A DNA stretch of 64,000 nt from a virus. Location of the stretch: positions 64,001-128,000 of the IMG/VR virus record IMGVR_UViG_3300023174_000057. One strand, written 5' to 3'. The position numbers and the translations under genes are program-made. Shown here piece by piece: positions 1 to 64,000 of this stretch. Positions within the stretch are counted from its first letter, which is position 1, and every line of letters starts with the position of its first letter. Below the pieces are notes generated by a model. The model did not search any database and was not told the origin of the DNA. It worked only from the letters and a program-made list of their open reading frames with translations.

Positions 1-1
1 T

Positions 2-310
2 TGGTGCATCCCCAAGACCGACGCGGTGATCTCGACCCTGCGAGCGGGTCTGGGCAAAGACGTGCTGGAGTTCTTGGCCCGGTTCTGCACCAACACCGTG
101 TACATGGTGTACGACAACGACGAGACGGGACGCAAAGCCACCCACGGCTGGAAAGACCCCGCCACGGGGAAGTACCGCCCCGGCGCTCTCGACCTCCTCA
201 AGCGGTCGGGCGTCCGTGCCGTGGACTACCGCTACCGGGGGAAGGACCCCGGCGAGGTGTGGCGGGCCGGGGGACTTGCCAAGTTACGGGAGACGTTCAC
301 CGGGCTATAG
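2..310 (+). CDS. DNA primase, C-terminal part of Toprim domain (5' truncated by window)
   Basis: Frame open from base 2; VYMVYDNDETGRKA (DxD motif) and GKDPGE motif typical of DnaG-type Toprim. Confidence 0.7.
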   Translation, partial: WCIPKTDAVISTLRAGLGKDVLEFLARFCTNTVYMVYDNDETGRKATHGWKDPATGKYRPGALDLLKRSGVRAVDYRYRGKDPGEVWRAGGLAKLRETFTGL

Positions 311-336
311 GCAAGGCAGGGATGAGGTCTACCACC

Positions 337-792
337 ATGTCCAACGATCTTCGTTCCAAGGTTATCCGTCTGGCACACCAGAACCCGGCCCTTCGCCCAC
401 ACCTTCTGCCCCTCCTCAAGGGTGGTAACAAGGTCGCATCCGCCGAGAGCGACTTCATCGACGGGTACATCGAAGGTCTGTTGCATACGTCCGACGACGA
501 GGATGGTCGGCCTCTCAACCGCAGCTACAACGCCCGTGACCTTGACTCTGCATCTCTCCACAACATTCAGCAGCGGTGTCGGAAGTTCCTGTCCATGCCG
601 GGTGTCGAGGAACTGATTGATGGTCGCGAGGAAGAAGCCGGGACAGACTTCTGGCTCACTCACAACGGCCACGGGGCTGGGTTCTGGGACGGGGATTGGG
701 AGGATGACGCCGGGAAGATCCTCACGGCTGCTTCCAAGAAGTTTTCCGAGAGCTACGTCTACGTTGAAGACGGATCAGTCTTCGTAGACTGA
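337..792 (+). CDS. Phage protein with N-terminal LRSKVIRLAHQNPALRPHLLPLL tag and DFWLTHNGHGAGFWD motif
   Basis: ORF; alternative in-frame ATG at 322; shared leader; GxDFWLTxNGHGxGFWD motif recalled from phage hypothetical proteins. Confidence 0.75.
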   Translation: MSNDLRSKVIRLAHQNPALRPHLLPLLKGGNKVASAESDFIDGYIEGLLHTSDDEDGRPLNRSYNARDLDSASLHNIQQRCRKFLSMPGVEELIDGREEEAGTDFWLTHNGHGAGFWDGDWEDDAGKILTAASKKFSESYVYVEDGSVFVD

Positions 793-816
793 CACTCTGC
801 GGGCGTAATAGCCCGC

Positions 817-1290
817 ATGAGCCCCGAAGCTATCGTCATCGCCATCCTCGCCCTGTTCCCCCACATGAGCGGGAACAACCGCCGCTGCATCGAGACGCAG
901 CAAGACCGCATCGTCCAACAGCTTCGTGAGGTATCCCAGCCCTACGAGCCCGGTGCGCCTGTCCCCCCGGTGGAGCTCACCGCTGCCGTTGCCTTCGCGG
1001 AGACGCACCTTGGGTGCGACATCCACGAAGGGGGCAACTGGGGTGCGCCCATCGACCCGCAGCACCGTCACACCGCCGGGACGCATATGCACGCCGTTCG
1101 TGCCCTCTCCCGCGGCTACCAGCAGTGCGGGGATTGGGACGGGGCCATCATGCGGTTCCGCACCGGGCTGTGTAACCCCCGGCGCAGCCCGTCGGAGCGG
1201 GTCCGCCAGCAGGGGGCGCACTACCTACGGGTGATCCACCGCATCGTGGAGCGGGTTCGTCGGCACGCCGAAGAAGTACACGGCGAATGA
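817..1290 (+). CDS. Possible lytic transglycosylase/lysozyme-fold protein with hydrophobic N-terminus
   Basis: AAVAFAET (candidate catalytic Glu after a helix); C-terminal AIMRFRTG...YLRVI resembles SLT motif III; preceded by GGGCGTAA motif. Confidence 0.4.
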   Translation: MSPEAIVIAILALFPHMSGNNRRCIETQQDRIVQQLREVSQPYEPGAPVPPVELTAAVAFAETHLGCDIHEGGNWGAPIDPQHRHTAGTHMHAVRALSRGYQQCGDWDGAIMRFRTGLCNPRRSPSERVRQQGAHYLRVIHRIVERVRRHAEEVHGE

Positions 1291-1317
1291 TCTGTGAGGA
1301 GAGCGATTGGGAGCCGA

Positions 1318-1476
1318 ATGAAGACGCTTGGCTCCGCCCCCTTCGTGGTGGGCGGGTGGTACGGCTTCGATTCAAGGGCGGGTACCGCCGCCCGTTCGGT
1401 TGGGAACATCCCCTCTGGGCGGGGGAGCGATCTCGGTTTTCGGTGCTCTCTGCCCGCCCGTCCGCCACGGGCGTAA
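1318..1476 (+). CDS. Diverged FGE/CLec variable-region mini-protein (copy 0)
   Basis: GGGAG SD; VVGGW...AARS...PSGRGSDLGFRC matches the downstream cassettes. Confidence 0.6.
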   Translation: MKTLGSAPFVVGGWYGFDSRAGTAARSVGNIPSGRGSDLGFRCSLPARPPRA

Positions 1477-1484
1477 GTACCCGT

Positions 1485-1667
1485 ATGAACCCCCCTACCA
1501 AGCCCAAGCCCACGGACACCCGTTACCTCGTCGTTAGCGGCGGCGGTTGGGACAGCTTCGTTCCGTCTTGGGTGCCCGTCGCGTCTCGCGGCTCGAACGT
1601 GCCTGCGAACCGTTACTTCAGCTTGGGGTTTCGGTGCGCGTTGCGGGGAAGGGAACCCCGAGTATGA
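1485..1667 (+). CDS. DGR-VR-like FGE/CLec mini-protein cassette 1 (60 aa)
   Basis: MNPPTKPKPTDTRYLVVSGGGWDSFVPSWVPVASRGSNVPANRYFSLGFRCALRGREPRV. Confidence 0.8.
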   Translation: MNPPTKPKPTDTRYLVVSGGGWDSFVPSWVPVASRGSNVPANRYFSLGFRCALRGREPRV

Positions 1668-1834
1668 ACCCCCCCACCACCAAGCCCACCGACACCGTCT
1701 TTCGCGGCGGCTGTTGGAACTTCAGCGGACCGTCGTGGGTGCGCGCCGCGTCTCGCAACGCGCTCGTGCCTGCTTACCGTGGCAGCGCCTTGGGGTTTCG
1801 GTGCGCGTTGCGGGGAAGGGAACCCCGAACGTGA
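1664..1834 (+). CDS. DGR-VR-like mini-protein cassette 2 (56 aa)
   Basis: ATGA overlap with cassette 1; VFRGGCWNFSGPSWVRAASRNALVPAYRGSALGFRCA. Confidence 0.8.
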   Translation: MNPPTTKPTDTVFRGGCWNFSGPSWVRAASRNALVPAYRGSALGFRCALRGREPRT

Positions 1835-2004
1835 AGCCCACCACCAAGCCCACCGCCGACACCCGTTACCTCGTCATCCGCGGCGGCAGTTGGAACATCC
1901 CGTGGTGGGTGAGCGCCGCGTCTCGCGGCACGCGCGTGCCTGCGTTCCGTGTCTACCTCATCGGGTTTCGGTGCGCGTTGCGGGGAAGGGAACCCCGAGT
2001 ATGA
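1831..2004 (+). CDS. DGR-VR-like mini-protein cassette 3 (57 aa)
   Basis: GTGA overlap; VIRGGSWNIPWWVSAASRGTRVPAFRVYLIGFRCA. Confidence 0.8.
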   Translation: MKPTTKPTADTRYLVIRGGSWNIPWWVSAASRGTRVPAFRVYLIGFRCALRGREPRV

Positions 2005-2180
2005 ACCCCCCCACCACCAAGCCCTCCGACACCCTCCTCCGCGTCTTTCGAGGCGGCAGTTGGCTCCACAGCGTACCGTCGAGGGGGCGCGCCGCGTCTC
2101 GCGACACGGACGTGCCTGCGTACCGTCTCAACTACCTCGGTTTTCGGTGCGCCCTTCGGGGAAGGGAACCCCGAGTATGA
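2001..2180 (+). CDS. DGR-VR-like mini-protein cassette 4 (59 aa)
   Basis: ATGA overlap; RVFRGGSWLHSVPSRGRAASRDTDVPAYRLNYLGFRCA. Confidence 0.8.
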   Translation: MNPPTTKPSDTLLRVFRGGSWLHSVPSRGRAASRDTDVPAYRLNYLGFRCALRGREPRV

Positions 2181-2353
2181 ACCCTCCTACCAAGCCCTCC
2201 GACACCCGTCTCCGCGTCTACCGCGGCGGCGGTTGGAGCTTCAACGTGCCGTCGTGGGTGCGCGCCGCGTCTCGCAACGCGAACGGGCCTGCGTACCGTG
2301 GCAGCTTCATCGGGTTCCGGTGCGCGTTGCGGGCGAGGGAACCCCGAGTATGA
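2177..2353 (+). CDS. DGR-VR-like mini-protein cassette 5 (58 aa)
   Basis: ATGA overlap; RVYRGGGWSFNVPSWVRAASRNANGPAYRGSFIGFRCA. Confidence 0.8.
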   Translation: MNPPTKPSDTRLRVYRGGGWSFNVPSWVRAASRNANGPAYRGSFIGFRCALRAREPRV

Positions 2354-2556
2354 AGCCCCCTACCAAGCCCAAGCCCAAGCCCAAGCCCAAGCCCAAGCCC
2401 ACGGACACCCGTCTCCGCGTCTTCCGCGGCGGCAGTTGGATCAGCGACGTACCGTCGTGGGTGCGCGCCGCGTCTCGCAACGCGGACGAGCCTGCGTACC
2501 GTAACATCAACTTGGGGTTTCGGTGCGCGCTGCGGGGAAGGGAACCACGGGCGTAA
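2350..2556 (+). CDS. DGR-VR-like mini-protein cassette 6 (68 aa) with (AAGCCC)6 Lys-Pro microsatellite
   Basis: ATGA overlap; RVFRGGSWISDVPSWVRAASRNADEPAYRNINLGFRCA. Confidence 0.8.
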   Translation: MKPPTKPKPKPKPKPKPTDTRLRVFRGGSWISDVPSWVRAASRNADEPAYRNINLGFRCALRGREPRA

Positions 2557-2564
2557 GTACCTAT

Positions 2565-2984
2565 ATGGACGACGACACACTCAAGCAGTTCCTCCGATGG
2601 CGCGGTGTCCGCAACCCATGCCCCAAGTGCAGTGGTCGCGGCTGCTACCCGTACAGCAGCGGGGCGACGTGGCGGGGAGGGATGGGCACGGCGTCGATGG
2701 CTTGGGACGTGTGCGACGTGTGCTGGGGCACGGGCGACGAGCACCGTCACGGCGTGGACCTCCGCAAGCAGCGGGACGAGTTCAACGCCACCGTGGCCTT
2801 GGAAGCCGGGAAGCACCTTTCCCTAGCCGTGGGCGGTATCACCGTAACGCGCCCTGCCATCGAGGCCATCGCGGACGAACTGGACCGCCTTGCACGGGGC
2901 CGGAAGGACCGCCCCCGGCACTTTTACACGTTGGTGGGCTACCTCGCGGACAAGGTGCGGGACATGGCGAAGGTGCCGACGTGA
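2565..2984 (+). CDS. DnaJ-type zinc-finger protein
   Basis: CPKCSGRG and CDVCWGTG (CxxCxGxG twice); ATG 8 nt after GGGCGTAA. Confidence 0.65.
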   Translation: MDDDTLKQFLRWRGVRNPCPKCSGRGCYPYSSGATWRGGMGTASMAWDVCDVCWGTGDEHRHGVDLRKQRDEFNATVALEAGKHLSLAVGGITVTRPAIEAIADELDRLARGRKDRPRHFYTLVGYLADKVRDMAKVPT

Positions 2985-3199
2985 GCGAGCCCCGGTACGA
3001 GTATGTGAACGTTGGGGTCTCGACGGGCCACCGTTGCGATTTCTGCGGAGAAGAGATACGGGACCCAAGTTGGGGTCTGCGCCGCGTGTGCAGCCTCCCC
3101 CCGGAGCACAAGGGGCACCCGTTGGGGCCGTGCCCCATGACGTGCGTGCAGACGTATGCGTGCCGCTCTTGTGCGCTGGCGGCGGGAAAGCATCCCTAG
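2981..3199 (+). CDS. Small Cys-rich hypothetical protein
   Basis: GTGA overlap; CDFC...CRSC. Confidence 0.55.
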   Translation: MSEPRYEYVNVGVSTGHRCDFCGEEIRDPSWGLRRVCSLPPEHKGHPLGPCPMTCVQTYACRSCALAAGKHP

Positions 3200-3201
3200 T
3201 C

Positions 3202-3414
3202 GTGAACGGCGACAACGAAGCGGCCTACCGCGCCGAGATCGCGGGTGCCCGGAAGGCCCTCGCCGCCGTGGTCGCGATGCTGGAGTCCTGCAACGACCGT
3301 ATCGTGCCCATCGGGTGGGACAGGACGGCATGGGAAGGTTTCTGCCTTCACCGCTACAATGCGGCTGACGACGTGCGGGCGATGAAGCCCGAGGACATTC
3401 TGACGGAACGCTGA
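3202..3414 (+). CDS. Hypothetical protein
   Basis: Fills the gap between flanking genes; GTG start. Confidence 0.5.
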   Translation: MNGDNEAAYRAEIAGARKALAAVVAMLESCNDRIVPIGWDRTAWEGFCLHRYNAADDVRAMKPEDILTER

Positions 3415-3428
3415 AAGGACAGACGACG

Positions 3429-3917
3429 ATGGCAACGGATACATGGGAAGCTGGCAAGGACGTGTGGGAGCTCGTGCAGCACCACATCTCTCACAATCAC
3501 CCCAACCTCGCGCTGGTGGACAAGGAGATCGCCGTGATCTTCCGGGGCAAGGCTAGCAAGTCGGGCGGGCAGGTGGTGCTGGGCAAGTCCCGCAAGGCCA
3601 GCGCCCTGTTCAAGGTGCTGGGCAAGGCGGACTACAAGTTCATCTTGGAGATCGCCGGGGACGAGTGGGGCAAGCTGGGCAACGAGCAGCGCAGCGCCCT
3701 GATCGACCACCTCCTGTGCGCGTGCAAGGTGGAGGAGGACGAGAAGACGGGCGACCTCAAGTTCTCTATCGCCTCGCCCGAGGTGAGCTTCTTCTGGGAC
3801 GAGCTCAAGCGCCACGGTGATTGGCGTCCGCGCCCGCAGCAGGAAGCGGGCGACAGCACCAACGTCGAAGGGGTGCTGGGCATGATGGGCGGGGACAAGG
3901 CCGACGACGAAGCCTAG
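3429..3917 (+). CDS. Putative phage metallopeptidase-family protein with degenerate HExxH
   Basis: VVLGKSRK...DYKFILEIAGDEWGKLGNEQRSALIDHLLCAC pattern; AAGGA SD. Confidence 0.65.
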   Translation: MATDTWEAGKDVWELVQHHISHNHPNLALVDKEIAVIFRGKASKSGGQVVLGKSRKASALFKVLGKADYKFILEIAGDEWGKLGNEQRSALIDHLLCACKVEEDEKTGDLKFSIASPEVSFFWDELKRHGDWRPRPQQEAGDSTNVEGVLGMMGGDKADDEA

Positions 3918-3924
3918 CCCCCCC

Positions 3925-3966
3925 CGGTAGGGCACCTATCCCCCACCGGGGGTAGGAGCCCTACCG
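3925..3966 (+). promoter_or_regulatory. Hairpin containing the CTATC-N10-GGTAGG late-promoter-like motif and overlapping the start codon
   Basis: CGGTAGGGC/GCCCTACCG perfect arms; inner CCTATCCCC/GGGGGTAGG. Confidence 0.55.
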
Positions 3967-4472
3967 TGACGTCTCTCCGTTCCAGCGTCATCCGCCTCGC
4001 CCACGCACAACCGGCCCTGCGCCCGCACCTCCTACCCCTCCTCAAGACGGCAGACGACGACGGCGACTACACCGACGAGGAGTACGCCTTCCTCCTGTGG
4101 ACGCGGAAGTACGAGCGCCGACAAGAGGCCGTGCTTCGCAAGTGGGAGGACAAGTACGAGCGGGAACTGAACGCCGTGGGTGACGGGTTGATCGCTGACC
4201 TCGAAGCCCTCAAGGCGCTGGTGCGCTTCTGGTTCTGGCAGCGCAAGGGCAACTACCGGGACACCCCCGGCGAGGAGGCCCCCAACTTCAAGGGGGCCGT
4301 GGACGCGATGTTCCACCGCCGCCGCAAGGCCCTTGTGGAAGTGAAGGACATCACGGATCGCATGGTCGCACGGGTCGCGGCGATCTCGGGTTCCGCCCTC
4401 TTTGGGGACGACTTCCTTGATGACCTGAACCGATTGGTGTCCGAGTACGAGCGGGAGTTCCAATCCCGGTAG
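3966..4472 (+). CDS. Hypothetical protein with N-terminal LRSSVIRLAHAQPALRPHLLPLLKTA tag
   Basis: Shared leader peptide; AGGAG SD. Confidence 0.75.
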   Translation: MTSLRSSVIRLAHAQPALRPHLLPLLKTADDDGDYTDEEYAFLLWTRKYERRQEAVLRKWEDKYERELNAVGDGLIADLEALKALVRFWFWQRKGNYRDTPGEEAPNFKGAVDAMFHRRRKALVEVKDITDRMVARVAAISGSALFGDDFLDDLNRLVSEYEREFQSR

Positions 4473-4481
4473 CGTCTGCCC

Positions 4482-4787
4482 GTGCCCCCTCCCACCGTCT
4501 ACTTCGTCCAGTCTGACTTCCCCGACGGCCCGGTGAAGATCGGGTACACGGGAAGGAGGGTGCGGCAACGGTTGGCTGAAGGCCAGACCTTCGCCCACCA
4601 AGAACTCACCCTGTTGGCCGAGACCTACGGCACGATGGCCGACGAGGCCAAGCTACACCGTCTGTTCGCCCACCAGCGGGTGCGGGGGGAGTGGTTCCGC
4701 TACGAGGGGGGGCTCCAAGAGCTCGTCATGATGCTCGCCCTTGAGGAAGGCACGCTCCAAGCGTGGCTGGACGCGCACGACCTGTGA
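4482..4787 (+). CDS. GIY-YIG superfamily T5orf172/MUG113-type protein
   Basis: VYFVQ...VKIGYT...RL...EAKLHRLFAHQRVRGEWF. Confidence 0.85.
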   Translation: MPPPTVYFVQSDFPDGPVKIGYTGRRVRQRLAEGQTFAHQELTLLAETYGTMADEAKLHRLFAHQRVRGEWFRYEGGLQELVMMLALEEGTLQAWLDAHDL

Positions 4788-4818
4788 CGCGGTATCCCGT
4801 CTCTACGGAGCGCCCTGT

Positions 4819-5112
4819 GTGAGCAAGGTCATCAACACCGCCGGGATGACCCCCTTTGAGGTGGTCGTTGACGGCACGGTCCCGGCCACCACCCGGTTCG
4901 TGCGTGCCCTCATCCGCACCAATGCCAAAGTCGGCAACTCGCAGACGCACGCCAAGAGCCAGATGAAGTTCTTGGTGTGGATCGCCCCCACGATGATCGC
5001 CACCTTTGAGGCGTTCTGCGTCCCGCTTTCCTTCCAGTTCGTGAGCGCCACCGTGATCCGTCCCGATGGCACTCTCGACCCTGCGAAGGCCGGGGCGGGC
5101 AAGCCCCGCTAG
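4819..5112 (+). CDS. Hypothetical protein
   Basis: GGAG SD then GTG; coding-like codon usage. Confidence 0.55.
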   Translation: MSKVINTAGMTPFEVVVDGTVPATTRFVRALIRTNAKVGNSQTHAKSQMKFLVWIAPTMIATFEAFCVPLSFQFVSATVIRPDGTLDPAKAGAGKPR

Positions 5113-5113
5113 C

Positions 5114-5431
5114 TCACCCGATCATCTCCCCGACCCGGGCGGCGAGCGCGGCGACGTGCTTGCACGCGACCTTGCGCTGCGTGCAGTCCGGGCAGGTGCA
5201 GTGGAACCCTCGCCGGGGGCCGAGGGTGATTCGGGTGGCGTACTTGCCACCCTCGCCCGTGCGGGCGGTGACCCCGTTGAGGGTCGCGCCGTTGAGGGAG
5301 AGCTTCACGCTCTCCACCGTGACGGTCGCCGCCCGGACGGCGCGGGCGGGGTCGGTCACGCCCGCGAGAGCGCGGAGGGCGGCGGACACGGTGGAGGCGG
5401 CGGGGGCGACGGCGGTGGTCATCGTGTTCAT
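5114..5431 (-). CDS. SWIM zinc-finger protein
   Basis: FHCTCPDCTQRKVACKHVAAL (CxC...CxH). Confidence 0.8.
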   Translation of the reverse strand: MNTMTTAVAPAASTVSAALRALAGVTDPARAVRAATVTVESVKLSLNGATLNGVTARTGEGGKYATRITLGPRRGFHCTCPDCTQRKVACKHVAALAARVGEMIG

Positions 5432-5501
5432 AAACCCACCACGGAGCACCCCCCGTCCCTGTAACCGAGAATCGACATGGGGCCATAGGTAGGGTGGCGG
5501 C

Positions 5502-7334
5502 ATGACTCGACCCGTGACTGCCCTCTTCCAGCCCACCGTCATCCTCCTTGCAGAAATGTCTCTCGTCCCTCAAGGTCTCGATGACCTCGTGGAGTGGGTC
5601 GGGGACTACCGCCCGGAGTGCCTCCCCGGTGAGAGCCCCACGGGCATGGACCTGTTCCCCCACGGTGGTGCGCGCGACGACGGGGGTGTGCTCACGGGCA
5701 ATGAGCTCTTGGTCGAGCTCGCGGGCCGAAATTGTTATGACAAGGAGACCGAGGTACTCACGGAAACTGGGTGGGTGAAGTTCCCGGACCTCCCCCAAGG
5801 TGTGCCCATCGCCACGTACAACCAAGGTACCGGGATGGTCGAGTATCAAGTACCGACGGACTACATCCAGAAGAAGTACACCGGGGCGATGTATCGGGTG
5901 GATTCCCGGTCAGTCTCTCTTCGTGTGACCGAAGACCATGACATCTGGCATGGGGATCGGAGCCGCTGGTGGAGCTTCTCACCGGCTCGCGAGGTGGCTG
6001 GCCATTCCTACAGGCTCCTCCGTACGGCACCCTATGCAGGGGATGGGTTCGTGGAGCCCTTCTGGGAGGTTCCCACTGACAAGTCTCTGGCATGGGCTAC
6101 GTTTCTCGGGTATCTCGTGACCGAGGGTTATGTGTTCGACGGGCGCGGGAGGGGCACTGGATCAAGGGTCACTCTTTTCCAGAAGCCTGCGAAGGCAGGT
6201 CCCATTCTCGCGTGTCTGGCAGAACTGGGTTTCACCCCCCGTGTCCAGACCGATGCGCGGAATGGTGTTCTCCAGATCACTGTGGGGAACACCAAACTCG
6301 CACAGGCACTCCTCCCTTGGGCGGGGGTGCCGTCTCATCACAAGCGTCTCCCCAACCATGTTTTCAACTGGCCGATGGGTGTTCGGGCTGCGCTGGTCAA
6401 CGCCATGATGGCTGGTGATGGGACCGTCACCAATGGGCACCGGGTCTTCTACACGTCTTCACCGGGGCTCGCTGAAGACATGCAGCGCCTCATCACTCTC
6501 TCCGGGAAACCGGGGTCTCTGCACAACGTCCAGAGGGTGCAACGGGAGACCGGGTTCTCGTCGCGTCACCCGAGCTACACTGTTCGGGAGTGTGGACGGA
6601 ACGAAGTCACCATCAACAAGCACGGTGTGGCCCATGACGGGTGGGAGGAGACATCAGATGAGGATGTCTACTGCGTGACGGTGCCCAATCGAACCCTTCT
6701 CGTCCGCCGTGACCGGAAGGTGGTGGTGTGTGCAAATTGCTACCACTCCTACGGGGCCAAGGCGGGCAAGAAGTCCAACGCCCAGTACATCGCCCACACC
6801 CAGAGCGGGGCCGTCCCGCACCGCTCGATCATGTACCACGCCAAGATGACCTTCTTCGTCGGCGGCATCTCTCGGCGGGTCAGTCACGAGCTCATCCGCC
6901 ACTACGTCGGCGCGGACAGGTCCGAGGAAGGTTCACCGTCGCAGGAGTCCACCCGGTACACTCACCACCCGGGGCACTTCGTCGTCCCCCCGAAGATGGC
7001 CGAGGACGGTAACGCCGTGGAGCAGTTCATGGCGTCGATGAGCTCCGCGTACACCGCGTACCACGAGTACATCGAGCGGGAGGTCGAAGCCTATCGTGCG
7101 GCATCGGGCGAGGAGCCCAAGGGGCTGTCCCGCAAGCGCATCTATGAGGCGGCGGCGGGGTTGCTCCCGATGCAAGCTGCCACGTCCCTCGTCTGGACGG
7201 CGAACCCGGTGAGCCTCGCGAAGATGTTTTTGGAGCGTACGGACGAGAGCTCCGACGCGGAGTTCCGGCGTCTCGCCCTGCACTGGCAGAAGTTGTGTGT
7301 CGCCCGGTGGCCCAATCTGTTTCCGAGGGCGTAA
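5502..7334 (+). CDS. thyX: Flavin-dependent thymidylate synthase ThyX with intein
   Basis: Splicing restores AGRN|CYHSY; HRSIMYH, ISRRVSHELIRH, SQESTRY motifs. Confidence 0.9.
   Translation: MTRPVTALFQPTVILLAEMSLVPQGLDDLVEWVGDYRPECLPGESPTGMDLFPHGGARDDGGVLTGNELLVELAGRNCYDKETEVLTETGWVKFPDLPQGVPIATYNQGTGMVEYQVPTDYIQKKYTGAMYRVDSRSVSLRVTEDHDIWHGDRSRWWSFSPAREVAGHSYRLLRTAPYAGDGFVEPFWEVPTDKSLAWATFLGYLVTEGYVFDGRGRGTGSRVTLFQKPAKAGPILACLAELGFTPRVQTDARNGVLQITVGNTKLAQALLPWAGVPSHHKRLPNHVFNWPMGVRAALVNAMMAGDGTVTNGHRVFYTSSPGLAEDMQRLITLSGKPGSLHNVQRVQRETGFSSRHPSYTVRECGRNEVTINKHGVAHDGWEETSDEDVYCVTVPNRTLLVRRDRKVVVCANCYHSYGAKAGKKSNAQYIAHTQSGAVPHRSIMYHAKMTFFVGGISRRVSHELIRHYVGADRSEEGSPSQESTRYTHHPGHFVVPPKMAEDGNAVEQFMASMSSAYTAYHEYIEREVEAYRAASGEEPKGLSRKRIYEAAAGLLPMQAATSLVWTANPVSLAKMFLERTDESSDAEFRRLALHWQKLCVARWPNLFPRA
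5733..6737 (+). mobile_element. Intein (335 aa) with LAGLIDADG homing endonuclease in ThyX
   Basis: CYDKETEVLT block A; VTEDH block B; LGYLVTEG and NAMMAGDG; VYCVTVPN...VVCAN|C end. Confidence 0.9.
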
Positions 7335-7340
7335 GGTAGC

Positions 7341-7383
7341 TCCGGTGCCGCAAGGCGTGGAGGTTCGACCCCTCTCGCTCGCA
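7341..7383 (+). pseudogene. 3' half of a class II (Leu-like) tRNA
   Basis: Variable arm GCC-GCAA-GGC, T arm GGAGG-TTCGACC-CCTCT, acceptor strand CGCTCGC-A; no D or anticodon arm upstream. Confidence 0.6.
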
Positions 7384-7395
7384 CTGGAGACGGCA

Positions 7396-7731
7396 ATGCA
7401 CACCCTGCTTCAAGGCTTCTATCACGTCGGGCGCGACCCTTTCCCCGAGCACCTCTGCACCCTCCCCAACTCTCGGGAGCCCGAGGTCATGGATTCTTCC
7501 GGCGACGCCTACCACGTCGTGGTTCTCGTAGATTGCAGGTTTTCCGTGCATGGTAGGATCGCCAAGATGAAGCCCTACACGGCCCGCGACGACGAAGACG
7601 GTTCGTTGCTATACGGGTGGGTAGACGCGAACGGCAACTTTTCGGACCACGGCGAGAAGTACATCCACGGCGACCATGAGAAGGTGGTCGCTTGGAAGCC
7701 GTGCCCTGCCGACTTCGACCTTCGAGTGTGA
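7396..7731 (+). CDS. Hypothetical protein (DUF551-like C-terminal VVAWKP)
   Basis: GGAG SD; ORF. Confidence 0.55.
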   Translation: MHTLLQGFYHVGRDPFPEHLCTLPNSREPEVMDSSGDAYHVVVLVDCRFSVHGRIAKMKPYTARDDEDGSLLYGWVDANGNFSDHGEKYIHGDHEKVVAWKPCPADFDLRV

Positions 7732-7753
7732 CCGAAAACTGAGGGAAAAGCAC

Positions 7754-7972
7754 ATGGCTTGGGACGCGAACGGATCGCCCATCGAGGGCTCTCAACACCA
7801 CACCCCTGCTCCTACCCCCTCCCCCTCCCCGTCGCGTAAGGGAGCCCTCTCCGACCTCTTCGTCGGATACCGGGAGGCGCTTTCGCTTGCCCTGTCGGAC
7901 GGCGACCTGTCGAAGCTGGACGAGGCTCACGAGGCCCTCAAGTCCCGCATCCGTGAGGACCGACTTCGATGA
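7754..7972 (+). CDS. Hypothetical protein
   Basis: GAGGG SD; ORF. Confidence 0.55.
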   Translation: MAWDANGSPIEGSQHHTPAPTPSPSPSRKGALSDLFVGYREALSLALSDGDLSKLDEAHEALKSRIREDRLR

Positions 7973-8196
7973 TCCGCAACCTTCGCAAGATGTCCTACGC
8001 CCGACTCGCCGCCATCTCACACGCACCCGAGGTCAAGGCGGAGTTGGAACGCCGAAGGCTTCGCCGCTCCGTTCGCAAGCCTTCAGGGCAACCGAGCAAT
8101 GACTACGACCTGATCGTGAGAGACACGGTGGACCGTGTGCGGAGCGCGATCCTTGCGAAGATACTTTCCAATCTCGGCCTCCCCTCGCGGGGGTAG
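7969..8196 (+). CDS. Basic hypothetical protein
   Basis: ATGA overlap with upstream gene. Confidence 0.55.
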   Translation: MIRNLRKMSYARLAAISHAPEVKAELERRRLRRSVRKPSGQPSNDYDLIVRDTVDRVRSAILAKILSNLGLPSRG

Positions 8197-8204
8197 GTCA
8201 ACAC

Positions 8205-8287
8205 GGACGGGTGCCCGAGCGGCCAAAGGGAGCAGACTGTAAATCTGCCGGTTCACGCCTACGTTGGTTCAAATCCAACTCCGTCCA
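8205..8287 (+). tRNA. tRNA-Tyr (GTA)
   Basis: Acceptor GGACGGG/TCCGTCC-A; anticodon arm GCAGA-CTGTAAA-TCTGC; long variable arm; T arm GTTGG-TTCAAAT-CCAAC; followed by CCG, so CCA is not fully encoded. Confidence 0.93.
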
Positions 8288-8349
8288 CCGCCCGGTACAG
8301 GGACCACCGGGCACCCCCACACTCGGTCCCAGCACACACGGAGACACAC

Positions 8350-8553
8350 ATGAGCACGTCCGGTTATGAGATCCGCCACGCCCTCCTGACCCAAGCGCGG
8401 GAGATGCTGTCCGAGCAGTGGCACGCCGCGATGGAAGTCGAGCGCACCAGCGCCGAGCGGGAGAACCGCAACCCGGTCCTGATCCCCGCCCCCACGGTGG
8501 ACGAGATCAAGGCCACCGCCGAGTCCCTGTACGAGTTCGTGCAGAAGAAGTGA
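8350..8553 (+). CDS. Small conserved phage protein
   Basis: GYEIRHALLTQAREML...PTVDEIKATAESLYEFV pattern recalled from large phages; GGAG SD. Confidence 0.7.
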   Translation: MSTSGYEIRHALLTQAREMLSEQWHAAMEVERTSAERENRNPVLIPAPTVDEIKATAESLYEFVQKK

Positions 8554-8581
8554 CCCGCCCCGTGCAGGGCGTAACACGGGG

Positions 8582-9049
8582 ATGCAACCTCTCCCCTGTC
8601 CTGATCTCACCAAGTTCGTGAACACAACCATGTACGAACGCACCCTCACATCCGACGGCTACGAACGCACCCTCACAGCCAAGTTCCTGACTGGACTTCT
8701 TCACAGCCCGGTCTACCGGCGAGCGCACGGCATCGACCGGGTCACGTCGGACATCCATCAGTACCTGTCCCCCCACGACAAGAGAGGGAACGTCCCCACG
8801 GTGTTGCTGCACTATGTGGAGTCTGCCAAGGGAAAGACCCGCCTTGCGGTGAGCGTGCTTCTCAGGAGCGACCCAGAAGGTTCGGTGTCATCCATCCAAG
8901 GGGATCTCACCCGAGGAGCCAACCTCGCAGCGGCAATGTGCGCCAAACTGGGGCTGGTGATGTTCGCTACCGTCCCCATCTCTTACACGACCAATATGTC
9001 TGGGTTGCATATCACATCCGTAGGGGTTCTGGACTTGGGGAGGGCGTAA
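8582..9049 (+). CDS. Hypothetical protein with an internal YERTLT duplication
   Basis: ATG 7 nt after GGGCGTAA; 18-bp repeat TACGAACGCACCCTCACA twice. Confidence 0.55.
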   Translation: MQPLPCPDLTKFVNTTMYERTLTSDGYERTLTAKFLTGLLHSPVYRRAHGIDRVTSDIHQYLSPHDKRGNVPTVLLHYVESAKGKTRLAVSVLLRSDPEGSVSSIQGDLTRGANLAAAMCAKLGLVMFATVPISYTTNMSGLHITSVGVLDLGRA

Positions 9050-9056
9050 TACAAAC

Positions 9057-9191
9057 ATGAGCGAGCGCACCGGGACGATTCAGATGATGTGGGACTGTTC
9101 CCACTGCGGCACCCGCAACCCCGGGATGGGGGGCAAAGAGCGGGAGAGCCTCAAGTGCTCCACCTGCCCGTGTCCGTGCAGCACAGCGTAA
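9057..9191 (+). CDS. 44-aa zinc-ribbon peptide, possibly truncated
   Basis: MSERTGTIQMMWDCSHCGTRNPG...KCSTCPCPCSTA; ATG 7 nt after GGGCGTAA; below ORF-track cutoff. Confidence 0.5.
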   Translation: MSERTGTIQMMWDCSHCGTRNPGMGGKERESLKCSTCPCPCSTA

Positions 9192-9203
9192 GGGGGGATA
9201 GCC

Positions 9204-10574
9204 ATGTCGCTAGACACGAAGCACCGCCCCCGCACCTACGCCGACGTTCTCGGCCAGCGCGAAACGATCACGATCCTCAAGCAGTACGTCTCGACGGGCG
9301 CGGGCTTTCATCAGTCCTACCTGTTCGCGGGGCCGTTCGGGAGCGGCAAGACGACCCTCGCACGGGTGCTCGCCCGAGCTCTGCTGTGCGCCGCCCCGGT
9401 AGACGGCGAGCCCTGCGACCGTTGCACGTCCTGTACATCCCTCTTGGAGGGTGGCACCTCGCCCGATTTCTCCGAGATCGACGCGGCCACCAACAGCGGC
9501 AAGGACTCCGTCCGTCGCATCGTGGACGAGATTCAGTACAGCACCTTCAGCGGGAAGCGGAAGCTGTACCTGCTGGACGAGTCCCACCGTCTGTCCACGG
9601 ACGCCCTCGACGCGCTTCTCAAGCCTCTGGAGGACACCTACCCCGGCACGCAGGACAAGATGCTCGTGTGCATCTTCTGCACGACCGAGCCCGAGCGGAT
9701 GCGAAACACCATCCTGTCTCGGTGCGCCCCAGCGTTCGTCGTTCGCCCGGTACTCCCTGCTCAAGTGGGGGAGCGTTTGGCGATGGTCTGTGACTCCGAG
9801 GGCATCACCTACGAGCGCCCCGCCCTCGATCTGATCGGTGAGATCACCGAGTGCCACATCCGCGACGCACTCAAGGCCGTGGAAGGCGTGTCGATGCTGG
9901 GGGGGATCACCGTCGCCAACGTGGCCCAGTACCTCCACCTCGACTACGCGAACACGGTGCTGGAGATCCTTGGGGCGCTGAAGACGGACCTCCCGACCGC
10001 CCTCGCTCGCGCCGAGGGGCTCCTCAAGACCATGTCCCCCATCACCCTGTACGAGAAGTTGTCGGACATGGCGATGCTCTGTTACAGGAGCTCCCTTGGC
10101 TCCGTTGCGGTTCCGACCTACCTCGACCGCGCTCTCGTGGAGGACGTGGGCAAGTCCGTGGGGGACTCCCTCCTCGACTACGCCGAGAAGCTCTCTGCCC
10201 GACCCGGTCGGCCTACCGCCGCGATGTTGGTCTGCGACCTGTCGCAGTTGCACCGAGGTCCGAGGTCCGTTACCGTCGAGCCCCCAAAAGCACCGACCCC
10301 CAGCGTTCGCCCCAAGACAGAGGGTAACGTCAAGCCACCCGATGATAAGCCATCTATCGTGGATTCGGTGTACATCAACCCACGCGCGGTCAACGCCCGC
10401 GTGCCTGACGCTTCACCGCCGCCCGTCTCGTCTGCTCCGTCCGCTTACAAGCCGTTGGAGTTCTTTCAACTCGTCAAGCGCAGAGTGACCGAACTCACGA
10501 CGCAGAACGGGTCAGACGTTGGACAAGCGGGACGAAACGACATGGGCGACTTTGGAACTCACCAAGGCGGGTGA
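9204..10574 (+). CDS. dnaX: DNA polymerase III gamma/tau clamp-loader subunit
   Basis: KHRPRTYADVLGQ, Walker A GPFGSGKTT, Zn module C...CDRCTSC, EIDAATN, LLDESH, TILSRC. Confidence 0.92.
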   Translation: MSLDTKHRPRTYADVLGQRETITILKQYVSTGAGFHQSYLFAGPFGSGKTTLARVLARALLCAAPVDGEPCDRCTSCTSLLEGGTSPDFSEIDAATNSGKDSVRRIVDEIQYSTFSGKRKLYLLDESHRLSTDALDALLKPLEDTYPGTQDKMLVCIFCTTEPERMRNTILSRCAPAFVVRPVLPAQVGERLAMVCDSEGITYERPALDLIGEITECHIRDALKAVEGVSMLGGITVANVAQYLHLDYANTVLEILGALKTDLPTALARAEGLLKTMSPITLYEKLSDMAMLCYRSSLGSVAVPTYLDRALVEDVGKSVGDSLLDYAEKLSARPGRPTAAMLVCDLSQLHRGPRSVTVEPPKAPTPSVRPKTEGNVKPPDDKPSIVDSVYINPRAVNARVPDASPPPVSSAPSAYKPLEFFQLVKRRVTELTTQNGSDVGQAGRNDMGDFGTHQGG

Positions 10575-11121
10575 GGGAAAAGCCATTGAGGGGGGTCTGT
10601 CCCGGTCTCTGCGCTCGTTGTTGGGGGTGGACGAGTCCTTCCCGGTCTTCGTGCCCTATGCCAGTTACACCAAGGGGGGCCGCACCGTATCGGTGCGACT
10701 GATCGAGGGCTATGCCTTCGTCGGCACGGGCCTTCCCGAGGTCAAGTACTTCGGGCTGGAGCGGTCTGCTCTGGTGGCGCGGGTCTTCTCGGCCAGCATG
10801 AACGGGATGCGTGTCCTACACACGCTCCCCAACACCGAGATCGAGGGGATGCGGTCGCGCCTCTCGGAGTCCATGAGCGCCGATTTTGAGGTCGGCACGA
10901 GGGTGCGGATCACCGGGGGCAACTATCGCGACCTTGAGGGAACCATCGTTGACCTGTACGACAAGAAGCTCGCGGTCCGGGTGGAGTTCCGTTCGCTCAC
11001 CTCGATTGTCGTCGTCCCTCGCAACTTGGCGGCTTTCATAACCCCCGACGACTCACCCAAGCCCGAGACCGATGAGCCTCTGTCCCTTGACGAACTGATG
11101 GAGAGCGGGGAATGGACATGA
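10519..11121 (+). CDS. nusG: NusG-family transcription elongation/antitermination factor (NGN + KOW)
   Basis: VFVP...LIEGYAFV NGN motif; FEVGTRVRITGGNYRDLEGTIVD KOW motif; start uncertain (TTG). Confidence 0.75.
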   Translation: MDKRDETTWATLELTKAGEGKAIEGGLSRSLRSLLGVDESFPVFVPYASYTKGGRTVSVRLIEGYAFVGTGLPEVKYFGLERSALVARVFSASMNGMRVLHTLPNTEIEGMRSRLSESMSADFEVGTRVRITGGNYRDLEGTIVDLYDKKLAVRVEFRSLTSIVVVPRNLAAFITPDDSPKPETDEPLSLDELMESGEWT

Positions 11122-11690
11122 CGTGGTTGCTCAACGTGTCCCCCGAGGACACGATCATGTCTTTCGGCAGCATCTTCACCGACCCCGACGAGGACGACCT
11201 CCAAGTGATCGAGCGGGTCCGCAAGATCCTCGACCGCCTCCCGGTGATCGAGGCGGACTTCGTTGATCTGTATTTCTTCCGGCACATCCGGCAGACGGAC
11301 ATCGCGGCGATCTTCGGGGTGAGCCAGCCCACGGTTTGTTACCGCCTCCAGCGGGCGATCCAGCGGATCAAGTACCTGTTGGAGGTGCCCAAGGTCGAAC
11401 TGGAGCCTCTTCGCGCCGACCTGCGGCGCTTCTTCACGGACCCGGTGGACATCGAGATCCTCGTCCTCATGTACGAGACCACCTGCCAGAGTGAAACTGC
11501 CAAGCGTCTGGGCGTGACCCAAGGGTTCGTGCGGCACAGGTTCATCCGCTCGGCCAAGAGGTTGAACACCCACCCCTCGATGCACTTCTACGGCGAGGTG
11601 TTCGCGACCGTCTCGCGTAACCTCAACCTCCTCCGCGAGGTGCAGCGGACCTTCCCGACGATCCGGTCGGGCTACGTCCTCGACTCTTAG
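11112..11690 (+). CDS. Transcription regulator with two sigma-70 region-4-like HTH domains
   Basis: LDRLP..EADFVDLYFF...QTDIAAIFGVSQPTVCYRLQRA and QSETAKRLGVTQGFVRHRF. Confidence 0.7.
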   Translation: MDMTWLLNVSPEDTIMSFGSIFTDPDEDDLQVIERVRKILDRLPVIEADFVDLYFFRHIRQTDIAAIFGVSQPTVCYRLQRAIQRIKYLLEVPKVELEPLRADLRRFFTDPVDIEILVLMYETTCQSETAKRLGVTQGFVRHRFIRSAKRLNTHPSMHFYGEVFATVSRNLNLLREVQRTFPTIRSGYVLDS

Positions 11691-11728
11691 CCCCGGCGCT
11701 ATCTTCCCTATCCACCCCCGTGGGGTAG

Positions 11729-12061
11729 GTGACAACCTTGAAGACCCCTCCTTCGACGGTGCGCGTGGTGATGGCCAAGTCGGTGGCGAACCGATGGCTC
11801 CAAGGGATCACCCGCAGCGAGTACCGCTTCATGATCTTCGGGTTCGCCCATCCGTCGAAGGCCAAGAAGTTTGCCTCGACCCTGCGCTCCATCCGCGACC
11901 GTCAGCACAAGCAAGCCTCTGTGTCCCTCCCAGCCATCTCCGACCTTGGGGTGAAGGATCGCGGCGACATGGTGGAGGTGTGGTCCTCCAACGTCGAAGC
12001 TCTCCGCAAGCTCGCCAAGGTGGCCGAGGCGATGGGGCTCAACACCGACTTCATCTGGTGA
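11729..12061 (+). CDS. Hypothetical late protein
   Basis: ORF following the CTATC...GGTAGG motif at 11708. Confidence 0.6.
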   Translation: MTTLKTPPSTVRVVMAKSVANRWLQGITRSEYRFMIFGFAHPSKAKKFASTLRSIRDRQHKQASVSLPAISDLGVKDRGDMVEVWSSNVEALRKLAKVAEAMGLNTDFIW

Positions 12062-12067
12062 CGGACG

Positions 12068-12496
12068 ATGGCTTTCCAGCGCACCAACTTCGACTTCACC
12101 TACCGTAGTGGTGTCTCTCCGAACTACTACTACTTCACGATCAGCATCGACCAAGGCGGGTTGATCTCGGTCAAGAACATCGAGAGCCCACAGGGGCGGA
12201 TCGTTGACTCACAGACTTCCATCCCGCAGTCCGTGACCGACGACATTCAGTCGGCCATCGCCCAAGTGGAGAACTTTGTGGCCCAGACCAGCGCCGTGAA
12301 TGGACAACTGACCTTCGCCGGGGAAACCACCAAGACGGTGACCTTCGTGACGCCGTTCGTGGGCACGTCCTACCGGGTGGTGTTCTCGGTGCAGGACTTC
12401 GTGCCCGTGCGGGTCACGGGGAAAACCACTACCGGGTTTCAAGTCCAAGTCGGCGTGGTTTATACCGGAATTGTGGGATATGATGTCTTTGTCTAG
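12068..12496 (+). CDS. Putative virion protein with C-terminal beta-sandwich domain
   Basis: C-terminus TVTFVTPF..TSYRVV...VTGKTTTGFQV resembles the end of 13140-14324. Confidence 0.6.
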   Translation: MAFQRTNFDFTYRSGVSPNYYYFTISIDQGGLISVKNIESPQGRIVDSQTSIPQSVTDDIQSAIAQVENFVAQTSAVNGQLTFAGETTKTVTFVTPFVGTSYRVVFSVQDFVPVRVTGKTTTGFQVQVGVVYTGIVGYDVFV

Positions 12497-13136
12497 GGCC
12501 AAACTGGGCGGTGTTTACCGCATCAATCTGTCCCCGATCCACTTCTATGTAGGCCGCACCTCTGATCTTTCCCGGAGGGCTCAGACGCATCTGCGGCTTC
12601 TCCGTCAGGGCAAGCATGAGAACGGGTATATGCAGCGGGTGTTCAACCAGTACCTCCAGTTTGAGTGGGAGATTTTGTTGCCCTGCGCGAGCACGGAGGA
12701 TGCTGTAAAAGCCGAGCAGTTCTTGCTCAACAGCTTGTTCAGGACAGATGGTTGCGTGAACCTGAGCCAGAATGCGGTGTACGGCCCCGGAATGACCGGG
12801 AAGCGGCACACCGAAGCCACGAAGAAGCTGATTAGGGAGGCCAGAACCTACCAGACCTTTTCTGATGAAACTCGGCAGAAAATGTCCCGTGCGAATAAGG
12901 GGAACCAGAGAGCCCGAGGGCACCGTCATCAGAAGTCGGATGATCTGCGACGAAGGATGTCGGAGGCCCAAAAGGGGAGGGCCTTCACAGAAGCCCATCG
13001 CCAAGCTCTGTCTCAGGCTTGGAAGAGTAGACCCCCAGTTTCGGATGCAACACGTCAGAAATTATCTACGGCCCAAAAAGCTCGTTGGGAAAAGGTACGT
13101 CTAGGGCAAACCGTTACCAGCCCGAGCGAGGATTGA
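12471..13136 (+). CDS. Free-standing GIY-YIG homing endonuclease with NUMOD3-like repeats
   Basis: GGVYRI...FYVGRTSDLSRR..H; GKRHTEATKKLI, FSDETRQKMS, SDATRQKLS repeats; lower GC; start may be 12480/12483. Confidence 0.88.
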   Translation: MWDMMSLSRAKLGGVYRINLSPIHFYVGRTSDLSRRAQTHLRLLRQGKHENGYMQRVFNQYLQFEWEILLPCASTEDAVKAEQFLLNSLFRTDGCVNLSQNAVYGPGMTGKRHTEATKKLIREARTYQTFSDETRQKMSRANKGNQRARGHRHQKSDDLRRRMSEAQKGRAFTEAHRQALSQAWKSRPPVSDATRQKLSTAQKARWEKVRLGQTVTSPSED

Positions 13137-13139
13137 ACA

Positions 13140-14324
13140 ATGCCGCAACCGAACTTCCAAGTGGACGGGCTGAGGGTCGAGCCCGGATCGGGTCAGACCC
13201 TCACCATCACCCGCGACGCCGCCACGGGCTCCCTGCGGTTCACCGACGCCGTGGTCCCGGGCGGCATCAACCTCGCGTCCCTCGCGGGGCTGGGCACCAT
13301 CGCGGGCGTGTTGGTGGTGGGCGCTTCGGGCACGGGCGCGCAATACACGACCGTCCAGAGCGCGATCAACGCCGTCCCGGCGAATGCCAGCCTCACGAAC
13401 CCCTACGTCGTCCTTGTGATGCCGGGGGTGTACAGCGAGAATCTCACCATCGAGAAGGCCGGGATCACCGTGCAGGGCATCGGGCGCGCGGTGATCCAAG
13501 CCGCGAGCGTGGCGGGGACGGTCACGGTGCAGGAAGCCGTCGCTTCCGTCCCGACCTCCCTCACCCTGCGAAACCTCGTGCTCGTCAACGCCAACAACGG
13601 CGAGGCGTGCGTGGACATCGTCGGCGGCGCGGGTAGCACCGTGGGCGCAGACGGGATCACCCTCGACGGGTGCGATCTCCGTCCCACGGGCGTGGGCGGG
13701 TACACGGTGTACGCCGACACGGTGAACTACGTCACCCTCACGGGGTGCCAAGCCACGGGTGCTCCCGGCACGGCGAGCCTTCGGGTGAACCAGTGTGCGG
13801 GTTTCACCGCCCTCAACAGCACCCTCCCTGCCGTCCAAGCGGACTACACCACGGCGGGCAGCATCCCTTCGGTGGTGGGCAGTGCCTACTACCTGTCGGG
13901 ATGTCCCTCCGTTGGGAACGTCCTTTCGACACTCACCAACGCCGGGTCGCTGGTCATCAGCGGGTGCCCCTCCGTGGGGAATCTGACCCTCAACGGAAAC
14001 CGCACCCTCGCTGTAACCACCTCCAGCGTCGGAAACGTCACGGTCAACGGCACCACGGCTGCGACGCTCCGTAACTCGACGCGAGGTACGGCTGCGGGCG
14101 CGGGCACCCTGCTGGAGTCCCAACTGTCGGGCTCGACGGTGTTCGCGGCAAGCGCCACGGAGACAGTGACCTTCCCTGTCGCCCGACCGAATGCCAACTA
14201 CACGGTGTCGCTGGACACGGGGCTCAACACCGTGTCGCGGGTCACGAACAAGCTCACCACCAGCTTCGACATCGTGTTCACCGCCCCGGTGAGCACCACC
14301 GTCTACTGGACCGTTCTGTCCTAG
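13140..14324 (+). CDS. Virion tailspike/fibre-like protein with pectin-lyase-like beta-helix
   Basis: YTTVQSAINAVP...VVLVMPGVYSENLTI cap motif; Gly/Thr/Val-rich repeats. Confidence 0.65.
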   Translation: MPQPNFQVDGLRVEPGSGQTLTITRDAATGSLRFTDAVVPGGINLASLAGLGTIAGVLVVGASGTGAQYTTVQSAINAVPANASLTNPYVVLVMPGVYSENLTIEKAGITVQGIGRAVIQAASVAGTVTVQEAVASVPTSLTLRNLVLVNANNGEACVDIVGGAGSTVGADGITLDGCDLRPTGVGGYTVYADTVNYVTLTGCQATGAPGTASLRVNQCAGFTALNSTLPAVQADYTTAGSIPSVVGSAYYLSGCPSVGNVLSTLTNAGSLVISGCPSVGNLTLNGNRTLAVTTSSVGNVTVNGTTAATLRNSTRGTAAGAGTLLESQLSGSTVFAASATETVTFPVARPNANYTVSLDTGLNTVSRVTNKLTTSFDIVFTAPVSTTVYWTVLS

Positions 14325-14395
14325 CTATTTGCTCTATCGCGCCCCGTACTCTAGGTGGACCCCTGCCCTTGGGGGTTCCCCGTCGAGGTGTGAAG

Positions 14396-14923
14396 GTGAG
14401 CAAGTTCTGGGAAAACGGCGGGTTCTTTGTCCCTGCCACGGCGGGTTCGTTGGACTCCCACCTGTCCGGTGACTCCACGATGCAGGACTATGCCCGGGGC
14501 CGCAAGGCTTCGGGTCCGGTTCCATCGGGCACCCGTGTGGCGTTCTCCGGGGGGCTCTCAGCCCTACTCGCCTACCCCGACCCTCCCGAGCGCGGTGAGA
14601 CCGGCACGGTGGTGATGGTCCGCACGGCGATGGGTGACGCGACCGAGCAGGACGGGATGGTCTTCGTCAAGCTCGACAGCGGTCGCCTCGCCGCCCTTCA
14701 CCGAGAGCACCTCCGACGCGCTCCGACCGTTACCCGCACGGCCAACGCCTACCGGATGAACGTGACGGCGATGGGTGACCTGACGGACTTCATGAAGTCG
14801 GCGGGCGGGGGAGACGAGCTCATCCACAAGGCCACGAAGGACTTGTGGAAGTTGTCGAAGTCCGGTGGTGATTTCGTGATCGAGAGACTCTTCGACGAGA
14901 CGGGCAAGCCCCTCAAGGTGTGA
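14396..14923 (+). CDS. Hypothetical late/virion protein
   Basis: GAGG SD before GTG; C-terminal LIHKATKDLWKL...IERLFDETGKPLKV. Confidence 0.6.
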   Translation: MSKFWENGGFFVPATAGSLDSHLSGDSTMQDYARGRKASGPVPSGTRVAFSGGLSALLAYPDPPERGETGTVVMVRTAMGDATEQDGMVFVKLDSGRLAALHREHLRRAPTVTRTANAYRMNVTAMGDLTDFMKSAGGGDELIHKATKDLWKLSKSGGDFVIERLFDETGKPLKV

Positions 14924-14924
14924 C

Positions 14925-15797
14925 ATGACCGACCGCAAGCCCGACCCCAAGAGCATCGCCCGCCGACAGATGATCCGCACGGCGGGAGAAGTCCGCTTCA
15001 TCAAGGACAAGTCCAACGACGCCAACCAGTGGGCGTGGAACGACTCCGGTCCCCAAGAGCGGAAGATCACCCCGGACTTCGCCTTCGACCCGAGGAACAC
15101 CAAGCCCCTCGCCAAGGTGCTGCGGTCCACCAACGCGGCACTGGGCCATGCCATGTCGGCCTACGCCATCTTCACGAAGATCAAGTCGGCGGATGTCTCT
15201 CCCGATGGCAGCTTGGGTGGCAAAGGGTACATCCAGAAGATCGCGGAGATGCGACGGGCTTACATGAACGTGGTGGAAGCCATGAGTGCCCTGTCCGACA
15301 CCCTGTACGACGAGATCCGTGCGCCTCACTGGGCGGCGGTGTCCCGGCAGGAAGATCCCGAGGAGCGCGCCGAGGTCGAGCAGATCGTCGAGGACGCGGT
15401 CGAGATCAAGCAAGACCCCGAGGGCTGGGCCGAGGACCAAGAAGACGAGATGGACGAGGAGAACGAGGAAGAGATGGCTGCGAAGGCCGTCAAACTCGCC
15501 TCCAAGTTCGCCGCAAAGGTCTGGTCTCCCGAGGTAGTGGACGAGATGTTGCCCGACGTAGAACACTCCAACACCATATGGGGGGTGGAGTCTAGCCTCC
15601 GTTCCACAGCCCCCCTCGTACATTTGGCCGAGGATCTCATCTGGCAGATGGGCTACGAAGAGTCCATGACCGGGGCAAAAATGGCGGCGGTTCCGTCCCT
15701 GCTGGCGTGGGCAAAGGCCCGAGGCCACTTGAAGACTATCCGGGGTGAATACGAGAAGGGCAAGAAGGACGGCTTTGAAGCCCGAGGTGACCAATGA
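14925..15797 (+). CDS. Hypothetical virion-module protein with acidic tract
   Basis: Long ORF in the late operon. Confidence 0.7.
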   Translation: MTDRKPDPKSIARRQMIRTAGEVRFIKDKSNDANQWAWNDSGPQERKITPDFAFDPRNTKPLAKVLRSTNAALGHAMSAYAIFTKIKSADVSPDGSLGGKGYIQKIAEMRRAYMNVVEAMSALSDTLYDEIRAPHWAAVSRQEDPEERAEVEQIVEDAVEIKQDPEGWAEDQEDEMDEENEEEMAAKAVKLASKFAAKVWSPEVVDEMLPDVEHSNTIWGVESSLRSTAPLVHLAEDLIWQMGYEESMTGAKMAAVPSLLAWAKARGHLKTIRGEYEKGKKDGFEARGDQ

Positions 15798-17935
15798 GCT
15801 CCCGCACGCCCGATGGCGGCTATATGCCCACGTTTGCGAGCAACTATATGCTCGACGGCTTCGATTTCTCCGAGGAGTACGGCGAGGGACCGCTGATGAA
15901 CCACAAGATCCCCACCACCTCTCGCACCACCGGGATAGCCGCGCCCCCGCGCTCTGAGAACGGGATGGCCAAGCTCCCCGATGGGATCGTCACCAACCCC
16001 CGTGCAGCGGCGGTGGGCGATGACCTCTTCATGGGCGTGGACGGGACCGACGTGGGCGACCTGTCGGGGATGGTGCGGGAGGCGGCACACCTCTCGGACC
16101 TGTCGTGGCTGGAGCTCGCGGAGCAGGACCCCGACCGTCTCCCCAAGCAACACAACGACAAGGCCCTCCAAGGTCTGGCCGAGGCGTGGGGGACGACCGA
16201 CCGCACGGACGGCGTGGAGATCATCCCGAACGTGGTGGTTCCTCCCCCGCCCCGGTCACAGGTGGCCCTCTTGCCCGGGGACGACACCATGCGTCAACTG
16301 GTGGCGAGCGCCATGCGGAAGTCAGCCTTCGGGGTTCCCTTCCAGAACATCGTGGCGGATCTTGGGGCTCACCTTGGTGTGGCCCTCGCCCGCGTCCACA
16401 CGGACCCCCGGCTCCAGAAGCTCGCGGCGTCCATCCGTTCCGTCAAGGCCGAGCACGGCATCGTCGGCACCGTGTACCTGCGGGACAGCGCGTTCCCGGG
16501 TCTTCTCACGGGCAAGTGGGACCGGGAGATCAAGAAGCGGTGCGCCAGCGCCAAGTACTGGCTGACCCGTCCGGGGTCGAAGTTGGCCGCGTACCAGAAC
16601 TACCTCGGCAAGCAGGTGGTGACGGAGATCCCGTGGGGGGAAGCCCTCTCCCACTACCGCCCGACGCTGGAAGCATCGGGCAAGCGCCTCGCGTCGGGAG
16701 ACCCCAAGACGGTGCTGGTCGCCGCGCTCCGGGCTGATGCCACCCGCGCCAACAGGGACACCCACCACACCTACCACCTCACCCCGGCGCAGCGGGTGTC
16801 TTCGGAACAGGCGTGGAAGGTGTTCGCAAGCGCCCCAGCTTCCGAGCGGGAGGTCGTTCAGAAGAACATCGTGCGGGTCACCCCCGAGCAAGCCCGCCAG
16901 CGGTTCGCTAGCTGGGTGAAGGCCGGGATGCTCTCCGAGGATATGGCGCGGAAGTTTCTGGCTTCCGACCTGTCCGTCGAGGACAAGCTGCGGAACGGCG
17001 CGGCCCTCGTTGCCCGTGCAACAAAATCGTCGAAGTACGACGGGCAGGGTGTCGGCGCGAAGACACCTGAGCGACGCACCCGTAACGCTGATTGGGCGAC
17101 CGAGGAGAGCGAGAAGGTTGTCCGGGCGACCGAGGATCGCGCCGCGAAGTCCGCGAAGGACAAGGTGGCCTCCGTGTTTCGCGCGTGGGTGAAGTCCGGG
17201 ACTCTCACTCAAGACCAATCCGACCAGATCCTCTCTCGCGCATCGGGAGAGAAAGCCATCCGTCTCGGTCAACTCGTCATCAACCGTGCAAAGAAAGTTG
17301 AGTACACGGGGCAGGGTTGGGGTCGAAGCGTCCACACGGGCGGACCGACCAAGAAACTCGCGAGCGCGAACGACCCGAAGGTCAATCAGGTGCTTCGGTA
17401 CGCCAGCGCGCAAATGAACGAGGGCGCGGCGGGCAACGACCTCGATGTCCTTCTCAACTCCCGGTTCTCGCAGGAGTACCTCAAGGGCGCGAGTGAGCAA
17501 CTCGTCCAGCTTCGCAAGAAGCACGAGGGGCTGGCGGGACACGTCTACATCGCGGCAGACGCCTATGCGACCCCCACGGGCACGACGGGCTGCGACAAGG
17601 GCGCGCTGATCCACCGGGCCAACCAAGTGAAGGCCGTCCTCCAGATGGAGCGGTGCGGTAGCTGTGCCCACAACACCAGCGGGCACTGCCAGAAGTACGC
17701 AAAGCAACTGGTGGCCCTCGCTCCGGTGGCGAACCCCGAGAAGTACCAGCGGGAGACCATCCGTCTCGCCAACTCGGACGACAGCGAGCGCACGGCGGCA
17801 ATGTTCAACGCCTACGACCCCGGCGAGTTCGACCTCCAGAACGACTCGCTCGACACCTTCGATTACGACAACCTCCCTGACAACAAAACCCTTCACGGGG
17901 TGCTGTTTGAGGGGATGACCCTTCCCGAGGAGTGA
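15794..17935 (+). CDS. Large hypothetical virion-module protein with internal duplication and C-terminal Cys cluster
   Basis: 713 aa; repeats FASWVKAG...YDGQG and FRAWVKSG...YTGQG; CGSCAHN...C. Confidence 0.75.
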   Translation: MSSRTPDGGYMPTFASNYMLDGFDFSEEYGEGPLMNHKIPTTSRTTGIAAPPRSENGMAKLPDGIVTNPRAAAVGDDLFMGVDGTDVGDLSGMVREAAHLSDLSWLELAEQDPDRLPKQHNDKALQGLAEAWGTTDRTDGVEIIPNVVVPPPPRSQVALLPGDDTMRQLVASAMRKSAFGVPFQNIVADLGAHLGVALARVHTDPRLQKLAASIRSVKAEHGIVGTVYLRDSAFPGLLTGKWDREIKKRCASAKYWLTRPGSKLAAYQNYLGKQVVTEIPWGEALSHYRPTLEASGKRLASGDPKTVLVAALRADATRANRDTHHTYHLTPAQRVSSEQAWKVFASAPASEREVVQKNIVRVTPEQARQRFASWVKAGMLSEDMARKFLASDLSVEDKLRNGAALVARATKSSKYDGQGVGAKTPERRTRNADWATEESEKVVRATEDRAAKSAKDKVASVFRAWVKSGTLTQDQSDQILSRASGEKAIRLGQLVINRAKKVEYTGQGWGRSVHTGGPTKKLASANDPKVNQVLRYASAQMNEGAAGNDLDVLLNSRFSQEYLKGASEQLVQLRKKHEGLAGHVYIAADAYATPTGTTGCDKGALIHRANQVKAVLQMERCGSCAHNTSGHCQKYAKQLVALAPVANPEKYQRETIRLANSDDSERTAAMFNAYDPGEFDLQNDSLDTFDYDNLPDNKTLHGVLFEGMTLPEE

Positions 17936-17939
17936 GACT

Positions 17940-18569
17940 ATGCGCGTTGCCGCCCCGCCCAAGTTCAAGGTGCTCGTCGCGAACCTCGCTGGGAGTTCCG
18001 ACCCTGCCCGCAACACGGGGGGCAACCCCGTGAAGCTCCGCACGGGCTTCACCCTCCAGATGCTCCACACTCCCAGCGGTGTGGTCCGCACCAATGGGCC
18101 GACGCAGCAGCCCCCTCCCGTCAGCGCGGGGGCGAACATGGCGCGGATCGTGGTGACCTCTGCCCGGTACTGGGACCCTACGGTCGCCGCCCCCGGCCCG
18201 TTCTACTACCAAGAAGAGCTCCGCGCTTTCGATCAGTACCCGCAAGCGGCGACGGACTTCGGCGTGGGCGAGGGCAGCAACACGGGTCCCGTGAACACCA
18301 TCGCCAGCGAGATCGCAAGCTGGTTCAACGCCTCCGTCGCGGGGGTGAGCGCGACTTCGGTCGGCGCGACGGTTTACATGACCACCAACCGGGTAGATGC
18401 CCTGTTCCCGGTGCAAGCCACGAACGATATGTCGGCGCTGCTGGGCGGGCTGATCTTCACCCTGCAAGACGGGGCGGGGAACCCTCTCAATGTGGCGGGG
18501 CAGCGGCGTCGGTCGTTCTACCTCCCCAAGACCGTGAAGAGCCAGAGCGCCCCGGTGATCCTCCCTTGA
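17940..18569 (+). CDS. Putative structural protein
   Basis: ORF, composition and operon context. Confidence 0.65.
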   Translation: MRVAAPPKFKVLVANLAGSSDPARNTGGNPVKLRTGFTLQMLHTPSGVVRTNGPTQQPPPVSAGANMARIVVTSARYWDPTVAAPGPFYYQEELRAFDQYPQAATDFGVGEGSNTGPVNTIASEIASWFNASVAGVSATSVGATVYMTTNRVDALFPVQATNDMSALLGGLIFTLQDGAGNPLNVAGQRRRSFYLPKTVKSQSAPVILP

Positions 18570-18589
18570 GGGCGCGGTAGGATAGGGAC

Positions 18590-19351
18590 ATGGCCAATCC
18601 CGTAGACGAAATTCTTGACGAAGAGATCCCGACCACCGTAGTCAAGCGGGACTATCTCACCAAGGTCTCGCCCTACGTCACCGTGGACGAGCACGGCATT
18701 CGGCGCTTCCAGAGCTACGTCATCCCTCACGAGGCCAACCGGGTCAAAGTGGTGGACGACAAGGGCCAGACGAAGCTCCGCAAGATCGAGGACATCCAGC
18801 GCGGGGACACCATTGCTCTCAACGAGAGCGGGCTCCCGGTCTTCGTGGAGGGTCGCATTGGCAAGCCCCCCAAGAAGTTGGACGAGGCCCTCCCCCCGGC
18901 GACCCCGCTGATCGGTGACCTGATCCGCATCAAGACCGGGCACCTCCGCAACGACCCCATCCTCCAAGCCGCTGAGTCCGCGCCCGAGTCCGCCGAGGTG
19001 CTGAACCAAGTGGTGCTGGCCATCGGTGAAGAGGCGGCGTCACTACGGTTTGAAAGGATGGAGGCCGAGCGCAAGGGCGAGGACACGTCTCAGTTGTCCA
19101 TGCGCCGGGTCGCGGCCCTCAAGGCCATCGGTGACACTTGGATCAAGCGCAAGGAGCAGATCCAGAGCCGGGTGATCGACCTTGAGTCACCCGCCTTTCA
19201 AGCTCTGTTTCAGTTCATCTCCGAGACGTTCGTCCGCGCGATGCAGAGCGCCAACGTCCGACAAGAACTCGCGGACAGCGTTCTGGCCCAGTTCGTCAAA
19301 CTCCTTGACGATGCGTGGAAGAACGAAGCCAAGTCGCGCATGAAGGAGTGA
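18590..19351 (+). CDS. Hypothetical protein, candidate terminase small subunit
   Basis: Helical protein immediately upstream of terL; positional inference only. Confidence 0.45.
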   Translation: MANPVDEILDEEIPTTVVKRDYLTKVSPYVTVDEHGIRRFQSYVIPHEANRVKVVDDKGQTKLRKIEDIQRGDTIALNESGLPVFVEGRIGKPPKKLDEALPPATPLIGDLIRIKTGHLRNDPILQAAESAPESAEVLNQVVLAIGEEAASLRFERMEAERKGEDTSQLSMRRVAALKAIGDTWIKRKEQIQSRVIDLESPAFQALFQFISETFVRAMQSANVRQELADSVLAQFVKLLDDAWKNEAKSRMKE

Positions 19352-19361
19352 GGGCACTCCC

Positions 19362-22300
19362 ATGACTCTCGGCAACCTCGTCCTCTCTGGTGCCCGCGCC
19401 GTCGCCCCCGTGGGCAAAGTCCCGATCACGGCGAACATCATCGAGTTCGTCGAGGAGCCGTGGGGGCTGGGGATGCAGTTGTTCCCGATCCAGAAGATCA
19501 TCCTCAAAGCTCACTACGGCCTCCCGCTGGACGACACGCAGACCTTCACGGTGACTGATTGGCGGCGGCAGAACGCTCGCCAGATGACCGAGAAGGAGTA
19601 CCTCGCCTACCTGTACAGCGAGGGACGGTCGAACATCAAAGAGGTGGTGCCGGGGCACGAGCGCCGGGAGATGATTCTTTCCATCGGTCGCCGCAGCGGA
19701 AAGTGCGTGACGGGGGACACCCTCGTCCTCACCGACCGAGGCATTTACCCCATTGTAGAACTGGGCGACCCCAACGGTCCCGAGGTGCAGCCCCTCGCGG
19801 TGAGGGTGGCTCAAGAGGGCGGGGCGTCATCCACCTCTCGGTACTTCTACAACGGGGGCACGAAGCCCACCTACCGGATCACGTCTCACACGGGCGTGTC
19901 CGTGGAGGGTACGGGCAACCACCGGGTGAGGGTGCTGACTCCCGAGGGGGTCATTGACTGGAAGCACTTGGCGGACATCTGTCCGGGTGACGTTCTGGCA
20001 GTCCACCGTTCTACGAACCTCTGGGCTTCCGACCTCGTGGACGTGCGGGCACACCACGTCCGCGCTGTGCGCCGAGGGGCTGTTGTTCAGCCCGACACGT
20101 TCGACGAGCAGTGGGGACTTCTCATGGGCTACTTGGTGGGGGACGGCTCGTGGACCAACCGCACGTCCCTCGCCATTACCGTCGAGCACCCCGAGACCCG
20201 CACCGAGGTCGAGTCCCTCTTTACCGAACTCTGCGGGAAGTGCTCGTTCACGCACGACAAGCGCACGGCCCGCACGGGTGCCGTGAGGGTGTCTGACAAA
20301 GCCCTTCGGGAGTTCATGCACCGTCTGGGTTTCGACTGGGGCTGCGGGTCCCACACCAAGAGAACTCCGTGGGTGGTGCTGCGCTCCCCACGTCCCGTCG
20401 TTCGTGCCTACCTCCAAGGGCTCTTTGAGACGGATGGCACGGTCACGTCGGGCGGGATGTCGGTCTCGTTCTGTTCCGCCTCCCGTGATCTCGCCCGCGA
20501 GACACAGGTGCTCCTGCTCAACTTCGGGGTGGTGTCCCGCCTGCGGGTGAAGCACAACCGCAAGCTGAACCGGGACTACTACGAGGTCACGATCCGAGGG
20601 CTGCGGTCTCGACGCACCTTCGCCCGCGAGATTGGGTTCCGTTCCCGCAAGAAGCAGGAGCCCTTGGAAGCCGGGTTGGTGGCTCCCGTCCGTGAGGGCG
20701 GTGATACCGAGTCCGTGCCGCACCAGACGGGGTGGGTCGCACGACTGTTGGCGTCCATTCCCAAGGCGTTCCCCGGCAAGGGTTGGCAGCGCAGCACTCT
20801 CCGGGCGATTCTCGGCAATGTATGCAAGCCGGGAAGCCGTGAGGACCTCACATACAGCCGCATCCGTGCGTTCATCCCTGTCGCGGAGGGTTTAGGCGCG
20901 GATTCCGTGGTACTGGACCACTTCCGCGAACTGTTGCGGACGGACTACTTCTTTGACCCCGTGGTGTCCGTCACGCCCGGTGAGGCACGGGTCTACGACC
21001 TCAACGTGCCCGAGGGTGAGAGCTTCGTTGCCAACGGGCTGACCAACCACAACACGACCCTGTCAGCGTGCATTGCCGCGTTTGAGGCATACAAGCTCAT
21101 TTCCAAGGGCGACCCGCAAGCGTACTACGGGCTCCCTCAGAGCAACATGATCCAACTGATCTCGGTCGCCACCGACAAAGATCAAGCGGGTCTGCTCTAC
21201 CAAGAGGTGTCCGGGCACTTCCGTAACTGCGCGTTCTTCGGCCCGTACACCGCGAACAACACGATGAGCTATGCGCGGTTCCAGACGCCCAAGGACGTGG
21301 AGCGGTACGGGGCCTACTCGGACGACCCCAGTGCGAAGGCCACTATCAAGGTCACCTTCCGTAGCTGTGTGGCGAAGGGGCTTCGTGGCGCGGGCAACAT
21401 CGTGGTCATTCTCGACGAGGTGGCGCACTTCACCGACGCGGGGCAGTCTTCCGCCGACGCGGTGTACAACGCCGTCGTCCCCAGCACGTCCGCGTACTCA
21501 CCAAAAGACCCCCTTGATCGTCGCAAGCCCATCGGACAGGTAGAGGGCCGGATCATCTTGATCTCCAGCCCCCTTGGCCGTCAGGGGTTGTTCTACAAGA
21601 TGTTCCAGATCGGCATGGGCGGCGGCATGGCGGCGAGCAATATGCTGTGCATCCAAGCGCCGACGTGGGAGGTGAACCCCACGGTCCCCGCCCACGAGTT
21701 TGAGAAGCACTACCTCAAGGACCAAGCGGTCTTCTTCACGGAGTACGGCGGGGAGTTCAGCGACCGCACCCGTGGGTGGATCGAGCGCGGCGAGGACCTC
21801 GTGGCGTGCGTCAATAAAGACGCTCGACCCCAGCAGCGTGGCATCCCTCGCACCCCGTATTTTCTGGGGCTCGACCTTGGGTTGGTGGGTGACGGCACGG
21901 CAGTGTCCATCGGGCATCTCGATCCCGAGGGGCACATCGTGGTGGACCTCGTGGACCAGATCAAAGCGGGCGTGGGGAAGTACCACACCAAAGAGCGCCT
22001 CGACTTCGACGACGTGGCCGATTGGATTCTGGATCTGTCCAAGCGGTTCTACATACAGGAGGGGATGTTCGACCAGTGGGCGGGCATCCCGCTGGAGCAA
22101 GCCCTCTCCAAGCGCGGGCTGGGCCAGATGAAGGCCCAGCAGATGACGAAACAACTCACGTCCCAGATGTTTCAGAACTTCAAGGACATGATGTGGGACA
22201 AGAAGCTCGTCCTGTACGACCACCCCATCGCGCAGAACGAAACCCACTGCCCGTACATCGCGGAGCTCCTTGAGCTACAGGCCCAGTACCACAGCAAGTT

Positions 22301-22559
22301 CGTGACGACCGTCGAAGCGCCCAACATCGACGGGAAGCACGATGACATGAGCGACGCTCTCGTCCGCATGGTGTGGCTGGCATCGAACCGTCTCTCCAAG
22401 AGCGCCCACCTCTCCGGGGCACAGCGCCAGCACGGCCCGGTAATCCCCGGATACGCCCGCATGGCTATGCGCGCAAAGCTGCTCCAGAGTGGGTCTCACG
22501 AGTCCCGACAGGTCCCTCGCCACGGCGCAGGAGGGGTGAAGCGATGGGTGTCCCGGTGA
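19362..22559 (+). CDS. terL: Terminase large subunit with intein
   Basis: LFPIQKIIL; Walker A GRRSGK|TT after splicing; Walker B VVILDEVAH; ISSP coupling motif; nuclease LGLDLG...HDDMSDA. Confidence 0.92.
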   Translation: MTLGNLVLSGARAVAPVGKVPITANIIEFVEEPWGLGMQLFPIQKIILKAHYGLPLDDTQTFTVTDWRRQNARQMTEKEYLAYLYSEGRSNIKEVVPGHERREMILSIGRRSGKCVTGDTLVLTDRGIYPIVELGDPNGPEVQPLAVRVAQEGGASSTSRYFYNGGTKPTYRITSHTGVSVEGTGNHRVRVLTPEGVIDWKHLADICPGDVLAVHRSTNLWASDLVDVRAHHVRAVRRGAVVQPDTFDEQWGLLMGYLVGDGSWTNRTSLAITVEHPETRTEVESLFTELCGKCSFTHDKRTARTGAVRVSDKALREFMHRLGFDWGCGSHTKRTPWVVLRSPRPVVRAYLQGLFETDGTVTSGGMSVSFCSASRDLARETQVLLLNFGVVSRLRVKHNRKLNRDYYEVTIRGLRSRRTFAREIGFRSRKKQEPLEAGLVAPVREGGDTESVPHQTGWVARLLASIPKAFPGKGWQRSTLRAILGNVCKPGSREDLTYSRIRAFIPVAEGLGADSVVLDHFRELLRTDYFFDPVVSVTPGEARVYDLNVPEGESFVANGLTNHNTTLSACIAAFEAYKLISKGDPQAYYGLPQSNMIQLISVATDKDQAGLLYQEVSGHFRNCAFFGPYTANNTMSYARFQTPKDVERYGAYSDDPSAKATIKVTFRSCVAKGLRGAGNIVVILDEVAHFTDAGQSSADAVYNAVVPSTSAYSPKDPLDRRKPIGQVEGRIILISSPLGRQGLFYKMFQIGMGGGMAASNMLCIQAPTWEVNPTVPAHEFEKHYLKDQAVFFTEYGGEFSDRTRGWIERGEDLVACVNKDARPQQRGIPRTPYFLGLDLGLVGDGTAVSIGHLDPEGHIVVDLVDQIKAGVGKYHTKERLDFDDVADWILDLSKRFYIQEGMFDQWAGIPLEQALSKRGLGQMKAQQMTKQLTSQMFQNFKDMMWDKKLVLYDHPIAQNETHCPYIAELLELQAQYHSKFVTTVEAPNIDGKHDDMSDALVRMVWLASNRLSKSAHLSGAQRQHGPVIPGYARMAMRAKLLQSGSHESRQVPRHGAGGVKRWVSR
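19704..21053 (+). mobile_element. Intein (450 aa) with LAGLIDADG endonuclease inserted in terminase Walker A
   Basis: CVTGDTLVLT...GTGNH...MGYLVGDG...LQGLFETDG...VYDLNVPEGESFVANGLTNHN|T. Confidence 0.93.
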
Positions 22560-22816
22560 AGACCGCCAAGCTCGACCCGCTGAAGCCCAGCCGTGCCGAC
22601 TACCGACTGATCCACAAGCTGCTGGACAGTTCCTACTCAGGCAAGGTGCTCCACACCGAGGACACCTACAAGCTCATCGTGCGGGTGTTCCAGCGGGCAG
22701 GGGGCTCGTGGGAGAAGCTATTTCTGGGCTCCCCCTCTCACGTCTCCCTCCTCAAGACGGTGATCAAGGTAGCGTACAAGAATGACTACCTCACCAAGGC
22801 CCCGCAGTGGAGGTGA
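22544..22816 (+). CDS. Hypothetical protein
   Basis: GAGG SD; ORF between terL and portal. Confidence 0.6.
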   Translation: MGVPVKTAKLDPLKPSRADYRLIHKLLDSSYSGKVLHTEDTYKLIVRVFQRAGGSWEKLFLGSPSHVSLLKTVIKVAYKNDYLTKAPQWR

Positions 22817-22819
22817 CCG

Positions 22820-23131
22820 TTGAGCCGCCTCCGCGCCACCCTGTCCACCGATCCGCTCGACAAGGCCCTCACCGCCAAGATGGACGAGGCGCATCGGGCT
22901 CTGGTGGCTGCGCTGAGGCTGTGTGATGACTCCCAGAAGACCGACGTTGTGACCCGTCGCCGGGTGGCTCACACTCGCCGGGACATCCAACGGGCTCTGG
23001 GAGCCATCACGGGCATCCGTCGTGTCGCTCGCCTCTACGACGTGGCTGATTCCGATCTGTCTGACACCCCCGCCCCCCGCCGGGAGAAACCCGCACCGCC
23101 TCCCGAGGTTGTTGTGGAGCAGGGAGAGTGA
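22820..23131 (+). CDS. Hypothetical protein
   Basis: GGAGG SD before TTG. Confidence 0.55.
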   Translation: MSRLRATLSTDPLDKALTAKMDEAHRALVAALRLCDDSQKTDVVTRRRVAHTRRDIQRALGAITGIRRVARLYDVADSDLSDTPAPRREKPAPPPEVVVEQGE

Positions 23132-23137
23132 TGACCA

Positions 23138-24823
23138 ATGCCGAAGAACGACGACGCCATTGAGGTCAAGCGGGTCGCGCCCAAGGAAAAGGGCGCGAAG
23201 GTGGGCAAGCCCGGGAAAGTCATCGCGTCGGCCATGAGGTCGAAGGTGGCGTTCCCCTCTACGGGCGGCACGATGGGGGGCACGGGCGGCAACTTCTACT
23301 CGCCCGAGCTCTCGACGGACTTCCTTGAGCTCCCGCAGAGCCTCGACGAGAAGCGCAACTACTTTCGGTTCTTCTACCAGAACGATCCCTTCGTCGGTCA
23401 GGCTATCGACCTTCACACCATCCTCCCGCTGTCAAAGACCCGGCTGACCACGCCGAAGGCGCGAGACCCCGAGCTCGCCAAGCGGTCGCTGGACTTCTGC
23501 ACCCGGTGGTCGCGCGAGATCGGGCTCCTTCACCGTCTTCTCGAAATGGTCCACGAGTACAACCTCCTGGGTGAAGTCTTTGTCTTCGCAGAAGACAACT
23601 CGCCGGATATGCCCGACGAGATCACCCAAGAGGTGATCCGCGAGCTCGACGACAAAGGCCAACCCGTCGAGCGCACGGTGCGCCGGGAGGACGCCGACGT
23701 TCGCGCCGAGAAATGGCTCAAGCGCAACTACAGAGGTTGGACGGCGATCCGTGTGCTCCCGCCCGAGCAGGTCCATATGGAGAGCTTCCCGTTCACCGAC
23801 GAGAAGATGGTCGAGCTCATCCCGGACAGCAAGACCAAGGACGTGGTCAACCGCGCCGACATGGGCGACGAGTCCGCCATGCGGATCGTCAAGTCCATGC
23901 CCGAGGGTGTGGTCAACGCCATCCGAGAAGGCACGAACATCCCGTTGAACACGGACCCCGACGCCGGGTCGTTCGTCCACTACATGGCCCAGAAGAAGTC
24001 GCAGTACGAGCCTCGCGGGCACTCGATTCTGCAAAGGTGCCTCCGCACCCTCGTGTACCGGGACAAGCTGCGTCAAGCGCAGACCAGCATCGCGTCGCGG
24101 CACATGACCCCGATTCGGGTGATCTCGGCGGCGGATATGTCTGCGACGGACACGGACGCCCTCCGCGACCAAGTGGATCTCGCCCTCCAAGATCCCGACT
24201 ACTCGATCATCACCAACTTTGAGATCAACTGGAACGAGATGGGCTCGCAGGGGCGCTTGCTGGAGCTCTCCAGCGAGTACGACATGACCGACCGCCAGAT
24301 GTACGCGGGGTTGGGAGTAACAGAGTCCCTCCTGTCGGGTGAGAGCTCTTACAGTGGCGACCGCATCAACCTAGAGGTCATCAACACCCGGTATATGCTC
24401 CTGCGAGAAGTCTTGCAGGACATGGTCGAGGACAAGATGCTTCGCCCGATGTGCCGCCGCATGGGGTTCATCGAGACCGACGAAGACGGTAACGAGACGG
24501 TCATCTGCCCTTCCCTGTCGTTCACGCGTCTGGCACTGCGAGACAACGCGGACACGTTCGACGCCCTGTTCAACCTCTACCAGAAGGGCTCGCTCGACGT
24601 GGACGTGATCTTGGAGCTCCTCAACATCGACCCGCACACGACGCGAGAGAAGCTCAAGCGCGACGTGCTCACGTTCAACGACAGCAAGTTCAACGACGTG
24701 CTGGGCGGGCTGTACGGGGAGGTGGGCCGCGCCCTCGCGGAGAACAGCGACGCTGCCGAGCGGATCGCGGCGGTGCTGGGTCTCAAGTACGCGAAGCCCC
24801 AGACCGAGGAGGGTCGTTTCTAG
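23138..24823 (+). CDS. Portal protein
   Basis: 561 aa after terL; RFFYQNDPFVGQAIDLH, EYNLLGEVFVF, YEPRGHSILQRCLR, AGLGVTESLLSGE patterns. Confidence 0.8.
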   Translation: MPKNDDAIEVKRVAPKEKGAKVGKPGKVIASAMRSKVAFPSTGGTMGGTGGNFYSPELSTDFLELPQSLDEKRNYFRFFYQNDPFVGQAIDLHTILPLSKTRLTTPKARDPELAKRSLDFCTRWSREIGLLHRLLEMVHEYNLLGEVFVFAEDNSPDMPDEITQEVIRELDDKGQPVERTVRREDADVRAEKWLKRNYRGWTAIRVLPPEQVHMESFPFTDEKMVELIPDSKTKDVVNRADMGDESAMRIVKSMPEGVVNAIREGTNIPLNTDPDAGSFVHYMAQKKSQYEPRGHSILQRCLRTLVYRDKLRQAQTSIASRHMTPIRVISAADMSATDTDALRDQVDLALQDPDYSIITNFEINWNEMGSQGRLLELSSEYDMTDRQMYAGLGVTESLLSGESSYSGDRINLEVINTRYMLLREVLQDMVEDKMLRPMCRRMGFIETDEDGNETVICPSLSFTRLALRDNADTFDALFNLYQKGSLDVDVILELLNIDPHTTREKLKRDVLTFNDSKFNDVLGGLYGEVGRALAENSDAAERIAAVLGLKYAKPQTEEGRF

Positions 24824-24842
24824 CCCTATCCCCCGGCGGTAG

Positions 24843-25271
24843 GTGGAGCACTCCACCATGAACCGCCGTCGCGCCGACGAGAAGCCCTCCCTCCTCCCGA
24901 TCATGCACCCCCTCTTCAACATGAGGGAGGTGTGCAAGCAGACCGCCCTGTTGGAGGATCACCTCAACAACGAGCGGAAGCGGTGCATGGACTGCATCCG
25001 CAAGCACTTCCTGACCATCGAGGCCCTGCTGGAGGAGGCTGTCAGCCTCGACAACAAGGCCAAGTGGGCCGACCTACTGGACGGCAAGGTGGAGCTCGTG
25101 CGGGAGTGCCAAGAGCGGTGGGTTGACGGTGAGGAGCCCTGTGACATCGCCCAAGATCTCCGGGCGATCCGCAAGGAGCTCACCCCCAAGTGCTTCGACC
25201 TCCGTGAGATGACGCAGGAGTCCCGCCTCGCGAGCCGTGTGGCTTCTCGGTTCCTCCGTAGGGTGGCCTGA
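24843..25271 (+). CDS. Hypothetical protein with C-terminal RVASRFL tag
   Basis: LLEDHL...RCMDCIRKH; start GTG 24843 or ATG 24858. Confidence 0.7.
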   Translation: MEHSTMNRRRADEKPSLLPIMHPLFNMREVCKQTALLEDHLNNERKRCMDCIRKHFLTIEALLEEAVSLDNKAKWADLLDGKVELVRECQERWVDGEEPCDIAQDLRAIRKELTPKCFDLREMTQESRLASRVASRFLRRVA

Positions 25272-25272
25272 G

Positions 25273-25815
25273 ATGATCACCAAGCTCGCGATCTACGACT
25301 TCGACGGGACGCTGTTCCGCAGTCCCGAGAAGCCCGATGGTTGGACCGCCGGGTGGTGGGGTAACCTCGCGTCCCTCACGCCGCCCATCGTGCCTGAGAC
25401 CCCCGGCGCGGATTGGTGGAACGGGAGCGTGGTCCAGCGGGCGAAGAGGGACATCAGTGACGGGGACACCATCGCGGTGCTGGTCACCGGGAGGCTCGCC
25501 AAGAAGTTCACCGCTCGCGTGAAGGACTTGCTGGCCCACGCGGGTCTGAAGTTCAACCACGTCTACCTCGCCAGCGGTGGTGACACCGAGTCCTACAAGC
25601 TCCGGGTGATCGGTGACCTCCTCAAGGAGTACCCGACGATCACGGGCGTGGACATCTGGGAGGACCGTGCCCCTCACCTCCAGAAGTTTGCGGACTTCGT
25701 GGAGTCGCAGGGCAAGGCAGCGTTCCCGCACCTCATCACGGTGACCCCCCATGAGCCCGAAGGGCTTCCGAGCCCCGAAAAGGTCGCGAGTCGGTACCTG
25801 ACCCGGAGGCAGTGA
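25273..25815 (+). CDS. HAD-superfamily phosphatase (Swiss-Army-Knife RNA-repair-like) with C-terminal KVASRYL tag
   Basis: IYDFDGTLFRSP motif I, LVTGR motif II, K, IWEDR motif IV. Confidence 0.8.
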   Translation: MITKLAIYDFDGTLFRSPEKPDGWTAGWWGNLASLTPPIVPETPGADWWNGSVVQRAKRDISDGDTIAVLVTGRLAKKFTARVKDLLAHAGLKFNHVYLASGGDTESYKLRVIGDLLKEYPTITGVDIWEDRAPHLQKFADFVESQGKAAFPHLITVTPHEPEGLPSPEKVASRYLTRRQ

Positions 25816-28800
25816 TGTCGGTCGGTCTGTTCCTGCCCTTGCCGAAGGCCCTCGCGAGAGAGTTCCCGTCGCTGGGTGACCACGACACGTCGCCCCCCCA
25901 CGCGACCCTCGCGTACCTCCCGCCTAACAGCGTGGGAGTCTACGACGGCCCGGTGCCCGAGGGTTCGTGGACCTTCAGTGATGTGGAGGTGTGGGGGCTG
26001 GGGGACGATCCCGTGGTGCTCCCACTGGGTGATTCGTTGTCGGGGCGGGTCGCCGCCCGTTACAAGTCCAAGAAGAAGATCGAGACCAAGGACGGTGGCG
26101 AGGCCACCGTGTACGAGTACGGCCCGAGGCAGATCGCCAACCGTCACCGTGAGAAGGCCGAGCGGGTCGAGCACCTGCGGAACCACATCACGGACCTCCG
26201 GGCGCGGGTGAAGGACGACCTCAAGTCAGACGACCCCATGACCCGGATGACGGCCCTCGCCGTGTCCCTCATGGACCACACCTGTGAGCGGGTGGGCAAC
26301 GACGACAGCGCGAAGAACGGTCACTTCGGGGTGACGGGCTGGAAAGTCGAGCACGTCACGTTTCGTGGTGACACTGCGACCATCGAGTACGTTGGGAAGT
26401 CAGGAGTCGCTCACACCAAGACGGTGGACGACGGTCCCACGGTCAAGGCGCTCCGCGAGGTGTGCAAGGACCGGAAGAAGGGTGACACCATCCTCGACAC
26501 GGACGACGCACGGGTCACCGCCGACGAGGTGAACGACTACCTTGCGGAGTTCGATGTCACCGCCAAGGACATCCGGGGCTACCGGGCCAACGACGAGATG
26601 TGCAAGGCCCTGCGGGACGAGCGCGCCAAGGGGCCGAAAGACCTCCCCCGCTCCCGCAAGGAGAGGGACAAGATCCTCAAGGACGAGTTCAAGGCGGCGC
26701 TGGAGCGGGTGGCCGAGACCGTTGGCCATGAAGCCGCCACCCTGCGTTCGCAGTACCTCGTGCCGGGGCTAGAGGACCAGTACGTCCACGACGGGACGGT
26801 CATCAAGTCCCTCAAGACGGCCACCAAGACGGACGCCGAGCGGGAGGACGAGGCCACCGAGAAGTTGGTGAAGCCGTCGCCCAAGGCGAAGCCTCCGCGC
26901 CACGACCTCCGTAACGAGCGCGTGGAGGCCGAGAGCGATCCCGATCTCGACACCGACGACGACGACCTGTCGCTCAACTTCAAGAAGGTCGCCTCCCGTT
27001 CGCTCATCGCCATGATGGCCGAGCGGGTCGCCTCCCGCTACCTTGACGCCAAGCGCGACCGCCCTTCTCGCAAAGAGCGCAAGAAGGAGAAGATGAAGCA
27101 GCGCGAGGAAGAGGAAGACGAGTTCCTCAAGGATGTCGAGGGCGTCAAGTTCACGAACCCCGAGACCAAGAACGAGGTCGGGTTCCGATCTCTGCCTCTT
27201 GACGAGCAGAAGAAGATCCGCGCCAAGTGGCGTCAAAAGCGAGAGAAGGAAAAGTCCGAGGAGGGCGAGGGGGAAGAGCCCGAGGAAAAGCCCGAGAAGG
27301 ACAAGGGCGAAGGGGGAGCGCCCGCCGCCGACGAGGAGGCCAAGAAGCTGGAGAAGGACTACTCCGAAGGTGAGGAGAAGGACAAGTCCGAGGCTCCTTC
27401 CGAGGAGAGCGCGAAGGCCCCCGCCGACAAGCCCTCTGACGAAGAAGCCAAGAAGCCCGAGGAGTCCCCTTCCGAGGATGCCAAGTCCGACGCCTCTCCC
27501 AAGGCTGAGAAGCCCACCTCCGACGCGAAGCCCGACGCGAAGGCTCCTGAGCCCGAGCTCGACGAAGAGGGCAAGCGGCTGATGGGTGAGTACGAGGCTG
27601 AGAAGGCCCGTGCCCAATCCGAGCTCGACGAGGCCAAAGCCGACGAGGCTGAAGCCGAGAAGGACGAAGCCGATGCCGCGAAGGACAGTGAGAAGGCCAA
27701 GGACGAAGCCGAGGAGTACAAAGTTCCTGCCCCTCGTGAGATCCTCGACAAGGTCACGGAGTCACTCTCTACGAAGGCCAAGATGTCCGACGCTGCCGCC
27801 AAGGGAGTGGGCGGCGTCATCTCCGATGTGACCCGAGGTCAACCCAAAGAGGTGGTCGAAGACTTCTTGAAGCAAGCCCCCGAGGTGGCCAACGGCATCC
27901 TCGACCGCGTGTCGAAGGGCGACGCCAAGGCTCTCAACCTCCCCGACGACTTCAAGGACGCTGGGTTGGGCAAGACGTACAACTCTGAGAAGATGGTCGA
28001 GCACCTGACCAAGGTGACCGAGGAGCGAGACGCCTTCCAAGAGAAGGCGACGAAGGCCAAGGAGAAGGTCGCCGCCGCGAAGACTAAGGTCTCGGATGCG
28101 GCCAAGAAGATCCTCGACAACCGTGCGGAGATCCGCAAGTGCCGTGAGTCCCTCCGCAAAAGCGCCGACGAGACCGCCTCAGCGGAACAGAAGGTCACGG
28201 ACGCCCAGAAAGAGTACAACAAGGCTGACAAAGCCTACAAAGACGCGATCTCTCTCGTGCCTGACGAGAAGAAGATCAAAGATGCTACTCGCACGGTCAG
28301 CCGTGCAGAGGCGAACATCAAGCGTCTGAAGAACCAGTCGGACAGCATCCCGGGAGAAATCGAGGAGGCCGAGGAGGAGCTCAAAAAGGCACAGGCTGCG
28401 CTGGAGGGTGAGAAGAACCCGAAGCGAGACCCGAAGGCCATTGAGAAAGCCAAGGCTGCGTCCATCGAAGCCCTCAAGGCGCTGGACTCTGCCAAGTCTG
28501 ACAAGGCCAAGGTGGGGGCGTCCGGGAAGAAGGCCCAAGAGACCCTCGACAAGGCCACGGCTGAGTCCACCAAGCTGGAGGAAGCCAAGAAGGCCGCAGA
28601 GGAAGCCGTCCCCAGAGCCGAAGAGGCTGCGAAGACTGCCGACGAAGCCTACAAGACCAAGAGCTCCGAGCTCAACCGCCAGACGGCCTACCACGTCGGG
28701 ATGGCTCACTACATGGCCACCCAGACGGACCCCACTGTGGGGTCCAGTGACCCGGCCACCCGTCGCACCGAATCGGCCAAGAAGTACCAGAACCTCACCC

Positions 28801-29558
28801 CCGAGGCTCGTACCGAGGGGCTGGAGCGCGCCGACGCCGAGGTGAAACGTCTCAAGGACGAGGTCAAGAACGCCGAGGGCGAGGAGAAAGAGAAGCTCCA
28901 GAAAGAGCTCGCGGTGGTTGAGGCCGAGCACCAAGCGGCCCGGTTCGCGGACATCGTCAACGGCGAGGGGGGGCGCGACGACGATGCCGCCGTCAAGCTC
29001 ATCCGCAAGTTCGGGAAGGACCTTGGGATCGACAACCCCTACATCCAGACGCTTCTGAAGGTCGGGACCAAGGGCGCGAATGCGCGCAAGGCGTTCTTCA
29101 ACCTCGCCAGCAAGATGTCCAACGAGGAGCTCTCGGACCTCGTGGGGGACATGGCTGGTCCCGCCGGGGATCTCCTCAAGAGTGGCGTGAGCAGCCCCGG
29201 GATTCGGGCAAACGTCCTCCAGATCGCTGCGATCACCATGTCCAAGGGTCTCGTTACGGACGAAGAGCTCGACGAACTGACCAAGGGTGTTTCCGGTGTG
29301 CTGGGGGGCCTGTCAGAATCTTCCAAGGGGTCGAAGGCCAAGAAGAAGCTGAAGGAGACGGCTGAGGGGCTGTTCTCGTGGTTCAAGTCCACGACCAAGA
29401 GCCTCCCGGACAACCTCAAAGCTCGCGCCGAGGCAGCGGTCGGCAAGGTCAAGAGCACCTTGGACGACCTCAAGCTCAACTTCGTGGTGCCGGAAAGCCG
29501 CACGAGTCCCTCCCGCGTCGCAGCCCGTTTTCTCGCCTATTCCACGAGGACTAGGTAG
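25815..29558 (+). CDS. Multidomain protein: 2H-phosphoesterase-like fragment, DNA topoisomerase IB catalytic domain, long charged/coiled-coil region
   Basis: PPHATLAY; ERVGN, YVGKSGV, TAKDIRGYRAN, VGHEAATLRSQYL (R, K, K/R, H, Y catalytic set). Confidence 0.8.
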   Translation: MSVGLFLPLPKALAREFPSLGDHDTSPPHATLAYLPPNSVGVYDGPVPEGSWTFSDVEVWGLGDDPVVLPLGDSLSGRVAARYKSKKKIETKDGGEATVYEYGPRQIANRHREKAERVEHLRNHITDLRARVKDDLKSDDPMTRMTALAVSLMDHTCERVGNDDSAKNGHFGVTGWKVEHVTFRGDTATIEYVGKSGVAHTKTVDDGPTVKALREVCKDRKKGDTILDTDDARVTADEVNDYLAEFDVTAKDIRGYRANDEMCKALRDERAKGPKDLPRSRKERDKILKDEFKAALERVAETVGHEAATLRSQYLVPGLEDQYVHDGTVIKSLKTATKTDAEREDEATEKLVKPSPKAKPPRHDLRNERVEAESDPDLDTDDDDLSLNFKKVASRSLIAMMAERVASRYLDAKRDRPSRKERKKEKMKQREEEEDEFLKDVEGVKFTNPETKNEVGFRSLPLDEQKKIRAKWRQKREKEKSEEGEGEEPEEKPEKDKGEGGAPAADEEAKKLEKDYSEGEEKDKSEAPSEESAKAPADKPSDEEAKKPEESPSEDAKSDASPKAEKPTSDAKPDAKAPEPELDEEGKRLMGEYEAEKARAQSELDEAKADEAEAEKDEADAAKDSEKAKDEAEEYKVPAPREILDKVTESLSTKAKMSDAAAKGVGGVISDVTRGQPKEVVEDFLKQAPEVANGILDRVSKGDAKALNLPDDFKDAGLGKTYNSEKMVEHLTKVTEERDAFQEKATKAKEKVAAAKTKVSDAAKKILDNRAEIRKCRESLRKSADETASAEQKVTDAQKEYNKADKAYKDAISLVPDEKKIKDATRTVSRAEANIKRLKNQSDSIPGEIEEAEEELKKAQAALEGEKNPKRDPKAIEKAKAASIEALKALDSAKSDKAKVGASGKKAQETLDKATAESTKLEEAKKAAEEAVPRAEEAAKTADEAYKTKSSELNRQTAYHVGMAHYMATQTDPTVGSSDPATRRTESAKKYQNLTPEARTEGLERADAEVKRLKDEVKNAEGEEKEKLQKELAVVEAEHQAARFADIVNGEGGRDDDAAVKLIRKFGKDLGIDNPYIQTLLKVGTKGANARKAFFNLASKMSNEELSDLVGDMAGPAGDLLKSGVSSPGIRANVLQIAAITMSKGLVTDEELDELTKGVSGVLGGLSESSKGSKAKKKLKETAEGLFSWFKSTTKSLPDNLKARAEAAVGKVKSTLDDLKLNFVVPESRTSPSRVAARFLAYSTRTR

Positions 29559-29641
29559 TGGGTGCATCCCGCCGGGAGCCCCTTGTTTCGTACCACAGCG
29601 CCCACGGTGACCCCGGCGGGACCAGAAGGAGACCCCCTCTC

Positions 29642-30265
29642 ATGACCACCACGAAGAAGGCTTCCAAGGCGGGTGTCCGCCGCGTGACGGCGAACCTCGA
29701 CGCCCTCGCGTCTCTGTTCCAGAACCACCACGCCTCGCTGGGCATCCCCAGCAAGGTGGCGATGGACTTCGCCTACCGCTGCGACCTCCTGTCGGACAGC
29801 ATCGACCGCCGCAAGCAAGCGGGCTACTTCAACCCCGCCGAGATCGGTGAGGAGGAGCCGGGTCCGCTGGTGTTCGACGAGAACAACCCCTTCATGGAGG
29901 GTGAGTTCACGCAGGAGGAGAAGCGCACCCTGAGCGAGAAGCAGATGGCGGGCGAGCTCGCGGCGAACGCCGCCGCCCACGTTGCGGACCCCAAGCTCGC
30001 GTCGGTGATCCGCAAGGCCGCGTACAGCGCCGCGATCAACGCCCTTCGCCTCGCCAAGAAGTCCGAGGAGGCTTCCGAGGAAGTGGCCGAGGAAGTGGCC
30101 GAGGAAGAGCCCAAGGCCGAGGAGAAGGCCAAGGCCGAGAAGCTGGCGCGGGCTCGTCGCGCGGCCAAGAAGTCGGAAGAGGTCAAGGCTGAGGAAGCCA
30201 AGGCCGAGGAAGCCAAGGCCGAGGAAGCCAAGAAGACGGCCAGCATTTTCGGTCTGTTCCGCTGA
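29642..30265 (+). CDS. Putative head/core protein with EEAKA repeats
   Basis: AAGGAG SD; low-complexity Glu/Ala/Lys C-terminus ending KKTASIFGLFR. Confidence 0.7.
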   Translation: MTTTKKASKAGVRRVTANLDALASLFQNHHASLGIPSKVAMDFAYRCDLLSDSIDRRKQAGYFNPAEIGEEEPGPLVFDENNPFMEGEFTQEEKRTLSEKQMAGELAANAAAHVADPKLASVIRKAAYSAAINALRLAKKSEEASEEVAEEVAEEEPKAEEKAKAEKLARARRAAKKSEEVKAEEAKAEEAKAEEAKKTASIFGLFR

Positions 30266-30277
30266 ACGGTGACCGCC

Positions 30278-30832
30278 ATGAGCACGTCCCGTAGGGGTAA
30301 CTACGTCAACTACCAAGCCCGCGCGACCGCTTTCAAAGTGGGCGACCGGGTGTACCCGATTCTCAAGGGTAACCCGTCGAACGGTGGAACCGTTGTCGCC
30401 GTGTGGCCCGCCATCGGGATGGTGGACGTGCAGTACCCCCACGGGACGGCTCGTGCCGCCGTGGAGGACATCCTGATCGACCGGGGCAACTCCATCGAGT
30501 CCGAGGTGGACATCCGGTCGGATACGGTGCCCGGAGGCACGCACACGGTGCCTGTGTCGGGAGGCCCTCCTCTTGAGGAGCGGGAGAGGTCGTCACACCG
30601 CGTGGCGTCCCGGTACGTCAAGCAAGCCATCTACTGGGCGGCAAAGGGCCGTCAGTACAGGCCCAGCCAGACCGAGTTGGAAACGGGCAACCTCTGCTGC
30701 CCCCGGTGCGAGGAAGCCTACCTTCGCAAGACGATCTACAAGCGCGAGGACGGCGCGAGCACGAAGCTCTACTGCTGCCCCGACTGCCTGTTCCTCATCC
30801 GGCGCGACGACATTCTCGGCTTTGAGGAGTGA
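30278..30832 (+). CDS. Hypothetical protein with SH3-like N-terminus, RVASRY tag and zinc ribbon
   Basis: FKVGDRV; CPRC...CPDC. Confidence 0.7.
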   Translation: MSTSRRGNYVNYQARATAFKVGDRVYPILKGNPSNGGTVVAVWPAIGMVDVQYPHGTARAAVEDILIDRGNSIESEVDIRSDTVPGGTHTVPVSGGPPLEERERSSHRVASRYVKQAIYWAAKGRQYRPSQTELETGNLCCPRCEEAYLRKTIYKREDGASTKLYCCPDCLFLIRRDDILGFEE

Positions 30833-30835
30833 CCC

Positions 30836-32245
30836 GTGGCATTTTTGCGCTACGCCAACGCCCGTACCCTCCACCCGTACATCACAGGTCAGCGGTGGGA
30901 CAACGTGCGCGTTGCCGCCTCGCAGACCCGGATGGATCGCAACCTCGTCGGGCAAGCGTCCAAGATCCTCAACGAGCAGTTCGACCCGTCGAAGTACCTG
31001 CTGTCCCACGCCACCATCGTGGCGTCCGTGGACTGCCTCGACGTGCCCAACGCCCGAGTGGGGGCCTCGACGGTCAACGGCAAGAAGGTCAACCGCAAGA
31101 CCACGGCCTACCGGATCAAGACCGAGTGCGAGCAGTTCATCAACAACAACTTCGACAGTTGGTCGAGGGATGTACTGCTGAAGTCCTACAAGACCTTCAT
31201 CGGCGCTCACAACTTCTTGGAGCACGTCCAGATCGAGAACCTGTCCAAGGGACGGATTCTCGACGCCGTGGCGCGTGACATCGGTGACTCCGTCTACGTT
31301 GACATCCTGATCGCCACGGACCGCAAGCACCGTGAGCTCATCAAGGACATTGAGAGCGGAGAGATGTCCACCCTGAGCATGGGGTGCTCCATCGACGGGA
31401 GCACTTGTACTCAGTGTGGTCACTGGGCAGCGGACGAGACCGAGTTCTGTGACCACGTCAAGTACACCAAGGGCAACACGTTCTTCGACGAGAAGGGCCA
31501 GCGGCACCGTGTCGCGGAGCTCTGTGGGGACGTGACCCTTGACCCCACGGGCGGGGTGCAGTTCATCGAGGCAAGCTGGGTGAAGGTGCCAGCGTTCAAG
31601 GGCGCTGTGGCGCGGAACCTCATCACCCTGTCCAGCGACGACAAGAGCAAGACCGCCAAGCGCATCCAGAACGTGGTCGGCACCCCGGCCCCGAAGGTTC
31701 CCTCTGACGGGTACCTCAAGGCGGCGCGCACCCTCCTCGCGGAGGAGGGTGACGAAGGTGGTGAAGCACCCCCTGCGGAGAGCCCCGCCCCGGACCCCTT
31801 GAAGGAGCTCACGGACGAGGTGCGGAAGTACGTCCTCGACACCGTGAAGAAGTCTCTCAAGGAGGACCTCACCAAGGCCACCCTCGCCCCGGCCATCCTC
31901 CCGCCCACCGACGCCCCCAACGACACGGTGGTCAAGCAAGCCCGGGCCAAACGGAGCCAGTACATCGCCGGGGTCAACCGCCTCGTCCGTACCGCCTCCA
32001 GTGACAGGGAGCTCGTCCAGAAAATCGCACGGTGGAACCACCAGAACGCGATTTTTGTCCCCGAGATTCTCTATCGCACCGCCCTAAAGGTCGGGAGCTC
32101 GCACAAGTACGCGAGCCTCCGTTCGTTTCTCGGTAAGTGTCAGGAGTCCCTTGGCCGAGCCCCCAGCTTGGGTGAAGCCCGGACGCTGGTACGTCTCGCC
32201 AAACTGATCTCAATCCGCAGTCTCGGCGTCAAGCCGAAGCCCTAA
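30836..32245 (+). CDS. Prohead (capsid maturation) protease
   Basis: NNNFDSW...FIGAHNFLEH...KGRILDA...LSMGC..CTQCG..FCDH...FIEASWVKVPAF; upstream of scaffold and MCP. Confidence 0.78.
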   Translation: MAFLRYANARTLHPYITGQRWDNVRVAASQTRMDRNLVGQASKILNEQFDPSKYLLSHATIVASVDCLDVPNARVGASTVNGKKVNRKTTAYRIKTECEQFINNNFDSWSRDVLLKSYKTFIGAHNFLEHVQIENLSKGRILDAVARDIGDSVYVDILIATDRKHRELIKDIESGEMSTLSMGCSIDGSTCTQCGHWAADETEFCDHVKYTKGNTFFDEKGQRHRVAELCGDVTLDPTGGVQFIEASWVKVPAFKGAVARNLITLSSDDKSKTAKRIQNVVGTPAPKVPSDGYLKAARTLLAEEGDEGGEAPPAESPAPDPLKELTDEVRKYVLDTVKKSLKEDLTKATLAPAILPPTDAPNDTVVKQARAKRSQYIAGVNRLVRTASSDRELVQKIARWNHQNAIFVPEILYRTALKVGSSHKYASLRSFLGKCQESLGRAPSLGEARTLVRLAKLISIRSLGVKPKP

Positions 32246-32259
32246 ACAGGAGAAATGCA

Positions 32260-33843
32260 ATGTCTCGACGCCGTCTGACGTGGAATGGTCGCACCGCTTC
32301 TGCCCCCCCTGCGATGCCGGGGTATCAGGAGCCCAGCATTCACCCCGCCGCGTACCCGGACCCGGAGGCTGATGCCTACGAGAACGGTGACACGAGCTCG
32401 TGGGCCGAAGACCCGCACCCGGGTCCGTACCCGAATTCGTTCCACCCGGCGCTTCCGGGCACCGAGGAGCCGATGGGCCACCCGGCGACGGACCCCGCCC
32501 ACTACTTCCCGGCGGGCGTGACGAAGCAAGCCTCGCGTCAGCTTCGTGCGGCGATGGAGGCGAAGGCCGCGAAGTGCATCCGCATCGCGCAGTCGATGCT
32601 GGGCAAGAGCGCGTCGGTCAGCGCCGTCGAGGACCAAGCTCTCGACCTCATGAACCTCACCGAGCGCCAGATCCAAGCCGCTCTCAAGCGTATCGCTGAG
32701 GACGGGATGGCGCAGGACGTTCCCACCGAGGCGAGCGCGGACCTCCTCGCGGTGGACAACTACACCCTCACCCCGTCGCGCACGAGCGACGAGGCCCTCC
32801 TCGCCAGCATGATGGCCGAGGAGCACGGTGCGGGCCATGACGCCGACGAGGCTCTCCTTGCCAGCATGATGGCTGATGAGCACGGTGCTGGTCACGATGC
32901 CGACGAGGCGCTTCTCGCCAGCATGATGGCCGAGGAAGCCCCCAAGGCTGGCAAGATGTCGGAGGAGGCCAAGGCTGAGGCGCTTCTCTCCAGCATGATG
33001 GCCGAGGAGGCTCCCAAGGCTGGCAAGATGTCGGGCAAGCTCTCGGAGCAGATCGCTTCGCTCGTCGCGGAGCAGGTTGCGAGCATCATGGCGGGTCGCA
33101 AGGCGTCGTCCAAGCGCGCGTTCGGTGTGTACGACAAGATGCCCGGTGACCAGAACGATCCGGCGCACTACAACTTCCGCGCTGAGGGCGTCCTCGCTTC
33201 TGCCAAGAAGTCCGAGGAGAAGGCCGAGGAAGAGCCCAAGGCCGAGGAGACCGCTGCCGAGGAGACCGCTGCCAAGAAGGCGGCGCACTACCAGCGCCTC
33301 GTGGCCCACTACGCTCGCATCGCCAAGAAGTCCGAGGAGACCAAGGCCGACGAGGTCGAGGCCGAGGAGGCCGCTGACGAGGAGCCCAAGGCTGGCAAGA
33401 AGGCTGGCATGACGGCGGACATCAAGGCCGCTATCGCGGAGCTCCTCGCGGAGGAGACCGCCCCGGCGGCGGGCATGGTCGCGGAGGAATTCGCTGAGGA
33501 AGACCCGATGGCCGACGACCTCATGGGCGACCTCATGGGCGACGAGGCCCCGGTGGCCGACGACCTCATGGCCCTCTACAGCATGAAGCTGGCGGGCAAG
33601 AAGTCGGAAGAGGCCGAGGAAGCCGACGAGGCGACTGCCGAGGAGGCCGACGAGGTCGAGGCCGAGGAGGCCGCTGACGAGGAGCCCAAGGCTGGCAAGA
33701 AGGCGGCGGTTCGCCCGCAAGCCCGCAAGGCGTCGAACGGCGTCCGCACTCTCGGCGCGGTGTCCAAGGTCGCGTCGAGCGACGTGAACGACCTGTCGAA
33801 GCTCTGGGAGAGCGCCCCCGACGTGTCCAAGGTCTTCGGCTGA
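32260..33843 (+). CDS. Capsid scaffolding protein
   Basis: Acidic Ala/Glu-rich protein with tandem EALLASMMAEE repeats and a duplicated ~60 bp segment; between protease and MCP. Confidence 0.7.
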   Translation: MSRRRLTWNGRTASAPPAMPGYQEPSIHPAAYPDPEADAYENGDTSSWAEDPHPGPYPNSFHPALPGTEEPMGHPATDPAHYFPAGVTKQASRQLRAAMEAKAAKCIRIAQSMLGKSASVSAVEDQALDLMNLTERQIQAALKRIAEDGMAQDVPTEASADLLAVDNYTLTPSRTSDEALLASMMAEEHGAGHDADEALLASMMADEHGAGHDADEALLASMMAEEAPKAGKMSEEAKAEALLSSMMAEEAPKAGKMSGKLSEQIASLVAEQVASIMAGRKASSKRAFGVYDKMPGDQNDPAHYNFRAEGVLASAKKSEEKAEEEPKAEETAAEETAAKKAAHYQRLVAHYARIAKKSEETKADEVEAEEAADEEPKAGKKAGMTADIKAAIAELLAEETAPAAGMVAEEFAEEDPMADDLMGDLMGDEAPVADDLMALYSMKLAGKKSEEAEEADEATAEEADEVEAEEAADEEPKAGKKAAVRPQARKASNGVRTLGAVSKVASSDVNDLSKLWESAPDVSKVFG

Positions 33844-33871
33844 TCCCCGGCTGACCGACCCCAACAACGGA

Positions 33872-33908
33872 GCGCCCGTGAGAGAAATCTCACGGGCGTT
33901 TTCGTTTG
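33872..33908 (+). terminator. Intrinsic terminator
   Basis: GCGCCCGTGAGA-GAAA-TCTCACGGGCGT followed by TTTCGTTT. Confidence 0.75.
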
Positions 33909-34035
33909 TCTGCCAATACCACCGTCCGTAGTACGGGAGCTTTGCTTCCTCACTTGTGGTTATTCCGGCATGGTGTCGGGAGGGCTGCAAGGGTAGACCA
34001 CACGCCCCTGTAAACAGGGGTCAAAGGAGTGCATC

Positions 34036-34734
34036 ATGCCTTTGGCTGGACAGGCGAGCGGTGGCTGGACGGAGTCCTCGTCGGCTCTTCGGATTCTCCA
34101 CGTTGGTGTTCGCAACACCGTGGGCGTCCTGACCGACGACAGCTTCACCCAGACCAACCCTCCGATCATCACCACTGCCGGGACGGTTTCGACCGCTCCC
34201 GGCGCTCTCACCGAAGTTCTCGGCATCCTCTCGGGCTCCGTGGCCTTCACCCGCCCGGACGCGGGGAGCAACTTCATCGGTGGACCGACCAAGACCGCGA
34301 TGGCCCTCCCGGCCAGCGTGACTCAGGTCCTCCCGCTGGGCTGCTTCATCAACTCGGCGGCGGGCAACCCCTACGAGAACCTCCCGGCGGTCGCGTCGGG
34401 CAAGGGTCCGTATGTCGCTGCGATGGGCACCTACGGCAACCGCCTCTACGAGACGCAGCTTCTCGTTGCCACCACGGGCACCGTGGTCGCGGCGGGCACG
34501 GCGCTCACCTACGTCGCGGGCATGAAGCTCGTGGCGTCGCAGAACGGCTACCTGATGCCCAGCGTCGTGTTCAACGGCGCGGCTCTCGTCGCCGTGGACA
34601 ACACCGCTGGTGGCGGTGCGTACAACACGCTGGAAAGCGTGAACGCGGGCGCTGTTGTGGCGACCACGGTCGGCATCCTCAAGATGCCCCCGGATTCGGT
34701 CATGACCGAAATCGTGTTCGATCAGCGCATCTGA
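34036..34734 (+). CDS. Head decoration/minor capsid protein
   Basis: AAGGAG SD; directly upstream of MCP; beta-rich Gly/Thr/Ala composition. Confidence 0.65.
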   Translation: MPLAGQASGGWTESSSALRILHVGVRNTVGVLTDDSFTQTNPPIITTAGTVSTAPGALTEVLGILSGSVAFTRPDAGSNFIGGPTKTAMALPASVTQVLPLGCFINSAAGNPYENLPAVASGKGPYVAAMGTYGNRLYETQLLVATTGTVVAAGTALTYVAGMKLVASQNGYLMPSVVFNGAALVAVDNTAGGGAYNTLESVNAGAVVATTVGILKMPPDSVMTEIVFDQRI

Positions 34735-34756
34735 CAGGAAGGGAAGGAACACGAAC

Positions 34757-35638
34757 ATGACTACGCCCAACGTCAGCACCGCGATCAAGCAGAAGATCAT
34801 CGGTGACTACATCAAGACCGCCGCTGGCCGCGCGAAGCTCGCCGCTTCGATGACCCAGCCGCTCCGCACCCGCCGCGACTACATGAGCGTCGGTCGCAAG
34901 ACCTTCCTCGTGGAGCAGTTGCCGGATGGTGCGCTGCCGATCTACGACAAGGACCCGGACGTGACTGCGTTCGTGGTTGGTGAGGAAGGCGAGAACATCC
35001 TCGCGATCACCAAGCCCCGCCGCGTGATCTTCCCCCTCTTCGAGATCGCCAGCAACCCCGAGATCCCGCTGACGCAGATCAAGGAGCGTCGCTTCGACCT
35101 GATCGAGCGCGCTCAGGATCTCGCCCGCGCGATGATTCAGGCGGCGGAAGACGAGCGCGTCTTCGCGGTCCTCGACGCCATCGCCGTCAACGGGTTCGAC
35201 AGCATCCCCGGCGGCACCAACCCGGACATCCCCGTGGTCGCCCCGCTCAACGGCGCGGTTCTCGCGGATGCCTACGCCCTCATCGAGCGTCACGACCTCC
35301 GCGTCGCCCGCGTGTACATGAACGCGCGTGACTACGCGGACGTTCGCAAGTTCGGTCGGGACATCCTCGACATCGAGTCTCAGGCGACCCTGCTCAAGAC
35401 CGGCCTTCAGGCGACCCTCTGGGGCGCTCAGGTCATCACGAGCCGTCTCGTCCCCGCTGGCACGGTGTACGTTTGCTGCGAACCGGAAATGTTCGGTCGG
35501 ATTCCGGTCCGTACCGAGCTCACGGTCCTCAGCGCCGACGACCCCAAGGCCCGCACCATCGGCTTCTCGGTGTTTGAGAACCTCGGCATCGGGGCGTACA
35601 ACCCCCGTGGCCTCACCCGCCTCACGATCACCCGCTGA
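34757..35638 (+). CDS. Major capsid protein (HK97 fold)
   Basis: QPLRTRRDYMSVGRKTFLVEQLPDGALPIYDKD...FEIASNPEI...IQAAEDERVF; recalled similarity to Bxz1/Myrna-type capsids; strong codon bias. Confidence 0.88.
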   Translation: MTTPNVSTAIKQKIIGDYIKTAAGRAKLAASMTQPLRTRRDYMSVGRKTFLVEQLPDGALPIYDKDPDVTAFVVGEEGENILAITKPRRVIFPLFEIASNPEIPLTQIKERRFDLIERAQDLARAMIQAAEDERVFAVLDAIAVNGFDSIPGGTNPDIPVVAPLNGAVLADAYALIERHDLRVARVYMNARDYADVRKFGRDILDIESQATLLKTGLQATLWGAQVITSRLVPAGTVYVCCEPEMFGRIPVRTELTVLSADDPKARTIGFSVFENLGIGAYNPRGLTRLTITR

Positions 35639-35669
35639 TCGCTCGTAACTCTGCGTAAAAGCAGCGATT

Positions 35670-35715
35670 TTCGCCCTCCCGGTCACAACAGACCGGGAGG
35701 GCGAAGTCGTTTATG
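35670..35715 (+). terminator. Terminator hairpin after MCP
   Basis: 15-bp perfect stem TTCGCCCTCCCGGTC-ACAACA-GACCGGGAGGGCGAA. Confidence 0.75.
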
Positions 35716-35794
35716 GGTGTTGGGATTTTTGGGTGGTGGTACTTTCCACACGCGGTTCACCACTCACCACTCGCTCCCCGGTCTGCGCTCTCAC

Positions 35795-35822
35795 TTGACG
35801 GTCTGTTTTCGTCTGTTATGAT
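35795..35822 (+). promoter_or_regulatory. Sigma70-type promoter
   Basis: TTGACG-N16-TATGAT with extended -10 TG; ATG 9 nt downstream. Confidence 0.6.
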
Positions 35823-35831
35823 ATCTTCGCG

Positions 35832-37775
35832 ATGGAACGAACAGACCTGACGCCCGAGATTCTCCGTGACCTGTACCTCACCCAGCGGTTGACCGAGGGG
35901 GAGATCGCAGAGCGGTTCGGCACCTATCAGGTGAGGGTCAACCGTCTGCGGAAGCAGTGGGGCATCCCCACGGTGAGCAAAGCCGAGAGGCTGGACCTCC
36001 CGCCGTTGACCCCCGAGCAGCACCAGCTTCTCATCGGGTCACTTCTTGGGGACGGTCACATGGCGGCGACGAGCGCCACGTCAGCCCGGTTCAACGAGAG
36101 CCACTGCGCCGACCAAGAGGAGTACCTCCTCTGGAAGTCCAGCATCTTGGGCGTCTATGTGTCCTCGACCACGGCGACCCGAAAGGCGAACAAGACTTCG
36201 GGCGGCACCTATCACGGCAAGGCGTTCACCACGCACAGTTGCACGCAGCTTCGCCCCTACTATGACCTGTTCTATCCCGCCCCAGATAGGAAGCGCGTGT
36301 TCCCGTGGACTCTCCCCAAGGAGATGACGCCGCTGGTGTTGGCGGTGTGGTACATGGATGATGGGGGTCTAGCGAACAGGTATCACCCTCGTATCGCCTT
36401 CGGGCTCAGTGACTTGAGTCTGGACCGGGCCATGAGGGCGCTCCGAAAGCTGGGTCTGAAGGCCACTCTGACGGGGGACACCTCGCAGGACATGATGATC
36501 GGGTTCCCCGGTCAGTCTGACAAGTTCTTTGACCTCATCCGCCCGCACGTCCCCCCGTGCATGGCGCGAAAGCTCCCCGTGGAGTCCGAGCGTCGGGAGC
36601 TCGACCGGAACGCCCGGAGGCTCACCCCGGAGAGGGTGGCCGAGTTGTACACCGGGGGGATGTCGCTCACGGACATCAGCGTCGTCCACGACGTGGGGCG
36701 GGGGACGGTTCTGCGACGGCTGCGAAGCTCTGGGGTCTCGTCGCGGCCTATGGGCAGACCCCGGAAGGAGTACACCGTCAGGACGGCGCGGATAGCCCTT
36801 GGGAACTACACCCCCAAGGTGTGGGCGACGCTATCCGACGAGGACAAGGCGCGATGGGTGGACGAGATCTACGCCATCTTGGTTCACGCGCCCTTCCCCT
36901 ACCCGGAGATCCCAGATAACCACCAGCGGGAGCTCGCGCGGACCCGTGACCACAAGCTCTCTGTCGTGGACGGCTGGCTTCGACCGTGGTCGCCCGTGGG
37001 GAACAACCTGTGCTCGCCGTTCTTCCCCAACAGGTACAAGGCCCAATGGAAAGGGGCGAGGTCAGCCTTTGAGGCGTGGCATCGTGAGAAGACCCTCCGG
37101 TGGGCTATTCGCTTCCAGCTTGACCAAGGTGACCCCGTGCTGCCTCACCGGGTGCTGCGCGCCATCACGATGCAGCACCGGACGCCTTCGGTGTTTCGCC
37201 CCACGGTGGCCCGATGGGTCTACCAGACGTACTGCCCACCGGGTGGCGCGGTGTGGGACCCTTGTTCCGGCTACGGGGGCCGTCTCATGGGGGCTCATCT
37301 CGCGGGGGTGAAGTACACGGGCACGGATGTGGACCCCGAGACCGTGGCAGGGAATCAGCGTCTTGCCAAGTTCTTGGGCTCTGACGCGACGGTGGTTCAG
37401 TGCCCTGCTGAAGCGTTCACTCCACCCAGTGACCTCGACCTCGTGTTCACATCCCCGCCCTACTTCGACCGCGAGAGGTACTCGCAGGAGGAGGGTCAAT
37501 CGTGGAAGCAGCACGGGAGCTCGCTGGACGTGTGGCTCGACGGGTTTTTGGTGCCCGTGGTCCGCTCCGCTTTGAAGTCTCTCAAGCCGGGGTGCCCGTT
37601 GATCCTCAACGTGGCAGACTTGAAAGAGCGCAGTGGGATCGTGCCCCTTGTCGAGGGCGTGATTCGTACCGCCGTCCGTGAGGGCTTCACGCACGACCAC
37701 ACGGTCCAGATGCCGCTGGCGAAGCTCAATCGAGGTGATGCGTCGGAGCCCATGCTGGTCTTTCGCTCTCGGTAG
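35832..37775 (+). CDS. HTH + LAGLIDADG endonuclease + amino-DNA methyltransferase fusion
   Basis: LIGSLLGDG and LAVWYMDDG; SAM motif VWDPCSGYGGR; catalytic FTSPPY. Confidence 0.85.
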   Translation: MERTDLTPEILRDLYLTQRLTEGEIAERFGTYQVRVNRLRKQWGIPTVSKAERLDLPPLTPEQHQLLIGSLLGDGHMAATSATSARFNESHCADQEEYLLWKSSILGVYVSSTTATRKANKTSGGTYHGKAFTTHSCTQLRPYYDLFYPAPDRKRVFPWTLPKEMTPLVLAVWYMDDGGLANRYHPRIAFGLSDLSLDRAMRALRKLGLKATLTGDTSQDMMIGFPGQSDKFFDLIRPHVPPCMARKLPVESERRELDRNARRLTPERVAELYTGGMSLTDISVVHDVGRGTVLRRLRSSGVSSRPMGRPRKEYTVRTARIALGNYTPKVWATLSDEDKARWVDEIYAILVHAPFPYPEIPDNHQRELARTRDHKLSVVDGWLRPWSPVGNNLCSPFFPNRYKAQWKGARSAFEAWHREKTLRWAIRFQLDQGDPVLPHRVLRAITMQHRTPSVFRPTVARWVYQTYCPPGGAVWDPCSGYGGRLMGAHLAGVKYTGTDVDPETVAGNQRLAKFLGSDATVVQCPAEAFTPPSDLDLVFTSPPYFDRERYSQEEGQSWKQHGSSLDVWLDGFLVPVVRSALKSLKPGCPLILNVADLKERSGIVPLVEGVIRTAVREGFTHDHTVQMPLAKLNRGDASEPMLVFRSR

Positions 37776-37804
37776 CGGTGAGTTGCCTATAGGTGCCCAC
37801 GGGC

Positions 37805-38119
37805 ATGAAGCACCTCCTTGCCGTTCTCTTCGTTCTCGCCGCTGGTTGTGGGGACACTACACCCCCCGCCGACGCCACGCTCGACCAGACCGTCGAGGCG
37901 TCCGTGGACGCGACCTCCGAGGCGTCCGTGGACGCCCCCGTGGTTGACGTGACCGCTGATGCCCCCGTGGTGGTGGACGCCGCTGGTATGGACGTTGTCG
38001 AGGCATCCGTGGACGCTGCTGTCGTCGAAGCGTCCGTCGAAGCGTCCGTAGACGTGGCGGTTGATGTGGCTACGGATTCCCGTTCTGACACGTCCGTCAA
38101 TTCCGACGCTCGTGACTGA
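37805..38119 (+). CDS. Lipoprotein with Asp-Ala-Val low-complexity repeats
   Basis: MKHLLAVLFVLAAG|C lipobox; repeated VDA/EASVD. Confidence 0.75.
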   Translation: MKHLLAVLFVLAAGCGDTTPPADATLDQTVEASVDATSEASVDAPVVDVTADAPVVVDAAGMDVVEASVDAAVVEASVEASVDVAVDVATDSRSDTSVNSDARD

Positions 38120-38143
38120 GTCCTGTCTTTCTGGAGAGCTCCA

Positions 38144-38503
38144 ATGCGCGTCCCGAGAAACTCACACGTCGCTGCCGTCCGAGCCGCCCGGGCAACGTCG
38201 TTCAACCGCCCCCTGATGACCCCTTCCGTGGTCGAAGCCCCGGTGGCCGTCGTCGCCGTTGAGGCCCCCGTCGTCGAGGCTCCGGTGGTAGTCGATGCCC
38301 CCGTCGTCGAAGCTCCGGTGGTGGTTGAGGTGCCTCCTGTCGAGGCACCCGTGGTCGAGGAAGCGCCCGTGGTCGAAGCCGCTCCCGAGGCACCCGTGGC
38401 CGAAGAGGCCCCCGCCCCGGTAAAGAAGACCCGCAAGCGCAAGACCGAGGTGGTCGAGGCTCCCGTCGAGGAGACCCCTGCCTCTTTTCTTGAATTTACC
38501 TGA
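38144..38503 (+). CDS. Low-complexity VEAP-repeat protein
   Basis: GGAG SD; (V)VEAP repeats; KKTRKRK patch. Confidence 0.65.
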   Translation: MRVPRNSHVAAVRAARATSFNRPLMTPSVVEAPVAVVAVEAPVVEAPVVVDAPVVEAPVVVEVPPVEAPVVEEAPVVEAAPEAPVAEEAPAPVKKTRKRKTEVVEAPVEETPASFLEFT

Positions 38504-38541
38504 TGGCTCTTGGGCGGTACGGTATCGCCCGAGGAGTCACT

Positions 38542-39786
38542 ATGGCTGAGTTTCAACTGGTCGCGGGCAACTTCCACTCGTTCCGCGCCACCGTGCGCTT
38601 CCATCTTGGGAAGATCCAACAGGACGTTCACAAGGATGATGTCGTCGAGTTCGACGGCACCACCTTGAAGCTGGGTGGTGTGTCCCACGCCCTTCCCGAG
38701 CTCCGCAGCGCGATCAAGGCCGGGTGGCTCTCCCCTGTCGCATCGAGCGTTGCTGACTACGTCCCGCAGTCCGCGAACGTGAAGGTTCGCGCCGCGATGG
38801 ACAAGGACAAGGGCAAGACTGTCTCCACCGAGGTCCAGCAGGACGAGACGTTCGTCGGAAGTGCCCGCAAAGCGAGCACCACGGACGGGGTGAAGATCGA
38901 GTCCAAGAAGTTCAACGCGACGGTCGTGAAGGACACCGAGGGTGACGGTCGCACGGTGGGTCCGTCCACCAAGAAGACTGTCCCCACGGGCGGGGAGTCC
39001 TCCGAGGGGGAGACTGTCGCCAAGCTCAAGACCGCCGCTAAGAAGAGCTTCACGCTGGATGGCAGCACCAGCATGAACGCGGACAGCGACGCGGGCACTG
39101 ACGTGACGGGCGTGGTCGAGCACCTCAAGGGGGTCACCCCCAAGGTTACTTCCAGCGCCGACGACGATGAGATTTCCCGTGAGGGTCAGTCCAGCGATGG
39201 TGGCAAGGTCATCGCCAACGTGAAGACCGCCGCGAAGCGGAAGGTCACCCTCACGGACGTGAACTCCGTGGACCGAGAGATCAACAACCTCGACAACCGC
39301 ACGAGGGCGGCACTCGCCCCCAAGGGCAAGCGAGACATCGCGGCCCTTGCGGGGGACACCCTTGAGGAAGTGGTCCCGGCGAATGAGCCCGAGAACCGTG
39401 GGCGGATGCTGGCCGAGCAAGCCAAGGCGCAGCGTCTCGCGGCCCTCAAGGCCAAGGAGGCCCTTCCCGTCGCGGAGATCGAAGCTGATGCTCCCGAGGA
39501 GGGTGACATCCCCGAGAACCACTGGAAGGCCCCCGTGAAGGCGGCGAACGCGACCCCCCCGGCGAAGGTGGCGGCGAAGCCCCCCAAGTCGGTCGAGGAT
39601 TTCGCCGTGAACGGCGACGAACTGGAGCTCGCCCCGGGCGTGAGGTGGAACAAGAAGCTCCACTGGAAGACCCGTGTGAAGGAAGCCCTCCAGTACAGGG
39701 ACCGTCCCGAGGTGCTCAACCTCATCCGGGGTTACGAGGTGCCGTCTGTGACCAAGGCCATCGACGACGCCCTCGTGGCGAAGTGA
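38542..39786 (+). CDS. Hypothetical late protein
   Basis: GAGGAG SD; internal repeats GETVAKLKTAAKK and GKVIANVKTAAKR. Confidence 0.7.
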   Translation: MAEFQLVAGNFHSFRATVRFHLGKIQQDVHKDDVVEFDGTTLKLGGVSHALPELRSAIKAGWLSPVASSVADYVPQSANVKVRAAMDKDKGKTVSTEVQQDETFVGSARKASTTDGVKIESKKFNATVVKDTEGDGRTVGPSTKKTVPTGGESSEGETVAKLKTAAKKSFTLDGSTSMNADSDAGTDVTGVVEHLKGVTPKVTSSADDDEISREGQSSDGGKVIANVKTAAKRKVTLTDVNSVDREINNLDNRTRAALAPKGKRDIAALAGDTLEEVVPANEPENRGRMLAEQAKAQRLAALKAKEALPVAEIEADAPEEGDIPENHWKAPVKAANATPPAKVAAKPPKSVEDFAVNGDELELAPGVRWNKKLHWKTRVKEALQYRDRPEVLNLIRGYEVPSVTKAIDDALVAK

Positions 39787-39822
39787 TCACCGTTTTCTAG
39801 CCTTTCACGCGGGGGTTGAGAG

Positions 39823-40548
39823 ATGTCCTCCCCTCGCAAAGCCTCCAGCCAAGTGTCGTGGTCGCTCCTCACCGAAGGGGTGACGCAAGCCCGCATCGAG
39901 GCGCACCGGGTCCGCCTGTTGGTGGACCGTGCGATGACCCTCGTGGAGACTTCTGTTGCCAAGGATCACCTCTGGCAGGTGGGAGGGGACATCATCCAAG
40001 GGCTCCCGCAGCGCCTCTCCGAGCTTGAGCGCGCCCTCGACCGCACGAACTACGCCCTCGTCGTGATGGGCGAGGAGTTCTTGCGGGGGCGCATCGGCAT
40101 CGACGACCGCACCGAGGTGGACGAGGCCATCAAGACGCACCCCTACGCGGGCGTTCGTGAGAAGCAGGACTCCGTCGCGGCCCGTGTCGCCACCCGCTAC
40201 CTCCGGGCGCAGTTCGGTGCCGGGGCGGCTCCGAGCGCCGAGCACTGGTTCTTCGACAACCCCGAGAAGCGTGAGACTCGCGAGTTCGCGGAGACCGGGG
40301 CGCTCTCCAACCTCCCCCCCACGGCTGCGAAGGCCGTGAAGGAGTTCGCGGCTCCCGACCGTTCGGTGAGCGAGGCCAAGCAGGAGGCCAAGATCGCCCC
40401 GCCGCCGCCCCTCAAGATCGAGAAGAAGCCGGGGGGGAAACAGTTCAGCACCCTCAACCGTTTCCTCGTCGAGACCGAGCAGCCCAAGGCGGGCAAGAAG
40501 GTCCCGCAGGGGCGTGAGGACATCCCCAAGGCCAAGAAGGTGCTCTGA
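39823..40548 (+). CDS. Hypothetical protein with internal RVATRYL tag
   Basis: ORF; motif. Confidence 0.7.
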   Translation: MSSPRKASSQVSWSLLTEGVTQARIEAHRVRLLVDRAMTLVETSVAKDHLWQVGGDIIQGLPQRLSELERALDRTNYALVVMGEEFLRGRIGIDDRTEVDEAIKTHPYAGVREKQDSVAARVATRYLRAQFGAGAAPSAEHWFFDNPEKRETREFAETGALSNLPPTAAKAVKEFAAPDRSVSEAKQEAKIAPPPPLKIEKKPGGKQFSTLNRFLVETEQPKAGKKVPQGREDIPKAKKVL

Positions 40549-41117
40549 TGCCCTCCTCGTCTGGCGAGCCCGATGACCTGTACGTCATCAAAGCTGGGGA
40601 CAAGCTCACGGCCACGGCGGGACCGCTCATGCGTGCGTCCGGGTGGCGCGCGGGGCAGTGGGTCCGTTACGTCGAGCCCCAAGTCCCGCCCGTGTCCGAG
40701 TACACCGTCGAGAAGTCGGACGGGGTGATGGCGGCTGGGATTCTCATGTACGGGTCGGAAAACTACTCCAACCCCCGCGTCTCGACCTACCGCAACTACA
40801 CCAGCTACCAGAACGCCTCGTCGTTCATGGCGGTGAGCGCGGGCTCCAGCGTGGTGACGATCCTCGTGAACGGTGGGCGTTACCTCACGCTCATGTACGA
40901 GACGATCTCTCTCGACGCCTTCGGTGTGAGGGCTGGGCCTCCAGCGGTGTACACGATCAACGAGTTCCTCAAGGTCAGCGAGAACGGGCTCCTGTGCAAC
41001 GACCCCGACGCGCTGCTACTCATTGCCACAGGGGGAACCGACGTGATCACGGCGGGCGTGTGCTCGCGCATCCCAACCCCCAACAACGCCCAACTGGGTC
41101 TGGACCTCAAGTTCTGA
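40548..41117 (+). CDS. Putative structural protein, possibly a paralog of the decoration protein
   Basis: TGATG overlap; YETI...LKVSENGLL resembles YETQ...LVASQNGYL of 34036-34734. Confidence 0.6.
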   Translation: MPSSSGEPDDLYVIKAGDKLTATAGPLMRASGWRAGQWVRYVEPQVPPVSEYTVEKSDGVMAAGILMYGSENYSNPRVSTYRNYTSYQNASSFMAVSAGSSVVTILVNGGRYLTLMYETISLDAFGVRAGPPAVYTINEFLKVSENGLLCNDPDALLLIATGGTDVITAGVCSRIPTPNNAQLGLDLKF

Positions 41118-42670
41118 TGGCACGCACCCCGGACACCACAGAGCTCGTTGACCGAATCCTCGCCCGTGCGCGGATCGCGGACTACCGCGCTCCCGTGAAC
41201 GAGTTGTCGGGTGTTCGCACCTACCCGAGCGAGAAGCCCAGCAAGGGGATCGAGACGCCCAGCGGGGACTCGATCCATCACTCTCCCGGTGAGTCCCCAA
41301 GGGCCGACCGCGACCGTGCGGCCCCGATGCGCCCCGGCCAGAAGGACGAGCTCCTCCAGAAGACCCCCGCCAACGTGGTCTTCAACACCCCCGGCCCGTC
41401 GAGCCAGAACGACGGGCAGAAGATCCACGTCCGCACCCCCGGCGAGCGCGGTGAGGACTACGGCCACCCCTTCAAGCTGAACGTCACCCCTCGACGGACG
41501 GCATCTGGGATCTACCCCTCCTACAGCGAGAAGCAGCGCGATCAGAGGGGCAAGGCCAAGGTCTACTACAAGCGGTACTACAAGCGCAACCGTGGGAAAA
41601 TCAAGGCTCGCGCCAAGCGCAACTACCTCCACAAGAAGAACAGCCCGAGCTTCAAGCGGAACAAGAAGTACCGCAACAGCAAGCAGTACGGCTGGCGGTT
41701 CAATCGCATCCCGTCCCGTGGGTACCGAGACCCTGCTGACCGCTCGCGGGACTACCGGGAGGTCAAGCGGGCTACGGTGGCCATCCCGTTCTACCACCCA
41801 AACTACGGGGAGGGCTTGGTCCTCGACGTGAGGGACCAAGACGTTCTCATTGAGCAGACGGACTCGATGGGCGGGGTGTATCTTGGAATCGGCACGGTGC
41901 CGTTCTTCACGTTCCTGCGCGGCGTTGAGTTCGACGACGAGGCGTCCATTGATGCCTTCTTCGACCTCGCAGACGCGGACTTCGACCGTGACGGCGGGGA
42001 CGACGGTGAGTCTCAGCGCCTCGCGACGTTCTACCGGGAGACGTTCCGGCCCGGGGACAACCTCGACCCGGGGCAGGGCGCTCAGAACTTGGGCGAGCCG
42101 TCTCCCGTGAACCCCTCCCTCCCGTACTACGACACGGATCACAACAGCCGCAAACCGGGCGAGGTGATGAACAACATCGGCCCGACCGACAACAACCCGG
42201 GCTCTGCCAAGGTGATCCCAGAGGGCCACGACTTTGAGAACCGCAAGGCCAGCGCCGTGCGTGTCGCCGCGAAGATGGCCGAGATCCTCCAAGGGATGGA
42301 CCCGGGTATTCGGTCACGCGCGCGAGGTGTCACACCCAAGATCAAGCGCAGTGATCCGGGCAACGTAGTCTACTCGTTCACGGTGCCGGGGAGCAAGGGG
42401 GAGTCCTACACCGTGAAGGTGAAGGGCGTCCCTTCGGGCAACGTGCGGACAATCAGCAAGATGGACTTGCGCCTGTCCTGCACCTGTAATTTCTGGCAGT
42501 GGCAGGGACCGGAGCACTGGGCCAAGGCGGGCGACTACCTGTTTGGCAAGCCCCTTGGAACGGCTTCGCGCCCCACGGAGAAAGACCCGGACGGTCGCAA
42601 CCGCCTGTGCAAGCACGCCGTGGCGGTGCTGGACCTGATCGGTCGCTGGCCCGCAGCGGGGAAGCGGTAA
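41117..42670 (+). CDS. Protein with highly basic tract and C-terminal SWIM-like zinc finger
   Basis: YYKRYYKRNRGKIKARAKR; LSCTCNFWQWQG...LCKHAVAVL. Confidence 0.7.
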   Translation: MARTPDTTELVDRILARARIADYRAPVNELSGVRTYPSEKPSKGIETPSGDSIHHSPGESPRADRDRAAPMRPGQKDELLQKTPANVVFNTPGPSSQNDGQKIHVRTPGERGEDYGHPFKLNVTPRRTASGIYPSYSEKQRDQRGKAKVYYKRYYKRNRGKIKARAKRNYLHKKNSPSFKRNKKYRNSKQYGWRFNRIPSRGYRDPADRSRDYREVKRATVAIPFYHPNYGEGLVLDVRDQDVLIEQTDSMGGVYLGIGTVPFFTFLRGVEFDDEASIDAFFDLADADFDRDGGDDGESQRLATFYRETFRPGDNLDPGQGAQNLGEPSPVNPSLPYYDTDHNSRKPGEVMNNIGPTDNNPGSAKVIPEGHDFENRKASAVRVAAKMAEILQGMDPGIRSRARGVTPKIKRSDPGNVVYSFTVPGSKGESYTVKVKGVPSGNVRTISKMDLRLSCTCNFWQWQGPEHWAKAGDYLFGKPLGTASRPTEKDPDGRNRLCKHAVAVLDLIGRWPAAGKR

Positions 42671-42679
42671 GGTCGCACC

Positions 42680-43060
42680 ATGCCAACGTACACCTACGTC
42701 TGCACGTCCTGCGAGAGCCCCTTTGAGCGGTTTCTCTCCATTACCCGATGCGACGAAGCACAGTCCTGTGAGTCGTGCGGCGCACCGGGGCGGAAGACCA
42801 TCTCGATGCCCAACTTCATCTTGAAGGGGGATGGCTGGACGGGCAAGAACATCAAGGTCGCGGGTCAGATGGCCGCGAAGAACCGTATCCTCGACAAGAA
42901 GCAGGAAGAGCGCAAGCGGGACGCTCCCGGTGTGCGCCTCGCGCCCAACGTGGACGGAGAGCGGGTGGACAACTGGGCCGACGCCCAGAAGCTCGCGGCG
43001 TCGAAGGGCAAGAACACCGAGAGCTACGACGCCAAGGTGCGTGAGGAGAAGGCCAAGTGA
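42680..43060 (+). CDS. FmdB-family zinc-ribbon protein
   Basis: MPTYTYVCTSCESPFE...CESCG...KTISMPNFILKGDGW. Confidence 0.8.
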   Translation: MPTYTYVCTSCESPFERFLSITRCDEAQSCESCGAPGRKTISMPNFILKGDGWTGKNIKVAGQMAAKNRILDKKQEERKRDAPGVRLAPNVDGERVDNWADAQKLAASKGKNTESYDAKVREEKAK

Positions 43061-43806
43061 CCCGTCAGCGAGAAATCCCTTCGGTCCTGTACCGACAGCC
43101 CAACTACATCAACATGACCTACCCGATCCTCCCCGGGGTGCCCAAGATCCGGGTGTCTGGGGCGGCGCGTCTGAACGACGCCTACGGGAACGTCGCTGGC
43201 GTCGGCGGTGGCGGTGCCCTCCCCATGTTCGAGGTTCTCTCGGGAGCCACCTTCGCTTCGCCCAGCGTGCGCGCCAAGAAGGTCCCGTTTGAGGACACGA
43301 ACCGGGGCGTGACCCGGATGATCTTCGACCCGGATGACTTCGCCACCCCGGCACAACCACCCGGCACGAGCTACCTCCCCACGGACGACCAGACGCTCTT
43401 CCTACGGGTCGAGACGTGGAACCCGGCACTGGGCGTGTGGAACCCGCCCGGTCCGATCACGATCATCCCCCCCTACGACTTCTTCACCACCAAGGAGCCC
43501 GTGTTCACCGTGACAGGGTTGGCTCCCAACATGGCCCTCGGCGCGTGGCCCGCTGGACTGCCCGACTTCATGCCCCCCTTGGTGATGAACTTCATGCTCC
43601 CGGCGTACAGCCAGACCATCTCGGTCGGCAACCTAGACGCGGGAAAGGTGCTGTTCACGGCGTTCCATCCCGGTATGCCCCCCACGGTGATCCTGCCCAG
43701 TACGGACATGGGTCTCACCGGGTCGGGCGTGCCTGAGTTCTTCGTCGGGTGCCCGGACGGGAACATCTGGTTCACGATCCGCATCGCCGTGGTCAACAGC
43801 GCCTAA
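43057..43806 (+). CDS. Putative structural protein
   Basis: GTGA overlap; Pro/Gly-rich. Confidence 0.65.
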   Translation: MTRQREIPSVLYRQPNYINMTYPILPGVPKIRVSGAARLNDAYGNVAGVGGGGALPMFEVLSGATFASPSVRAKKVPFEDTNRGVTRMIFDPDDFATPAQPPGTSYLPTDDQTLFLRVETWNPALGVWNPPGPITIIPPYDFFTTKEPVFTVTGLAPNMALGAWPAGLPDFMPPLVMNFMLPAYSQTISVGNLDAGKVLFTAFHPGMPPTVILPSTDMGLTGSGVPEFFVGCPDGNIWFTIRIAVVNSA

Positions 43807-43961
43807 GCCTCGGGGGCGGACCTCACCGTCATCTACGAGTGACCGTTCGCCCGCCCGTTTTCTCTTCTATCCCGTCACCGTAGGTAGGGCGGATTTCGTT
43901 CCCCCGCATGGATTGATCCCCGCCATGACAGGCGGAAACGAAACGAAACAGGAGACTCCCA

Positions 43962-44642
43962 ATGCCGTTCATCTGCCTCGCCCGTACCGACATCCCCGAC
44001 AGCACCCTTCAGGTCACGGACCTCTGGCCCAACAAGAGCCAGACCAACCCCGTGATCGACCCCCCGGCGGTCGGCCCGCTGTACATCAACGCGGTGACGA
44101 CCGCGACCGTGACCCTTAGCGGCGCGTTCGCCTTCACCAAGGCCATCGCGGGTCTCGCCGCTTACCTCGTCGCCAACGTGCAAGCGTTGGGCGCGGGCGG
44201 CGCGGCCCTCACCCCGACGCAAGCCAACGCGGCGGCGGCGGCGATCATCACCCGGATGCGCTCGGGTCTCCCCCTTGCTCTCGCGAACATCAACACCGTC
44301 CTCGTGGCGGCGGCGGGCGCGCTCACGGAGCTCACCGATGCGGGCGGCTCCGCCTCGACGGGTGTCGTGTCGGATGTCCTTCGCATCCTCGCGGGCATCG
44401 CCTACACCGTCCCGGCGGGCACCGACGTTGAGACGGCGGGCGTGTTCGCTCCGCAAGCGGGTGCGGCGGCGTGGAACGCGGCGAACTTCGCGGACCACAA
44501 GGACATCCTTCCGACGGACTCGTCGTTCTACCAGAGCCTCGCCTACGGCAAGATCGCTGGCTTCAAGGCCGCGACCTTCTCGTACGTCGGCGTGACGGGT
44601 GCGGCGATCACCGTGTATGACGACGCGGGCGGCGCGTACTAA
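43962..44642 (+). CDS. Putative abundant virion protein
   Basis: AGGAG SD; Ala-rich; strong codon bias; own CTATC motif at 43867. Confidence 0.7.
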   Translation: MPFICLARTDIPDSTLQVTDLWPNKSQTNPVIDPPAVGPLYINAVTTATVTLSGAFAFTKAIAGLAAYLVANVQALGAGGAALTPTQANAAAAAIITRMRSGLPLALANINTVLVAAAGALTELTDAGGSASTGVVSDVLRILAGIAYTVPAGTDVETAGVFAPQAGAAAWNAANFADHKDILPTDSSFYQSLAYGKIAGFKAATFSYVGVTGAAITVYDDAGGAY

Positions 44643-44654
44643 GGAAACAAGACC

Positions 44655-45134
44655 ATGACCGTCTACGCAGCCATCGGGGCTACAACCGCTTCCGCGCTCG
44701 GTTCCGCCGGGGCCTCCCCCGTAGCGGGACCCCGCGAGCTCCTTCACTTCGGACAGCCCAACATCGCGTTTGGTGACAACGCCACCCCCGCGCTCTCCAC
44801 CCCGGTGCAGATCCCGTTCTGCGGCGTCGCCGCCGTGACGGTGGGCGTCGCGGCGCTCCGTCCGGGTTCGCTGGTGGGCCTCTCGGTCAACCTCTCGGGT
44901 GCCGCTGCGGGTAGCAGCGCCATCTTCGGCGTGTACAAGAACGGCGTGATCTTCAACGCCGCCACCATCGTGACCCTCATCGCCACGGACACCAAGGAGC
45001 ACATCGCCTTCGAGGCGGGCTCCTACCCATTCGTGGCGGGTGACGTGATCGACGTTCGCGTCCGCACGGGCTCGGGCTGGTCGGCCACCACGGTGGACGC
45101 CGCCGTCCTCGTCGAGATCCAGACCTCCACCTGA
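44655..45134 (+). CDS. Putative virion protein
   Basis: AAGGA SD; beta-rich, FVAGDVIDVRV. Confidence 0.65.
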   Translation: MTVYAAIGATTASALGSAGASPVAGPRELLHFGQPNIAFGDNATPALSTPVQIPFCGVAAVTVGVAALRPGSLVGLSVNLSGAAAGSSAIFGVYKNGVIFNAATIVTLIATDTKEHIAFEAGSYPFVAGDVIDVRVRTGSGWSATTVDAAVLVEIQTST

Positions 45135-45186
45135 GATCCCCCGCCCCGCGCCATCACGGTAGGAAGGCTTTTACCCGCCTACCGCG

Positions 45187-45543
45187 ATGTCCACCGATGC
45201 CTACATCGGGAGCCCTTTCGTGTTCCAAGTTGGGTACTTGGACGACGCGGGTCAACCCATCACCGTTACGGGCGTGAACCTCACCCTGTTCGTGTTCGAC
45301 GCGAACACAGGCGTTCGCACCACTCTGGTTTCGGCGGCACCTATGGCTCCTATCGTGCCGCCGATGCCCAGCCGCTACTACTACGCCTATACGATCCCGC
45401 CTACGTTGGAAGACGGCACCCCGCTCTACGCGGAGTACCGAGCTACGAGCGTTCTCACGGGATTCGACGTGGTGGTTTCAGATACGCTGAACCTACACGC
45501 GAAGCCATCAGACCTCGGCCTACGCTCCCGGTTCGTGAGGTGA
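45187..45543 (+). CDS. Putative structural protein (Ig-like)
   Basis: ORF and context. Confidence 0.6.
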   Translation: MSTDAYIGSPFVFQVGYLDDAGQPITVTGVNLTLFVFDANTGVRTTLVSAAPMAPIVPPMPSRYYYAYTIPPTLEDGTPLYAEYRATSVLTGFDVVVSDTLNLHAKPSDLGLRSRFVR

Positions 45544-45779
45544 ACCCCGTGATCTGGCTCAAAGACTTTCGTATGGCAGGGTTTCTCATTTCTCGCGGGT
45601 TCCCCATGTCCGACATGAGGCTGGACGCGCGTGGGGACGTTGAGATTTCCTTCAACGACGAGGACCGCAAGGTTTCCGACTCCCTTCGCGAGTATCCGCA
45701 ATCCGTGGAGTTCAAGTACGATACGTCTTGCAAGGTCGTCCACGACCTCATTCGTCTCAAACTCAGGAATGGGCGATGA
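45540..45779 (+). CDS. Hypothetical protein
   Basis: GAGG SD; GTGA overlap. Confidence 0.55.
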   Translation: MNPVIWLKDFRMAGFLISRGFPMSDMRLDARGDVEISFNDEDRKVSDSLREYPQSVEFKYDTSCKVVHDLIRLKLRNGR

Positions 45780-45859
45780 ACCGCAAACAGCGCCGCGCGG
45801 CGGAAAAGTCCGCTCGCCGGTATCCATTCAAAACGCAACGCACAGGGGAAAGAAAAGTC

Positions 45860-46294
45860 ATGTCTCTCGCTCGCATCGAAGCCGACATCCTCGCCGCTCA
45901 AGAAGAGGGCAAAGCCGCCATCGCCAAGTACAACGACTACGCGAAGTCGGTGACCGAAGAAGTACACAACCTGCTTCGCCAAGCGGGCCTGTTCGATGCG
46001 ATCAATGCCCTTGAGATGGATCGACTGGAAGTCCGCAAAGAACTTCAAGCCAAGATCGAAGGGGTCAACGCGAAGATCTCAGAGCTTCAGAAGGTACGTT
46101 CTTACCTCGCGGCCCCCGCTCCCGAAGCCCCCGCCCGCGAGGAAGTCTCCGAGGAAGCCCACGAGGACGCCCCGGAAGTCACCCTCGTCGAAGAGCCCGC
46201 CGCCGAGAAGAAGACCCGCAAGAAGAAGACGGCACCCGCTCCCGAGGCACCCGCCCCTGTCGTCGCCCGAAAGCTCGAACGCCCCCAGTTCTGA
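45860..46294 (+). CDS. Coiled-coil protein, possible fibre chaperone
   Basis: Heptad helix; upstream of the fibre gene; alternative start 45776. Confidence 0.55.
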   Translation: MSLARIEADILAAQEEGKAAIAKYNDYAKSVTEEVHNLLRQAGLFDAINALEMDRLEVRKELQAKIEGVNAKISELQKVRSYLAAPAPEAPAREEVSEEAHEDAPEVTLVEEPAAEKKTRKKKTAPAPEAPAPVVARKLERPQF

Positions 46295-46369
46295 TTCTTT
46301 CGGTTCCGCGCCTATACGAGCCCCCCTAGTGTAGATCCGACCCCCCGCGCCTCTTCTCCTATCAGGCCG

Positions 46370-46463
46370 GGACCATCCTATCAGTATCCCCCATCGCCCG
46401 AATGCTTCGGGTGGGGCTGGTAACTGATCCGACTACGACCCCTTCGCGGGTCTAGGATGGTCC
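46370..46463 (+). promoter_or_regulatory. Structured 5' leader (three-way junction) sequestering the RBS of the fibre gene
   Basis: P1 GGACCATCCTA/TAGGATGGTCC (11 bp perfect), P2 TCAGT/ACTGA with CGCCCGAA/TTCGGGTG, P3 GACCC/GGGTC. Confidence 0.5.
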
Positions 46464-46466
46464 ATC

Positions 46467-48926
46467 ATGGCCTCGATTCAGTACAACAAGATCCTCGCAG
46501 TTCCCTCTTCGGGCCTCAAGAACCCGGCGGCTCCCAAGGCCGTTGACAGCCTCGCCCTGTCTCTCGCTGAGACGAGCATTCAGCTCGGCGCGAGCGGCTT
46601 CTTCAAGCTGCTCGACAGCGCGGGCGACAGCCTCCTCAACGCCCAGAACTCGGCCATCTCGTTCGCCCCGGACGCGAGCTTCTCGCAGGACCTCACGGTC
46701 AGCGGCGACACCATCCTCGCGGCCCTCTCGGCCACGAACGCCTCGTTCTCGGGCACGCTCGGCGTGACCGGGGCGTCCACCCTCGGCGTGCTCCACGCGG
46801 GCGCGACGGACGTGGACAGCCTCTCGGTGGACGTGGACGCCTCGGTGGGCGGCGAGCTCACGGTCAGCGGCGACTCGAACCTCGCGGACCTGTACGCGGC
46901 GGCGGCTTCGTTCTCGGGTGACGTGTCCGTCTCGGGCAACCTGACGGTCAACGGCAAGGTCACCACGATCAACTCGGACCAGATCATGGTCCACGATCCG
47001 ATCATGGTGCTGGCCGACGGCAACACGGCGGACACCTTCGACATCGGTTTCGTGGGCAAGCGCAAGAACGGCGCGGCCTTCGAGAACGTGTCGTTCTTCT
47101 ACGACCAGTCGGCGGGCGAGTTCGCCGTCGCCAACGTCGGCACGACCTACGGTCAGGACGGCAGCAACAACTACCAGTCCCTCACCGTGGCGTCCTACAT
47201 GGACCTCCACATCGCGGACCTCGCTGCGGCCAGCGCGGACTTCTCTGCGAACGTGGCGATCTCGGGCACCCTCTCGGCGGGCAACACCACCGTTGCCGAC
47301 CTGACGGCTGAGGACGGCACGTTCTCGGGCGACATCGCAGCGGTCAACGCGACCCTCTCGGGCAACATCTCCGCGGTGGACGGCACGTTCTCGGGCGACA
47401 TCTCGGCGGACGACATCTCGGCGGCGACGGCGACCCTCTCGGGTGCCCTCTCGGCGGCTTCGGCCTCGATCTCTGGCGCGGCCACCATCGGCTCTACGCT
47501 CGACGTGACGGGTGCCCTCTCGGCGGCTTCGGCCAGCATCACGGGCGCGATGTCTTCGGGCTCCGTCTCGACGGGGAACATCAGCGCCACGGGCTCGGCC
47601 ACCGTTGCCGGTGCGCTCTCGGCGGGCGCGACGGACGTGGACAGCCTCGCCGTGGACGGCAACGCCTCGGTGGGTGGGAACATCACCGCCGTCGATGCGA
47701 CCCTCTCGGGTGACCTCGCCGCCGTGGACGCGGCCCTCTCGGGCGACCTCTCGGCGGTTGACGCCACCCTCTCGGGTGACCTCGCCGCCGTGGACGGCAC
47801 GTTCTCGGGCAACCTCGCCGCTGTGGATGCGACCCTCTCGGGTGACCTCGCTGCGGTGGACGCCACCCTCTCGGGCGACCTCGCCGCCGTCGATGCGACC
47901 CTCTCGGGTGACCTCTCGGCTGTGGACGCGGCCCTCTCGGGCAACGCCACCATCGCGGGTACGCTCGGCGTGACGGGAGCCCTCTCGGGCTCTTCGGCCT
48001 CGTTCAGCGCCAACATCGCTGCGGTTGACGCCACCCTCTCGGGCGACCTCGCTGCGGTTGACGCCACCCTCTCGGGCGACCTCACGGTCGCGGGTGCGGC
48101 GGACCTCGACGCCCTCACCGCTTCGGGCGCGGTTCACTTCACGGCGACTGACGATGTCCTCTCCATCACCATCCCCGCGATGGCGGTCACCGAGAACTAC
48201 GCTCTCGAAGTCGAGGGCGGCGTCCACATGGACGGCCACCTCTACCTCGCCAAGACGGGCGGCTCGCTCAACCTGAGCAGTTCTCCCGTCACCCCCGACT
48301 TCATGGTCGATGGCAAGTCGGTCTTCGCCGCGCGTCTGCAATCGGGCTCGGCGTCGAACCCCGACTTCATGGTGAACGGTCACGCCCGGTTCAACTCGGG
48401 CTTCGCGGTGGACAGCGAGGAAGTGGCCTCGATCCGCGTCGGCAACGTGGCGGGCGACGCCATCTCGTTCTCGACGGGCACGGACGGCCACATCCACCTC
48501 GACGCTGCCAAGATCCTCCGTCTCTCGGCGGATCAGGGCATCGCGACGAACCACACCGCGAACGCCTCGGGCGCGGTGGCGGCGAACCTCGCCGTCTCGG
48601 TCAACGCCACGGGGGACTTCGTCGCCGTGCGCGCCAACGAGAAGAACGCCATCGTCCTCGGCGTGTCGCTCGCCAGCATCGCTGGTGCGTCGTCGGCCAA
48701 GGGCAAGGTTGCCGAGTTCGGCAAGGTGGAGATCGCCGTCGAAGGCGGGGCCAGCATCGCCATTGGCGACCTCCTGTACCTGTCGGCCAGCGAGGCGGGC
48801 AAGGTCACGAACGTCGTCCCGGTTGACGCGGACAGCACCGCGTACCTCATGGGCAAGGCCCTCCAAGCCCCCGTCGCGGGCAAGGTCAGCATCGCGCTGC
48901 ACCGCCAGTTCCTCTACAACAACTGA
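46467..48926 (+). CDS. Long fibre/whisker-like virion protein with 11-aa tandem repeats
   Basis: (AVDATLSGDLA)n; VSGNLTVNG; C-terminal GDLLYLS..AGKVT domain. Confidence 0.75.
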   Translation: MASIQYNKILAVPSSGLKNPAAPKAVDSLALSLAETSIQLGASGFFKLLDSAGDSLLNAQNSAISFAPDASFSQDLTVSGDTILAALSATNASFSGTLGVTGASTLGVLHAGATDVDSLSVDVDASVGGELTVSGDSNLADLYAAAASFSGDVSVSGNLTVNGKVTTINSDQIMVHDPIMVLADGNTADTFDIGFVGKRKNGAAFENVSFFYDQSAGEFAVANVGTTYGQDGSNNYQSLTVASYMDLHIADLAAASADFSANVAISGTLSAGNTTVADLTAEDGTFSGDIAAVNATLSGNISAVDGTFSGDISADDISAATATLSGALSAASASISGAATIGSTLDVTGALSAASASITGAMSSGSVSTGNISATGSATVAGALSAGATDVDSLAVDGNASVGGNITAVDATLSGDLAAVDAALSGDLSAVDATLSGDLAAVDGTFSGNLAAVDATLSGDLAAVDATLSGDLAAVDATLSGDLSAVDAALSGNATIAGTLGVTGALSGSSASFSANIAAVDATLSGDLAAVDATLSGDLTVAGAADLDALTASGAVHFTATDDVLSITIPAMAVTENYALEVEGGVHMDGHLYLAKTGGSLNLSSSPVTPDFMVDGKSVFAARLQSGSASNPDFMVNGHARFNSGFAVDSEEVASIRVGNVAGDAISFSTGTDGHIHLDAAKILRLSADQGIATNHTANASGAVAANLAVSVNATGDFVAVRANEKNAIVLGVSLASIAGASSAKGKVAEFGKVEIAVEGGASIAIGDLLYLSASEAGKVTNVVPVDADSTAYLMGKALQAPVAGKVSIALHRQFLYNN
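47688..47945 (+). repeat. 33-bp in-frame tandem repeats in the fibre gene
   Basis: Repeated GTSGAYGCSACCCTCTCGGGYGACCTCGCNGCN units; more copies near 47300-47400 and 48020-48080. Confidence 0.85.
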
Positions 48927-48967
48927 GTGACCCGGTAGCCCTCGCGCTACCGACACTCCCCTGCCGG

Positions 48968-49009
48968 AAAACCTCCCAGAGGCATCGCCCTCTGGGGGGT
49001 TTTCTTTTT
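48968..49009 (+). terminator. Intrinsic terminator
   Basis: AAAACCTCCCAGAGG-CATCGC-CCTCTGGGGGGTTTT then CTTTTT. Confidence 0.8.
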
Positions 49010-49026
49010 ATAGGGCGGGGTGTTCG

Positions 49027-49437
49027 ATGTCCGACGAGAGCGCCCCGCAAGTCAACAAGTACCTTCACATGGGCCTCGGGGAAGCCGTGCGTAGGCTCCT
49101 CGACGTTGAGATCCAGTACCGGCACGGCCAGCGGGGGGAAGCCCTCGTGAAAGAACGCGACCTGATTCTATCGGCCCTGAACCGGGTCGAGCTTCAGCTA
49201 GGGTTCGATTGCAACTCCGATGGGGTGCCCGACACCGTGGAGATTTTTCAGCAAGCTGCGGAAACCTCCTGCTGCCGTATCACCTCGTTCGACCCTCCCG
49301 CCGCGCCCGCCCCCAAGGGGGAGTCCCTCATCGTTCTCGATTCCTCGCGGTCGCCCGACCCCCCCGCGACGGTCGAAACCGTCGCGGAGTCTGAAGGTCT
49401 ATTCGCCCGACTGTTCGGAACAGGTAAGAAGAAATGA
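49027..49437 (+). CDS. Hypothetical protein
   Basis: ORF; DCNSDGVPD Ca-binding-like motif. Confidence 0.65.
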   Translation: MSDESAPQVNKYLHMGLGEAVRRLLDVEIQYRHGQRGEALVKERDLILSALNRVELQLGFDCNSDGVPDTVEIFQQAAETSCCRITSFDPPAAPAPKGESLIVLDSSRSPDPPATVETVAESEGLFARLFGTGKKK

Positions 49438-49718
49438 CCCCCTCGATCCCCTACCTCCTCGCAGCCTACGGGCTCACGTTCGGCCTGCAAAACAAGGCTC
49501 CGTTCCTTCGCGGGAAGTTTCGGTTCACCGATGCTCTGCTGAAGTGCAGCTATTGCACGGGGTTCCACGCAGGGTGGGTCACCTACCTCGCGTCCGTCCC
49601 GCTAGAACACTCGCACCTGACAAGGTGGTCCCTCGTCGCCGCCTTGGTGTGGGCGTTCGCCTCGTCGGCCTTCAGCTACTCCGTGGACACCGCCGTGCGA
49701 CGCTTGGAGACTAAGTAG
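49434..49718 (+). CDS. Small membrane protein (DUF1360-like, holin candidate)
   Basis: Hydrophobic segments; LLKCSYCTGFHAGW. Confidence 0.6.
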   Translation: MTPSIPYLLAAYGLTFGLQNKAPFLRGKFRFTDALLKCSYCTGFHAGWVTYLASVPLEHSHLTRWSLVAALVWAFASSAFSYSVDTAVRRLETK

Positions 49719-49722
49719 CCTC

Positions 49723-50193
49723 GTGCCCCTCGTCGTCATCCCCCGTAACCCGTCTACGTCTACCTCGACGAACGTCGTCATCGACGGGGCCGTGTTCACG
49801 CCCCCCGGCGAACCCCCTATCTCGGGCGGCACGGGAACCCTTCGGTATCTGGGGATGGCCGTCGGTGCCCTCATGGACCCCGCAACGGGACAACTCAACC
49901 TGTTCCCCGTGAGCTCCCGCACGGAAGACAACCCGCAGATGTTCTACGGGTTCCTCACGGGCATGGGCGGGTCGGGAATCATCGTCGCCACGGGGCGGGG
50001 TTCCATCGTCACCCCGCTGTCCGAGGACGAAGGACCCCTTGAACCGGGGAAAGACGTGTTTCTGTCTCTCGTACCCGGCTACGTCACCCAAGGGTACGAG
50101 ATGGAAACCGAAGGCGGGGCGTACCTGCGGATCGGATACGCCCTCGACGGAACCCGCATCGTCCTCGCCACCGACACCCGCATTCAGTTCTGA
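49723..50193 (+). CDS. Putative structural protein
   Basis: GKDVFLSLVPGYVT resembles the fibre C-terminal domain. Confidence 0.6.
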   Translation: MPLVVIPRNPSTSTSTNVVIDGAVFTPPGEPPISGGTGTLRYLGMAVGALMDPATGQLNLFPVSSRTEDNPQMFYGFLTGMGGSGIIVATGRGSIVTPLSEDEGPLEPGKDVFLSLVPGYVTQGYEMETEGGAYLRIGYALDGTRIVLATDTRIQF

Positions 50194-50243
50194 GAGACTG
50201 CCATGACCCCCAGAACACCGCAGAGCCCCTGTAGGAGGAACCC

Positions 50244-51014
50244 ATGTCAGTAGTCTTCAACCCCGGACAGACCATCGGGCAGGGTGATCTAGACATCTTC
50301 CTGACCAACGCGGGCGGGTTCCCGGCGAACGCCTACAGCATCACCTACGCCATCTACTACGTCTCCCCCGGACCGCCTGAGACGGAGGTGCTCATCGGGT
50401 CCGCCACCCGCACGCCCGTCAACCCCACGGTGGGCGAGTACTACGCCTCCCTCACCGTGCCCGCGATGGCGACGCCCGGTGACTATCGCATCCGGTGGAC
50501 GTTCCAGCAGTTCGCGGGTTCGCCCCCGCAACAAGTGGTGATGGAGTGGGGCGTCGTCTCGGCAGGGCTCATCGCCGTGGGTGCGTACAGCACCCTCACC
50601 CAAGGGATGATCGACAAGTTGCGGATTTTACTCCGCGACAACGCTCCAGATCGCAACTACCACTTCAGACCCCCGGAGGCCGAAGGCAACATTGGCGCTT
50701 ACAACCGCGTCTTCGGTTACGTCTGGCAGGACAACGAGCTCTTCGAGTACCTAGAGCGCGGCATGGACTGGTGGAACATGATGCCGCCCTCTACGGGCGG
50801 CTTCACCCTCGACCAGATGGTCCAGCAGAAGCCCGAGTGGCGCACGGCGGTCCTCTGGGACGCCATCACCCACGCTTGCTTCGCCCTCGCGTGCAACTGG
50901 GTCGTTGACGAGTTCTCGGTGAGTTCTGTTACACTACTTCACCTATCCCTGCCCGATGGTAGGAAGGTCGAGGTACCCATTGGCGAGCTCTACGACATCT
51001 GCACCGACGAGTGA
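50244..51014 (+). CDS. Neck/head-tail-connector-like protein, N-terminal half, fused to 32-aa split-intein N fragment
   Basis: GGAGGA SD; KLRILLRD...YVWQDNELFEYLE...NWVVDEF|SVSSVTLLHLSLPDGRKVEVPIGELYD. Confidence 0.72.
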   Translation: MSVVFNPGQTIGQGDLDIFLTNAGGFPANAYSITYAIYYVSPGPPETEVLIGSATRTPVNPTVGEYYASLTVPAMATPGDYRIRWTFQQFAGSPPQQVVMEWGVVSAGLIAVGAYSTLTQGMIDKLRILLRDNAPDRNYHFRPPEAEGNIGAYNRVFGYVWQDNELFEYLERGMDWWNMMPPSTGGFTLDQMVQQKPEWRTAVLWDAITHACFALACNWVVDEFSVSSVTLLHLSLPDGRKVEVPIGELYDICTDE

Positions 51015-52357
51015 CCTGTCTCCCCGTCAAGTGTCCGTTCGGTACGGGTTCAACACCCGCGCCGTGATGGAGCTCATCTATGACGGGGAGCTCGTCCTAC
51101 AGGGCCGCAAGATCACCGCTGCGAGCCTCGCCTCCCTCGTCGAAGGGGAGCACTACGTTCGGTGCCGGGAGTGTGGGGCGTCCGCCGCGATGATCCACTC
51201 GGCACACCTGAAGGCGTGTTCCGGCTTGGTTTCGCTGGGCGAGTACCTAGCGAAGCATCCCGGTGCGCCCGTAATGTCGGAGCGGAACAAGGCCCGGAAA
51301 GCCAAGACCCCGGCACAGCGGGTGGCTCAATCACAGAAGCTCAAGGCCCGGTTCCAGACCGACGAGGGTGAACGCACCCGCCGACAAATTGCAGACGCCT
51401 CGCGGCAGATGCAGTCGTCGGAGTCCGGGCAACGCTGCAAGGACCACCTCCGCAAGATGAACGCGGACCCCGCCGTCAAAGCGCAACGTAGGGCCGACAC
51501 CAAAGCCCGGTGGGAGTCGGGCAACCTTCGTGAGACGGTCGAAGGGTGGCATCGCGAGCACCGCGACGAGTCCCTGTCGTCGGCCCTCCACGCTAGGCGC
51601 TACATCCAGCGAAAGCGTACCAAGCTCCACCTTGGGTTCAAGGCCCTCATGGAGAGCAACGGCCTCACCGGGTTCATCACCGAGCACGAGGTCGGGTACT
51701 ACGCCCTCGACGAAGCCCGCCCCGACTTGAAGATCGCTGTCGAGGTAGACGGCTGCTACTATCACTCTTGTCTCCAATGCGGGCTCAAGGGTCCGGGAGG
51801 CACGCTCCGCACGGACAAGGCCAAGACCACCTACCTGACCCCTCGCGGGTGGACGGTGATCCGCATTTGGGAGCACGACATCAACCGCGACCCTATGGCG
51901 TGCCTAGAACGTATCCGCCGACACATCGCGGACAAGGGACGTGAGAACCATGCTGGATGAAGCAACCCGAGCCGCAATCCGCGAAGCCTACCGAGCGGGC
52001 ACCCTCAAGGTCGAAGCCGTGGACCCCGCGACGGGCGCGGCCTCCCTACAGACCGTCACCGCCGTCCTGAAACACAACACCCACCACAAAGACATGGTGC
52101 GGGTGACGCTGGCGGACGGTCGCTGGGTGGAATGCACCGTGGACCACAGCCTCTTCGCGATGGCCGGGGAAGGCGTCACGCCCGTCCTCGCCGGGGAACT
52201 CCGCGTCGGGTCTGTCATCGCCACGGTGTCCCAAGGGGTAGCCGCGGGCGTCGGAGTCGCTTCGGTGGTAGCCCTACCCCCCGAGGAACACACCTACGAC
52301 CTGTCCGTGCCGGGACCGCAGAACTTCGTCCTCGCCAATGGAATCCTCGCCCACAAC
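50916..52357 (+). mobile_element. Split intein locus: IntN 50916-51011, endonuclease gene, IntC 51950-52357
   Basis: Block A-like start at Ser; block B ECTVDH and blocks F/G TYDLSVPGPQNFVLANGILAHN|S lie in a separate ORF. Confidence 0.85.
50956..51960 (+). CDS. Homing endonuclease: zinc finger + helical repeats + Vsr/DUF559-like nuclease
   Basis: YVRCRECG...HLKAC; LDEARPDLKIAVEVDGCYYH...DKAKTTYL..RGWTVIRIWEHDI; start uncertain. Confidence 0.8.
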   Translation: MVGRSRYPLASSTTSAPTSDLSPRQVSVRYGFNTRAVMELIYDGELVLQGRKITAASLASLVEGEHYVRCRECGASAAMIHSAHLKACSGLVSLGEYLAKHPGAPVMSERNKARKAKTPAQRVAQSQKLKARFQTDEGERTRRQIADASRQMQSSESGQRCKDHLRKMNADPAVKAQRRADTKARWESGNLRETVEGWHREHRDESLSSALHARRYIQRKRTKLHLGFKALMESNGLTGFITEHEVGYYALDEARPDLKIAVEVDGCYYHSCLQCGLKGPGGTLRTDKAKTTYLTPRGWTVIRIWEHDINRDPMACLERIRRHIADKGRENHAG

Positions 52358-52579
52358 TCGTACTCCATCGGTGGCGTCTCGTTGGACATCGAGAAGAGCT
52401 CCAAGTACGAGAGCCTGAAGCAGAACGCTGAGTCACAGTTCGACAAAGCGGCGGAAGCCAAGGCCCGCACCGTCAAGTTCATCCGTGGCATCCAGCAGCC
52501 CAAGTACGGCATCGGTATCCGCTCCAGTTTCGGACCGTTTGTAGGTAGAGGGGTGTTGAGCCCCCGTAATTTCCTTTGA
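51950..52579 (+). CDS. Split-intein C fragment (136 aa) fused to C-terminal half of the neck-like protein
   Basis: ...ILAHN|SYSIGGVSLDIEKSSKYESLK. Confidence 0.85.
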   Translation: MLDEATRAAIREAYRAGTLKVEAVDPATGAASLQTVTAVLKHNTHHKDMVRVTLADGRWVECTVDHSLFAMAGEGVTPVLAGELRVGSVIATVSQGVAAGVGVASVVALPPEEHTYDLSVPGPQNFVLANGILAHNSYSIGGVSLDIEKSSKYESLKQNAESQFDKAAEAKARTVKFIRGIQQPKYGIGIRSSFGPFVGRGVLSPRNFL

Positions 52580-52645
52580 ACCGTTCGTAGGCAGCGGGGT
52601 ATTGACTCCTCGAATCAGAGCCCCCGCCCTCAACGAAAAGTATGG

Positions 52646-52681
52646 TATCGGGGTTGACTTCCCCGATACGGGGCTTACGAT
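52646..52681 (+). promoter_or_regulatory. Sigma70-type promoter with inverted repeat around the -35
   Basis: TATCGGGG-TTGACTT-CCCCGATA; TTGACT-N16-TACGAT; ATG 7 nt downstream. Confidence 0.55.
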
Positions 52682-52688
52682 TCGGGTC

Positions 52689-54170
52689 ATGGAAGACCGA
52701 CCCGAAGCCCCGTGCCCCGCCTGTAAACAATCCGTTCCCCTCAAGGGCCTCGCGAAGCACGCCTCGGGGTGTTCGCAATGGGGCACGCTAGGCGTGCCCG
52801 CGCTCCAGTTCAACTGGGACAGGTACTTCAAGCGCGGCGTCTACGCGGACGGGTTGACGGAGGGCACCGACTACGTTCGGTGCCTAGAGTGCCCGGACGG
52901 GGCGCGGGGAGACCGGGGCCTTCGCTTGATGGATCACGTCAAGAAGGTCCACGGCTTGACGAAAGAGGCGTACATCGAACGGCATCCGGGGGCTCTTCTC
53001 AACGTCCCCGGCACCCTAGAGCGCCGCAAGGCTACAGTATCGGAGCGGTACGACGGGGCGACCAACGTGTTCCAAGTGCCCGACGTGAAGGATCGCATTC
53101 GGGACGTGATGGCCGAGAAGTACGGGGGCATGGGGGTGGGTTCCCCAGAGCTCCGAGCGAGGGTTGAGCAGACGAACGAGGTCCGGTATGGGAGTGCCAA
53201 CCCGTTCGGGTCTGACAAGGTGCAGGAGAAGATTCGGGCGACGTGGCGGGAGAAGTACCAGTGCGACAACCCCAACCAGTCTCCAGAGATCATGGCGAAG
53301 CGTATTGCCACGAACCGCAAGACGCACGGCGCGGATCACTACGTCGAGACCGCCGAGTTCAAGGGGAAGTTCAAGGCGGCGAGCCAAGAGCGGTTCAAGG
53401 CGGACCATCCGATGCAATCGAAAGAGGGGCGCGAGTTGTGGGGTGCCGGATGCGTCGAGAAGCTGGGAGTAGATAACCCTCTCAAAGACCCGGACATCTA
53501 TCAGAAGTCCTACGAGTCCAACCTCACCAACCACGGCGGGAAGCACTCGCAGCAGTGCCCGGAGGTGCTGGAGAAGGCACGGGCGACGTGGCGGGAGAAG
53601 TACAACACGGACAACCCGTCGAAGGTCGAAGCTGTCAAGCAGAAGATCAAGGACGTGTGGGAGGGGAAGTACGGGGTTCCGTTTCCGCCGCAGAGCTTGT
53701 GGCTGAACCAGACGCACTCGTCTCCCAACGGGCTGGAGCGGAAGGTTCAAGCGATGCTGCCCGTGTACGTCCTCTACACGGGTGACAAGACGTACAACGT
53801 GCGGTTGCCCGGTACGGCACGGGACAAGTACCCGGACTTCGTGGTGCTGGCCCCGGATCAGTTGCAAGCCTACCAGTCGGGGACGCCCTTGAAGTCCCTT
53901 CGGATTGAAGCCGCCATCGAGGCGTTTGGTTCGTACTGGCACGGCCCGGAGATGACCGGGGTATCTCGCGAGGACCACTACAACGGGGTCATGGATTACT
54001 ACGCCCGGTGCGGCCTTCGGTGTCTGATCCTGTGGGAGCACGACGTGGACAAGCGACCGGGCGAGGTGGCCGACCGGCTTCGGCGGTTCCTATCCGACGT
54101 GGCGGGGTCTGTAACCCATTCGGGCGTCGGGGCCGACCCGTCTGTTCTGGATTTTTTCCGAGGAGCTTGA
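52689..54170 (+). CDS. Homing-endonuclease-like protein: zinc fingers, multiple T..EKYG..NP repeats, C-terminal PD-(D/E)XK/Vsr-like nuclease
   Basis: YVRCLEC..DHVKKVHGL; ATWREKY..DNP repeats; YPDFVV...IEAFGSYWHG...CLILWE. Confidence 0.78.
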   Translation: MEDRPEAPCPACKQSVPLKGLAKHASGCSQWGTLGVPALQFNWDRYFKRGVYADGLTEGTDYVRCLECPDGARGDRGLRLMDHVKKVHGLTKEAYIERHPGALLNVPGTLERRKATVSERYDGATNVFQVPDVKDRIRDVMAEKYGGMGVGSPELRARVEQTNEVRYGSANPFGSDKVQEKIRATWREKYQCDNPNQSPEIMAKRIATNRKTHGADHYVETAEFKGKFKAASQERFKADHPMQSKEGRELWGAGCVEKLGVDNPLKDPDIYQKSYESNLTNHGGKHSQQCPEVLEKARATWREKYNTDNPSKVEAVKQKIKDVWEGKYGVPFPPQSLWLNQTHSSPNGLERKVQAMLPVYVLYTGDKTYNVRLPGTARDKYPDFVVLAPDQLQAYQSGTPLKSLRIEAAIEAFGSYWHGPEMTGVSREDHYNGVMDYYARCGLRCLILWEHDVDKRPGEVADRLRRFLSDVAGSVTHSGVGADPSVLDFFRGA

Positions 54171-54173
54171 GAC

Positions 54174-54746
54174 ATGGATTCATTCATCCGTCCGTCACCA
54201 ATTCGCGCGGTTCACTTCGCCAAGCAGAACGTCACCGAGACGCTTCGGGAGGTGTGGGACGAGGAGGGGGTGATGTACCAAGGGCAAATTCCATCCGGCG
54301 TCAAGGTGGGCGACCCGTTGGTGGTGCGACCCAGTGAGAGGGAGACGTGGTGGTTGGTCGTCGGGGGCACCGAGAGCGACCTCCGGGCTCGAAGGTGCCG
54401 CGCCCGGATCACCTTGATCCGTGACCGGGACGAGGTGGAGTACCTTCAGGGGGAGGTTGAGACGGCCCTGTTGCGGTTTGCTTCCCGCGAGTTCCCGTCG
54501 TATCGGGTAACGGTCGAACGGGACCGGGCTCCGCAGCGCGGGGCCACCCTGTTCGCCGTAGGCCCGGAGAAGCCTTTGCACTACGGGTCTGGGGGGAAGC
54601 TGTCGAAGGGGTGGGCGAACCTCGTTCTTGGGGACATCCCTCACGAGCGGGACGCGAAGCACCCTTACGTCAGTTCGATCAAAGTGGCCGACGTGGGCAC
54701 CGAGGACGGTCTTCGGAAGTACCGGATTCGGGCCGATGTTCTCTGA
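54174..54746 (+). CDS. Hypothetical protein
   Basis: GAGGAG SD; ORF. Confidence 0.6.
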   Translation: MDSFIRPSPIRAVHFAKQNVTETLREVWDEEGVMYQGQIPSGVKVGDPLVVRPSERETWWLVVGGTESDLRARRCRARITLIRDRDEVEYLQGEVETALLRFASREFPSYRVTVERDRAPQRGATLFAVGPEKPLHYGSGGKLSKGWANLVLGDIPHERDAKHPYVSSIKVADVGTEDGLRKYRIRADVL

Positions 54747-54851
54747 CATCGGCATCCAGTGTTTGATCCTGTGGGAGTCCGAGGTGAAGACCGACCCCGA
54801 GGGTGTGGGCGATGGTCCAACCCTGTACGCCCGTGGGCGTAACGTCTACCG

Positions 54852-55379
54852 ATGCCCACAAGGTTCCCAACTGGTGTCACGGTGTCCGAGGCGTGGTGGG
54901 GCACCCTCCCCGACTCATCTCGAAAGAACTGGCGGAGGGTGTTTCGGGCGTATGCTCGGTACGGGGTCAAGGTCATTGCGGACCCCTCCCACCGTGTTAA
55001 TTTTCAGGGTTACGTCTACTCAGAGGGTGAGGCATCGCTCTTCACCGACGTGAAGGGCAACGACCCCGCTCTCGCCCTCCACGATTTAGCACACTGGCGG
55101 GTGGCCCCCGTTGAGCGTAGGAACCTCCCCAACTGGGGTCTGGGGGATTTCCCCAACTACGACGACAAAGCCCCCCGCACGGTGGACTATGAAGTCGCCT
55201 TAGAGGAGGAGTCTCTCGCATCCACATTGGGTGGTTTCATGGCGGGGGAGATCCTCGGTCTGGAATACCGACGCTATGTGATGCGCGCCCTTGATGGGGG
55301 TGACACGGAGAGCATCCACATCTTGACTCAGCGGGGTCTGCTTGTGAAGCGGCCACGGAGTTACCGGGTGGTGTGGTAG
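54852..55379 (+). CDS. Zincin-like/YfcM(EpmC)-like protein
   Basis: ALALHDLAHWRVAPVERRNLPNWGLG...EEE; ATG 9 nt after GGGCGTAA. Confidence 0.5.
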   Translation: MPTRFPTGVTVSEAWWGTLPDSSRKNWRRVFRAYARYGVKVIADPSHRVNFQGYVYSEGEASLFTDVKGNDPALALHDLAHWRVAPVERRNLPNWGLGDFPNYDDKAPRTVDYEVALEEESLASTLGGFMAGEILGLEYRRYVMRALDGGDTESIHILTQRGLLVKRPRSYRVVW

Positions 55380-55491
55380 AGGGTCACGTCGGGTTGTGGG
55401 TCCCTCCGGGTGCGGGCTGTAGGTGAAGACCGACCCGGAGGGTGTGCGGGCACTTCTCGCGGCGCACCTCGCCGGGGCGTAACGTGCCCCG

Positions 55492-55842
55492 GTGAACCTC
55501 CTTCACGTCGCCGCGCGCATCGCCACGGACCTTCGCGGGAAGCAGCGTCAGGGCTACTACCTCGCCGCCGTGGGCGTGCGTCGGGACGGTGCCCTCGTGC
55601 GCGCTACCAACAAAGCGAGGTTCGCGAACGGGTACCTCCCGGTGCCGTCTACTCACGCGGAGGCGCGACTGTGCCGCAAGCTCGACGCGAGTGCGGAGGT
55701 CTACGTTGCAAGGGTGGTGGGGGACGGATCTTGGGCGATGTCTCGCCCGTGTGAGCGATGCCGTCTGGCGCTGGGGGCTCGCCGGGTGCGGCGGGTCTAC
55801 TACACCATCGGCCCCGGCGAGTACGGGGTGATGGACCTTTAG
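55492..55842 (+). CDS. Zinc-dependent cytidine/dCMP-deaminase-fold protein
   Basis: THAEARL and SRPCERC. Confidence 0.8.
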   Translation: MNLLHVAARIATDLRGKQRQGYYLAAVGVRRDGALVRATNKARFANGYLPVPSTHAEARLCRKLDASAEVYVARVVGDGSWAMSRPCERCRLALGARRVRRVYYTIGPGEYGVMDL

Positions 55843-56180
55843 ATTCGGTCACCGTTCCCGTTGACGTGGAACGTCTCGGTGATCGTGACGGTGAATCCGT
55901 TAGTTCGGCGGTGGATGCGGACGGCCTTACCGGGGCACCGGGCTTTCCACGTCTCGGACATCTTGTCGATGTCGCTCTGTATGTAGTGCGAAGGCAGCAG
56001 GGACAGGTCGGGACGGAGGGCGTCCGCGGGGACGGTGGTGATCTTCATGCGGGGTGTTACGCCCGCACTGTGGGGGAGAACCTCTAGCGGGGCGTAGCGA
56101 TGCCGTCTGGCGCTGGTGGCTCGTCGGGTGCGGCGCGTCTACTACACCATCGGCCCCGGCGAGTACGGGGTGATGGACCT
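55754..56180 (+). repeat. 85-bp direct repeat (55754-55838 and 56096-56180, 3 mismatches) flanking an inverted small gene
   Basis: AGCGATGCCGTCTGGCGCTG...GTGATGGACCT duplicated. Confidence 0.9.
55839..56048 (-). CDS. Small hypothetical protein
   Basis: ATG 8 nt after GGGCGTAA on the minus strand. Confidence 0.6.
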   Translation of the reverse strand: MKITTVPADALRPDLSLLPSHYIQSDIDKMSETWKARCPGKAVRIHRRTNGFTVTITETFHVNGNGDRI

Positions 56181-56185
56181 GTGAC

Positions 56186-56530
56186 TCAGAGCGAGGAGTC
56201 CTCGTCGGGGTCGTAGGGGCGCATCGGGAACGTCACCACGGCATCGGTGCCCCGGACAGAGAACATGGGGAGTCCGTCGATCTGGTAGTTCTCCATGTCG
56301 AGCGCCTCCGTCAGTCGCCTCTCAAAGGAGTACCGCTTGGCTTCCATGACGGTTCGCTCCAGATCCCTCGCGGTTCCCGTCCAGTTCGGGAAGGTGAAGG
56401 TGAGGGCCGTGGGCGTGTAGGTCACTTCTGGGGTCCCCTTCAACCCGTGGTCGGCCATGAACTTTTTGGCTACCACAGAGACAGTCGCCGGGACGCTCAG
56501 GGCTCGTTTGATCAGTGTTGCGATGGTCAT
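56186..56530 (-). CDS. Hypothetical protein
   Basis: GGAGG SD; TGATG coupling with the upstream gene. Confidence 0.65.
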   Translation of the reverse strand: MTIATLIKRALSVPATVSVVAKKFMADHGLKGTPEVTYTPTALTFTFPNWTGTARDLERTVMEAKRYSFERRLTEALDMENYQIDGLPMFSVRGTDAVVTFPMRPYDPDEDSSL

Positions 56531-56844
56531 CACGTCCTCCCGACGATGGCCTTCTTCATGGCGTCGTTCCACTCGCCCCAGATGGCGTCTCGGGAATCCG
56601 AGTCGGTGGTCCCGTAGTCGGAGTTCTTGGCAATCAGCCGCCCGATGGCCTGATAGGCGCTCGCCACGTTCACAGCGGTCATCGCGATCTCGGCTTGGAT
56701 CTGCTCCGTGACCTCCTCGTGACCTTCGTAGAGGCTGTAGGGGTTGTCGTCCATCGCCGTCTTGGTGACCAGCGGGAGGAGTTGGGCGCGGAGTTCCGGG
56801 CGTTGGTGGGCCAGACGGATGATTTTGGAACGGAGGTCGCTCAT
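56530..56844 (-). CDS. Hypothetical protein with N-terminal LRSKIIRLAHQRPELRAQLLPLVTKTA tag
   Basis: Shared leader; ATG 13 nt after CTATC. Confidence 0.75.
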   Translation of the reverse strand: MSDLRSKIIRLAHQRPELRAQLLPLVTKTAMDDNPYSLYEGHEEVTEQIQAEIAMTAVNVASAYQAIGRLIAKNSDYGTTDSDSRDAIWGEWNDAMKKAIVGRT

Positions 56845-56908
56845 GTCCTGTGCCGTGGATAGGGAAGCTACCGTGACGGTGGCTTCTCTATCCACGGCAC
56901 AGGGCATG
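56842..56908. promoter_or_regulatory. 67-bp palindrome: divergent back-to-back promoter-like motifs ending in two start codons
   Basis: 33-bp arms with 3 mismatches and a 1-nt centre; CTATCCACGGCACAGGRCATG on both strands. Confidence 0.75.
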
Positions 56909-58033
56909 ACCCCTTGTGCTGTCCGTGTCGCCACCCGGTACCTCTCGGCCAAAGTGTGGGGCGACCCCTCGGGGATGATCTCCGACTACCGGGGGGCGCT
57001 CACAGCCTTCCAGACGGGCCTCACCCGGGTCACCGAGTCCGCCACACAAACTTTCAGCCGCTACACTCCCTCGACCCCACGAGAGCAGGAGATGGTACAG
57101 AAGGCGGTGGCGAAGGCGACCCGTGGCGCTCTCTCTCACACGATGGTCCCGCTTATCCAGACGGCACGTCAGTTGTCCGAGTGGGTGCTCCAGACCCGTG
57201 TGATCCCCGCTGGCAAGGCCAAGGCGGTCGAGATGGCGGCACGCTCCGTTCAGAGCATGGCGCGGCTCCCGCAGGACATCCCCGATTGGTACGAGAAGAA
57301 CGCTGCCCGTCTCAATCTCCTGCTGGAGGCGGCGTCGTGGCCAGAGAAGTCGGGGGAGGGGGATGCCGCGTCACAGGTGGTGACCGTGGGGCCGTTCAAG
57401 GTCCACAACACCATCGGCGCGGACGCGAAGCAGTTCAAGGAGATCCAAGGGCTCGTCGAGAACGCGACTCGCGCTTTGTCCACCACGTTGGACTTCAAGA
57501 AAGTTCTCTACGGAGACGTGTACGTCGTCGGGCAACTGCGGCAGTCCCACACCCTCGCTTGGTACAAGATTCAGTCGGACGACGTGTACGTTCGGTCCCT
57601 CGCCAAGAAGGGCGGGGACGATCTTCACTCTCTCGTCCACGAGCTCGGGCACCGCTACTGGTTCAAGTCCGCCACGAGCGACCAGAAGCGGAACATCAAC
57701 ATGCTCTTCATGGACCTCGGGACGGCACCCGCGCCGTCCGTGACACGTCCCACGGTCGGTGACGAGCTCCCTGTGTCCGTGAAGGGTGCCAAAGGCACCA
57801 AGTTCATCATCGTGAAGGACGACGGGATGTACTTCACGACGGAGCCCAAGGGCACCTTCCCTGTCCGTGAGGTCATGCGGCTCATCACCGAGAGGGCCAA
57901 GGGCACGGAGACTTTTCCCTCGCAGTACTCGATGACGGACAGTTCAGAGTTCTTTGCGGAGTGCTTCGCGTTCTACACCCTCGGGCGTCTCAAGCCCGAC
58001 CTCGCCAAGAGGTTTGAGGAGGCTCTGTCGTGA
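56906..58033 (+). CDS. Zincin metallopeptidase-domain protein with N-terminal RVATRYL tag
   Basis: LVHELGHRYW and SQYSMTDSSEFFAECF (HExxH plus downstream E..AE). Confidence 0.78.
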   Translation: MTPCAVRVATRYLSAKVWGDPSGMISDYRGALTAFQTGLTRVTESATQTFSRYTPSTPREQEMVQKAVAKATRGALSHTMVPLIQTARQLSEWVLQTRVIPAGKAKAVEMAARSVQSMARLPQDIPDWYEKNAARLNLLLEAASWPEKSGEGDAASQVVTVGPFKVHNTIGADAKQFKEIQGLVENATRALSTTLDFKKVLYGDVYVVGQLRQSHTLAWYKIQSDDVYVRSLAKKGGDDLHSLVHELGHRYWFKSATSDQKRNINMLFMDLGTAPAPSVTRPTVGDELPVSVKGAKGTKFIIVKDDGMYFTTEPKGTFPVREVMRLITERAKGTETFPSQYSMTDSSEFFAECFAFYTLGRLKPDLAKRFEEALS

Positions 58034-58851
58034 GCCCGTCGATCAGCAGGGTCGCCACCCGGCACCTCATCCGCGTCGCGGCTCGGGACGCTTGCCGCGC
58101 CACGTTCCGCACCCGCACGGCGTCGGTGGACCTCACGGAGCGGGTGCTGGTGGCGGTTGCGGAGGGGGCGTACCTGTCTCACGGCGGGAACGTCCGTGTG
58201 GCGAGTCTCCTCTCCAAGCTCGCAGAGCTCGCCACGGCCCTCAAGCGGTTCCCCAACCTCTGGGAGAAATTGAAAGATCTCCTCGGGATCGAGAGCCTGT
58301 CGGACCTCCCGGGCCGGATCAAGGCGCTCCTCCAAGACGCCTACGGGGCGCTCCGCAAGCTCCTCACCAAGGCGTTTGAGACGTGGCCCCTCAAGCTGTT
58401 CACCCTGCCCGAGAGCAAGCTGTTCTCGATCAACAAGCTGCTGGAGGCCCTCATGAAGAGGTACCCGCAGTTCGGCAAGTGGCTGGAGGCCAACGTCAAG
58501 CCCCGGGTCGATCAGTTCGACAAGTGGCTCAAGCAGCACCTCCCCACGGTCAGCAAGGTGCTGATGGTGGGCATCTACGTCTGGCTGTGGATGAACACCA
58601 CGGAGTTTGAGTGGGACATCAACGGCATCCTCGACGCGGCCACGGGGAACCTGTCCCTCGCGGACCTCTTGGCGGGGTTGCCCGGGACCGTCCTCGGCGC
58701 GCTCTTGGGTACGCTCAACCTCGGGACGTTCACACTTCTCCCTGCCGCCCTCGCGGCGCGGGTGCTCTTCCTCCTCGGCAAGCGGTACCTCGTGTGGACG
58801 GGTTCGGGCTTCCAGTTCGACGAGGAAGCCCTCAGCGCCGACTTCGGCTAG
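58030..58851 (+). CDS. Hypothetical protein with N-terminal RVATRHL tag and C-terminal hydrophobic segments
   Basis: GTGA overlap; GAGGAGG SD. Confidence 0.7.
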
Positions 58852-58883
58852 TGCGGTATCACCCCTATCTTTCTCGGGGGGGT

Positions 58884-59390
58884 ATGGCTGACCGCGCCTT
58901 GCTCGTTGGGGTCAACACCCCGGTGCCCCGCTCAACGGGTGCGTCTGATGGTCGCCCTGTCCTGTACTTCGGCTACGGGTCGAACTTGAACGTGCCCATG
59001 ATGATGGGGCGCGTGCCGCACGCCAAGCTCCTCGTCCCTGCGTTTCTCCCCTACCATCGCGTCGGGTTCGCGGGGCACAGTCGTCATTGGGGCGGCGGAA
59101 CGGCGACACTCATCCCAGCGATGAGTGTCGTGCCCGGTGTCCTGTACCTGATGACCCGTGACGACCTTCACGAGCTCGACAGGTCTGAGAACACCCCCAC
59201 GGGCAACCACCGCCACAACGAGTACGTCTACGGCTGGGACGGCACCCGTTACGAGGCGTTCATGTACCGACAGGGGTCGGGCACCCCGGTCAACCCCCCC
59301 GACCCTCGCTATCTCTCGACCGTCATCGAGGGGCGTAGGATGCACGGATTTCGTTACGAAGACATCCTACGAGAGGCACGACGCACATGA
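58884..59390 (+). CDS. Gamma-glutamylcyclotransferase (GGCT/AIG2-like)
   Basis: [10 protein letters not shown]...VPGVLYLM...LDRSE...PDPRYL. Confidence 0.82.
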
Positions 59391-59992
59391 CCCCCGGCAC
59401 CCACAAGCTCCCGCCCCTGCCCTACGCCTACGATGCCCTTGAGCCGTGGATGGGCGCGGAGACGGCGCGGCTGCACCACGGCAAACACCACCAATCTTAC
59501 GTTGACGGGCTGAACGAAGCTGAAGTCGAGCTCGCCAAGGCGCGGGCGTCGGGCGACATCAAGCTCGTCCCGTACTGGCAGACCCGGCGAGCGTTCAATG
59601 AGGGCGGGCACGTTCTGCACTCGATCTTCTGGCATTGTATGTCGCCCGACGGCGGCGGGCTTCCCACGGGCAACCTAGCCACCCTGATTGACCGGGACTT
59701 CGGCGGGTACAAGGCGTTCCGCCGTGAGTTCGTCGCCACGGCCAAGGGCGTCGAGGGGTCGGGCTGGGCGGTTCTCGTACTCAAGCGCGGGATGCGCGGT
59801 GGACGCCTAGAGGTGGCACCCGTTCACAATCACGAGAACCGTGCCCTGTGGCAGTCACAGGTGCTGCTCCCGATGGACGTGTGGGAGCACGCCTACTACC
59901 TCGACCACCAGAACGACCGGGAGGGCTGGGCCAACACCTTCCTCGATCACTTGGTCGATTGGTCCTACATCGAATCAAGGGTAAAAGCATGA
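59387..59992 (+). CDS. sod: Fe/Mn superoxide dismutase
   Basis: LPPLPYAYDALEP, HHGKHHQSYV, GGHVLHSIFW, GSGW, DVWEHAYY. Confidence 0.95.
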   Translation: MTPGTHKLPPLPYAYDALEPWMGAETARLHHGKHHQSYVDGLNEAEVELAKARASGDIKLVPYWQTRRAFNEGGHVLHSIFWHCMSPDGGGLPTGNLATLIDRDFGGYKAFRREFVATAKGVEGSGWAVLVLKRGMRGGRLEVAPVHNHENRALWQSQVLLPMDVWEHAYYLDHQNDREGWANTFLDHLVDWSYIESRVKA

Positions 59993-60699
59993 GCACTCTT
60001 CGTTCTAAGGTCATTCGTCTGGCGCACCAGAACCCCGCCCTCCGTCCGCACCTTCTGCCCCTCCTTCGAGAGAAGCGCGCAGCGGGGCAATGGAGGGAGG
60101 TGTCCCCTCGGGGATTGTCTCAAGAGACCCTAGATAGGGTCTGGGACATGTACAAAAACAGCTACGCCAAGATCGGTCTCAAGGTCTCGTCCATCGGTGA
60201 GATGGTGTCCGAGTATGATGCTTGGCGTCTGGCTTACGATGGAGAGGTGCCCGTAGCCTTTAGCGTGGGGACCAAGACCTCGTTCGGCGTCAAGAGCGGT
60301 CTCTCTGGATCGGATGGGACGCCAGCGGGAAAGGACTCGATCAAGAGCCTCCTTTCTACCATCTACAAGCAGCCGGGTTTCTATTCGGAGGTGTCGCACG
60401 CCGTCGAGCACATCGCGGCTAAAGCGGGAGCCCCGGCAGTTTGCGCGGTCTACGTTCCCAACATCATTAAGAAGCAGATCGAGCCCGCTGACGACGGCAT
60501 TCACTACTCCAGAATTTTGGGGGGTGTGGGCAAGGTCACCAAAATTCTCGTCGGTCGTCCGAGAGGTATTCCTACGACGGACTACGACCATCCCGTTTGC
60601 CCCATCGGGGACCCATCTCTTCGCACCTCTGGAGAGGTAGAGCCCGACGATTCTGCGGACTACGCCGCCCACATCGCGTGCCTTCTCTTTCAAGGCTGA
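59989..60699 (+). CDS. Hypothetical protein with N-terminal LRSKVIRLAHQNPALRPHLLPLL tag
   Basis: ATGA overlap with sod; more AT-rich codon usage. Confidence 0.75.
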   Translation: MSTLRSKVIRLAHQNPALRPHLLPLLREKRAAGQWREVSPRGLSQETLDRVWDMYKNSYAKIGLKVSSIGEMVSEYDAWRLAYDGEVPVAFSVGTKTSFGVKSGLSGSDGTPAGKDSIKSLLSTIYKQPGFYSEVSHAVEHIAAKAGAPAVCAVYVPNIIKKQIEPADDGIHYSRILGGVGKVTKILVGRPRGIPTTDYDHPVCPIGDPSLRTSGEVEPDDSADYAAHIACLLFQG

Positions 60700-60705
60700 A
60701 CGCGA

Positions 60706-61074
60706 ATGCCCCCTCGAAAGAAGAAGCCGTCCACCGCCGCGAGAGGCGACTGCTACGAAGCGGCTGGGAAGTATATGTTCGAGAACTGTCTGATGGACCC
60801 CCAGTGCGGGCTGCGGGTCGTTCACGGAGAGGTCGCTGGGCAGGGGCCGCTAGAAGGCGTCACCTTCGGGCACGCTTGGGTTCTGGACGGCGACACGGTG
60901 ATTGACCGCTCGAACGGTCGGAGCTTGCGGATGCCCAAGGTCGTGTACTACGCGCTGGGTTCCATCGAGCGCATCGGGAACCTGCACACCTACACCTGGG
61001 ACGAGGCCAAGAAGAAGATGCTTCAGTTTGGGCACTACGGCCCGTGGGACCTCAAGACCCGGAGCGGGCTATGA
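60706..61074 (+). CDS. Transglutaminase/papain-like Cys-His-Asp protein
   Basis: GDCYEAA...GHAWVLDGDTVID. Confidence 0.55.
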   Translation: MPPRKKKPSTAARGDCYEAAGKYMFENCLMDPQCGLRVVHGEVAGQGPLEGVTFGHAWVLDGDTVIDRSNGRSLRMPKVVYYALGSIERIGNLHTYTWDEAKKKMLQFGHYGPWDLKTRSGL

Positions 61075-61199
61075 AGGAACTGTTCACCCTCCCTTCGGTG
61101 AAGCGCGAGCCCGTACCGGCGACGGTGCTGGACGTGCTCCGCGACGGCGGCGGGGAGCCTTCCGCCCGGAGGGTTGCCTCCCGATTTCTGGGGCGGTGA
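61071..61199 (+). CDS. 42-aa peptide ending in the RVASRFL tag
   Basis: ATGA overlap; MKELFTLPSVKREPVPATVLDVLRDGGGEPSARRVASRFLGR; below ORF-track cutoff. Confidence 0.55.
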   Translation: MKELFTLPSVKREPVPATVLDVLRDGGGEPSARRVASRFLGR

Positions 61200-61233
61200 C
61201 CCCCTCCGGGCGTAATAGCCCCCGGAGGCCACA

Positions 61234-63702
61234 ATGGCAACGAAGTCAAAGACCCAGACCAACATCACCAAGTTCGCTCTCCGTAACTTCAAGGGCACCC
61301 CCACCCGCTACTTCCGCTGCGAGGCGGAAGACATCACCGCGAAGGCGACCGTCGAGGTTCGCAAGCCTTCGCACCACATCCTCGTGATCGACCGTTCGGG
61401 CTCGATGTACGGGGACATCGGGGACGTGAAGGGCACCGTCGAGAAGCTCCTCACCCTCTCCGAGTTCCGCGATCCGACGCTGAAGGTGTCCCTCATCTCC
61501 TACTCGTCGCAGGGCGACGTGAAGCTGCACTTCAGCAAGGTGACGGTGGAGGACGTGATGCGGGCGGGCTCCCCGTACCTCGGTGAGATCCGCAGCATTC
61601 ACGCCACGGCCCTCACCTGCATCTCGCAGGGCCTCGCGATGGCAGAGACCATCGTGGACGATGCCGATACGACGTGCGTGACGCTTCACACGGACGGTTT
61701 CGCCAACGACCGGAGCCCCACGGCGGAGGCCCGCGACATCAAGGCAGCGGTCGCGAAGCTCAAGACGCACCCCAACCTGTTCGCGAACGCCATCGGGTAC
61801 CGGGACTACTGCGACTACAACCTGCTGGCGAGCATCAGCAACTCCCTCTCGGGCGTGTGCGTGCAAGCCAAGGGCATCAAGGCCGTGTACGAAGCGGTCT
61901 ACAACACCACGAAGCTCCTCGCGGGCACCCTGTCCCCCGCCATCGAGGTGTCTCGTGGCAAGGCCGACTACGCCATGTTCGTGTCCCGCAGCGCCCGCAA
62001 GGTGCTGGGGATGACTGACACCTTCACGGTGCAGGGGCTCTCGCCCACGGACGACAAGACGGCGTACCGCCTGTTTGAGATCACGGCCAAGGACTACGCC
62101 GACCTCGACGCTCCCGTGAGCGGCGAGAACGCCCCGGTGGAGCCTGTCCTCGCCTTCGCCCGGACGCAGATCTCGGCGGGCAACCTCAACGCGGCCAAGT
62201 ACGCCCTCGTGTCCACCCGGTGCGGCGAGCTCCTCGGGAAGCACTCACGCGCCCTCGTGGCGAGTGACATCGCGGCGATGGCTGACGGCACGGAGGGGTA
62301 CCTGTTCGACCGCGTCCCGTTCACCCCGTCGAACGGCTACGGGCTCGGTGCCACGGGGCCTTCGGTGCTCACGGTGCTCACCTACCTCAACGGGCACACG
62401 GACACCCTCTCGGTGGACCTCCCGACCTTCTCGTCGGGCTACAAGCGGCGCGGGGTCAAGCGCATCCCCGGCACGCGCCTCGCGGACGGCACGGTGGAGG
62501 AGCCCACGGTGTCCTCCAAGGTGCGCGAGGGCGGGGACGGATGGGTGAAGGTCAACAGCTTCGACCTCAACCGCAACACGGCCAGCATCAATATGCTGGT
62601 GAGCCAGCCCATCGACCTGTTCCCGAAGGGGTCGTCCCAGCGGGTGGCGAGCGTGGCGGGGGTGTCCCTCGACGATCTCAAGAGCTTCAACAACTACACG
62701 GTGGTGGGCGACGGGATGCTCAACGCCTCGTCTCTGCCCCTCCGCACGTCGGATCAGAAGGTGATCGTCGGGCTCGCTTCCCTCGGGCTCCACCTCGCCA
62801 ATGCCAAGGCGGGCCAGCCCTTCACGCTCGACCTGTCGGGCCTCCCGCTGGTGGACTACGACCTCAACGTGGGCGGGGTGGACCACACCACGGTGACGCG
62901 CCTCGCGCGCCTCACGGTGCTGTCCAAGATCCTCAACGGCATGGTGAAGGGCGACGCGAGCGGTCTCACCTCGGAGCAGGTGGACGAGCTCAAGAAGCAC
63001 TACCTCACCCCGTCGATGTACTTTTCGCCGCCCACCACCACGGAGTACGCGGTTCTCGCGGACGCCATCGCCACGGGCAAGGTGGACACCAAGCTGTCCT
63101 ACAAGGTGGACCTCGGGACGCCCGACATCACGGGCACGGGCAAGCTCAAGAGCGGCAACGAGTACCTCCAGCGGCGCTTCACGCTCACCTTCATGGGCAA
63201 GGACGTGGAGAAGCCGACGCTGGACTACATCACCCTCACGGACTCGACGTGGGGCATCAAGAAGCTGTCGGCGCGGACGACCCTCGACGCTGTGGACGAG
63301 CTCTCCTACCCGATCTACGAAGGGATGCTCGGGCTGGGCGACGGCAAGGTGCTGAAGGATCTTCTGAAGGGCGTGGGGTGCGTGGACCCGGACCGTTTCC
63401 TCGCGGACCTCAAGGGAGTGAACGCCTCGGAGGCCGTGCGAGAGGCCATCCGGTTCGTGGAAGCAGCCATCGAGGCCGTGTATGAGACGGTTCGCCCGCT
63501 GGCGTTCTACGTCGGCGCGACGGGGCTGGTGCCCGACTCCCTCGGGGCCAAGGCGATGACCGCTGAGGAGTTCGCCACGGCGTACCCCAACGCCAAGCTC
63601 TCCAAGGCCGAGAAGGAGGAGGGCAGCTTCCACGTCCTGCCTGACAACACGGTGCTGACCGTGTACGTCAAGGGCGAGTTGTTCAGCCCCTCGGCCCACT
63701 GA
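61234..63702 (+). CDS. von Willebrand factor A (MIDAS) domain protein
   Basis: LVIDRSGSM, ALTCISQGL, LHTDG; GGAGG SD. Confidence 0.82.
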   Translation: MATKSKTQTNITKFALRNFKGTPTRYFRCEAEDITAKATVEVRKPSHHILVIDRSGSMYGDIGDVKGTVEKLLTLSEFRDPTLKVSLISYSSQGDVKLHFSKVTVEDVMRAGSPYLGEIRSIHATALTCISQGLAMAETIVDDADTTCVTLHTDGFANDRSPTAEARDIKAAVAKLKTHPNLFANAIGYRDYCDYNLLASISNSLSGVCVQAKGIKAVYEAVYNTTKLLAGTLSPAIEVSRGKADYAMFVSRSARKVLGMTDTFTVQGLSPTDDKTAYRLFEITAKDYADLDAPVSGENAPVEPVLAFARTQISAGNLNAAKYALVSTRCGELLGKHSRALVASDIAAMADGTEGYLFDRVPFTPSNGYGLGATGPSVLTVLTYLNGHTDTLSVDLPTFSSGYKRRGVKRIPGTRLADGTVEEPTVSSKVREGGDGWVKVNSFDLNRNTASINMLVSQPIDLFPKGSSQRVASVAGVSLDDLKSFNNYTVVGDGMLNASSLPLRTSDQKVIVGLASLGLHLANAKAGQPFTLDLSGLPLVDYDLNVGGVDHTTVTRLARLTVLSKILNGMVKGDASGLTSEQVDELKKHYLTPSMYFSPPTTTEYAVLADAIATGKVDTKLSYKVDLGTPDITGTGKLKSGNEYLQRRFTLTFMGKDVEKPTLDYITLTDSTWGIKKLSARTTLDAVDELSYPIYEGMLGLGDGKVLKDLLKGVGCVDPDRFLADLKGVNASEAVREAIRFVEAAIEAVYETVRPLAFYVGATGLVPDSLGAKAMTAEEFATAYPNAKLSKAEKEEGSFHVLPDNTVLTVYVKGELFSPSAH

Positions 63703-63739
63703 CCCCTCTCGGTAGCCCCTTTATCCCCGCGAAGGGTGT

Positions 63740-64000
63740 ATGGGCACCCTTCGCACCTCCCTCATCCGGCTGGCTCATCAGAACCCCAGCCTCCGTCCTC
63801 ATCTTCTCCCCATCCTCAAGACGGCCCGGAACTCGTTTGAGTTCCTCCTGTCCGTAGGGGTGAATCACGACATGGCGGATGCCGTGCGGATGGACCGGGG
63901 CGGGTCCACCGAGAGCAACGCCGACGAGAGCTACGTCGAGCTCGTCCAGTACTCCCACCATGGGATCAAGAACTTCTTGGACGGCGAGCGGGTAGGACGC
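63740..64000 (+). CDS. Protein with N-terminal LRTSLIRLAHQNPSLRPHLLPILKTA tag (3' truncated by window)
   Basis: Open to the window end; ATG 14 nt after TTATC; not in the ORF track. Confidence 0.75.
   Translation, partial: MGTLRTSLIRLAHQNPSLRPHLLPILKTARNSFEFLLSVGVNHDMADAVRMDRGGSTESNADESYVELVQYSHHGIKNFLDGERVGR

Follow-up and report, generated by a model that had tools for sequence, protein, structure and literature searches.

A portable terminal peptide label on unrelated proteins of a large freshwater phage and its possible role in head loading

Five proteins encoded within a 64-kb window of a large freshwater phage (the window being the whole stretch of DNA analysed) start with a shared peptide of ~27 residues, with the consensus M-x-x-LR-x-x-x-IRLAH-x-x-P-x-LR-x-x-LLPLL-K-x-A, which we refer to as the tag. 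Sequence comparison supports the conclusion that the tag is a modular and portable label, selected at the protein level and carried by unrelated and newly acquired genes. The best-supported reading of its function, to which we give about an even chance, is that it would dock proteins on the assembling head for packaging and injection. The copies in the window are as follows.

349..417 (+), tag copy 1 (23-aa core), residues 5-27 of ORF 337-792 (151 aa), whose body belongs to the phrog_1915 family
3975..4043 (+), tag copy 2, residues 4-26 of ORF 3966-4472 (168 aa), with KTA immediately after
56767..56835 (-), tag copy 3, residues 4-26 of ORF 56530-56844(-) (104 aa); the copy that has diverged furthest, with 6/23 differences
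59998..60066 (+), tag copy 4, residues 4-26 of ORF 59989-60699 (236 aa), whose body is a GNAT-fold acetyltransferase
63749..63817 (+), tag copy 5, residues 4-26 of ORF 63740-64213 (157 aa), an ORF that extends beyond the window end

All five tags begin 2-4 residues past the start codon, at the ORFs named by the sequence-only reading (337, 3966, 56844(-), 59989 and 63740). Its count of five stood for the window and was too low for the genome: a tag HMM searched against all six reading frames of the complete 166,764-bp (166.8-kb) genome returned 15 copies, each at E<=1e-15, with the next-best match at only E~1. Two of the 15 are internal, in a 402-aa ORF (genome 5914) and a 432-aa ORF (genome 36401). 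As had been claimed, the sequences that follow the tag are unrelated; the bodies of the five proteins gave no mutual alignment and fall into separate PHROG families. The proposal that newly acquired genes take up the tag was likewise borne out by the phrog_1915-type body of ORF 337, for which just 5 of 75 homologues are tagged.

A promoter-like element of the CTAT type (CG[GT]T-N7-YTAT) was found, in agreement with the earlier description, upstream of four of the five tagged genes; none lies upstream of ORF 59989.

294..308 (+), promoter-like element, 29 nt upstream of ORF 337
3925..3939 (+), promoter-like element, 27 nt upstream of ORF 3966
56859..56873 (-), promoter-like element, 15 nt upstream of ORF 56844(-)
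63710..63724 (+), promoter-like element, 16 nt upstream of ORF 63740

The element on the minus strand lies back-to-back with a plus-strand copy at 56877-56891, which faces a HELGH protein labelled with the RVA motif described below. With ~30 copies, the element is a general promoter type of this phage, and a copy at 29526-29540 also precedes the scaffold-position gene of the head module, the relevant features of which are listed here.

23138..24823 (+), portal protein (phrog_16240, E=1.7e-32)
29558..30265 (+), charged scaffold-position protein of 236 aa, encoded between the portal and protease genes
30836..32245 (+), head maturation (prohead) protease of 469 aa (phrog_18299, E=6e-15), with no Pfam family at E<=0.01
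34757..35638 (+), major capsid protein (MCP) of 293 aa, without a delta domain (phrog_2522, E=8.6e-48)

A link between the CTAT motif and the structural block held only in part: two head-module genes have the element, but the core genes for terL, portal, protease and MCP do not. Co-expression of the tagged genes with the head is suggested by the element shared with the two head-module genes, and only suggested because the core head genes lack it; the same lack also counts against head loading.

Homology at the DNA level extends among the tag copies from the promoter-like element across the 5' end of the gene to the K-x-A codons, where it ends, and such a cassette may spread by recombination. 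This would suit conservation of a nucleic-acid element in place of the peptide, for instance of an mRNA structure or of a site for ribosome loading or recombination, a reading that we consider to have a negligible chance of being right. Selection on the peptide, as previously proposed, is indicated by the third codon positions, which vary most: differences per site over 105 tag pairs were 0.17/0.09/0.56 at codon positions 1/2/3, synonymous and non-synonymous changes affected 9.6 vs 4.7 codons per pair, and the invariant residues are each encoded by 2-4 codons. The copies at 349 and 59998, noted earlier for encoding one peptide with many synonymous differences, are identical at 23/23 residues and 87% identical in DNA, all 9 differing codons being synonymous. 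The peptide also occurs internally and C-terminally, and the RNA pairing that a nucleic-acid element would have to conserve across copies is excluded by the synonymous scatter.

No significant match to the tag was obtained in Pfam, NCBIfam, PHROGs or PDB, and the Pfam, NCBIfam and PDB searches revealed no known DNA-binding or oligomerisation domain. The only Pfam matches, to the N-terminal portion of the DUF6193 profile with E values between 1.5e-4 and 0.15, fell short of the cut-off, and the best match in a PDB-sequence profile search was a designed protein (E 1.4). In a wider search, the 32-column tag profile matched 3,372 protein clusters at E<=1e-3, and there were 87 IMG/VR matches. Nearly all carriers are contigs of uncultivated phages, with sizes reaching 485 kb. 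The tag was not found in any cultured phage, and the only 4 matches in 185,579 prokaryote genomes were all on small MAG contigs. Although mostly N-terminal, the tag is also found in relatives at the extreme C-terminus, at internal sites, and more than once in the same protein; many database proteins have 2-5 tags spaced by charged low-complexity linkers.

Most tagged proteins are 90-450 aa long with at most one recognisable domain, and a few are giants, such as P0002 (1780 aa). The domains attached to the tag are ART-PolyVal, 2H-SAK, ParB-like nuclease (ParBc_2), RNA ligase, RelA/SpoT, GNAT, pentapeptide repeats and DUF5710, and the ART/2H/ParB/RelA-SpoT/GNAT-type repertoire is partly shared with proteins for which packaging and injection have been predicted (PMC5512222). 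In the samples scanned, ~90% of tagged cargo had no recognisable function or Pfam family, which counts against head loading. A terminal, exposed and portable peptide on a disordered linker, present at either terminus of the products of a regulon-like set of genes, might also be a handle for timed turnover or folding (a degron, or a chaperone/adaptor site), by which a protein class is removed or activated together. We consider this very unlikely, since the tag is essentially missing from cellular genomes, tracks the capsid lineage and not any recognisable protease or chaperone gene, and is present in multiple copies in scaffold-like proteins, which would be hard to account for.

AlphaFold2 predicted two tag helices split at the conserved Pro (helix-Pro-helix, pLDDT 73-86) in two different proteins, followed by a junction at residues 28-31 with pLDDT <50 and then a confident body; this junction, the only disordered segment predicted, coincides with K-x-A. 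The amphipathic helix pair is compatible with a self-associating oligomerisation module, in which tags would bind tags to form hetero-oligomers with no separate receptor. N+C and multi-copy architectures are indeed common (NC 34 and NI 56 of the 150 examined), and similarity is slightly higher between tags of one genome than between those of different genomes (0.744 vs 0.694, p~5e-4). Such self-association nevertheless appears distinctly unlikely: in P0110, AlphaFold did not pack the two tags against each other with confidence (pTM 0.29), the three invariant arginines would better suit a specific acidic receptor than a homotypic bundle, and the exchange of the tag for an unrelated-looking RVA motif would be left unexplained.

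The K-x-A motif was present after all five window tags, as described previously (KTA three times, KVA and KRA), at offsets of +1, +1, +2, +3 and +5. C-terminal tag copies have K-x-A-S on their cargo side, so that K-x-A is cargo-side in both orientations. Its identification as the cleavage site of the prohead protease is plausible but weak because conservation is just 47-58%, because the offsets vary, and because cutting after a C-terminal tag would be pointless.

The tag is restricted to a single capsid lineage. The capsid module encodes terminase, portal and protease together with an HK97-type MCP, and this MCP is 84-98% identical in every tag-bearing record at least 57% complete, whereas neighbouring head proteins are just 46-77% identical. 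These records contain 11, 10, 6 and 1 tags, compared to 15 in this genome, and there are 0 tags in one 31%-complete record with an MCP 62% identical. The MCP is a candidate for the receptor of the tag. In relatives, tagged genes are inserted directly after portal or MCP; in this genome the tagged cargo genes are dispersed, outside the structural block. Additional links to the head module come from the scaffold-position protein. Its motif EPGPL..P[FY]M[EK]G.FTQ.E occurs in other phages fused to tags, being shared (BLASTP 3e-12, 2e-12) by multi-tag proteins rich in K/E and by mini-proteins built as N-tag, motif, C-tag; charged multi-tag proteins often end in a tag. Counting against head loading are the scaffold-position protein itself, which has no tag in this phage and close relatives, and the gene neighbourhood of a scaffold-motif protein with a tag (L114), which was uninformative.

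A second motif, RVASRYL (pattern RVA[STA]R[YFS][LK]), marks head-module proteins in this genome, and most of its copies form a cluster.

25236..29534 (+), RVA cluster of six copies, at the C-termini of the 24843 and 25237 ORFs, with four in a 1248-aa topoisomerase-IB protein

Other copies begin at 30599, 40183, 56924, 58048 and 61170, and 9 of the 11 lie in proteins encoded between the portal and the p241 gene; the cluster is conserved in L086. Some orthologues of the GNAT-fold cargo of ORF 59989 begin with the tag and others, in its position, with RVA[RST]R[YF], indicating a swap of labels. This swap was observed in a single family, a second family having RVA throughout, and the head-module proteins here bear the RVA motif instead of the tag; both points argue against head loading.

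The same material may be viewed in terms of a docking site apart from the capsid. The tag could bring proteins to a non-capsid phage hub, for example an assembly or condensate inside the cell that K/E-rich multi-tag proteins organise and that acts as a factory for replication or takeover, with the head links being incidental. Two to five tags with charged low-complexity linkers amount to a multivalent-hub architecture, and the tagged genes, which lie dispersed beyond the structural block, have a promoter class of their own that is mostly absent from the core head genes. We nonetheless think such a hub unlikely, given that the motif of the scaffold-position protein in the head module recurs in the hub-like proteins, that the tag can be exchanged for a motif found mainly in head-module proteins, and that it follows a single MCP lineage. 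There is also a rather small chance that tag and RVA motif serve as zip codes in a general protein-sorting system of the large/huge freshwater phage clade, the receptor being a phage-built internal body and not the capsid wall. The multivalent K/E-rich multi-tag proteins would then organise a body concentrating dozens of effectors, which could be a cytoplasmic organelle or an inner body packaged whole; if so, this would be a peptide-addressed machinery of a kind undescribed for any bacterial virus.

Head loading by the tag draws its support from the shared near-invariant MCP, the scaffold-position motif and the effector-type cargo, together with the swap for the head-module RVA motif and the position of tagged genes after portal or MCP in relatives, all of which tie the tag to the head. 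The presence of an encoded prohead protease and the predicted structure, with a disordered junction between helix-Pro-helix and confident body, are also consistent with it. The portability of the tag, the selection on the peptide, and its occurrence on 3,372 protein clusters with hardly any match in prokaryote genomes count in its favour as well. According to this model, a self-contained label of ~27 residues, consisting of two short helices kinked at an invariant proline and attached by a flexible linker to either protein end, would dock its carrier onto part of the head during assembly, the candidates being the MCP inner face and the scaffolding core. In this way unrelated proteins, including many injected-type enzymes, would become enclosed in the procapsid for delivery with the DNA, and the prohead protease may cleave the exposed K-x-A(-S/A) junction at which label and cargo meet. 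New genes would gain the label as a cassette running from the phage promoter-like element through the K-x-A codons.

If the label does load the head, a single 32-column profile would find the injected first-strike proteome of an uncultivated clade of large/huge phages, and the >3,000 protein clusters would constitute a catalogue, drawn from sequence alone, of candidates for anti-defence and host takeover. Head loading could also explain the near-frozen MCP despite genomes of 167 to 485 kb, and would provide a natural short tag with which foreign proteins, labelled at either end, could be loaded into HK97-fold shells.

The tag can be compared to several known systems. The capsid-targeting sequence (CTS) of T4 (IPI-III, Alt) is a short conserved N-terminal peptide on diverse proteins that directs them into the prohead scaffolding core, and many of its carriers are anti-defence or host-modifying (PMC3012670; PMC5512222). 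Both systems have one short conserved terminal peptide common to unrelated phage proteins (15 copies here), an ART-type enzyme among the cargo, and an encoded prohead protease. They differ in that the sequences are unrelated and the tag is longer, with its predicted helix-Pro-helix, and is also C-terminal, internal and multi-copy, occurring in thousands of protein clusters as against a handful; the HK97-type phrog_2522 MCP of 293 aa also sets this phage apart from T4, no homology to T4 being found in head components or CTS. The P22 scaffolding protein has a C-terminal helix-turn-helix of ~30 residues that is essential for coat binding (10.1101/2022.12.13.520362; PMC9962691) and has been used for loading foreign cargo into P22 VLPs. 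A helix-turn-helix of ~30 residues is predicted for the tag by AlphaFold2 only, and charged proteins that share the scaffold-position motif have C-terminal tags, the scaffold-position protein here being untagged. There is no PDB sequence similarity, and the P22 module resides in one protein whereas the tag is spread over many unrelated ones.

Encapsulin cargo-loading peptides and the encapsulation peptides of bacterial microcompartments are short, terminal (at either end) and borne on flexible linkers, and they address unrelated enzymes to the shell interior, the shell of encapsulins having the HK97 fold, lacking a portal and being encoded beside its cargo. The tag resembles them in each of these peptide features and in its unrelated cargo, but the peptide sequences are unrelated to it, and the shell here is a phage capsid with terminase, portal and protease and with dispersed cargo genes. 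Many head and ejection proteins of phiKZ/SPN3US-like giant phages have N-terminal regions that the prohead protease removes at a short consensus site during maturation (PMC10052503, PMC7411985); unlike the tag, such propeptides do not form a single conserved and portable sequence, and the small MCP common to the tag-bearing phages belongs to an unrelated lineage. Polyvalent proteins combine many effector domains (2-15) per polypeptide with a MuF or portal-type anchor (Iyer et al. 2017, PMC5512222). They share with the tagged proteins a repertoire of ART, 2H phosphoesterase, ParB-like DNase, RelA/SpoT and GNAT domains and a predicted delivery with the incoming DNA, but here the effectors are mostly small and separate, each with its own label. 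Head loading by the tag would be an alternative to polyvalent proteins, employing many small addressed effectors in place of one giant fusion.

All five copies of the LRSK tag, a portable peptide of approximately 27 residues, that the sequence-only reading had named were found, each located 2–4 residues after the start codon of an ORF. The window spans bases 64001–128000 of the virus record.

Tagged ORFs in the window
337 (+), ORF with N-terminal tag
3966 (+), ORF with N-terminal tag
56844 (−), ORF with N-terminal tag
59989 (+), ORF with N-terminal tag
63740 (+), ORF with N-terminal tag

The count across the full genome (166,764 bp, G+C 64.5%) proposed in that reading gave a total of 15 copies: an HMM profile built from these matched 15 sites in the six-frame translation at E≤1e-15, the next match having an E-value of approximately 1. 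Thirteen of the 15 copies are N-terminal (M-x-x-LR...), and the other two lie internally in ORFs 402 and 432 amino acids long. Alignment of the 15 tagged proteins holds over approximately the first 27 residues only, with 11 tag columns invariant (L, R, IRLAH, P, R, L, and P). The bodies do not align and fall into different PHROG families, confirming that the sequences following the tag are unrelated.

We also examined how the tag varies at the nucleotide level. Per-site differences at codon positions 1, 2, and 3 were 0.17, 0.09, and 0.56 over 105 tag pairs, with 9.6 synonymous as against 4.7 non-synonymous codon differences per pair, and each invariant residue is written with 2–4 different codons. 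The copies at window 349 and 59998, from which selection on the peptide had originally been argued, encode the same peptide with nine codons changed, all of them synonymous. Selection on the tag operates at the peptide level. Homology among the copies at the DNA level starts at a promoter-like element, located 12–37 nt ahead of the start codon, and stops exactly past the codons for K-x-A, the short element at the junction of tag and cargo. The difference in tag similarity within and between genomes was significant yet small, and does not discriminate between models.

The placement of the tag was determined for 100 non-redundant tagged ORFs from related contigs, of which 84 carry it at the N-terminus, 9 internally, and 5 at the extreme C-terminus, the other 2 being tiny ORFs. 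The best-scoring database proteins mostly contain 2–5 copies, N-terminal plus internal and N-terminal plus C-terminal being the commonest architectures; a 2H-SAK phosphoesterase and a pentapeptide-repeat protein are among the proteins tagged at the C-terminus. The multi-tag database proteins resemble strings of short linear motifs. Among the 150 best of them, GCEKLP[EA]GPMR[DE]NC occurs in 12, usually right behind the tag (P0001, P0006, P0009, P0022, P0041, P0077, P0112, and others), and [SA]RFEEG...MSPEDKKK in three.

For two different proteins, AlphaFold2 predicted the tag as a pair of helices broken at the conserved proline (pLDDT 73–86). In the window-59989 protein, pLDDT fell below 50 only at residues 28–31, corresponding to the K-x-A junction, and was followed by a confidently modeled domain with a predicted GNAT-type acetyltransferase fold. 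A natural mini-protein with two tags gave no confident tag-tag packing in AlphaFold, so that self-association is neither favored nor disfavored. Downstream of N-terminal tags, 56–65% of copies have K at +1 and 47–58% have A at +3; upstream of internal and C-terminal tags the pattern is K(−4)-x-A(−2)-S(−1). Taken together, these flanks place K-x-A on the cargo side in either orientation. That the junction is a maturation cleavage site, as the sequence-only reading had proposed, is conceivable though somewhat doubtful; the S, T, N, or D at −1 could equally well be a helix cap.

An exhaustive profile search covering 1.84 billion representatives found 3,372 tag clusters at E≤1e-3 and 532 at E≤1e-10. 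IMG/VR contains at least 87 confirmed tag sites spread over many contigs with multiple copies apiece; several contigs are huge, at 485, 406, 289, and 252 kb. Only four tag matches were found among 185,579 prokaryotic species genomes, all on small MAG contigs, and tblastn found no copy in cultured phage records, the sole match being an uncultured 485-kb record (E=0.03). DNA of this phage recurs in freshwater and lake metagenomes of many studies. A known domain, which the sequence-only reading had set against its own proposal, was not found: the tag has no match in Pfam, NCBIfam, or the PDB. The motif string was not found in the papers searched, nor was an earlier description of the tag.

The window-337 body family supports the portability of the tag. 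Five of its 75 detectable homologues are tagged and 32 begin directly with the body, the remainder having other extensions, which indicates that the tag is an addition peculiar to the lineage of this phage. Approximately 90% of the cargo is without known function; recognizable domains include ART-PolyVal, 2H-SAK, ParB-like nuclease, RNA ligase, RelA/SpoT, GNAT, WGR, pentapeptide repeats, and DUF5710. This repertoire overlaps with the effectors of polyvalent proteins, for which packaging and injection are predicted; T4 Alt is the proven case (PMC5512222). Directly upstream of the tagged GNAT gene, the ORF at window 59387–59992 resembles by eye an Fe/Mn superoxide dismutase; the GNAT gene start overlaps this ORF, lying 4 nt before its stop codon.

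The promoter-like CTAT element, CG[GT]T-N7-YTAT, is present in approximately 30 copies genome-wide, 12–40 nt ahead of start codons, implying very short leaders.

Examples of the promoter-like element
window 294, element
window 3925, element
window 24815, element
window 29526, element
window 56859 (−)/56877 (+), element pair
window 63710, element
genome 135266 (−)/135279 (+), element pair

The two pairs are arranged as back-to-back divergent promoters, and the spacing of the element is not sigma-70-like. Approximately 12 of the roughly 30 copies precede tagged genes; the remainder lie ahead of several large ORFs, the post-portal gene, and the scaffold-position gene. The possibility that the element is a late promoter common to the core structural genes was rejected, as terL, portal, protease, and MCP (major capsid protein) genes lack it. 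With the element absent from these core head genes and present at the post-portal and scaffold-position genes, co-expression with head assembly is only suggested.

The head module in the window encodes a large terminase, a portal, a 1248-aa protein with a topoisomerase IB core, a charged 236-aa scaffold-position protein, a prohead protease, an acidic repeat protein, and a 293-aa HK97-type MCP. The MCP is 84–98% identical in all tag-bearing records at least 57% complete; in these same records neighboring head proteins are 46–77% identical and genomes range from 167 to 485 kb. This comparison rests on the fuller records, MCP searches in small fragments (8–36% complete) being uninformative. Tags number 15 in this genome and 11, 10, and 6 in others, with one where the MCP is 84% identical and none in a 31%-complete record whose MCP is 62% identical. 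One almost frozen MCP (window 34757–35638; L086–L112 in related phages) apparently builds capsids of very different sizes. A 34-aa MCP-like fragment in a 406-kb record (L113; G003, 363779–363880), considered as a tagged protein, was rejected as probably a gene remnant; it corresponds to MCP residues 41–74 at 74% identity, within a 209-aa open frame that is unrelated and lies far away from the MCP gene.

Relatives have insertions of small tagged genes immediately behind the portal or the MCP. The K/E-rich multi-tag proteins P0001 and P0010 and the mini-proteins P0110, P0138, P0044, and P0077, built as N-tag, motif, and C-tag, all contain EPG.L...P[FY]M[EK]G.FT..E..EL..KQ, a linear motif characteristic of this phage's 236-aa scaffold-position protein (BLASTP 3e-12 and 2e-12). 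The scaffold-position protein itself has no tag in this phage or its close relatives. Searches of related loci with P0110 and P0001 gave a single tagged locus with the scaffold motif (L114), whose neighbors were uninformative. The scaffold-position proteins (window 29558–30265 and 32260–33843) contain repeated [LI]A[KG]KSEE units and acidic repeats (ALLASMMAEEHGAGHDADE, three times); the likeness of KKSEE to the K-K-A-S flank of internal tags suggests that the repeats may be protease sites.

The 1248-aa protein (window 25812–29558) is encoded between portal and protease. Its type IB topoisomerase core (Pfam Topoisom_I, E=6e-29, residues 110–310) is followed by a long K/E/A-rich region, and four RVA motifs, copies of a second portable peptide, flank its domains. 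By analogy it may be a packaged topoisomerase, of which poxvirus virions provide an example. The single C-terminally tagged giant protein of a 406-kb phage (L085) was considered as its counterpart and rejected, there being no homology. Inteins or homing endonucleases seem to interrupt several essential genes (window 19362–22559, 5502–7334, 35832–37775, and 52602–54170, and the protease of related loci L101 and L102): the two halves of the 1065-aa terminase each have their own match in relatives, the ORFs at window 35832 and 52602 match LAGLIDADG and homing-endonuclease PHROGs, and the L101 and L102 protease matches in two pieces approximately 1.3 kb apart.

The RVA motif, RVA[STA]R[YFHS][LVK], has 11 copies in the genome, all inside the window, with 9 of the 11 in proteins encoded between the portal and the p241 gene.

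Start positions of the RVA copies
window 25236, RVA motif
window 25780, RVA motif
window 26046, RVA motif
window 26985, RVA motif
window 27024, RVA motif
window 29514, RVA motif
window 30599, RVA motif
window 40183, RVA motif
window 56924, RVA motif
window 58048, RVA motif
window 61170, RVA motif

The copies are located at C-termini, N-termini, and domain junctions; the closest relative (L086) keeps them in identical places, and head modules of relatives at 50–60% identity mostly lack them. Among 16 aligned orthologues of the window-59989 GNAT cargo, 11 begin with the LRSK tag and four with an RVA-type leader in the same position, indicating that the two labels are interchangeable on at least one cargo. 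No such swap was found in the window-58030 family, all 42 homologues of which keep an RVA-type N-terminus or are truncated, with none carrying the LRSK tag. The RVA motif may serve for cleavage or docking, or may be a minimal relative of the tag's first helix. Outside the window lies the ORF at genome 46978–47745 (−), to which the tag HMM gives no match and whose N-terminus (MSDLKAQLLRVASTLP) appears by eye to fall between the RVA motif and that helix (LRSKIIRLAHQRP). The ORF at window 56924–58033, divergent from tagged gene 56844 (−), has an N-terminal RVATRYL leader and a HELGH zincin-type motif, and no match in Pfam or NCBIfam.

We consider it very probable that the tag serves as some kind of portable label for protein docking; that it loads proteins into the head we rate at about even chances. 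The label would be an exposed helix-Pro-helix, with three invariant arginines and a Leu/Ile face, that docks on a conserved head component while the procapsid assembles. The near-frozen MCP would be the best candidate receptor, because contact with many different partners would constrain a protein strongly. The cargo would be enclosed and later exit with the DNA, and the charged multi-tag proteins may act as scaffold or adaptor in some lineages. The head-loading reading is weakened by the untagged scaffold-position protein, the core head genes lacking the promoter-like element, the absence of a label swap in the second family, the large share of cargo without known function, and the loss of most RVA copies from head modules at 50–60% identity.

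Functionally, the tag is similar to the loading peptides of encapsulins or microcompartments. It also shows a functional likeness to the helix-turn-helix with which the P22 scaffolding protein binds the coat. The capsid targeting sequence of T4 is likewise a functional parallel (PMC3012670). By sequence, the tag belongs to none of these systems in a profile search of the PDB. It differs from them in forming thousands of clusters, in occurring at either end of a protein and in several copies, in being confined to large uncultivated phages with a single capsid lineage, and in the existence of a second, interchangeable label.

Follow-up and report, generated by a model that had tools for sequence, protein, structure and literature searches.

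Why does a phage genome carry a row of very small genes, each resembling only the variable end of a target of a diversity-generating retroelement (DGR)? We addressed this question for positions 1318-2556 of the window, i.e. the whole 64,000-nucleotide stretch analysed here, which comprises bases 64001-128000 of a linear virus record (G000) of 166,764 nt with an estimated completeness of 39%. Because the record encodes a terminase, a portal protein and major head proteins, we assign it to a tailed jumbo phage, which is of freshwater origin. The original prediction described the array as variable-region (VR) genes with an adenine-mutagenesis signature, and offered three readings: (a) an archive of DGR products that recombine into a full-length receptor-binding gene, (b) peptides that complete a truncated C-type-lectin (CLec) scaffold in trans, and (c) targets of a remote or host DGR. 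It also reported that the window contains no reverse transcriptase (RT), Avd or template repeat (TR). This holds, and neither an RT nor a TR was found in the entire 167-kb record (39% complete).

Variable-region mini-genes and their adenine signature

Six ORFs on the plus strand form the main block of the array at the coordinates originally given, and ATGA/GTGA overlaps link them: mini-gene 1 (1485..1667, 60 aa, core at 1536-1637), mini-gene 2 (1664..1834, 56 aa), mini-gene 3 (1831..2004, 57 aa, with a GTG start and a two-codon deletion), mini-gene 4 (2001..2180, 59 aa), mini-gene 5 (2177..2353, 58 aa) and mini-gene 6 (2350..2556, 68 aa, with an expanded Lys-Pro stalk). A diverged, old VR mini-gene of 52 aa precedes them on the same strand (1318..1476), and two plus-strand copies of a 17-bp direct repeat mark the left (1465..1481) and right (2545..2561) edges of the six-gene block. 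As had been proposed, the rest of the CLec domain is missing: matches of the six to the Pfam FGE-sulfatase profile (PF03781) are limited to its final ~45-60 of 255 positions, and none of the six has its VR inside a complete CLec or Ig domain as a canonical DGR target does. In the whole record, 16 mini-genes are spread over four loci, i.e. the seven copies in the window (1318-2556, plus strand), three copies behind the scaffold gene described below (G000:9056-9566), four old copies (G000:3426-4058) and two further copies (G000:34973-35304). These loci sit among small genes, away from the terminase, portal and capsid genes, and no promoter-like site was found near the window array. The core of mini-gene 2 is identical (0/102 mismatches) to a copy 56 kb away behind the scaffold gene (G000:9226-9393), and identical cores at this distance imply that cassettes are also copied as DNA.

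An assembly artefact that concatenates population variants of a single VR, as feared in the original prediction, is ruled out because related phages from other samples have arrays of their own. Specifically, a close relative carries different cassettes at the same site, and a 392-kb relative carries more than 20 mini-genes within 10 kb. The contig of the close relative with the different array (L128, RGPS01000530.1) has been binned into a Terriglobia MAG.

Within the 102-nt core of the six copies, adenine occurs in none of the 64 invariant columns (p = 4e-6), all 28 adenine-containing columns vary, minority letters at codon positions 1, 2 and 3 number 37, 33 and 11, respectively, and pN/pS is 2.26. 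In the nine AAC-type columns, C is the last letter of every codon, as had been stated, the correct number of codons being 52 rather than 53. Together with the comparison to a TR described below, these columns bear out the proposed mutagenesis signature far beyond chance.

A matching template in a cellular DGR

In a pattern-based scan of bacterial genomes, the TR was located behind an RT of the MAG KT_bin-2017. Thus, a TR beside a DGR-type RT is present in a bacterium and not in the phage record, and nearly every letter of the template that had been reconstructed from the window recurs in a cellular DGR. The RT of KT_bin-2017 has the YMDD motif together with the DGR motif LGxxxSQ, and bAvd lies upstream of a 97%-identical RT; an Avd gene beside the RT was found for the cellular element only. 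A full-length FGE target is encoded on the TR-bearing contig, a caspase-FGE target on a plainly cellular contig, and a kinase-FGE target in a relative; several relatives of KT_bin-2017 have related sets of TR, RT and target. The named relatives of the RT are from Polyangiales, Polyangiaceae and Sandaracinaceae and the TR-bearing MAG appears to be a Polyangiales-like bacterium. This MAG also contains a second RT end and TR start (L150:5700-6237), and it probably holds two related DGR copies. A metagenome scan for the TR returned only phage VR copies.

Compared to the cellular TR, the six copies in the window differ at 81 of 140 adenines and at 16 of 484 other bases (odds ratio 40, p = 1e-46); the mismatches fall on TR adenines, as predicted, and the VRs differ from the TR almost only there. 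In mini-genes 1 to 6, differences at adenines amount to 16/24, 16/24, 13/20, 13/24, 14/24 and 9/24, and those at non-adenines to 5/81, 2/81, 2/79, 5/81, 1/81 and 1/81. Four of the six agree with the TR at non-adenines to about the same extent as do the VRs of the bacterium itself, and the old mini-gene at 1318 differs at 33/81 non-adenines. Substitutions at TR adenines follow the order T>G>C, which is also the order for the BPP-1 bRT in vitro (PMC7826257). Taking this phage and related phage contigs together, 35 cassettes deviate by at most 10% from one TR at non-adenine sites, two of them without any difference, and the scaffolds of the phages matching this one TR have identities down to 50%. 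A second cellular TR class is matched by three further cassettes, and both classes occur in one phage. Among 25 fresh cassettes, the adenine patterns are independent save for one duplicate pair (24 patterns). Different alleles occur in close relatives, which may indirectly point to ongoing diversification. At the DNA level, the host locus resembles the phage only in the TR, and the 3' flank of the cassettes matches the host VR flank only in part. Target hairpins after the VR were not significant in phage or host flanks and were no better than in shuffled sequences.

The link between phage and bacterium is indirect, and we infer the identity of the host from the TR identity and from the similarity of a tRNA. 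This phage tRNA-Tyr (window 8205..8289, plus strand), which lies outside the system itself, is 93% identical to that of the TR-bearing MAG and 91-95% identical to those of the best-matching relatives of this MAG, compared to values down to ~82% in other relatives searched, and would provide weak but independent evidence of the host. In the one 17-kb stretch searched, neither a spacer nor a prophage linking phage and host was found.

Because TR and RT are cellular, reading (c) is supported in its version with a host DGR, and we consider it very likely that the diversity of the cassettes comes from a cellular DGR. It is unlikely that the phage instead has its own DGR, recently derived from a host and located in the 61% of the genome not represented in the record, with the cassettes as ordinary remote targets. 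The low completeness of the record leaves room for such an element, and phage DGRs with non-adjacent targets are known (PMC5758913); however, IMG/VR contains no exact match to the TR, and the nearest viral RT in it is only 45% identical to the relevant cellular RT. Moreover, four cassette-bearing records, one of them 90% complete, have no RT, and the same applies to 15 capsid relatives, four of which are at least 90% complete, although these 15 lack cassettes as well. Near-perfect matches to one TR in phages whose scaffolds are 50% identical, and matches to two cellular TR classes in a single phage, argue in the same direction.

We regard it as similarly improbable that the cassettes are snapshots, i.e. 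that ordinary recombination captured host VR DNA that was already mutated and that no DGR acted on phage DNA. Capture would be compatible with the RecA-like gene of the phage, with the copying of cassettes as DNA that the identical pair illustrates, and with the host VR 3' flank being shared past the TR match by some related phages. By contrast, the 24 independent adenine patterns argue against snapshots, and over positions -15 to -10 the agreement of fresh cassettes is 70-74/144 with the TR and 23-47/144 with the two host VRs, a weak comparison that is confounded by the inherited frame. The RecA-like recombinase gene (G000:53273-54073, L235) is a candidate for cDNA uptake or cassette conversion, and no RecT-type annealing protein was found in the record. 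Our working hypothesis is that the cassettes are written by a cellular DGR, for which an engineered precedent exists in that DGR cDNA made in an infected cell diversifies lytic lambda (10.1101/2025.03.24.644984). We infer that cDNA would be transferred during infection: a chromosomal Avd-RT-TR element of the host would make adenine-mutagenised cDNA, and this would recombine into the phage cassettes.

A truncated scaffold gene and its fit to the peptides

If the mini-genes encode only the end of a CLec domain, an FGE-domain ORF without its C-terminal segment might exist elsewhere. Such an ORF is present in one copy on the minus strand, 54 kb upstream of the window (G000:9566-10387; 273 aa). The encoded protein covers positions 14-194 of the FGE profile and ends five residues past the GNVWEW motif; the gene stops where the VR should begin, directly ahead of three mini-genes. 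By sequence and fold, this scaffold belongs to the FGE/TvpA type (PF03781; Foldseek matches to FGE, EgtB and TvpA, including PDB 2y3c). In the structural model, the FGE-type CLec domain is preceded by an N-terminal domain of ~95 aa, which is predicted with a pLDDT of 90 and reaches a best Z of 3.9 among PDB representatives, i.e. no clear match; it had no Foldseek match in BFVD and no Atlas feature match, which is not proof of a new fold. No transmembrane stretch was found on the scaffold.

Because 46 of the 48 best homologues of the scaffold end 5-12 residues past the GNVWEW motif (the other two lack a clean motif), the early stop is no lesion. None of these 48 proteins contains a VR, whereas nearly all homologues at greater distance have the full length. 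In a quick tree, the truncated proteins group on a single branch (SH-aLRT 99), and the contigs that encode them also bear mini-gene arrays. Because the scaffolds do not group with the DGR targets of the host in this quick tree, which has a long branch, a direct origin from these targets is unsupported. No full-length FGE gene was found in the record. A candidate for the unsplit ancestral state is the FGE gene of full length (L318; G106:610110-610907) in a capsid relative of 619 kb, which lacks cassettes. In one relative (L124:5568-10834), the scaffold gene adjoins a CobT/vWA gene and a gene for a MoxR-type AAA_5 ATPase, a neighbourhood that echoes host vWA-MoxR-CLec systems and may be incidental.

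The same pairing occurs in an unrelated, AT-rich phage of 99 kb (IMGVR_UViG_3300013132_000033; 30% GC, 90% complete), in which a truncated FGE gene is followed by 12 VR mini-genes (L019:9788-12082). No RT was found in this phage at its completeness of 90%. GC amounts to 61-73% in the cores of its fresh mini-genes, and drift has brought the old mini-genes closer to the composition of the genome. Because its scaffold lies apart from the others in the tree, the sequences suggest an independent origin. No TR for this phage was found, nor were further phages of its type.

In line with what had been suggested as a check of reading (b), the scaffold was co-folded with the peptide of mini-gene 5. The predicted complex scored 0.77 compared to 0.02 for the best control, the mark used being reached by 58/80 solved pairs and 2/110 mismatched pairs. 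The contacts agree by 98% or more, the pLDDT of the partner is 75 or more, and the terminal GFRC strand of the peptide is modelled as buried in the scaffold. This modelling shows that the pieces fit and is not a measure of binding, because two parts of a known domain tend to pass owing to their resemblance to FGE structures already solved.

Several features suggest that the mini-genes are translated. Neighbouring cassettes overlap by 4 nt in 53 of 58 cases, and a Shine-Dalgarno-like motif is present in the tail of the previous gene in 50 of 55 cassette pairs, compared to 17% at random sites. In mini-gene 1, this motif lies in the coding tail on the plus strand (1647..1654), 9 nt ahead of the next start, and it recurs in each tail. 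Old orthologous cassettes compared between phages have a pN/pS of 0.65 (p = 0.006). Third codon positions change most in the two orthologous pairs that have diverged furthest; we take this as moderate evidence for purifying selection on old cassettes, which comes mainly from these two pairs. Start coupling, ribosome sites, purifying selection and the co-fold all favour translated peptides that complete the scaffold. A truncated scaffold exists and is conserved, which supports reading (b), and we consider it likely that the peptides complete this scaffold in trans.

Production of a single protein by frameshift fusion of the scaffold to the first cassette is ruled out because the frame offset varies among phages, and is further disfavoured by a terminator-like hairpin between scaffold and first cassette in one phage.

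We also considered that the peptides might not need the scaffold and might instead work as dominant-negative decoys on the host's FGE sensors, either by taking the place of the terminal strands of these sensors or by poisoning sensor assembly. In favour of this idea are the close resemblance of the cassettes to host VRs and the many arrays located far from the scaffold gene. It is highly improbable, however, in the face of a scaffold deletion that is exactly complementary to the peptides, conserved in the lineage and usually flanked by cassettes, and of the same pairing in an unrelated phage. Least convincing is reading (a), in which silent donors recombine into an expression gene to give a full-length receptor-binding protein: the tandem layout, the copying between loci and the direct repeats around the six-gene block are in keeping with a cassette archive, yet this is very unlikely indeed given that a full-length FGE gene is absent from the record and from the 48 closest homologues, that the cassettes have conserved starts, overlaps and ribosome sites and show purifying selection, and that the frame from scaffold to first cassette varies among phages.

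With a conserved truncated scaffold in the phage and both TR and RT in a bacterium, readings (b) and (c) are not alternatives. We assign a probability of roughly 0.6 to their combination, i.e. a two-part binder in which peptides complete a scaffold and a host DGR writes the variable codons. In this proposed two-part binding system of a myxobacterial (Polyangiales) jumbo phage, the constant scaffold would consist of the ~95-aa domain and an FGE-type CLec domain minus its last strands and ligand loops, and each of the coupled mini-genes would encode the missing strands and loops as a separate peptide of 45-68 aa. A peptide would dock and complete the fold of the scaffold in vivo, and many different binding sites could be formed at once per infection. 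Cassettes would multiply and spread via duplication and gene conversion; once a cassette is useful, its rewriting would end, and it would drift from the TR and be kept by selection.

Relation to known systems and possible function

The arrangement works like a set of DGR targets, yet it does not behave as a canonical target or as a silent-cassette system. In the vlsE/vls system of Borrelia, silent tandem variable cassettes exchange sequence in antigenic variation. The mini-genes share with vls the tandem variable cassettes that swap sequence, whereas here the cassettes appear to be translated and there is no full-length expression site. DGRec, from Rochette et al., is reportedly an engineered DGR system. 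As in our proposal, that system diversifies a lytic phage during infection by means of DGR cDNA that the cell produces (10.1101/2025.03.24.644984), but it is artificial and involves RecT; the present case would be its natural counterpart.

Among natural DGRs, the cellular ones of multicellular bacteria (Dore et al. 2024, PMC10907252) are alike in having an FGE/CLec VR, an AAC-rich TR and adenine-specific changes, as well as several targets per TR and action in trans within one genome. They are unlike the present system in that their VR terminates a full-length protein of the host and a single genome holds all parts, whereas here VR and scaffold are separate genes in a phage genome in which no RT or TR was found. 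The cellular DGR described above, with its caspase-FGE target and a kinase-FGE target in a relative, looks like a member of this group. The mtd-avd-TR-brt element of the Bordetella phage BPP-1 also has a phage-encoded CLec VR and the same mutation spectrum (PMC7826257), but it comprises an RT, a TR and an Avd of its own and diversifies a single tail-fibre gene, one allele at a time. In the present system, the VRs that exist side by side number up to dozens; they are not fused to a scaffold and are located among small non-structural genes. The TvpA paralogues of Treponema denticola (Wu et al. 2018, PMC5758913) likewise comprise several targets of an FGE-type fold far from the RT, but each of these targets is a full-length gene located in the same genome as the RT, and the survey of remote targets in that study expected none for phage-associated DGRs. 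In a survey of 224 jumbo phages, no domain of the FGE/CLec family was found (PMC7824862). The original prediction knew of no described architecture of this kind, and our literature search, mainly in freely available papers, returned neither a split CLec domain nor a host-templated phage VR. We conclude that the arrangement is real, conserved and unlike any described system found in the searchable literature.

If our main reading is true, this would be a case of natural cross-genome DGR action in which a virus draws on the hypermutation machinery of its host. It would also divide the CLec domain into a constant scaffold and an exchangeable variable peptide, which would remove the limit of known DGRs to one allele at a time. 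Because surveys of DGRs are anchored on RTs, such loci would all be missed. A swappable paratope of 50 aa on a fixed scaffold is a possible display platform. It would also become testable what FGE-type DGR targets do in multicellular bacteria, where their function is unproven: a phage that copies the binding tips of its host points to host-phage conflict and offers selected binders for finding ligands.

As to what the complexes bind, the odds seem about even that they act inside the cell against defence or signalling proteins of the host. We lean towards such a counter-defence or decoy role because the loci lie among small non-structural genes, the scaffold has no membrane stretch and the host has caspase-FGE and kinase-FGE targets. 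FGE proteins fused to caspases and kinases are of a kind proposed as immune sensors (PMC10907252), and the phage complexes are perhaps decoys, i.e. effector-less mimics of these caspase-FGE and kinase-FGE sensors. Receptor binding by the virion is the alternative to an intracellular role. An equal chance is given to the broader picture in which a lytic jumbo phage without a retroelement has a host immune-type DGR write a peptide library on one scaffold, yielding an antibody-like repertoire that is expressed at once and used against the host, and in which this split design arose twice, the second time in the unrelated AT-rich phage.

Three other features of the phage were observed. A shared N-terminal tag of ~25 aa is present on unrelated proteins at window positions 337, 3966, 59989 and 63740; a simple pattern counts 14 copies genome-wide, including about 10 sites beyond these four, and the tag is absent from the scaffold protein. 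Inteins with a LAGLIDADG endonuclease interrupt ThyX and the large terminase (window 5502-7334 and 19362-22559). Finally, an ORF of 819 aa (window 46467-48926) contains many repeats of 33 nt (11 aa).

Follow-up and report, generated by a model that had tools for sequence, protein, structure and literature searches.

Layout of the locus and its host gene

The locus lies in the window, a 64,000-nucleotide stretch of viral DNA (positions 64,001 to 128,000 of IMG/VR record IMGVR_UViG_3300023174_000057), and consists of three overlapping open reading frames, each in a different frame: 50244..51014 (frame 0), 50956..51960 (frame 1) and 51941/51950..52579 (frame 2). An earlier sequence-only reading of this DNA had described an endonuclease ORF located between two intein halves in a different frame, and this arrangement was borne out. 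The first ORF encodes ...NWVVDEF followed by a 32-residue tail that begins with a serine (codon TCG at 50916) and runs to a stop codon at 51012-14. In the third ORF, T-V-D-H represents block B and Y-D-L represents block F, and the sequence ...AHN/S has its serine codon at 52358. The features are listed in Table 1.

Table 1. Features of the locus in the window
Feature	Coordinates	Strand	Basis
N-extein, 224 aa, probable head-tail connector/adaptor	50244..50915	+	colinear with intein-free 297-aa homologues
IntN, 32 aa from Ser1 (block A, β1-β2, α1), plus stop	50916..51014	+	invariant Ser1, conserved pattern
Free-standing homing endonuclease, CCHC zinc finger and Vsr/DUF559/EDxHD-like core	50956..51960	+	Pfam DUF559, REase_MTES_1575
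IntC, 136 aa (α2, NX His42, blocks B/F/G)	51950..52357	+	Pfam Intein_splicing 4.9e-13
C-extein, 73 aa, Ser+1 first, plus stop	52358..52579	+	near-match to intein-free P0005
Second free-standing homing endonuclease, downstream neighbour outside the intein	52689..54170	+	Pfam DUF7487 1.2e-48, PHROG 3339 1.6e-20

For the IntC gene, ATG 51950 is the most likely start, as it is the one used by the relatives; with this start the whole intein comprises 168 residues. The conserved N-terminus of the endonuclease begins at 51016, next to which there is no obvious ribosome-binding site and no canonical start. The sole canonical start upstream is ATG 50956, so the endonuclease ORF overlaps the IntN coding region. 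The endonuclease stop and the IntC start overlap as well (ATGCTGGATGA), which gives overlaps of 50956-51014 and 51950-51960 at the two ORF boundaries. The cistrons of the relatives overlap in the same way.

When the exteins were joined and aligned to intein-free homologues, a check proposed with the earlier reading, the resulting 297-residue protein was colinear with them and the restored junction, DEF-SYSIGG, fitted the DEF-DYSIGG of the homologues. The intein site is the most conserved stretch of the host protein (...W-x3-E-F/D-Y-S-I-G-G...), and the C-extein corresponds to a conserved hairpin, helix and C-terminal arm. The closest intein-free homologue, P0005, differs from the window at 3 of 224 N-extein and 2 of 73 C-extein residues, the sole C-extein differences being at +1 (D to S) and +10 (S to D). 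The family shows co-adaptation of the extein, with Asp shifting from +1 to +10 where Ser must hold +1. Trypsin would not release the junction peptide that had been proposed for mass spectrometry, VVDEFSYSIGGVSLDIEK, in exactly this form, as the nearest K/R before it is approximately 19 residues upstream; the tryptic peptide across the junction is about 37 residues long.

Within the head module, the host gene follows the genes for the protease and the major head protein. Weak profile matches to PHROG 17327 'head-tail connector' were obtained with 23 of the 44 intact homologues (best E 8e-5), and gp319 of Tunturi_5 carries a connector annotation. The helical domain of the host (residues 116-220) matched adaptor chains with Z-scores of 7.1-8.2, values that helical folds also reach as noise. 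No match to the PDB was obtained with a profile of the host alignment, and a Foldseek search with the host model (P0005 fold) gave nothing beyond generic Ig-like matches, all to the N-terminal β-sandwich. BFVD yielded unnamed viral proteins and the ESM Atlas only 'hypothetical protein' viral clusters. The previous assignment of the host as a 'neck-like' virion structural protein holds as to the virion module, while 'neck-like' is better narrowed to a probable head-tail connector or adaptor, for which the support is moderate.

The possibility was considered that the locus is a decaying pseudogene and that the connector function comes from another gene, encoded in a part of the genome that is missing from the recovered 39%. 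The genome is indeed incomplete (approximately 39% by CheckV), and the region is crowded with selfish nucleases. However, the exteins differ from the intact allele of a close relative at only 5 of 297 positions, 2 of them systematic, the extein genes contain no internal stops, and a large clade shares the arrangement, all of which makes a pseudogene extremely improbable.

Intein anatomy and serine chemistry

The earlier reading had recognized blocks B and F/G in the third ORF; T-V-D-H, Y-D-L and AHN/S are present and IntC matched the Pfam Intein_splicing model (Table 1). IntC also matched solved mini-inteins by sequence, and the profile of alignment A4 found PI-PkoII best (2e-17). By its motifs the element is a class 1 intein. 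The first Pfam alignment, which covered profile positions 5-95, raised the idea that IntC duplicates block A; this was rejected, since in contiguous relatives IntN and the N-terminal helix of IntC follow each other consecutively.

The assignment of serine to both nucleophilic positions was also upheld. Ser1 was invariant in all 22 N-fragments among the listed relatives, at a divergence of about 30-40%, and these fragments share the IntN pattern S-[VLIM]-x4-[VIL]-x-[VIL]-x-L-P-D-G...I-x-E-L-[YW]. Of the best 120 IntC matches, 119 could be matched to the motif, and in these HN was followed by S (105 sequences) or T (14 sequences). T63, D65, H66, D117, H135 and N136 (IntC numbering) were invariant in alignments A1 and A4.

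A further histidine, His42 of IntC, was invariant in the same two alignments and is mostly preceded by K or R, which corresponds to the NX motif upstream of block B. This motif, a His after Arg or Lys, is conserved only in Ser1 inteins (PMC10189870). In two Ser1 inteins, PI-PkoII and Mja TFIIB, an R-H pair aligned at the position of His42, while in the Cys1 inteins Pho CDC21-1 and RadA no His was aligned to it. The window intein has two cysteines, one in IntN (...ICTDE) and one in IntC (...ECTVDH), and both columns are variable among the relatives. The intein therefore appears to have no catalytically required cysteine.

The fold was evaluated on a natural contiguous relative, P0187, which is approximately 56% identical, rather than on the two chains of the window. 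The AF2 model of P0187 had a pLDDT of about 96 over the intein and showed the HINT fold, and Foldseek matched it to mini-inteins at E 3e-12 with target TM-scores of about 0.8. The model places β-strands at residues 16-20 and 26-30, helices at 31-39 (α1) and 45-56 (α2), and a loop at 40-44. The segment equivalent to IntN comprises β1, β2 and α1, and when the window sequence was aligned onto the model (alignment A3), IntN ended and IntC began within the α1-α2 loop. On this model the break is after helix α1, the "S2" atypical split site, in agreement with the short-IntN atypical split that had been proposed. In most family members IntN is 31-36 residues long, with a maximum of 43. The 32-residue IntN had also been called unusual for its very small size; it is short, but it falls inside the known natural range of 15-37 residues.

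Relatives of the intein and the endonuclease

The intein belongs to a large family that includes contiguous, split and endonuclease-less states and that was absent from the earlier reading. Relatives of IntC were collected as the 120 best matches, as clusters at 90% identity. IntC was present in all of them, nearly always on separate C-fragments, and the 22 listed N-fragments end in IntN. At the DEF/S site the intein was found in 24 distinct IMG/VR loci on contigs of up to 512 kb: 13 are split and carry the same endonuclease family, 4 are split with the endonuclease decayed or absent, 6 are contiguous mini-inteins and 1 is split with the gene order reversed. In the four loci that kept the split after decay or loss, the endonuclease has disappeared to various degrees (L010; L029, in-frame stop; L023, 3' remnant only; L018, 89-nt gap). 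In the reversed locus (L024) the gene for the C-fragment precedes that for the N-fragment, which leaves only assembly in trans.

These loci bear on a different explanation, namely that the precursor is contiguous and spliced in cis, either because sequencing or assembly frameshifts hide one large intein or because two programmed +1 frameshifts join the ORFs. The overlap of the ORFs at both boundaries and the in-frame fusion of the endonuclease to IntC in three relatives (P0267, P0278 and P0285) are compatible with such a precursor. However, identical stop and start positions are seen in independent assemblies at 89-98% identity (P0002-4, P0122-124) and in much more distant loci, and the endonuclease-less split loci, together with the reversed locus, show that the family works in trans. 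In addition, inspection of the sequence by eye brought no slippery motif to notice. A contiguous precursor is thus highly improbable, and the sequencing frameshifts that had been named as the scenario to refute the split are excluded in practice, the three-ORF layout recurring in many independent assemblies at 47-98% identity.

The endonuclease ORF matched Pfam DUF559 (1.6e-6) and REase_MTES_1575 (4e-6) and contains an invariant CCHC (ROS/MucR-like) zinc finger. In 13 distinct IMG/VR loci an orthologue occupies the equivalent place; some of these orthologues reach the Vsr and ROS_MUCR models, and that of L011 matched Vsr above the cutoff (6e-7). These matches substantiate the zinc-finger/Vsr-like endonuclease of the original description. 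A tblastn search with the window endonuclease gave no match to the loci at 1e-5; despite this, the protein can be aligned to the orthologues at 40-51% identity, which indicates clear orthology. In the endonuclease alignment (A5) the invariant residues include E263, G266, C267, H270, D287 and K290, and the window endonuclease retains every one of the invariant positions.

Two loci, L020 and L026, have flanks that are 97-98% identical, yet they carry a different intein and a different endonuclease, and the segment between the two insertion sites is only 80.6% identical. Such near-identical genomes, which differ solely in intein and endonuclease elements, would argue for mobility of the endonuclease.

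Proposed mechanism and relation to known inteins

The best explanation, to which we assign a probability of roughly 0.85, is that the locus encodes a functional, naturally split class 1 intein in an essential virion gene, that is, a 'fractured gene'. A 168-residue mini-intein sits in the most conserved stretch of the probable connector or adaptor, and a free-standing Vsr/EDxHD-like endonuclease gene would have entered the loop between the first two helices of the intein, breaking the host gene into two cistrons. The three overlapping cistrons are probably translated with translational coupling. The 32-residue IntN (β1-β2-α1), carried by the 224-residue N-fragment, is predicted to dock into the 136-residue IntC. 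Ser1 would then undergo the N-O acyl shift, aided by the Thr and His of block B and the NX-motif His; the oxyester would be attacked by Ser+1, Asn136 would cyclise, and an O-N shift would yield the 297-residue connector protein with its DEF-SYS junction. The endonuclease may cut endonuclease-free alleles, thereby promoting its own spread and perhaps that of the intein. The anatomy, the homology, the conserved catalytic residues, the fold of a contiguous relative and the persistence of the split without the endonuclease are observed, whereas we infer the association of the halves, splicing, translational coupling and the nuclease target.

Alternatively, the halves may no longer splice and may only dimerise, keeping the connector fragments together without a covalent bond. 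Covalent ligation at this locus is read from sequence, and there is a precedent for such a role: in a phage whose ribonucleotide reductase is fragmented, the pieces are reported to be assembled by interaction domains derived from an intein (PMC3045599). However, the residues of the splicing chemistry (Ser1, block-B T/H, the NX His, block-F D, HN and Ser/Thr+1) are invariant or nearly so across diverged sequences, and the contiguous relatives at the DEF/S site must splice in order to free the W-x3-EF/DYSIGG core. Dimerisation without splicing is therefore improbable. The conservation of the catalytic residues in combination with the persistent split instead suggests selection for trans-splicing. 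The same is suggested by the search of the 166.7-kb record, in which no second, intact copy of the host gene was found, although such a copy may lie in the unrecovered part of the genome.

The canonical position of the break in fractured genes (Humberg 2025) differs from the near-N-terminal break after α1 seen here. In fractured genes the two halves of a split intein flank a free-standing endonuclease gene of the Vsr-like (EDxHD, I-Bth0305I-type) kind (Dassa et al. 2009, PMC2677866; PMC3239194), and the earlier assignment of the locus to this class stands: the same order on one strand (N-part and IntN, endonuclease gene, IntC and C-part), with a Vsr-related nuclease in a phage host, is found in the window and in 13 distinct IMG/VR loci. 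The 26 published loci all affect enzymes of DNA synthesis or repair (PMC2677866), whereas the window host is a virion connector-like protein, so fractured genes would extend from replication enzymes to virion assembly. Furthermore, the published loci have a non-coding spacer of 27-51 nt, often with a hairpin, before the endonuclease gene; the window has overlapping cistrons with no spacer, a difference in a trait that describes the class without defining it, and its nuclease, unlike theirs, carries the CCHC ROS/MucR-like finger. The stepwise model of Dassa et al. (mini-intein, endonuclease invasion, endonuclease loss and dislocation of the parts) fits well, and unlike the published loci this single gene family shows every stage: contiguous mini-intein, endonuclease invasion, decay, split without endonuclease, relocated halves and in-frame endonuclease fusion.

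AceL-TerL is a Cys1/Cys+1 intein. Along with GOS-TerL it is atypically split at the S2 site after α1, with IntN fragments of 25 and 37 residues, respectively, and both are cysteine-dependent (PMC13014065); GOS-TerL is Ser1/Cys+1 and lacks the NX histidine (PMC10189870). The window intein resembles the two in its split after the first helix, its short IntN and its occurrence in a phage morphogenesis or packaging gene from a metagenome, but has Ser1/Ser+1 together with the NX His. A closer counterpart in chemistry is PolB16 OarG, a natural cysteine-less atypically split intein (PMC10189870, PMC13014065), which likewise has Ser1, the NX-motif His, a natural split, a short IntN and only non-conserved cysteines. 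PolB16 OarG probably also shares a Ser or Thr nucleophile at +1. PolB16 differs in that it is split after β2 (S1 site) with an IntN of 15 residues, its host is the PolB DNA polymerase, it is a single sequence as opposed to more than 100 diverged natural variants in a structural-protein host, and its block-B His is dispensable, whereas that of the window family is invariant. By profile and by fold the family is matched best by Ser1 mini- and maxi-inteins that are contiguous, namely PI-PkoII/TkoII and Mja/Mvu TFIIB. These have the NX motif (R/K-H) and the block B T-x-x-H in common with it, and likewise end in HN before a Ser or Thr; they are archaeal, are located in replication or transcription proteins and show a sequence identity of only approximately 20%.

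Protein engineers seek cysteine-free split inteins with one fragment short enough to be synthesised. The only natural cysteine-independent short-fragment split intein known, PolB16 OarG, is slow and prone to side reactions, and natural candidates are lacking (PMC13014065). Going by that 2026 account, the window intein would be the second, not the first, natural cysteine-independent atypically split intein, because PolB16 OarG was already known. Together with its more than 100 diverged relatives it would constitute a second family, independent of PolB16 and split at another site, in which contiguous members could serve as natural controls and other members as possible orthogonal partners.

Two further sites of the connector gene, also absent from the earlier reading, hold related inteins in relatives, and in some of them (such as L018, L010, L014 and L021) the gene is in three pieces with two different short-IntN split inteins, Cys1 at LRD/C and Ser1 at DEF/S. 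If both splice, these would be natural tandem trans-splicing systems, of which no description was found in the literature; searches on split inteins in huge or jumbo phages, on connector or neck genes and on natural three-piece genes returned only the PolB cases and engineered systems. Moreover, the split outlives both the endonuclease and the reversal of gene order, so that trans-splicing may have become an integral part of head-tail joining, possibly one that matters for its timing, and not a mere scar. We tentatively suggest, at somewhat less than even odds, that the huge-phage clade holds a large library of cysteine-independent S2-split inteins, with orthogonal pairs and tandem trans-splicing, as a built-in step of head-tail joining.

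The downstream neighbour of the locus, the second endonuclease, consists of DUF7487 repeats and a Vsr-like C-terminus. The C-extein ends, and ORF 52602 begins, with a similar 'KYGIG' stretch; a target-site duplication was considered for this likeness and rejected, since the orthologue in a relative starts at the zinc-finger motif; for the same reason the true start of the gene is probably ATG 52689. LR745208 and many IMG/VR loci have homologues of this second endonuclease at the corresponding position.

Architecture and relatives of the split gene

Three overlapping ORFs, all in different frames, occupy positions 50244-52579 of the + strand. The sequence-only reading had proposed a fractured gene, with split-intein halves and a free-standing endonuclease gene between them, and the three-ORF layout, the exact junction and 13 IMG/VR loci of the same layout bear this out. 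The proposed pair of serine nucleophiles was also found, Ser being both the first intein residue and the first C-extein residue (+1). For the C-terminal fragment, ORF-C, ATG 51950 was preferred as the start because relatives start there. ORF-C contains block B (T-V-D-H), block F (Y-D-L) and ...AHN followed by SYSIGGVSLDIEK; its IntC has 136 residues and the Ser+1 codon is at 52358-60. The whole intein (32 + 136 = 168 aa) has the size of solved mini-inteins, and IntC aligns with those of TvoVMA, Pho CDC21-1, Pho RadA and PI-PkoII from residue ~30 to the end. The endonuclease stop and the IntC start overlap at ATGCTGGATGA, while the 5' end of the endonuclease gene overlaps the IntN coding region.

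Intein-free homologues have ~297 aa and read ...DEF-DYSIGGVSLSIEK... at the junction. When the joined exteins were aligned with them, the sequences were colinear. The closest, P0005, differs from the window at 3 of 224 N-extein and 2 of 73 C-extein positions, the latter being +1 (D in P0005, S in the window) and +10 (S in P0005, D in the window). Therefore, intein removal restores a full-length, colinear protein.

Searches with ORF-N and ORF-C gave 1039 and 982 relatives, respectively, with 120 listed for each. Among the listed ORF-N relatives, 21 are N-fragments of 256-265 aa ending in IntN (55-98% identity), and in all 21 IntN begins with Ser after (D/E/N)EF. All 120 listed ORF-C relatives carry IntC and the C-extein, nearly all as fragments of 206-237 aa, and the splice end is HN↓S in 105 and HN↓T in 14 (the arrow marks the splice point). 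IMG/VR contributed 27 loci, of which 24 are distinct; the contigs reach 512 kb. The possibility of an assembly artefact is rejected, since the same split recurs among the listed relatives and the 24 distinct loci. Intact halves that outlast the loss of the endonuclease, also in reversed order, would be expected if the halves act in trans. In the reversed locus, L024, the gene for IntC and C-extein sits 24 nt upstream of that for N-extein and IntN, and no additional copy of either fragment was found within its 9.6 kb. No close paralogue of the DEF↓S intein and no intact host-gene copy were found in the window's genome, the record of which is only ~39% complete. Judged from its relatives, the window intein is a member of a large and dynamic family found in huge phages; a literature search of incomplete coverage found no split intein from huge phages beyond PolB.

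Features of the fractured gene, related loci and further inteins (plain coordinates are window positions; L-numbers, related loci; P-numbers, homologous proteins; G000:C1, contig numbering of the same phage record)
Feature	Location or members	Strand	Particulars
ORF-N	50244..51014	+	256 aa; ends ...NWVVDEF, then 32 residues from Ser (TCG at 50916), stop
Middle ORF, endonuclease	ATG 50956..51960	+	Pfam DUF559 1.6e-6; REase_MTES_1575; PHROG endonuclease families
ORF-C	ATG 51950 (best start)..52579	+	Pfam Intein_splicing 4.9e-13
Second free-standing homing endonuclease	52602-54170, probable start ATG 52689		Directly behind fractured gene; four DUF7487 repeats, Vsr-like C-terminus
Homologue of second endonuclease	LR745208 (L002:1643-3076)	-	Same position
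DEF↓S split, orthologous endonuclease (13/24)	L003, L004, L005, L008, L011, L012, L014, L017, L019, L021, L022, L025, L026		Endonuclease ORF 315-351 aa; same overlapping layout
DEF↓S split, decayed endonuclease (3/24)	L010, L029, L023		L010, no long ORF; L029, in-frame stop in nuclease motif; L023, only 3' remnant
DEF↓S split, halves only 89-nt gap apart (1/24)	L018		
DEF↓S split, reversed order (1/24)	L024:4495-5930		Without endonuclease
DEF↓S contiguous mini-intein (6/24)	L006, L007, L015, L020, L027, L028		159-191 aa
Three-piece host gene of L018	L018:3035-5181		
Third-site intein, contiguous	P0327		
Third-site intein, split	P0287, P0289, P0293, P0305		
Weak IntC-profile matches	~20970-21053 (G000:C1:84970-85053); G000:C1:45824-45919; G000:C1:131194-132240		

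Split position and serine chemistry

P0187, a natural contiguous relative, is ~56% identical to the window C-fragment in alignment A3. Its AF2 model (pLDDT ~96 over the intein) comprises β1 (16-20), β2 (26-30), α1 (31-39), a loop (40-44), α2 (45-56) and then a β-rich horseshoe. Foldseek with this model retrieved mini-inteins with E down to 3e-12 and target TM-scores near 0.8, including Ser1 TFIIB inteins and the cysteine-less Aes123 PolB1 intein. In A3, the α1/α2 loop holds both the end of the window IntN and the start of IntC, and with its 32-aa IntN the intein is indeed a short-IntN atypical split, as had been suggested; on this model the break is assigned to site S2, after helix α1. Published fractured-gene loci are known to break at the canonical intein site (see also Humberg 2025). 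In naturally occurring atypical splits, IntN measures 15-37 aa and the break is at S1 (after β2) in VidaL and PolB16 or at S2, so far seen in AceL-TerL and GOS-TerL (PMC13014065); the window intein shares the S2 site with the latter two.

Across diverged IntC, T63, D65 and H66 (block B), D117 (block F), H135 and N136 are invariant and +1 is Ser or Thr; Ser1 is invariant in IntN. IntC His42 is likewise invariant, mostly with K or R just before it. The IntC profile had the Ser1 intein PI-PkoII as its top PDB match (2e-17), and the profile stretch "..l-r-H" is matched by "..I-R-H" in PI-PkoII and by "S-R-H" in the Mja TFIIB intein. No His occupies the equivalent position of Pho CDC21-1 and RadA, both Cys1 inteins. 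His42 with the preceding K/R corresponds to the NX motif, for which Pasch et al. 2023 (PMC10189870) reported specificity to Ser1/Ser(Thr)+1 inteins and contact with Ser1. Both cysteines of the window intein fall in variable alignment columns. According to Humberg et al. 2026 (PMC13014065), no natural cysteine-less intein with an atypical split is known apart from PolB16 OarG, and there is a lack of further natural candidates; the other natural cysteine-less split inteins found in the literature are from PolB polymerases (Humberg 2025).

The host protein

The host gene lies downstream of genes for the head maturation protease, the major head protein and a fibre-like protein. The only family matched was PHROG 17327, "head-tail connector" (23 of 44 intact homologues, best E 8e-5), over a region spanning the intein insertion site, and an intein-free homologue of 28% identity, gp319 of Tunturiibacter phage Tunturi_5, is annotated as a head-tail connector. 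The AF2 model (pLDDT 72) combines an Ig-like sandwich at the N-terminus with a helical domain. For the latter, VIA-align Z-scores of 7.1-8.2, which are only suggestive for helical folds, were obtained with chains of portal-tail, tail and virion assemblies (cyanophage P-SCSP1u, crAss001, Pa223 and the GTA particle) that we take to be adaptors. The sequence-only reading had envisaged a neck-like structural host; on the evidence above, the protein is a probable connector or adaptor, with moderate confidence. About one eighth of the connector-like homologues (P0007, P0021, P0038, P0042, P0050, P0053, P0062 and others), and piece 3 of L018, are extended past the conserved ...SPRNF(L) end by a hydrophobic C-terminal tail of 20-28 aa.

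In the host model the insertion point falls between helix 199-221 and β-hairpin 226-233, where the protein is most conserved (W219, E223, F224, Y226, G229, G230, S232 and L233 invariant). Inteins typically occupy conserved host-protein sites. Positions 225 and 234 flank both strands of the hairpin. Of 98 intein-free alleles, 89 combine D at +1 with one of S, T and N at +10, and in 8 the +1 residue is S or N and the +10 residue D. In 118 of 119 intein-bearing alleles, +1 is S or T and +10 is D or E. The Asp lost from +1 therefore appears to be compensated across the hairpin, and the eight odd intein-free alleles may be footprints of intein loss or pre-adapted targets.

The 26 published fractured-gene loci with Vsr-like endonucleases all have DNA synthesis or repair enzymes as hosts (PMC2677866), whereas the window host is a probable connector/adaptor. 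The literature covered, which was incomplete, contained no connector or neck gene with a split intein, so an earlier description elsewhere is possible.

Endonucleases and further inteins

An alignment of 13 endonuclease orthologues revealed conservation of an N-terminal motif (..KRQ...YGFN..), a C-x2-C-x10-H-x3-C finger that is invariant (with a ROS/MucR match in several members) and a nuclease core in which E, G-C-x-x-H-x-C-x2-C, D and K are invariant. The window endonuclease retains every invariant residue. Some orthologues reached the Pfam Vsr model above cutoff, which together with the finger and the DUF559 match upholds the zinc-finger/Vsr-like assignment. By these motifs, the enzyme matches the Vsr-like (later named EDxHD) homing endonucleases of fractured genes (PMC2677866). 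Taken together, the sequence data identify the locus as a real fractured gene, in which an S2-type Ser1/Ser+1 split intein, predicted to splice, is accompanied by a Vsr-like endonuclease. In P0267, P0278 and P0285, a Vsr-like endonuclease is fused in frame to IntC and C-extein; these fusions resemble an intermediate on the way to a nested endonuclease domain.

Loci L020 and L026 are 97-98% identical on both gene flanks. L020 has a contiguous intein at DEF↓S and a split intein with a TnsA-like nuclease at the upstream site; in L026, DEF↓S is split by the Vsr-like nuclease and the upstream site is intein-free. Between the two sites, identity drops to only 80.6%, pointing to recombination or co-conversion during homing, and the differences are evidence for ongoing endonuclease mobility. 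The second endonuclease, with homologues at the same position in many IMG/VR loci, may drive exchange of the entire connector region.

A related split intein with a short IntN, Cys1 and a TnsA-like endonuclease occurs at LRD(x)↓C in LR745208 (485 kb) and several IMG/VR loci. A representative search revealed a third site, ...DRNY↓S...HN↓(S/T)F(R/Q)PP, occupied by contiguous inteins in some cases and by split ones in others. This site is five residues downstream of the Cys1 site, and its intein has Ser1 and a short IntN. The window host gene has the DEF↓S intein only. In L010, L014 and L021 (two nucleases) and L018 (none), the host protein is encoded in three pieces because two distinct split inteins with a short IntN interrupt its gene, a Cys1 intein at LRD↓C and a Ser1 intein at DEF↓S. 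IntC of the former and IntN of the latter are both carried by the middle piece. In the incompletely covered literature, no natural case was found of a gene in three pieces that two split inteins join. Finally, the C-terminal blocks of the IntC profile gave weak matches (E 4e-5 to 5e-3) in ORFs of 1071, 1025 and 750 aa of the same phage, which are probably other inteins.
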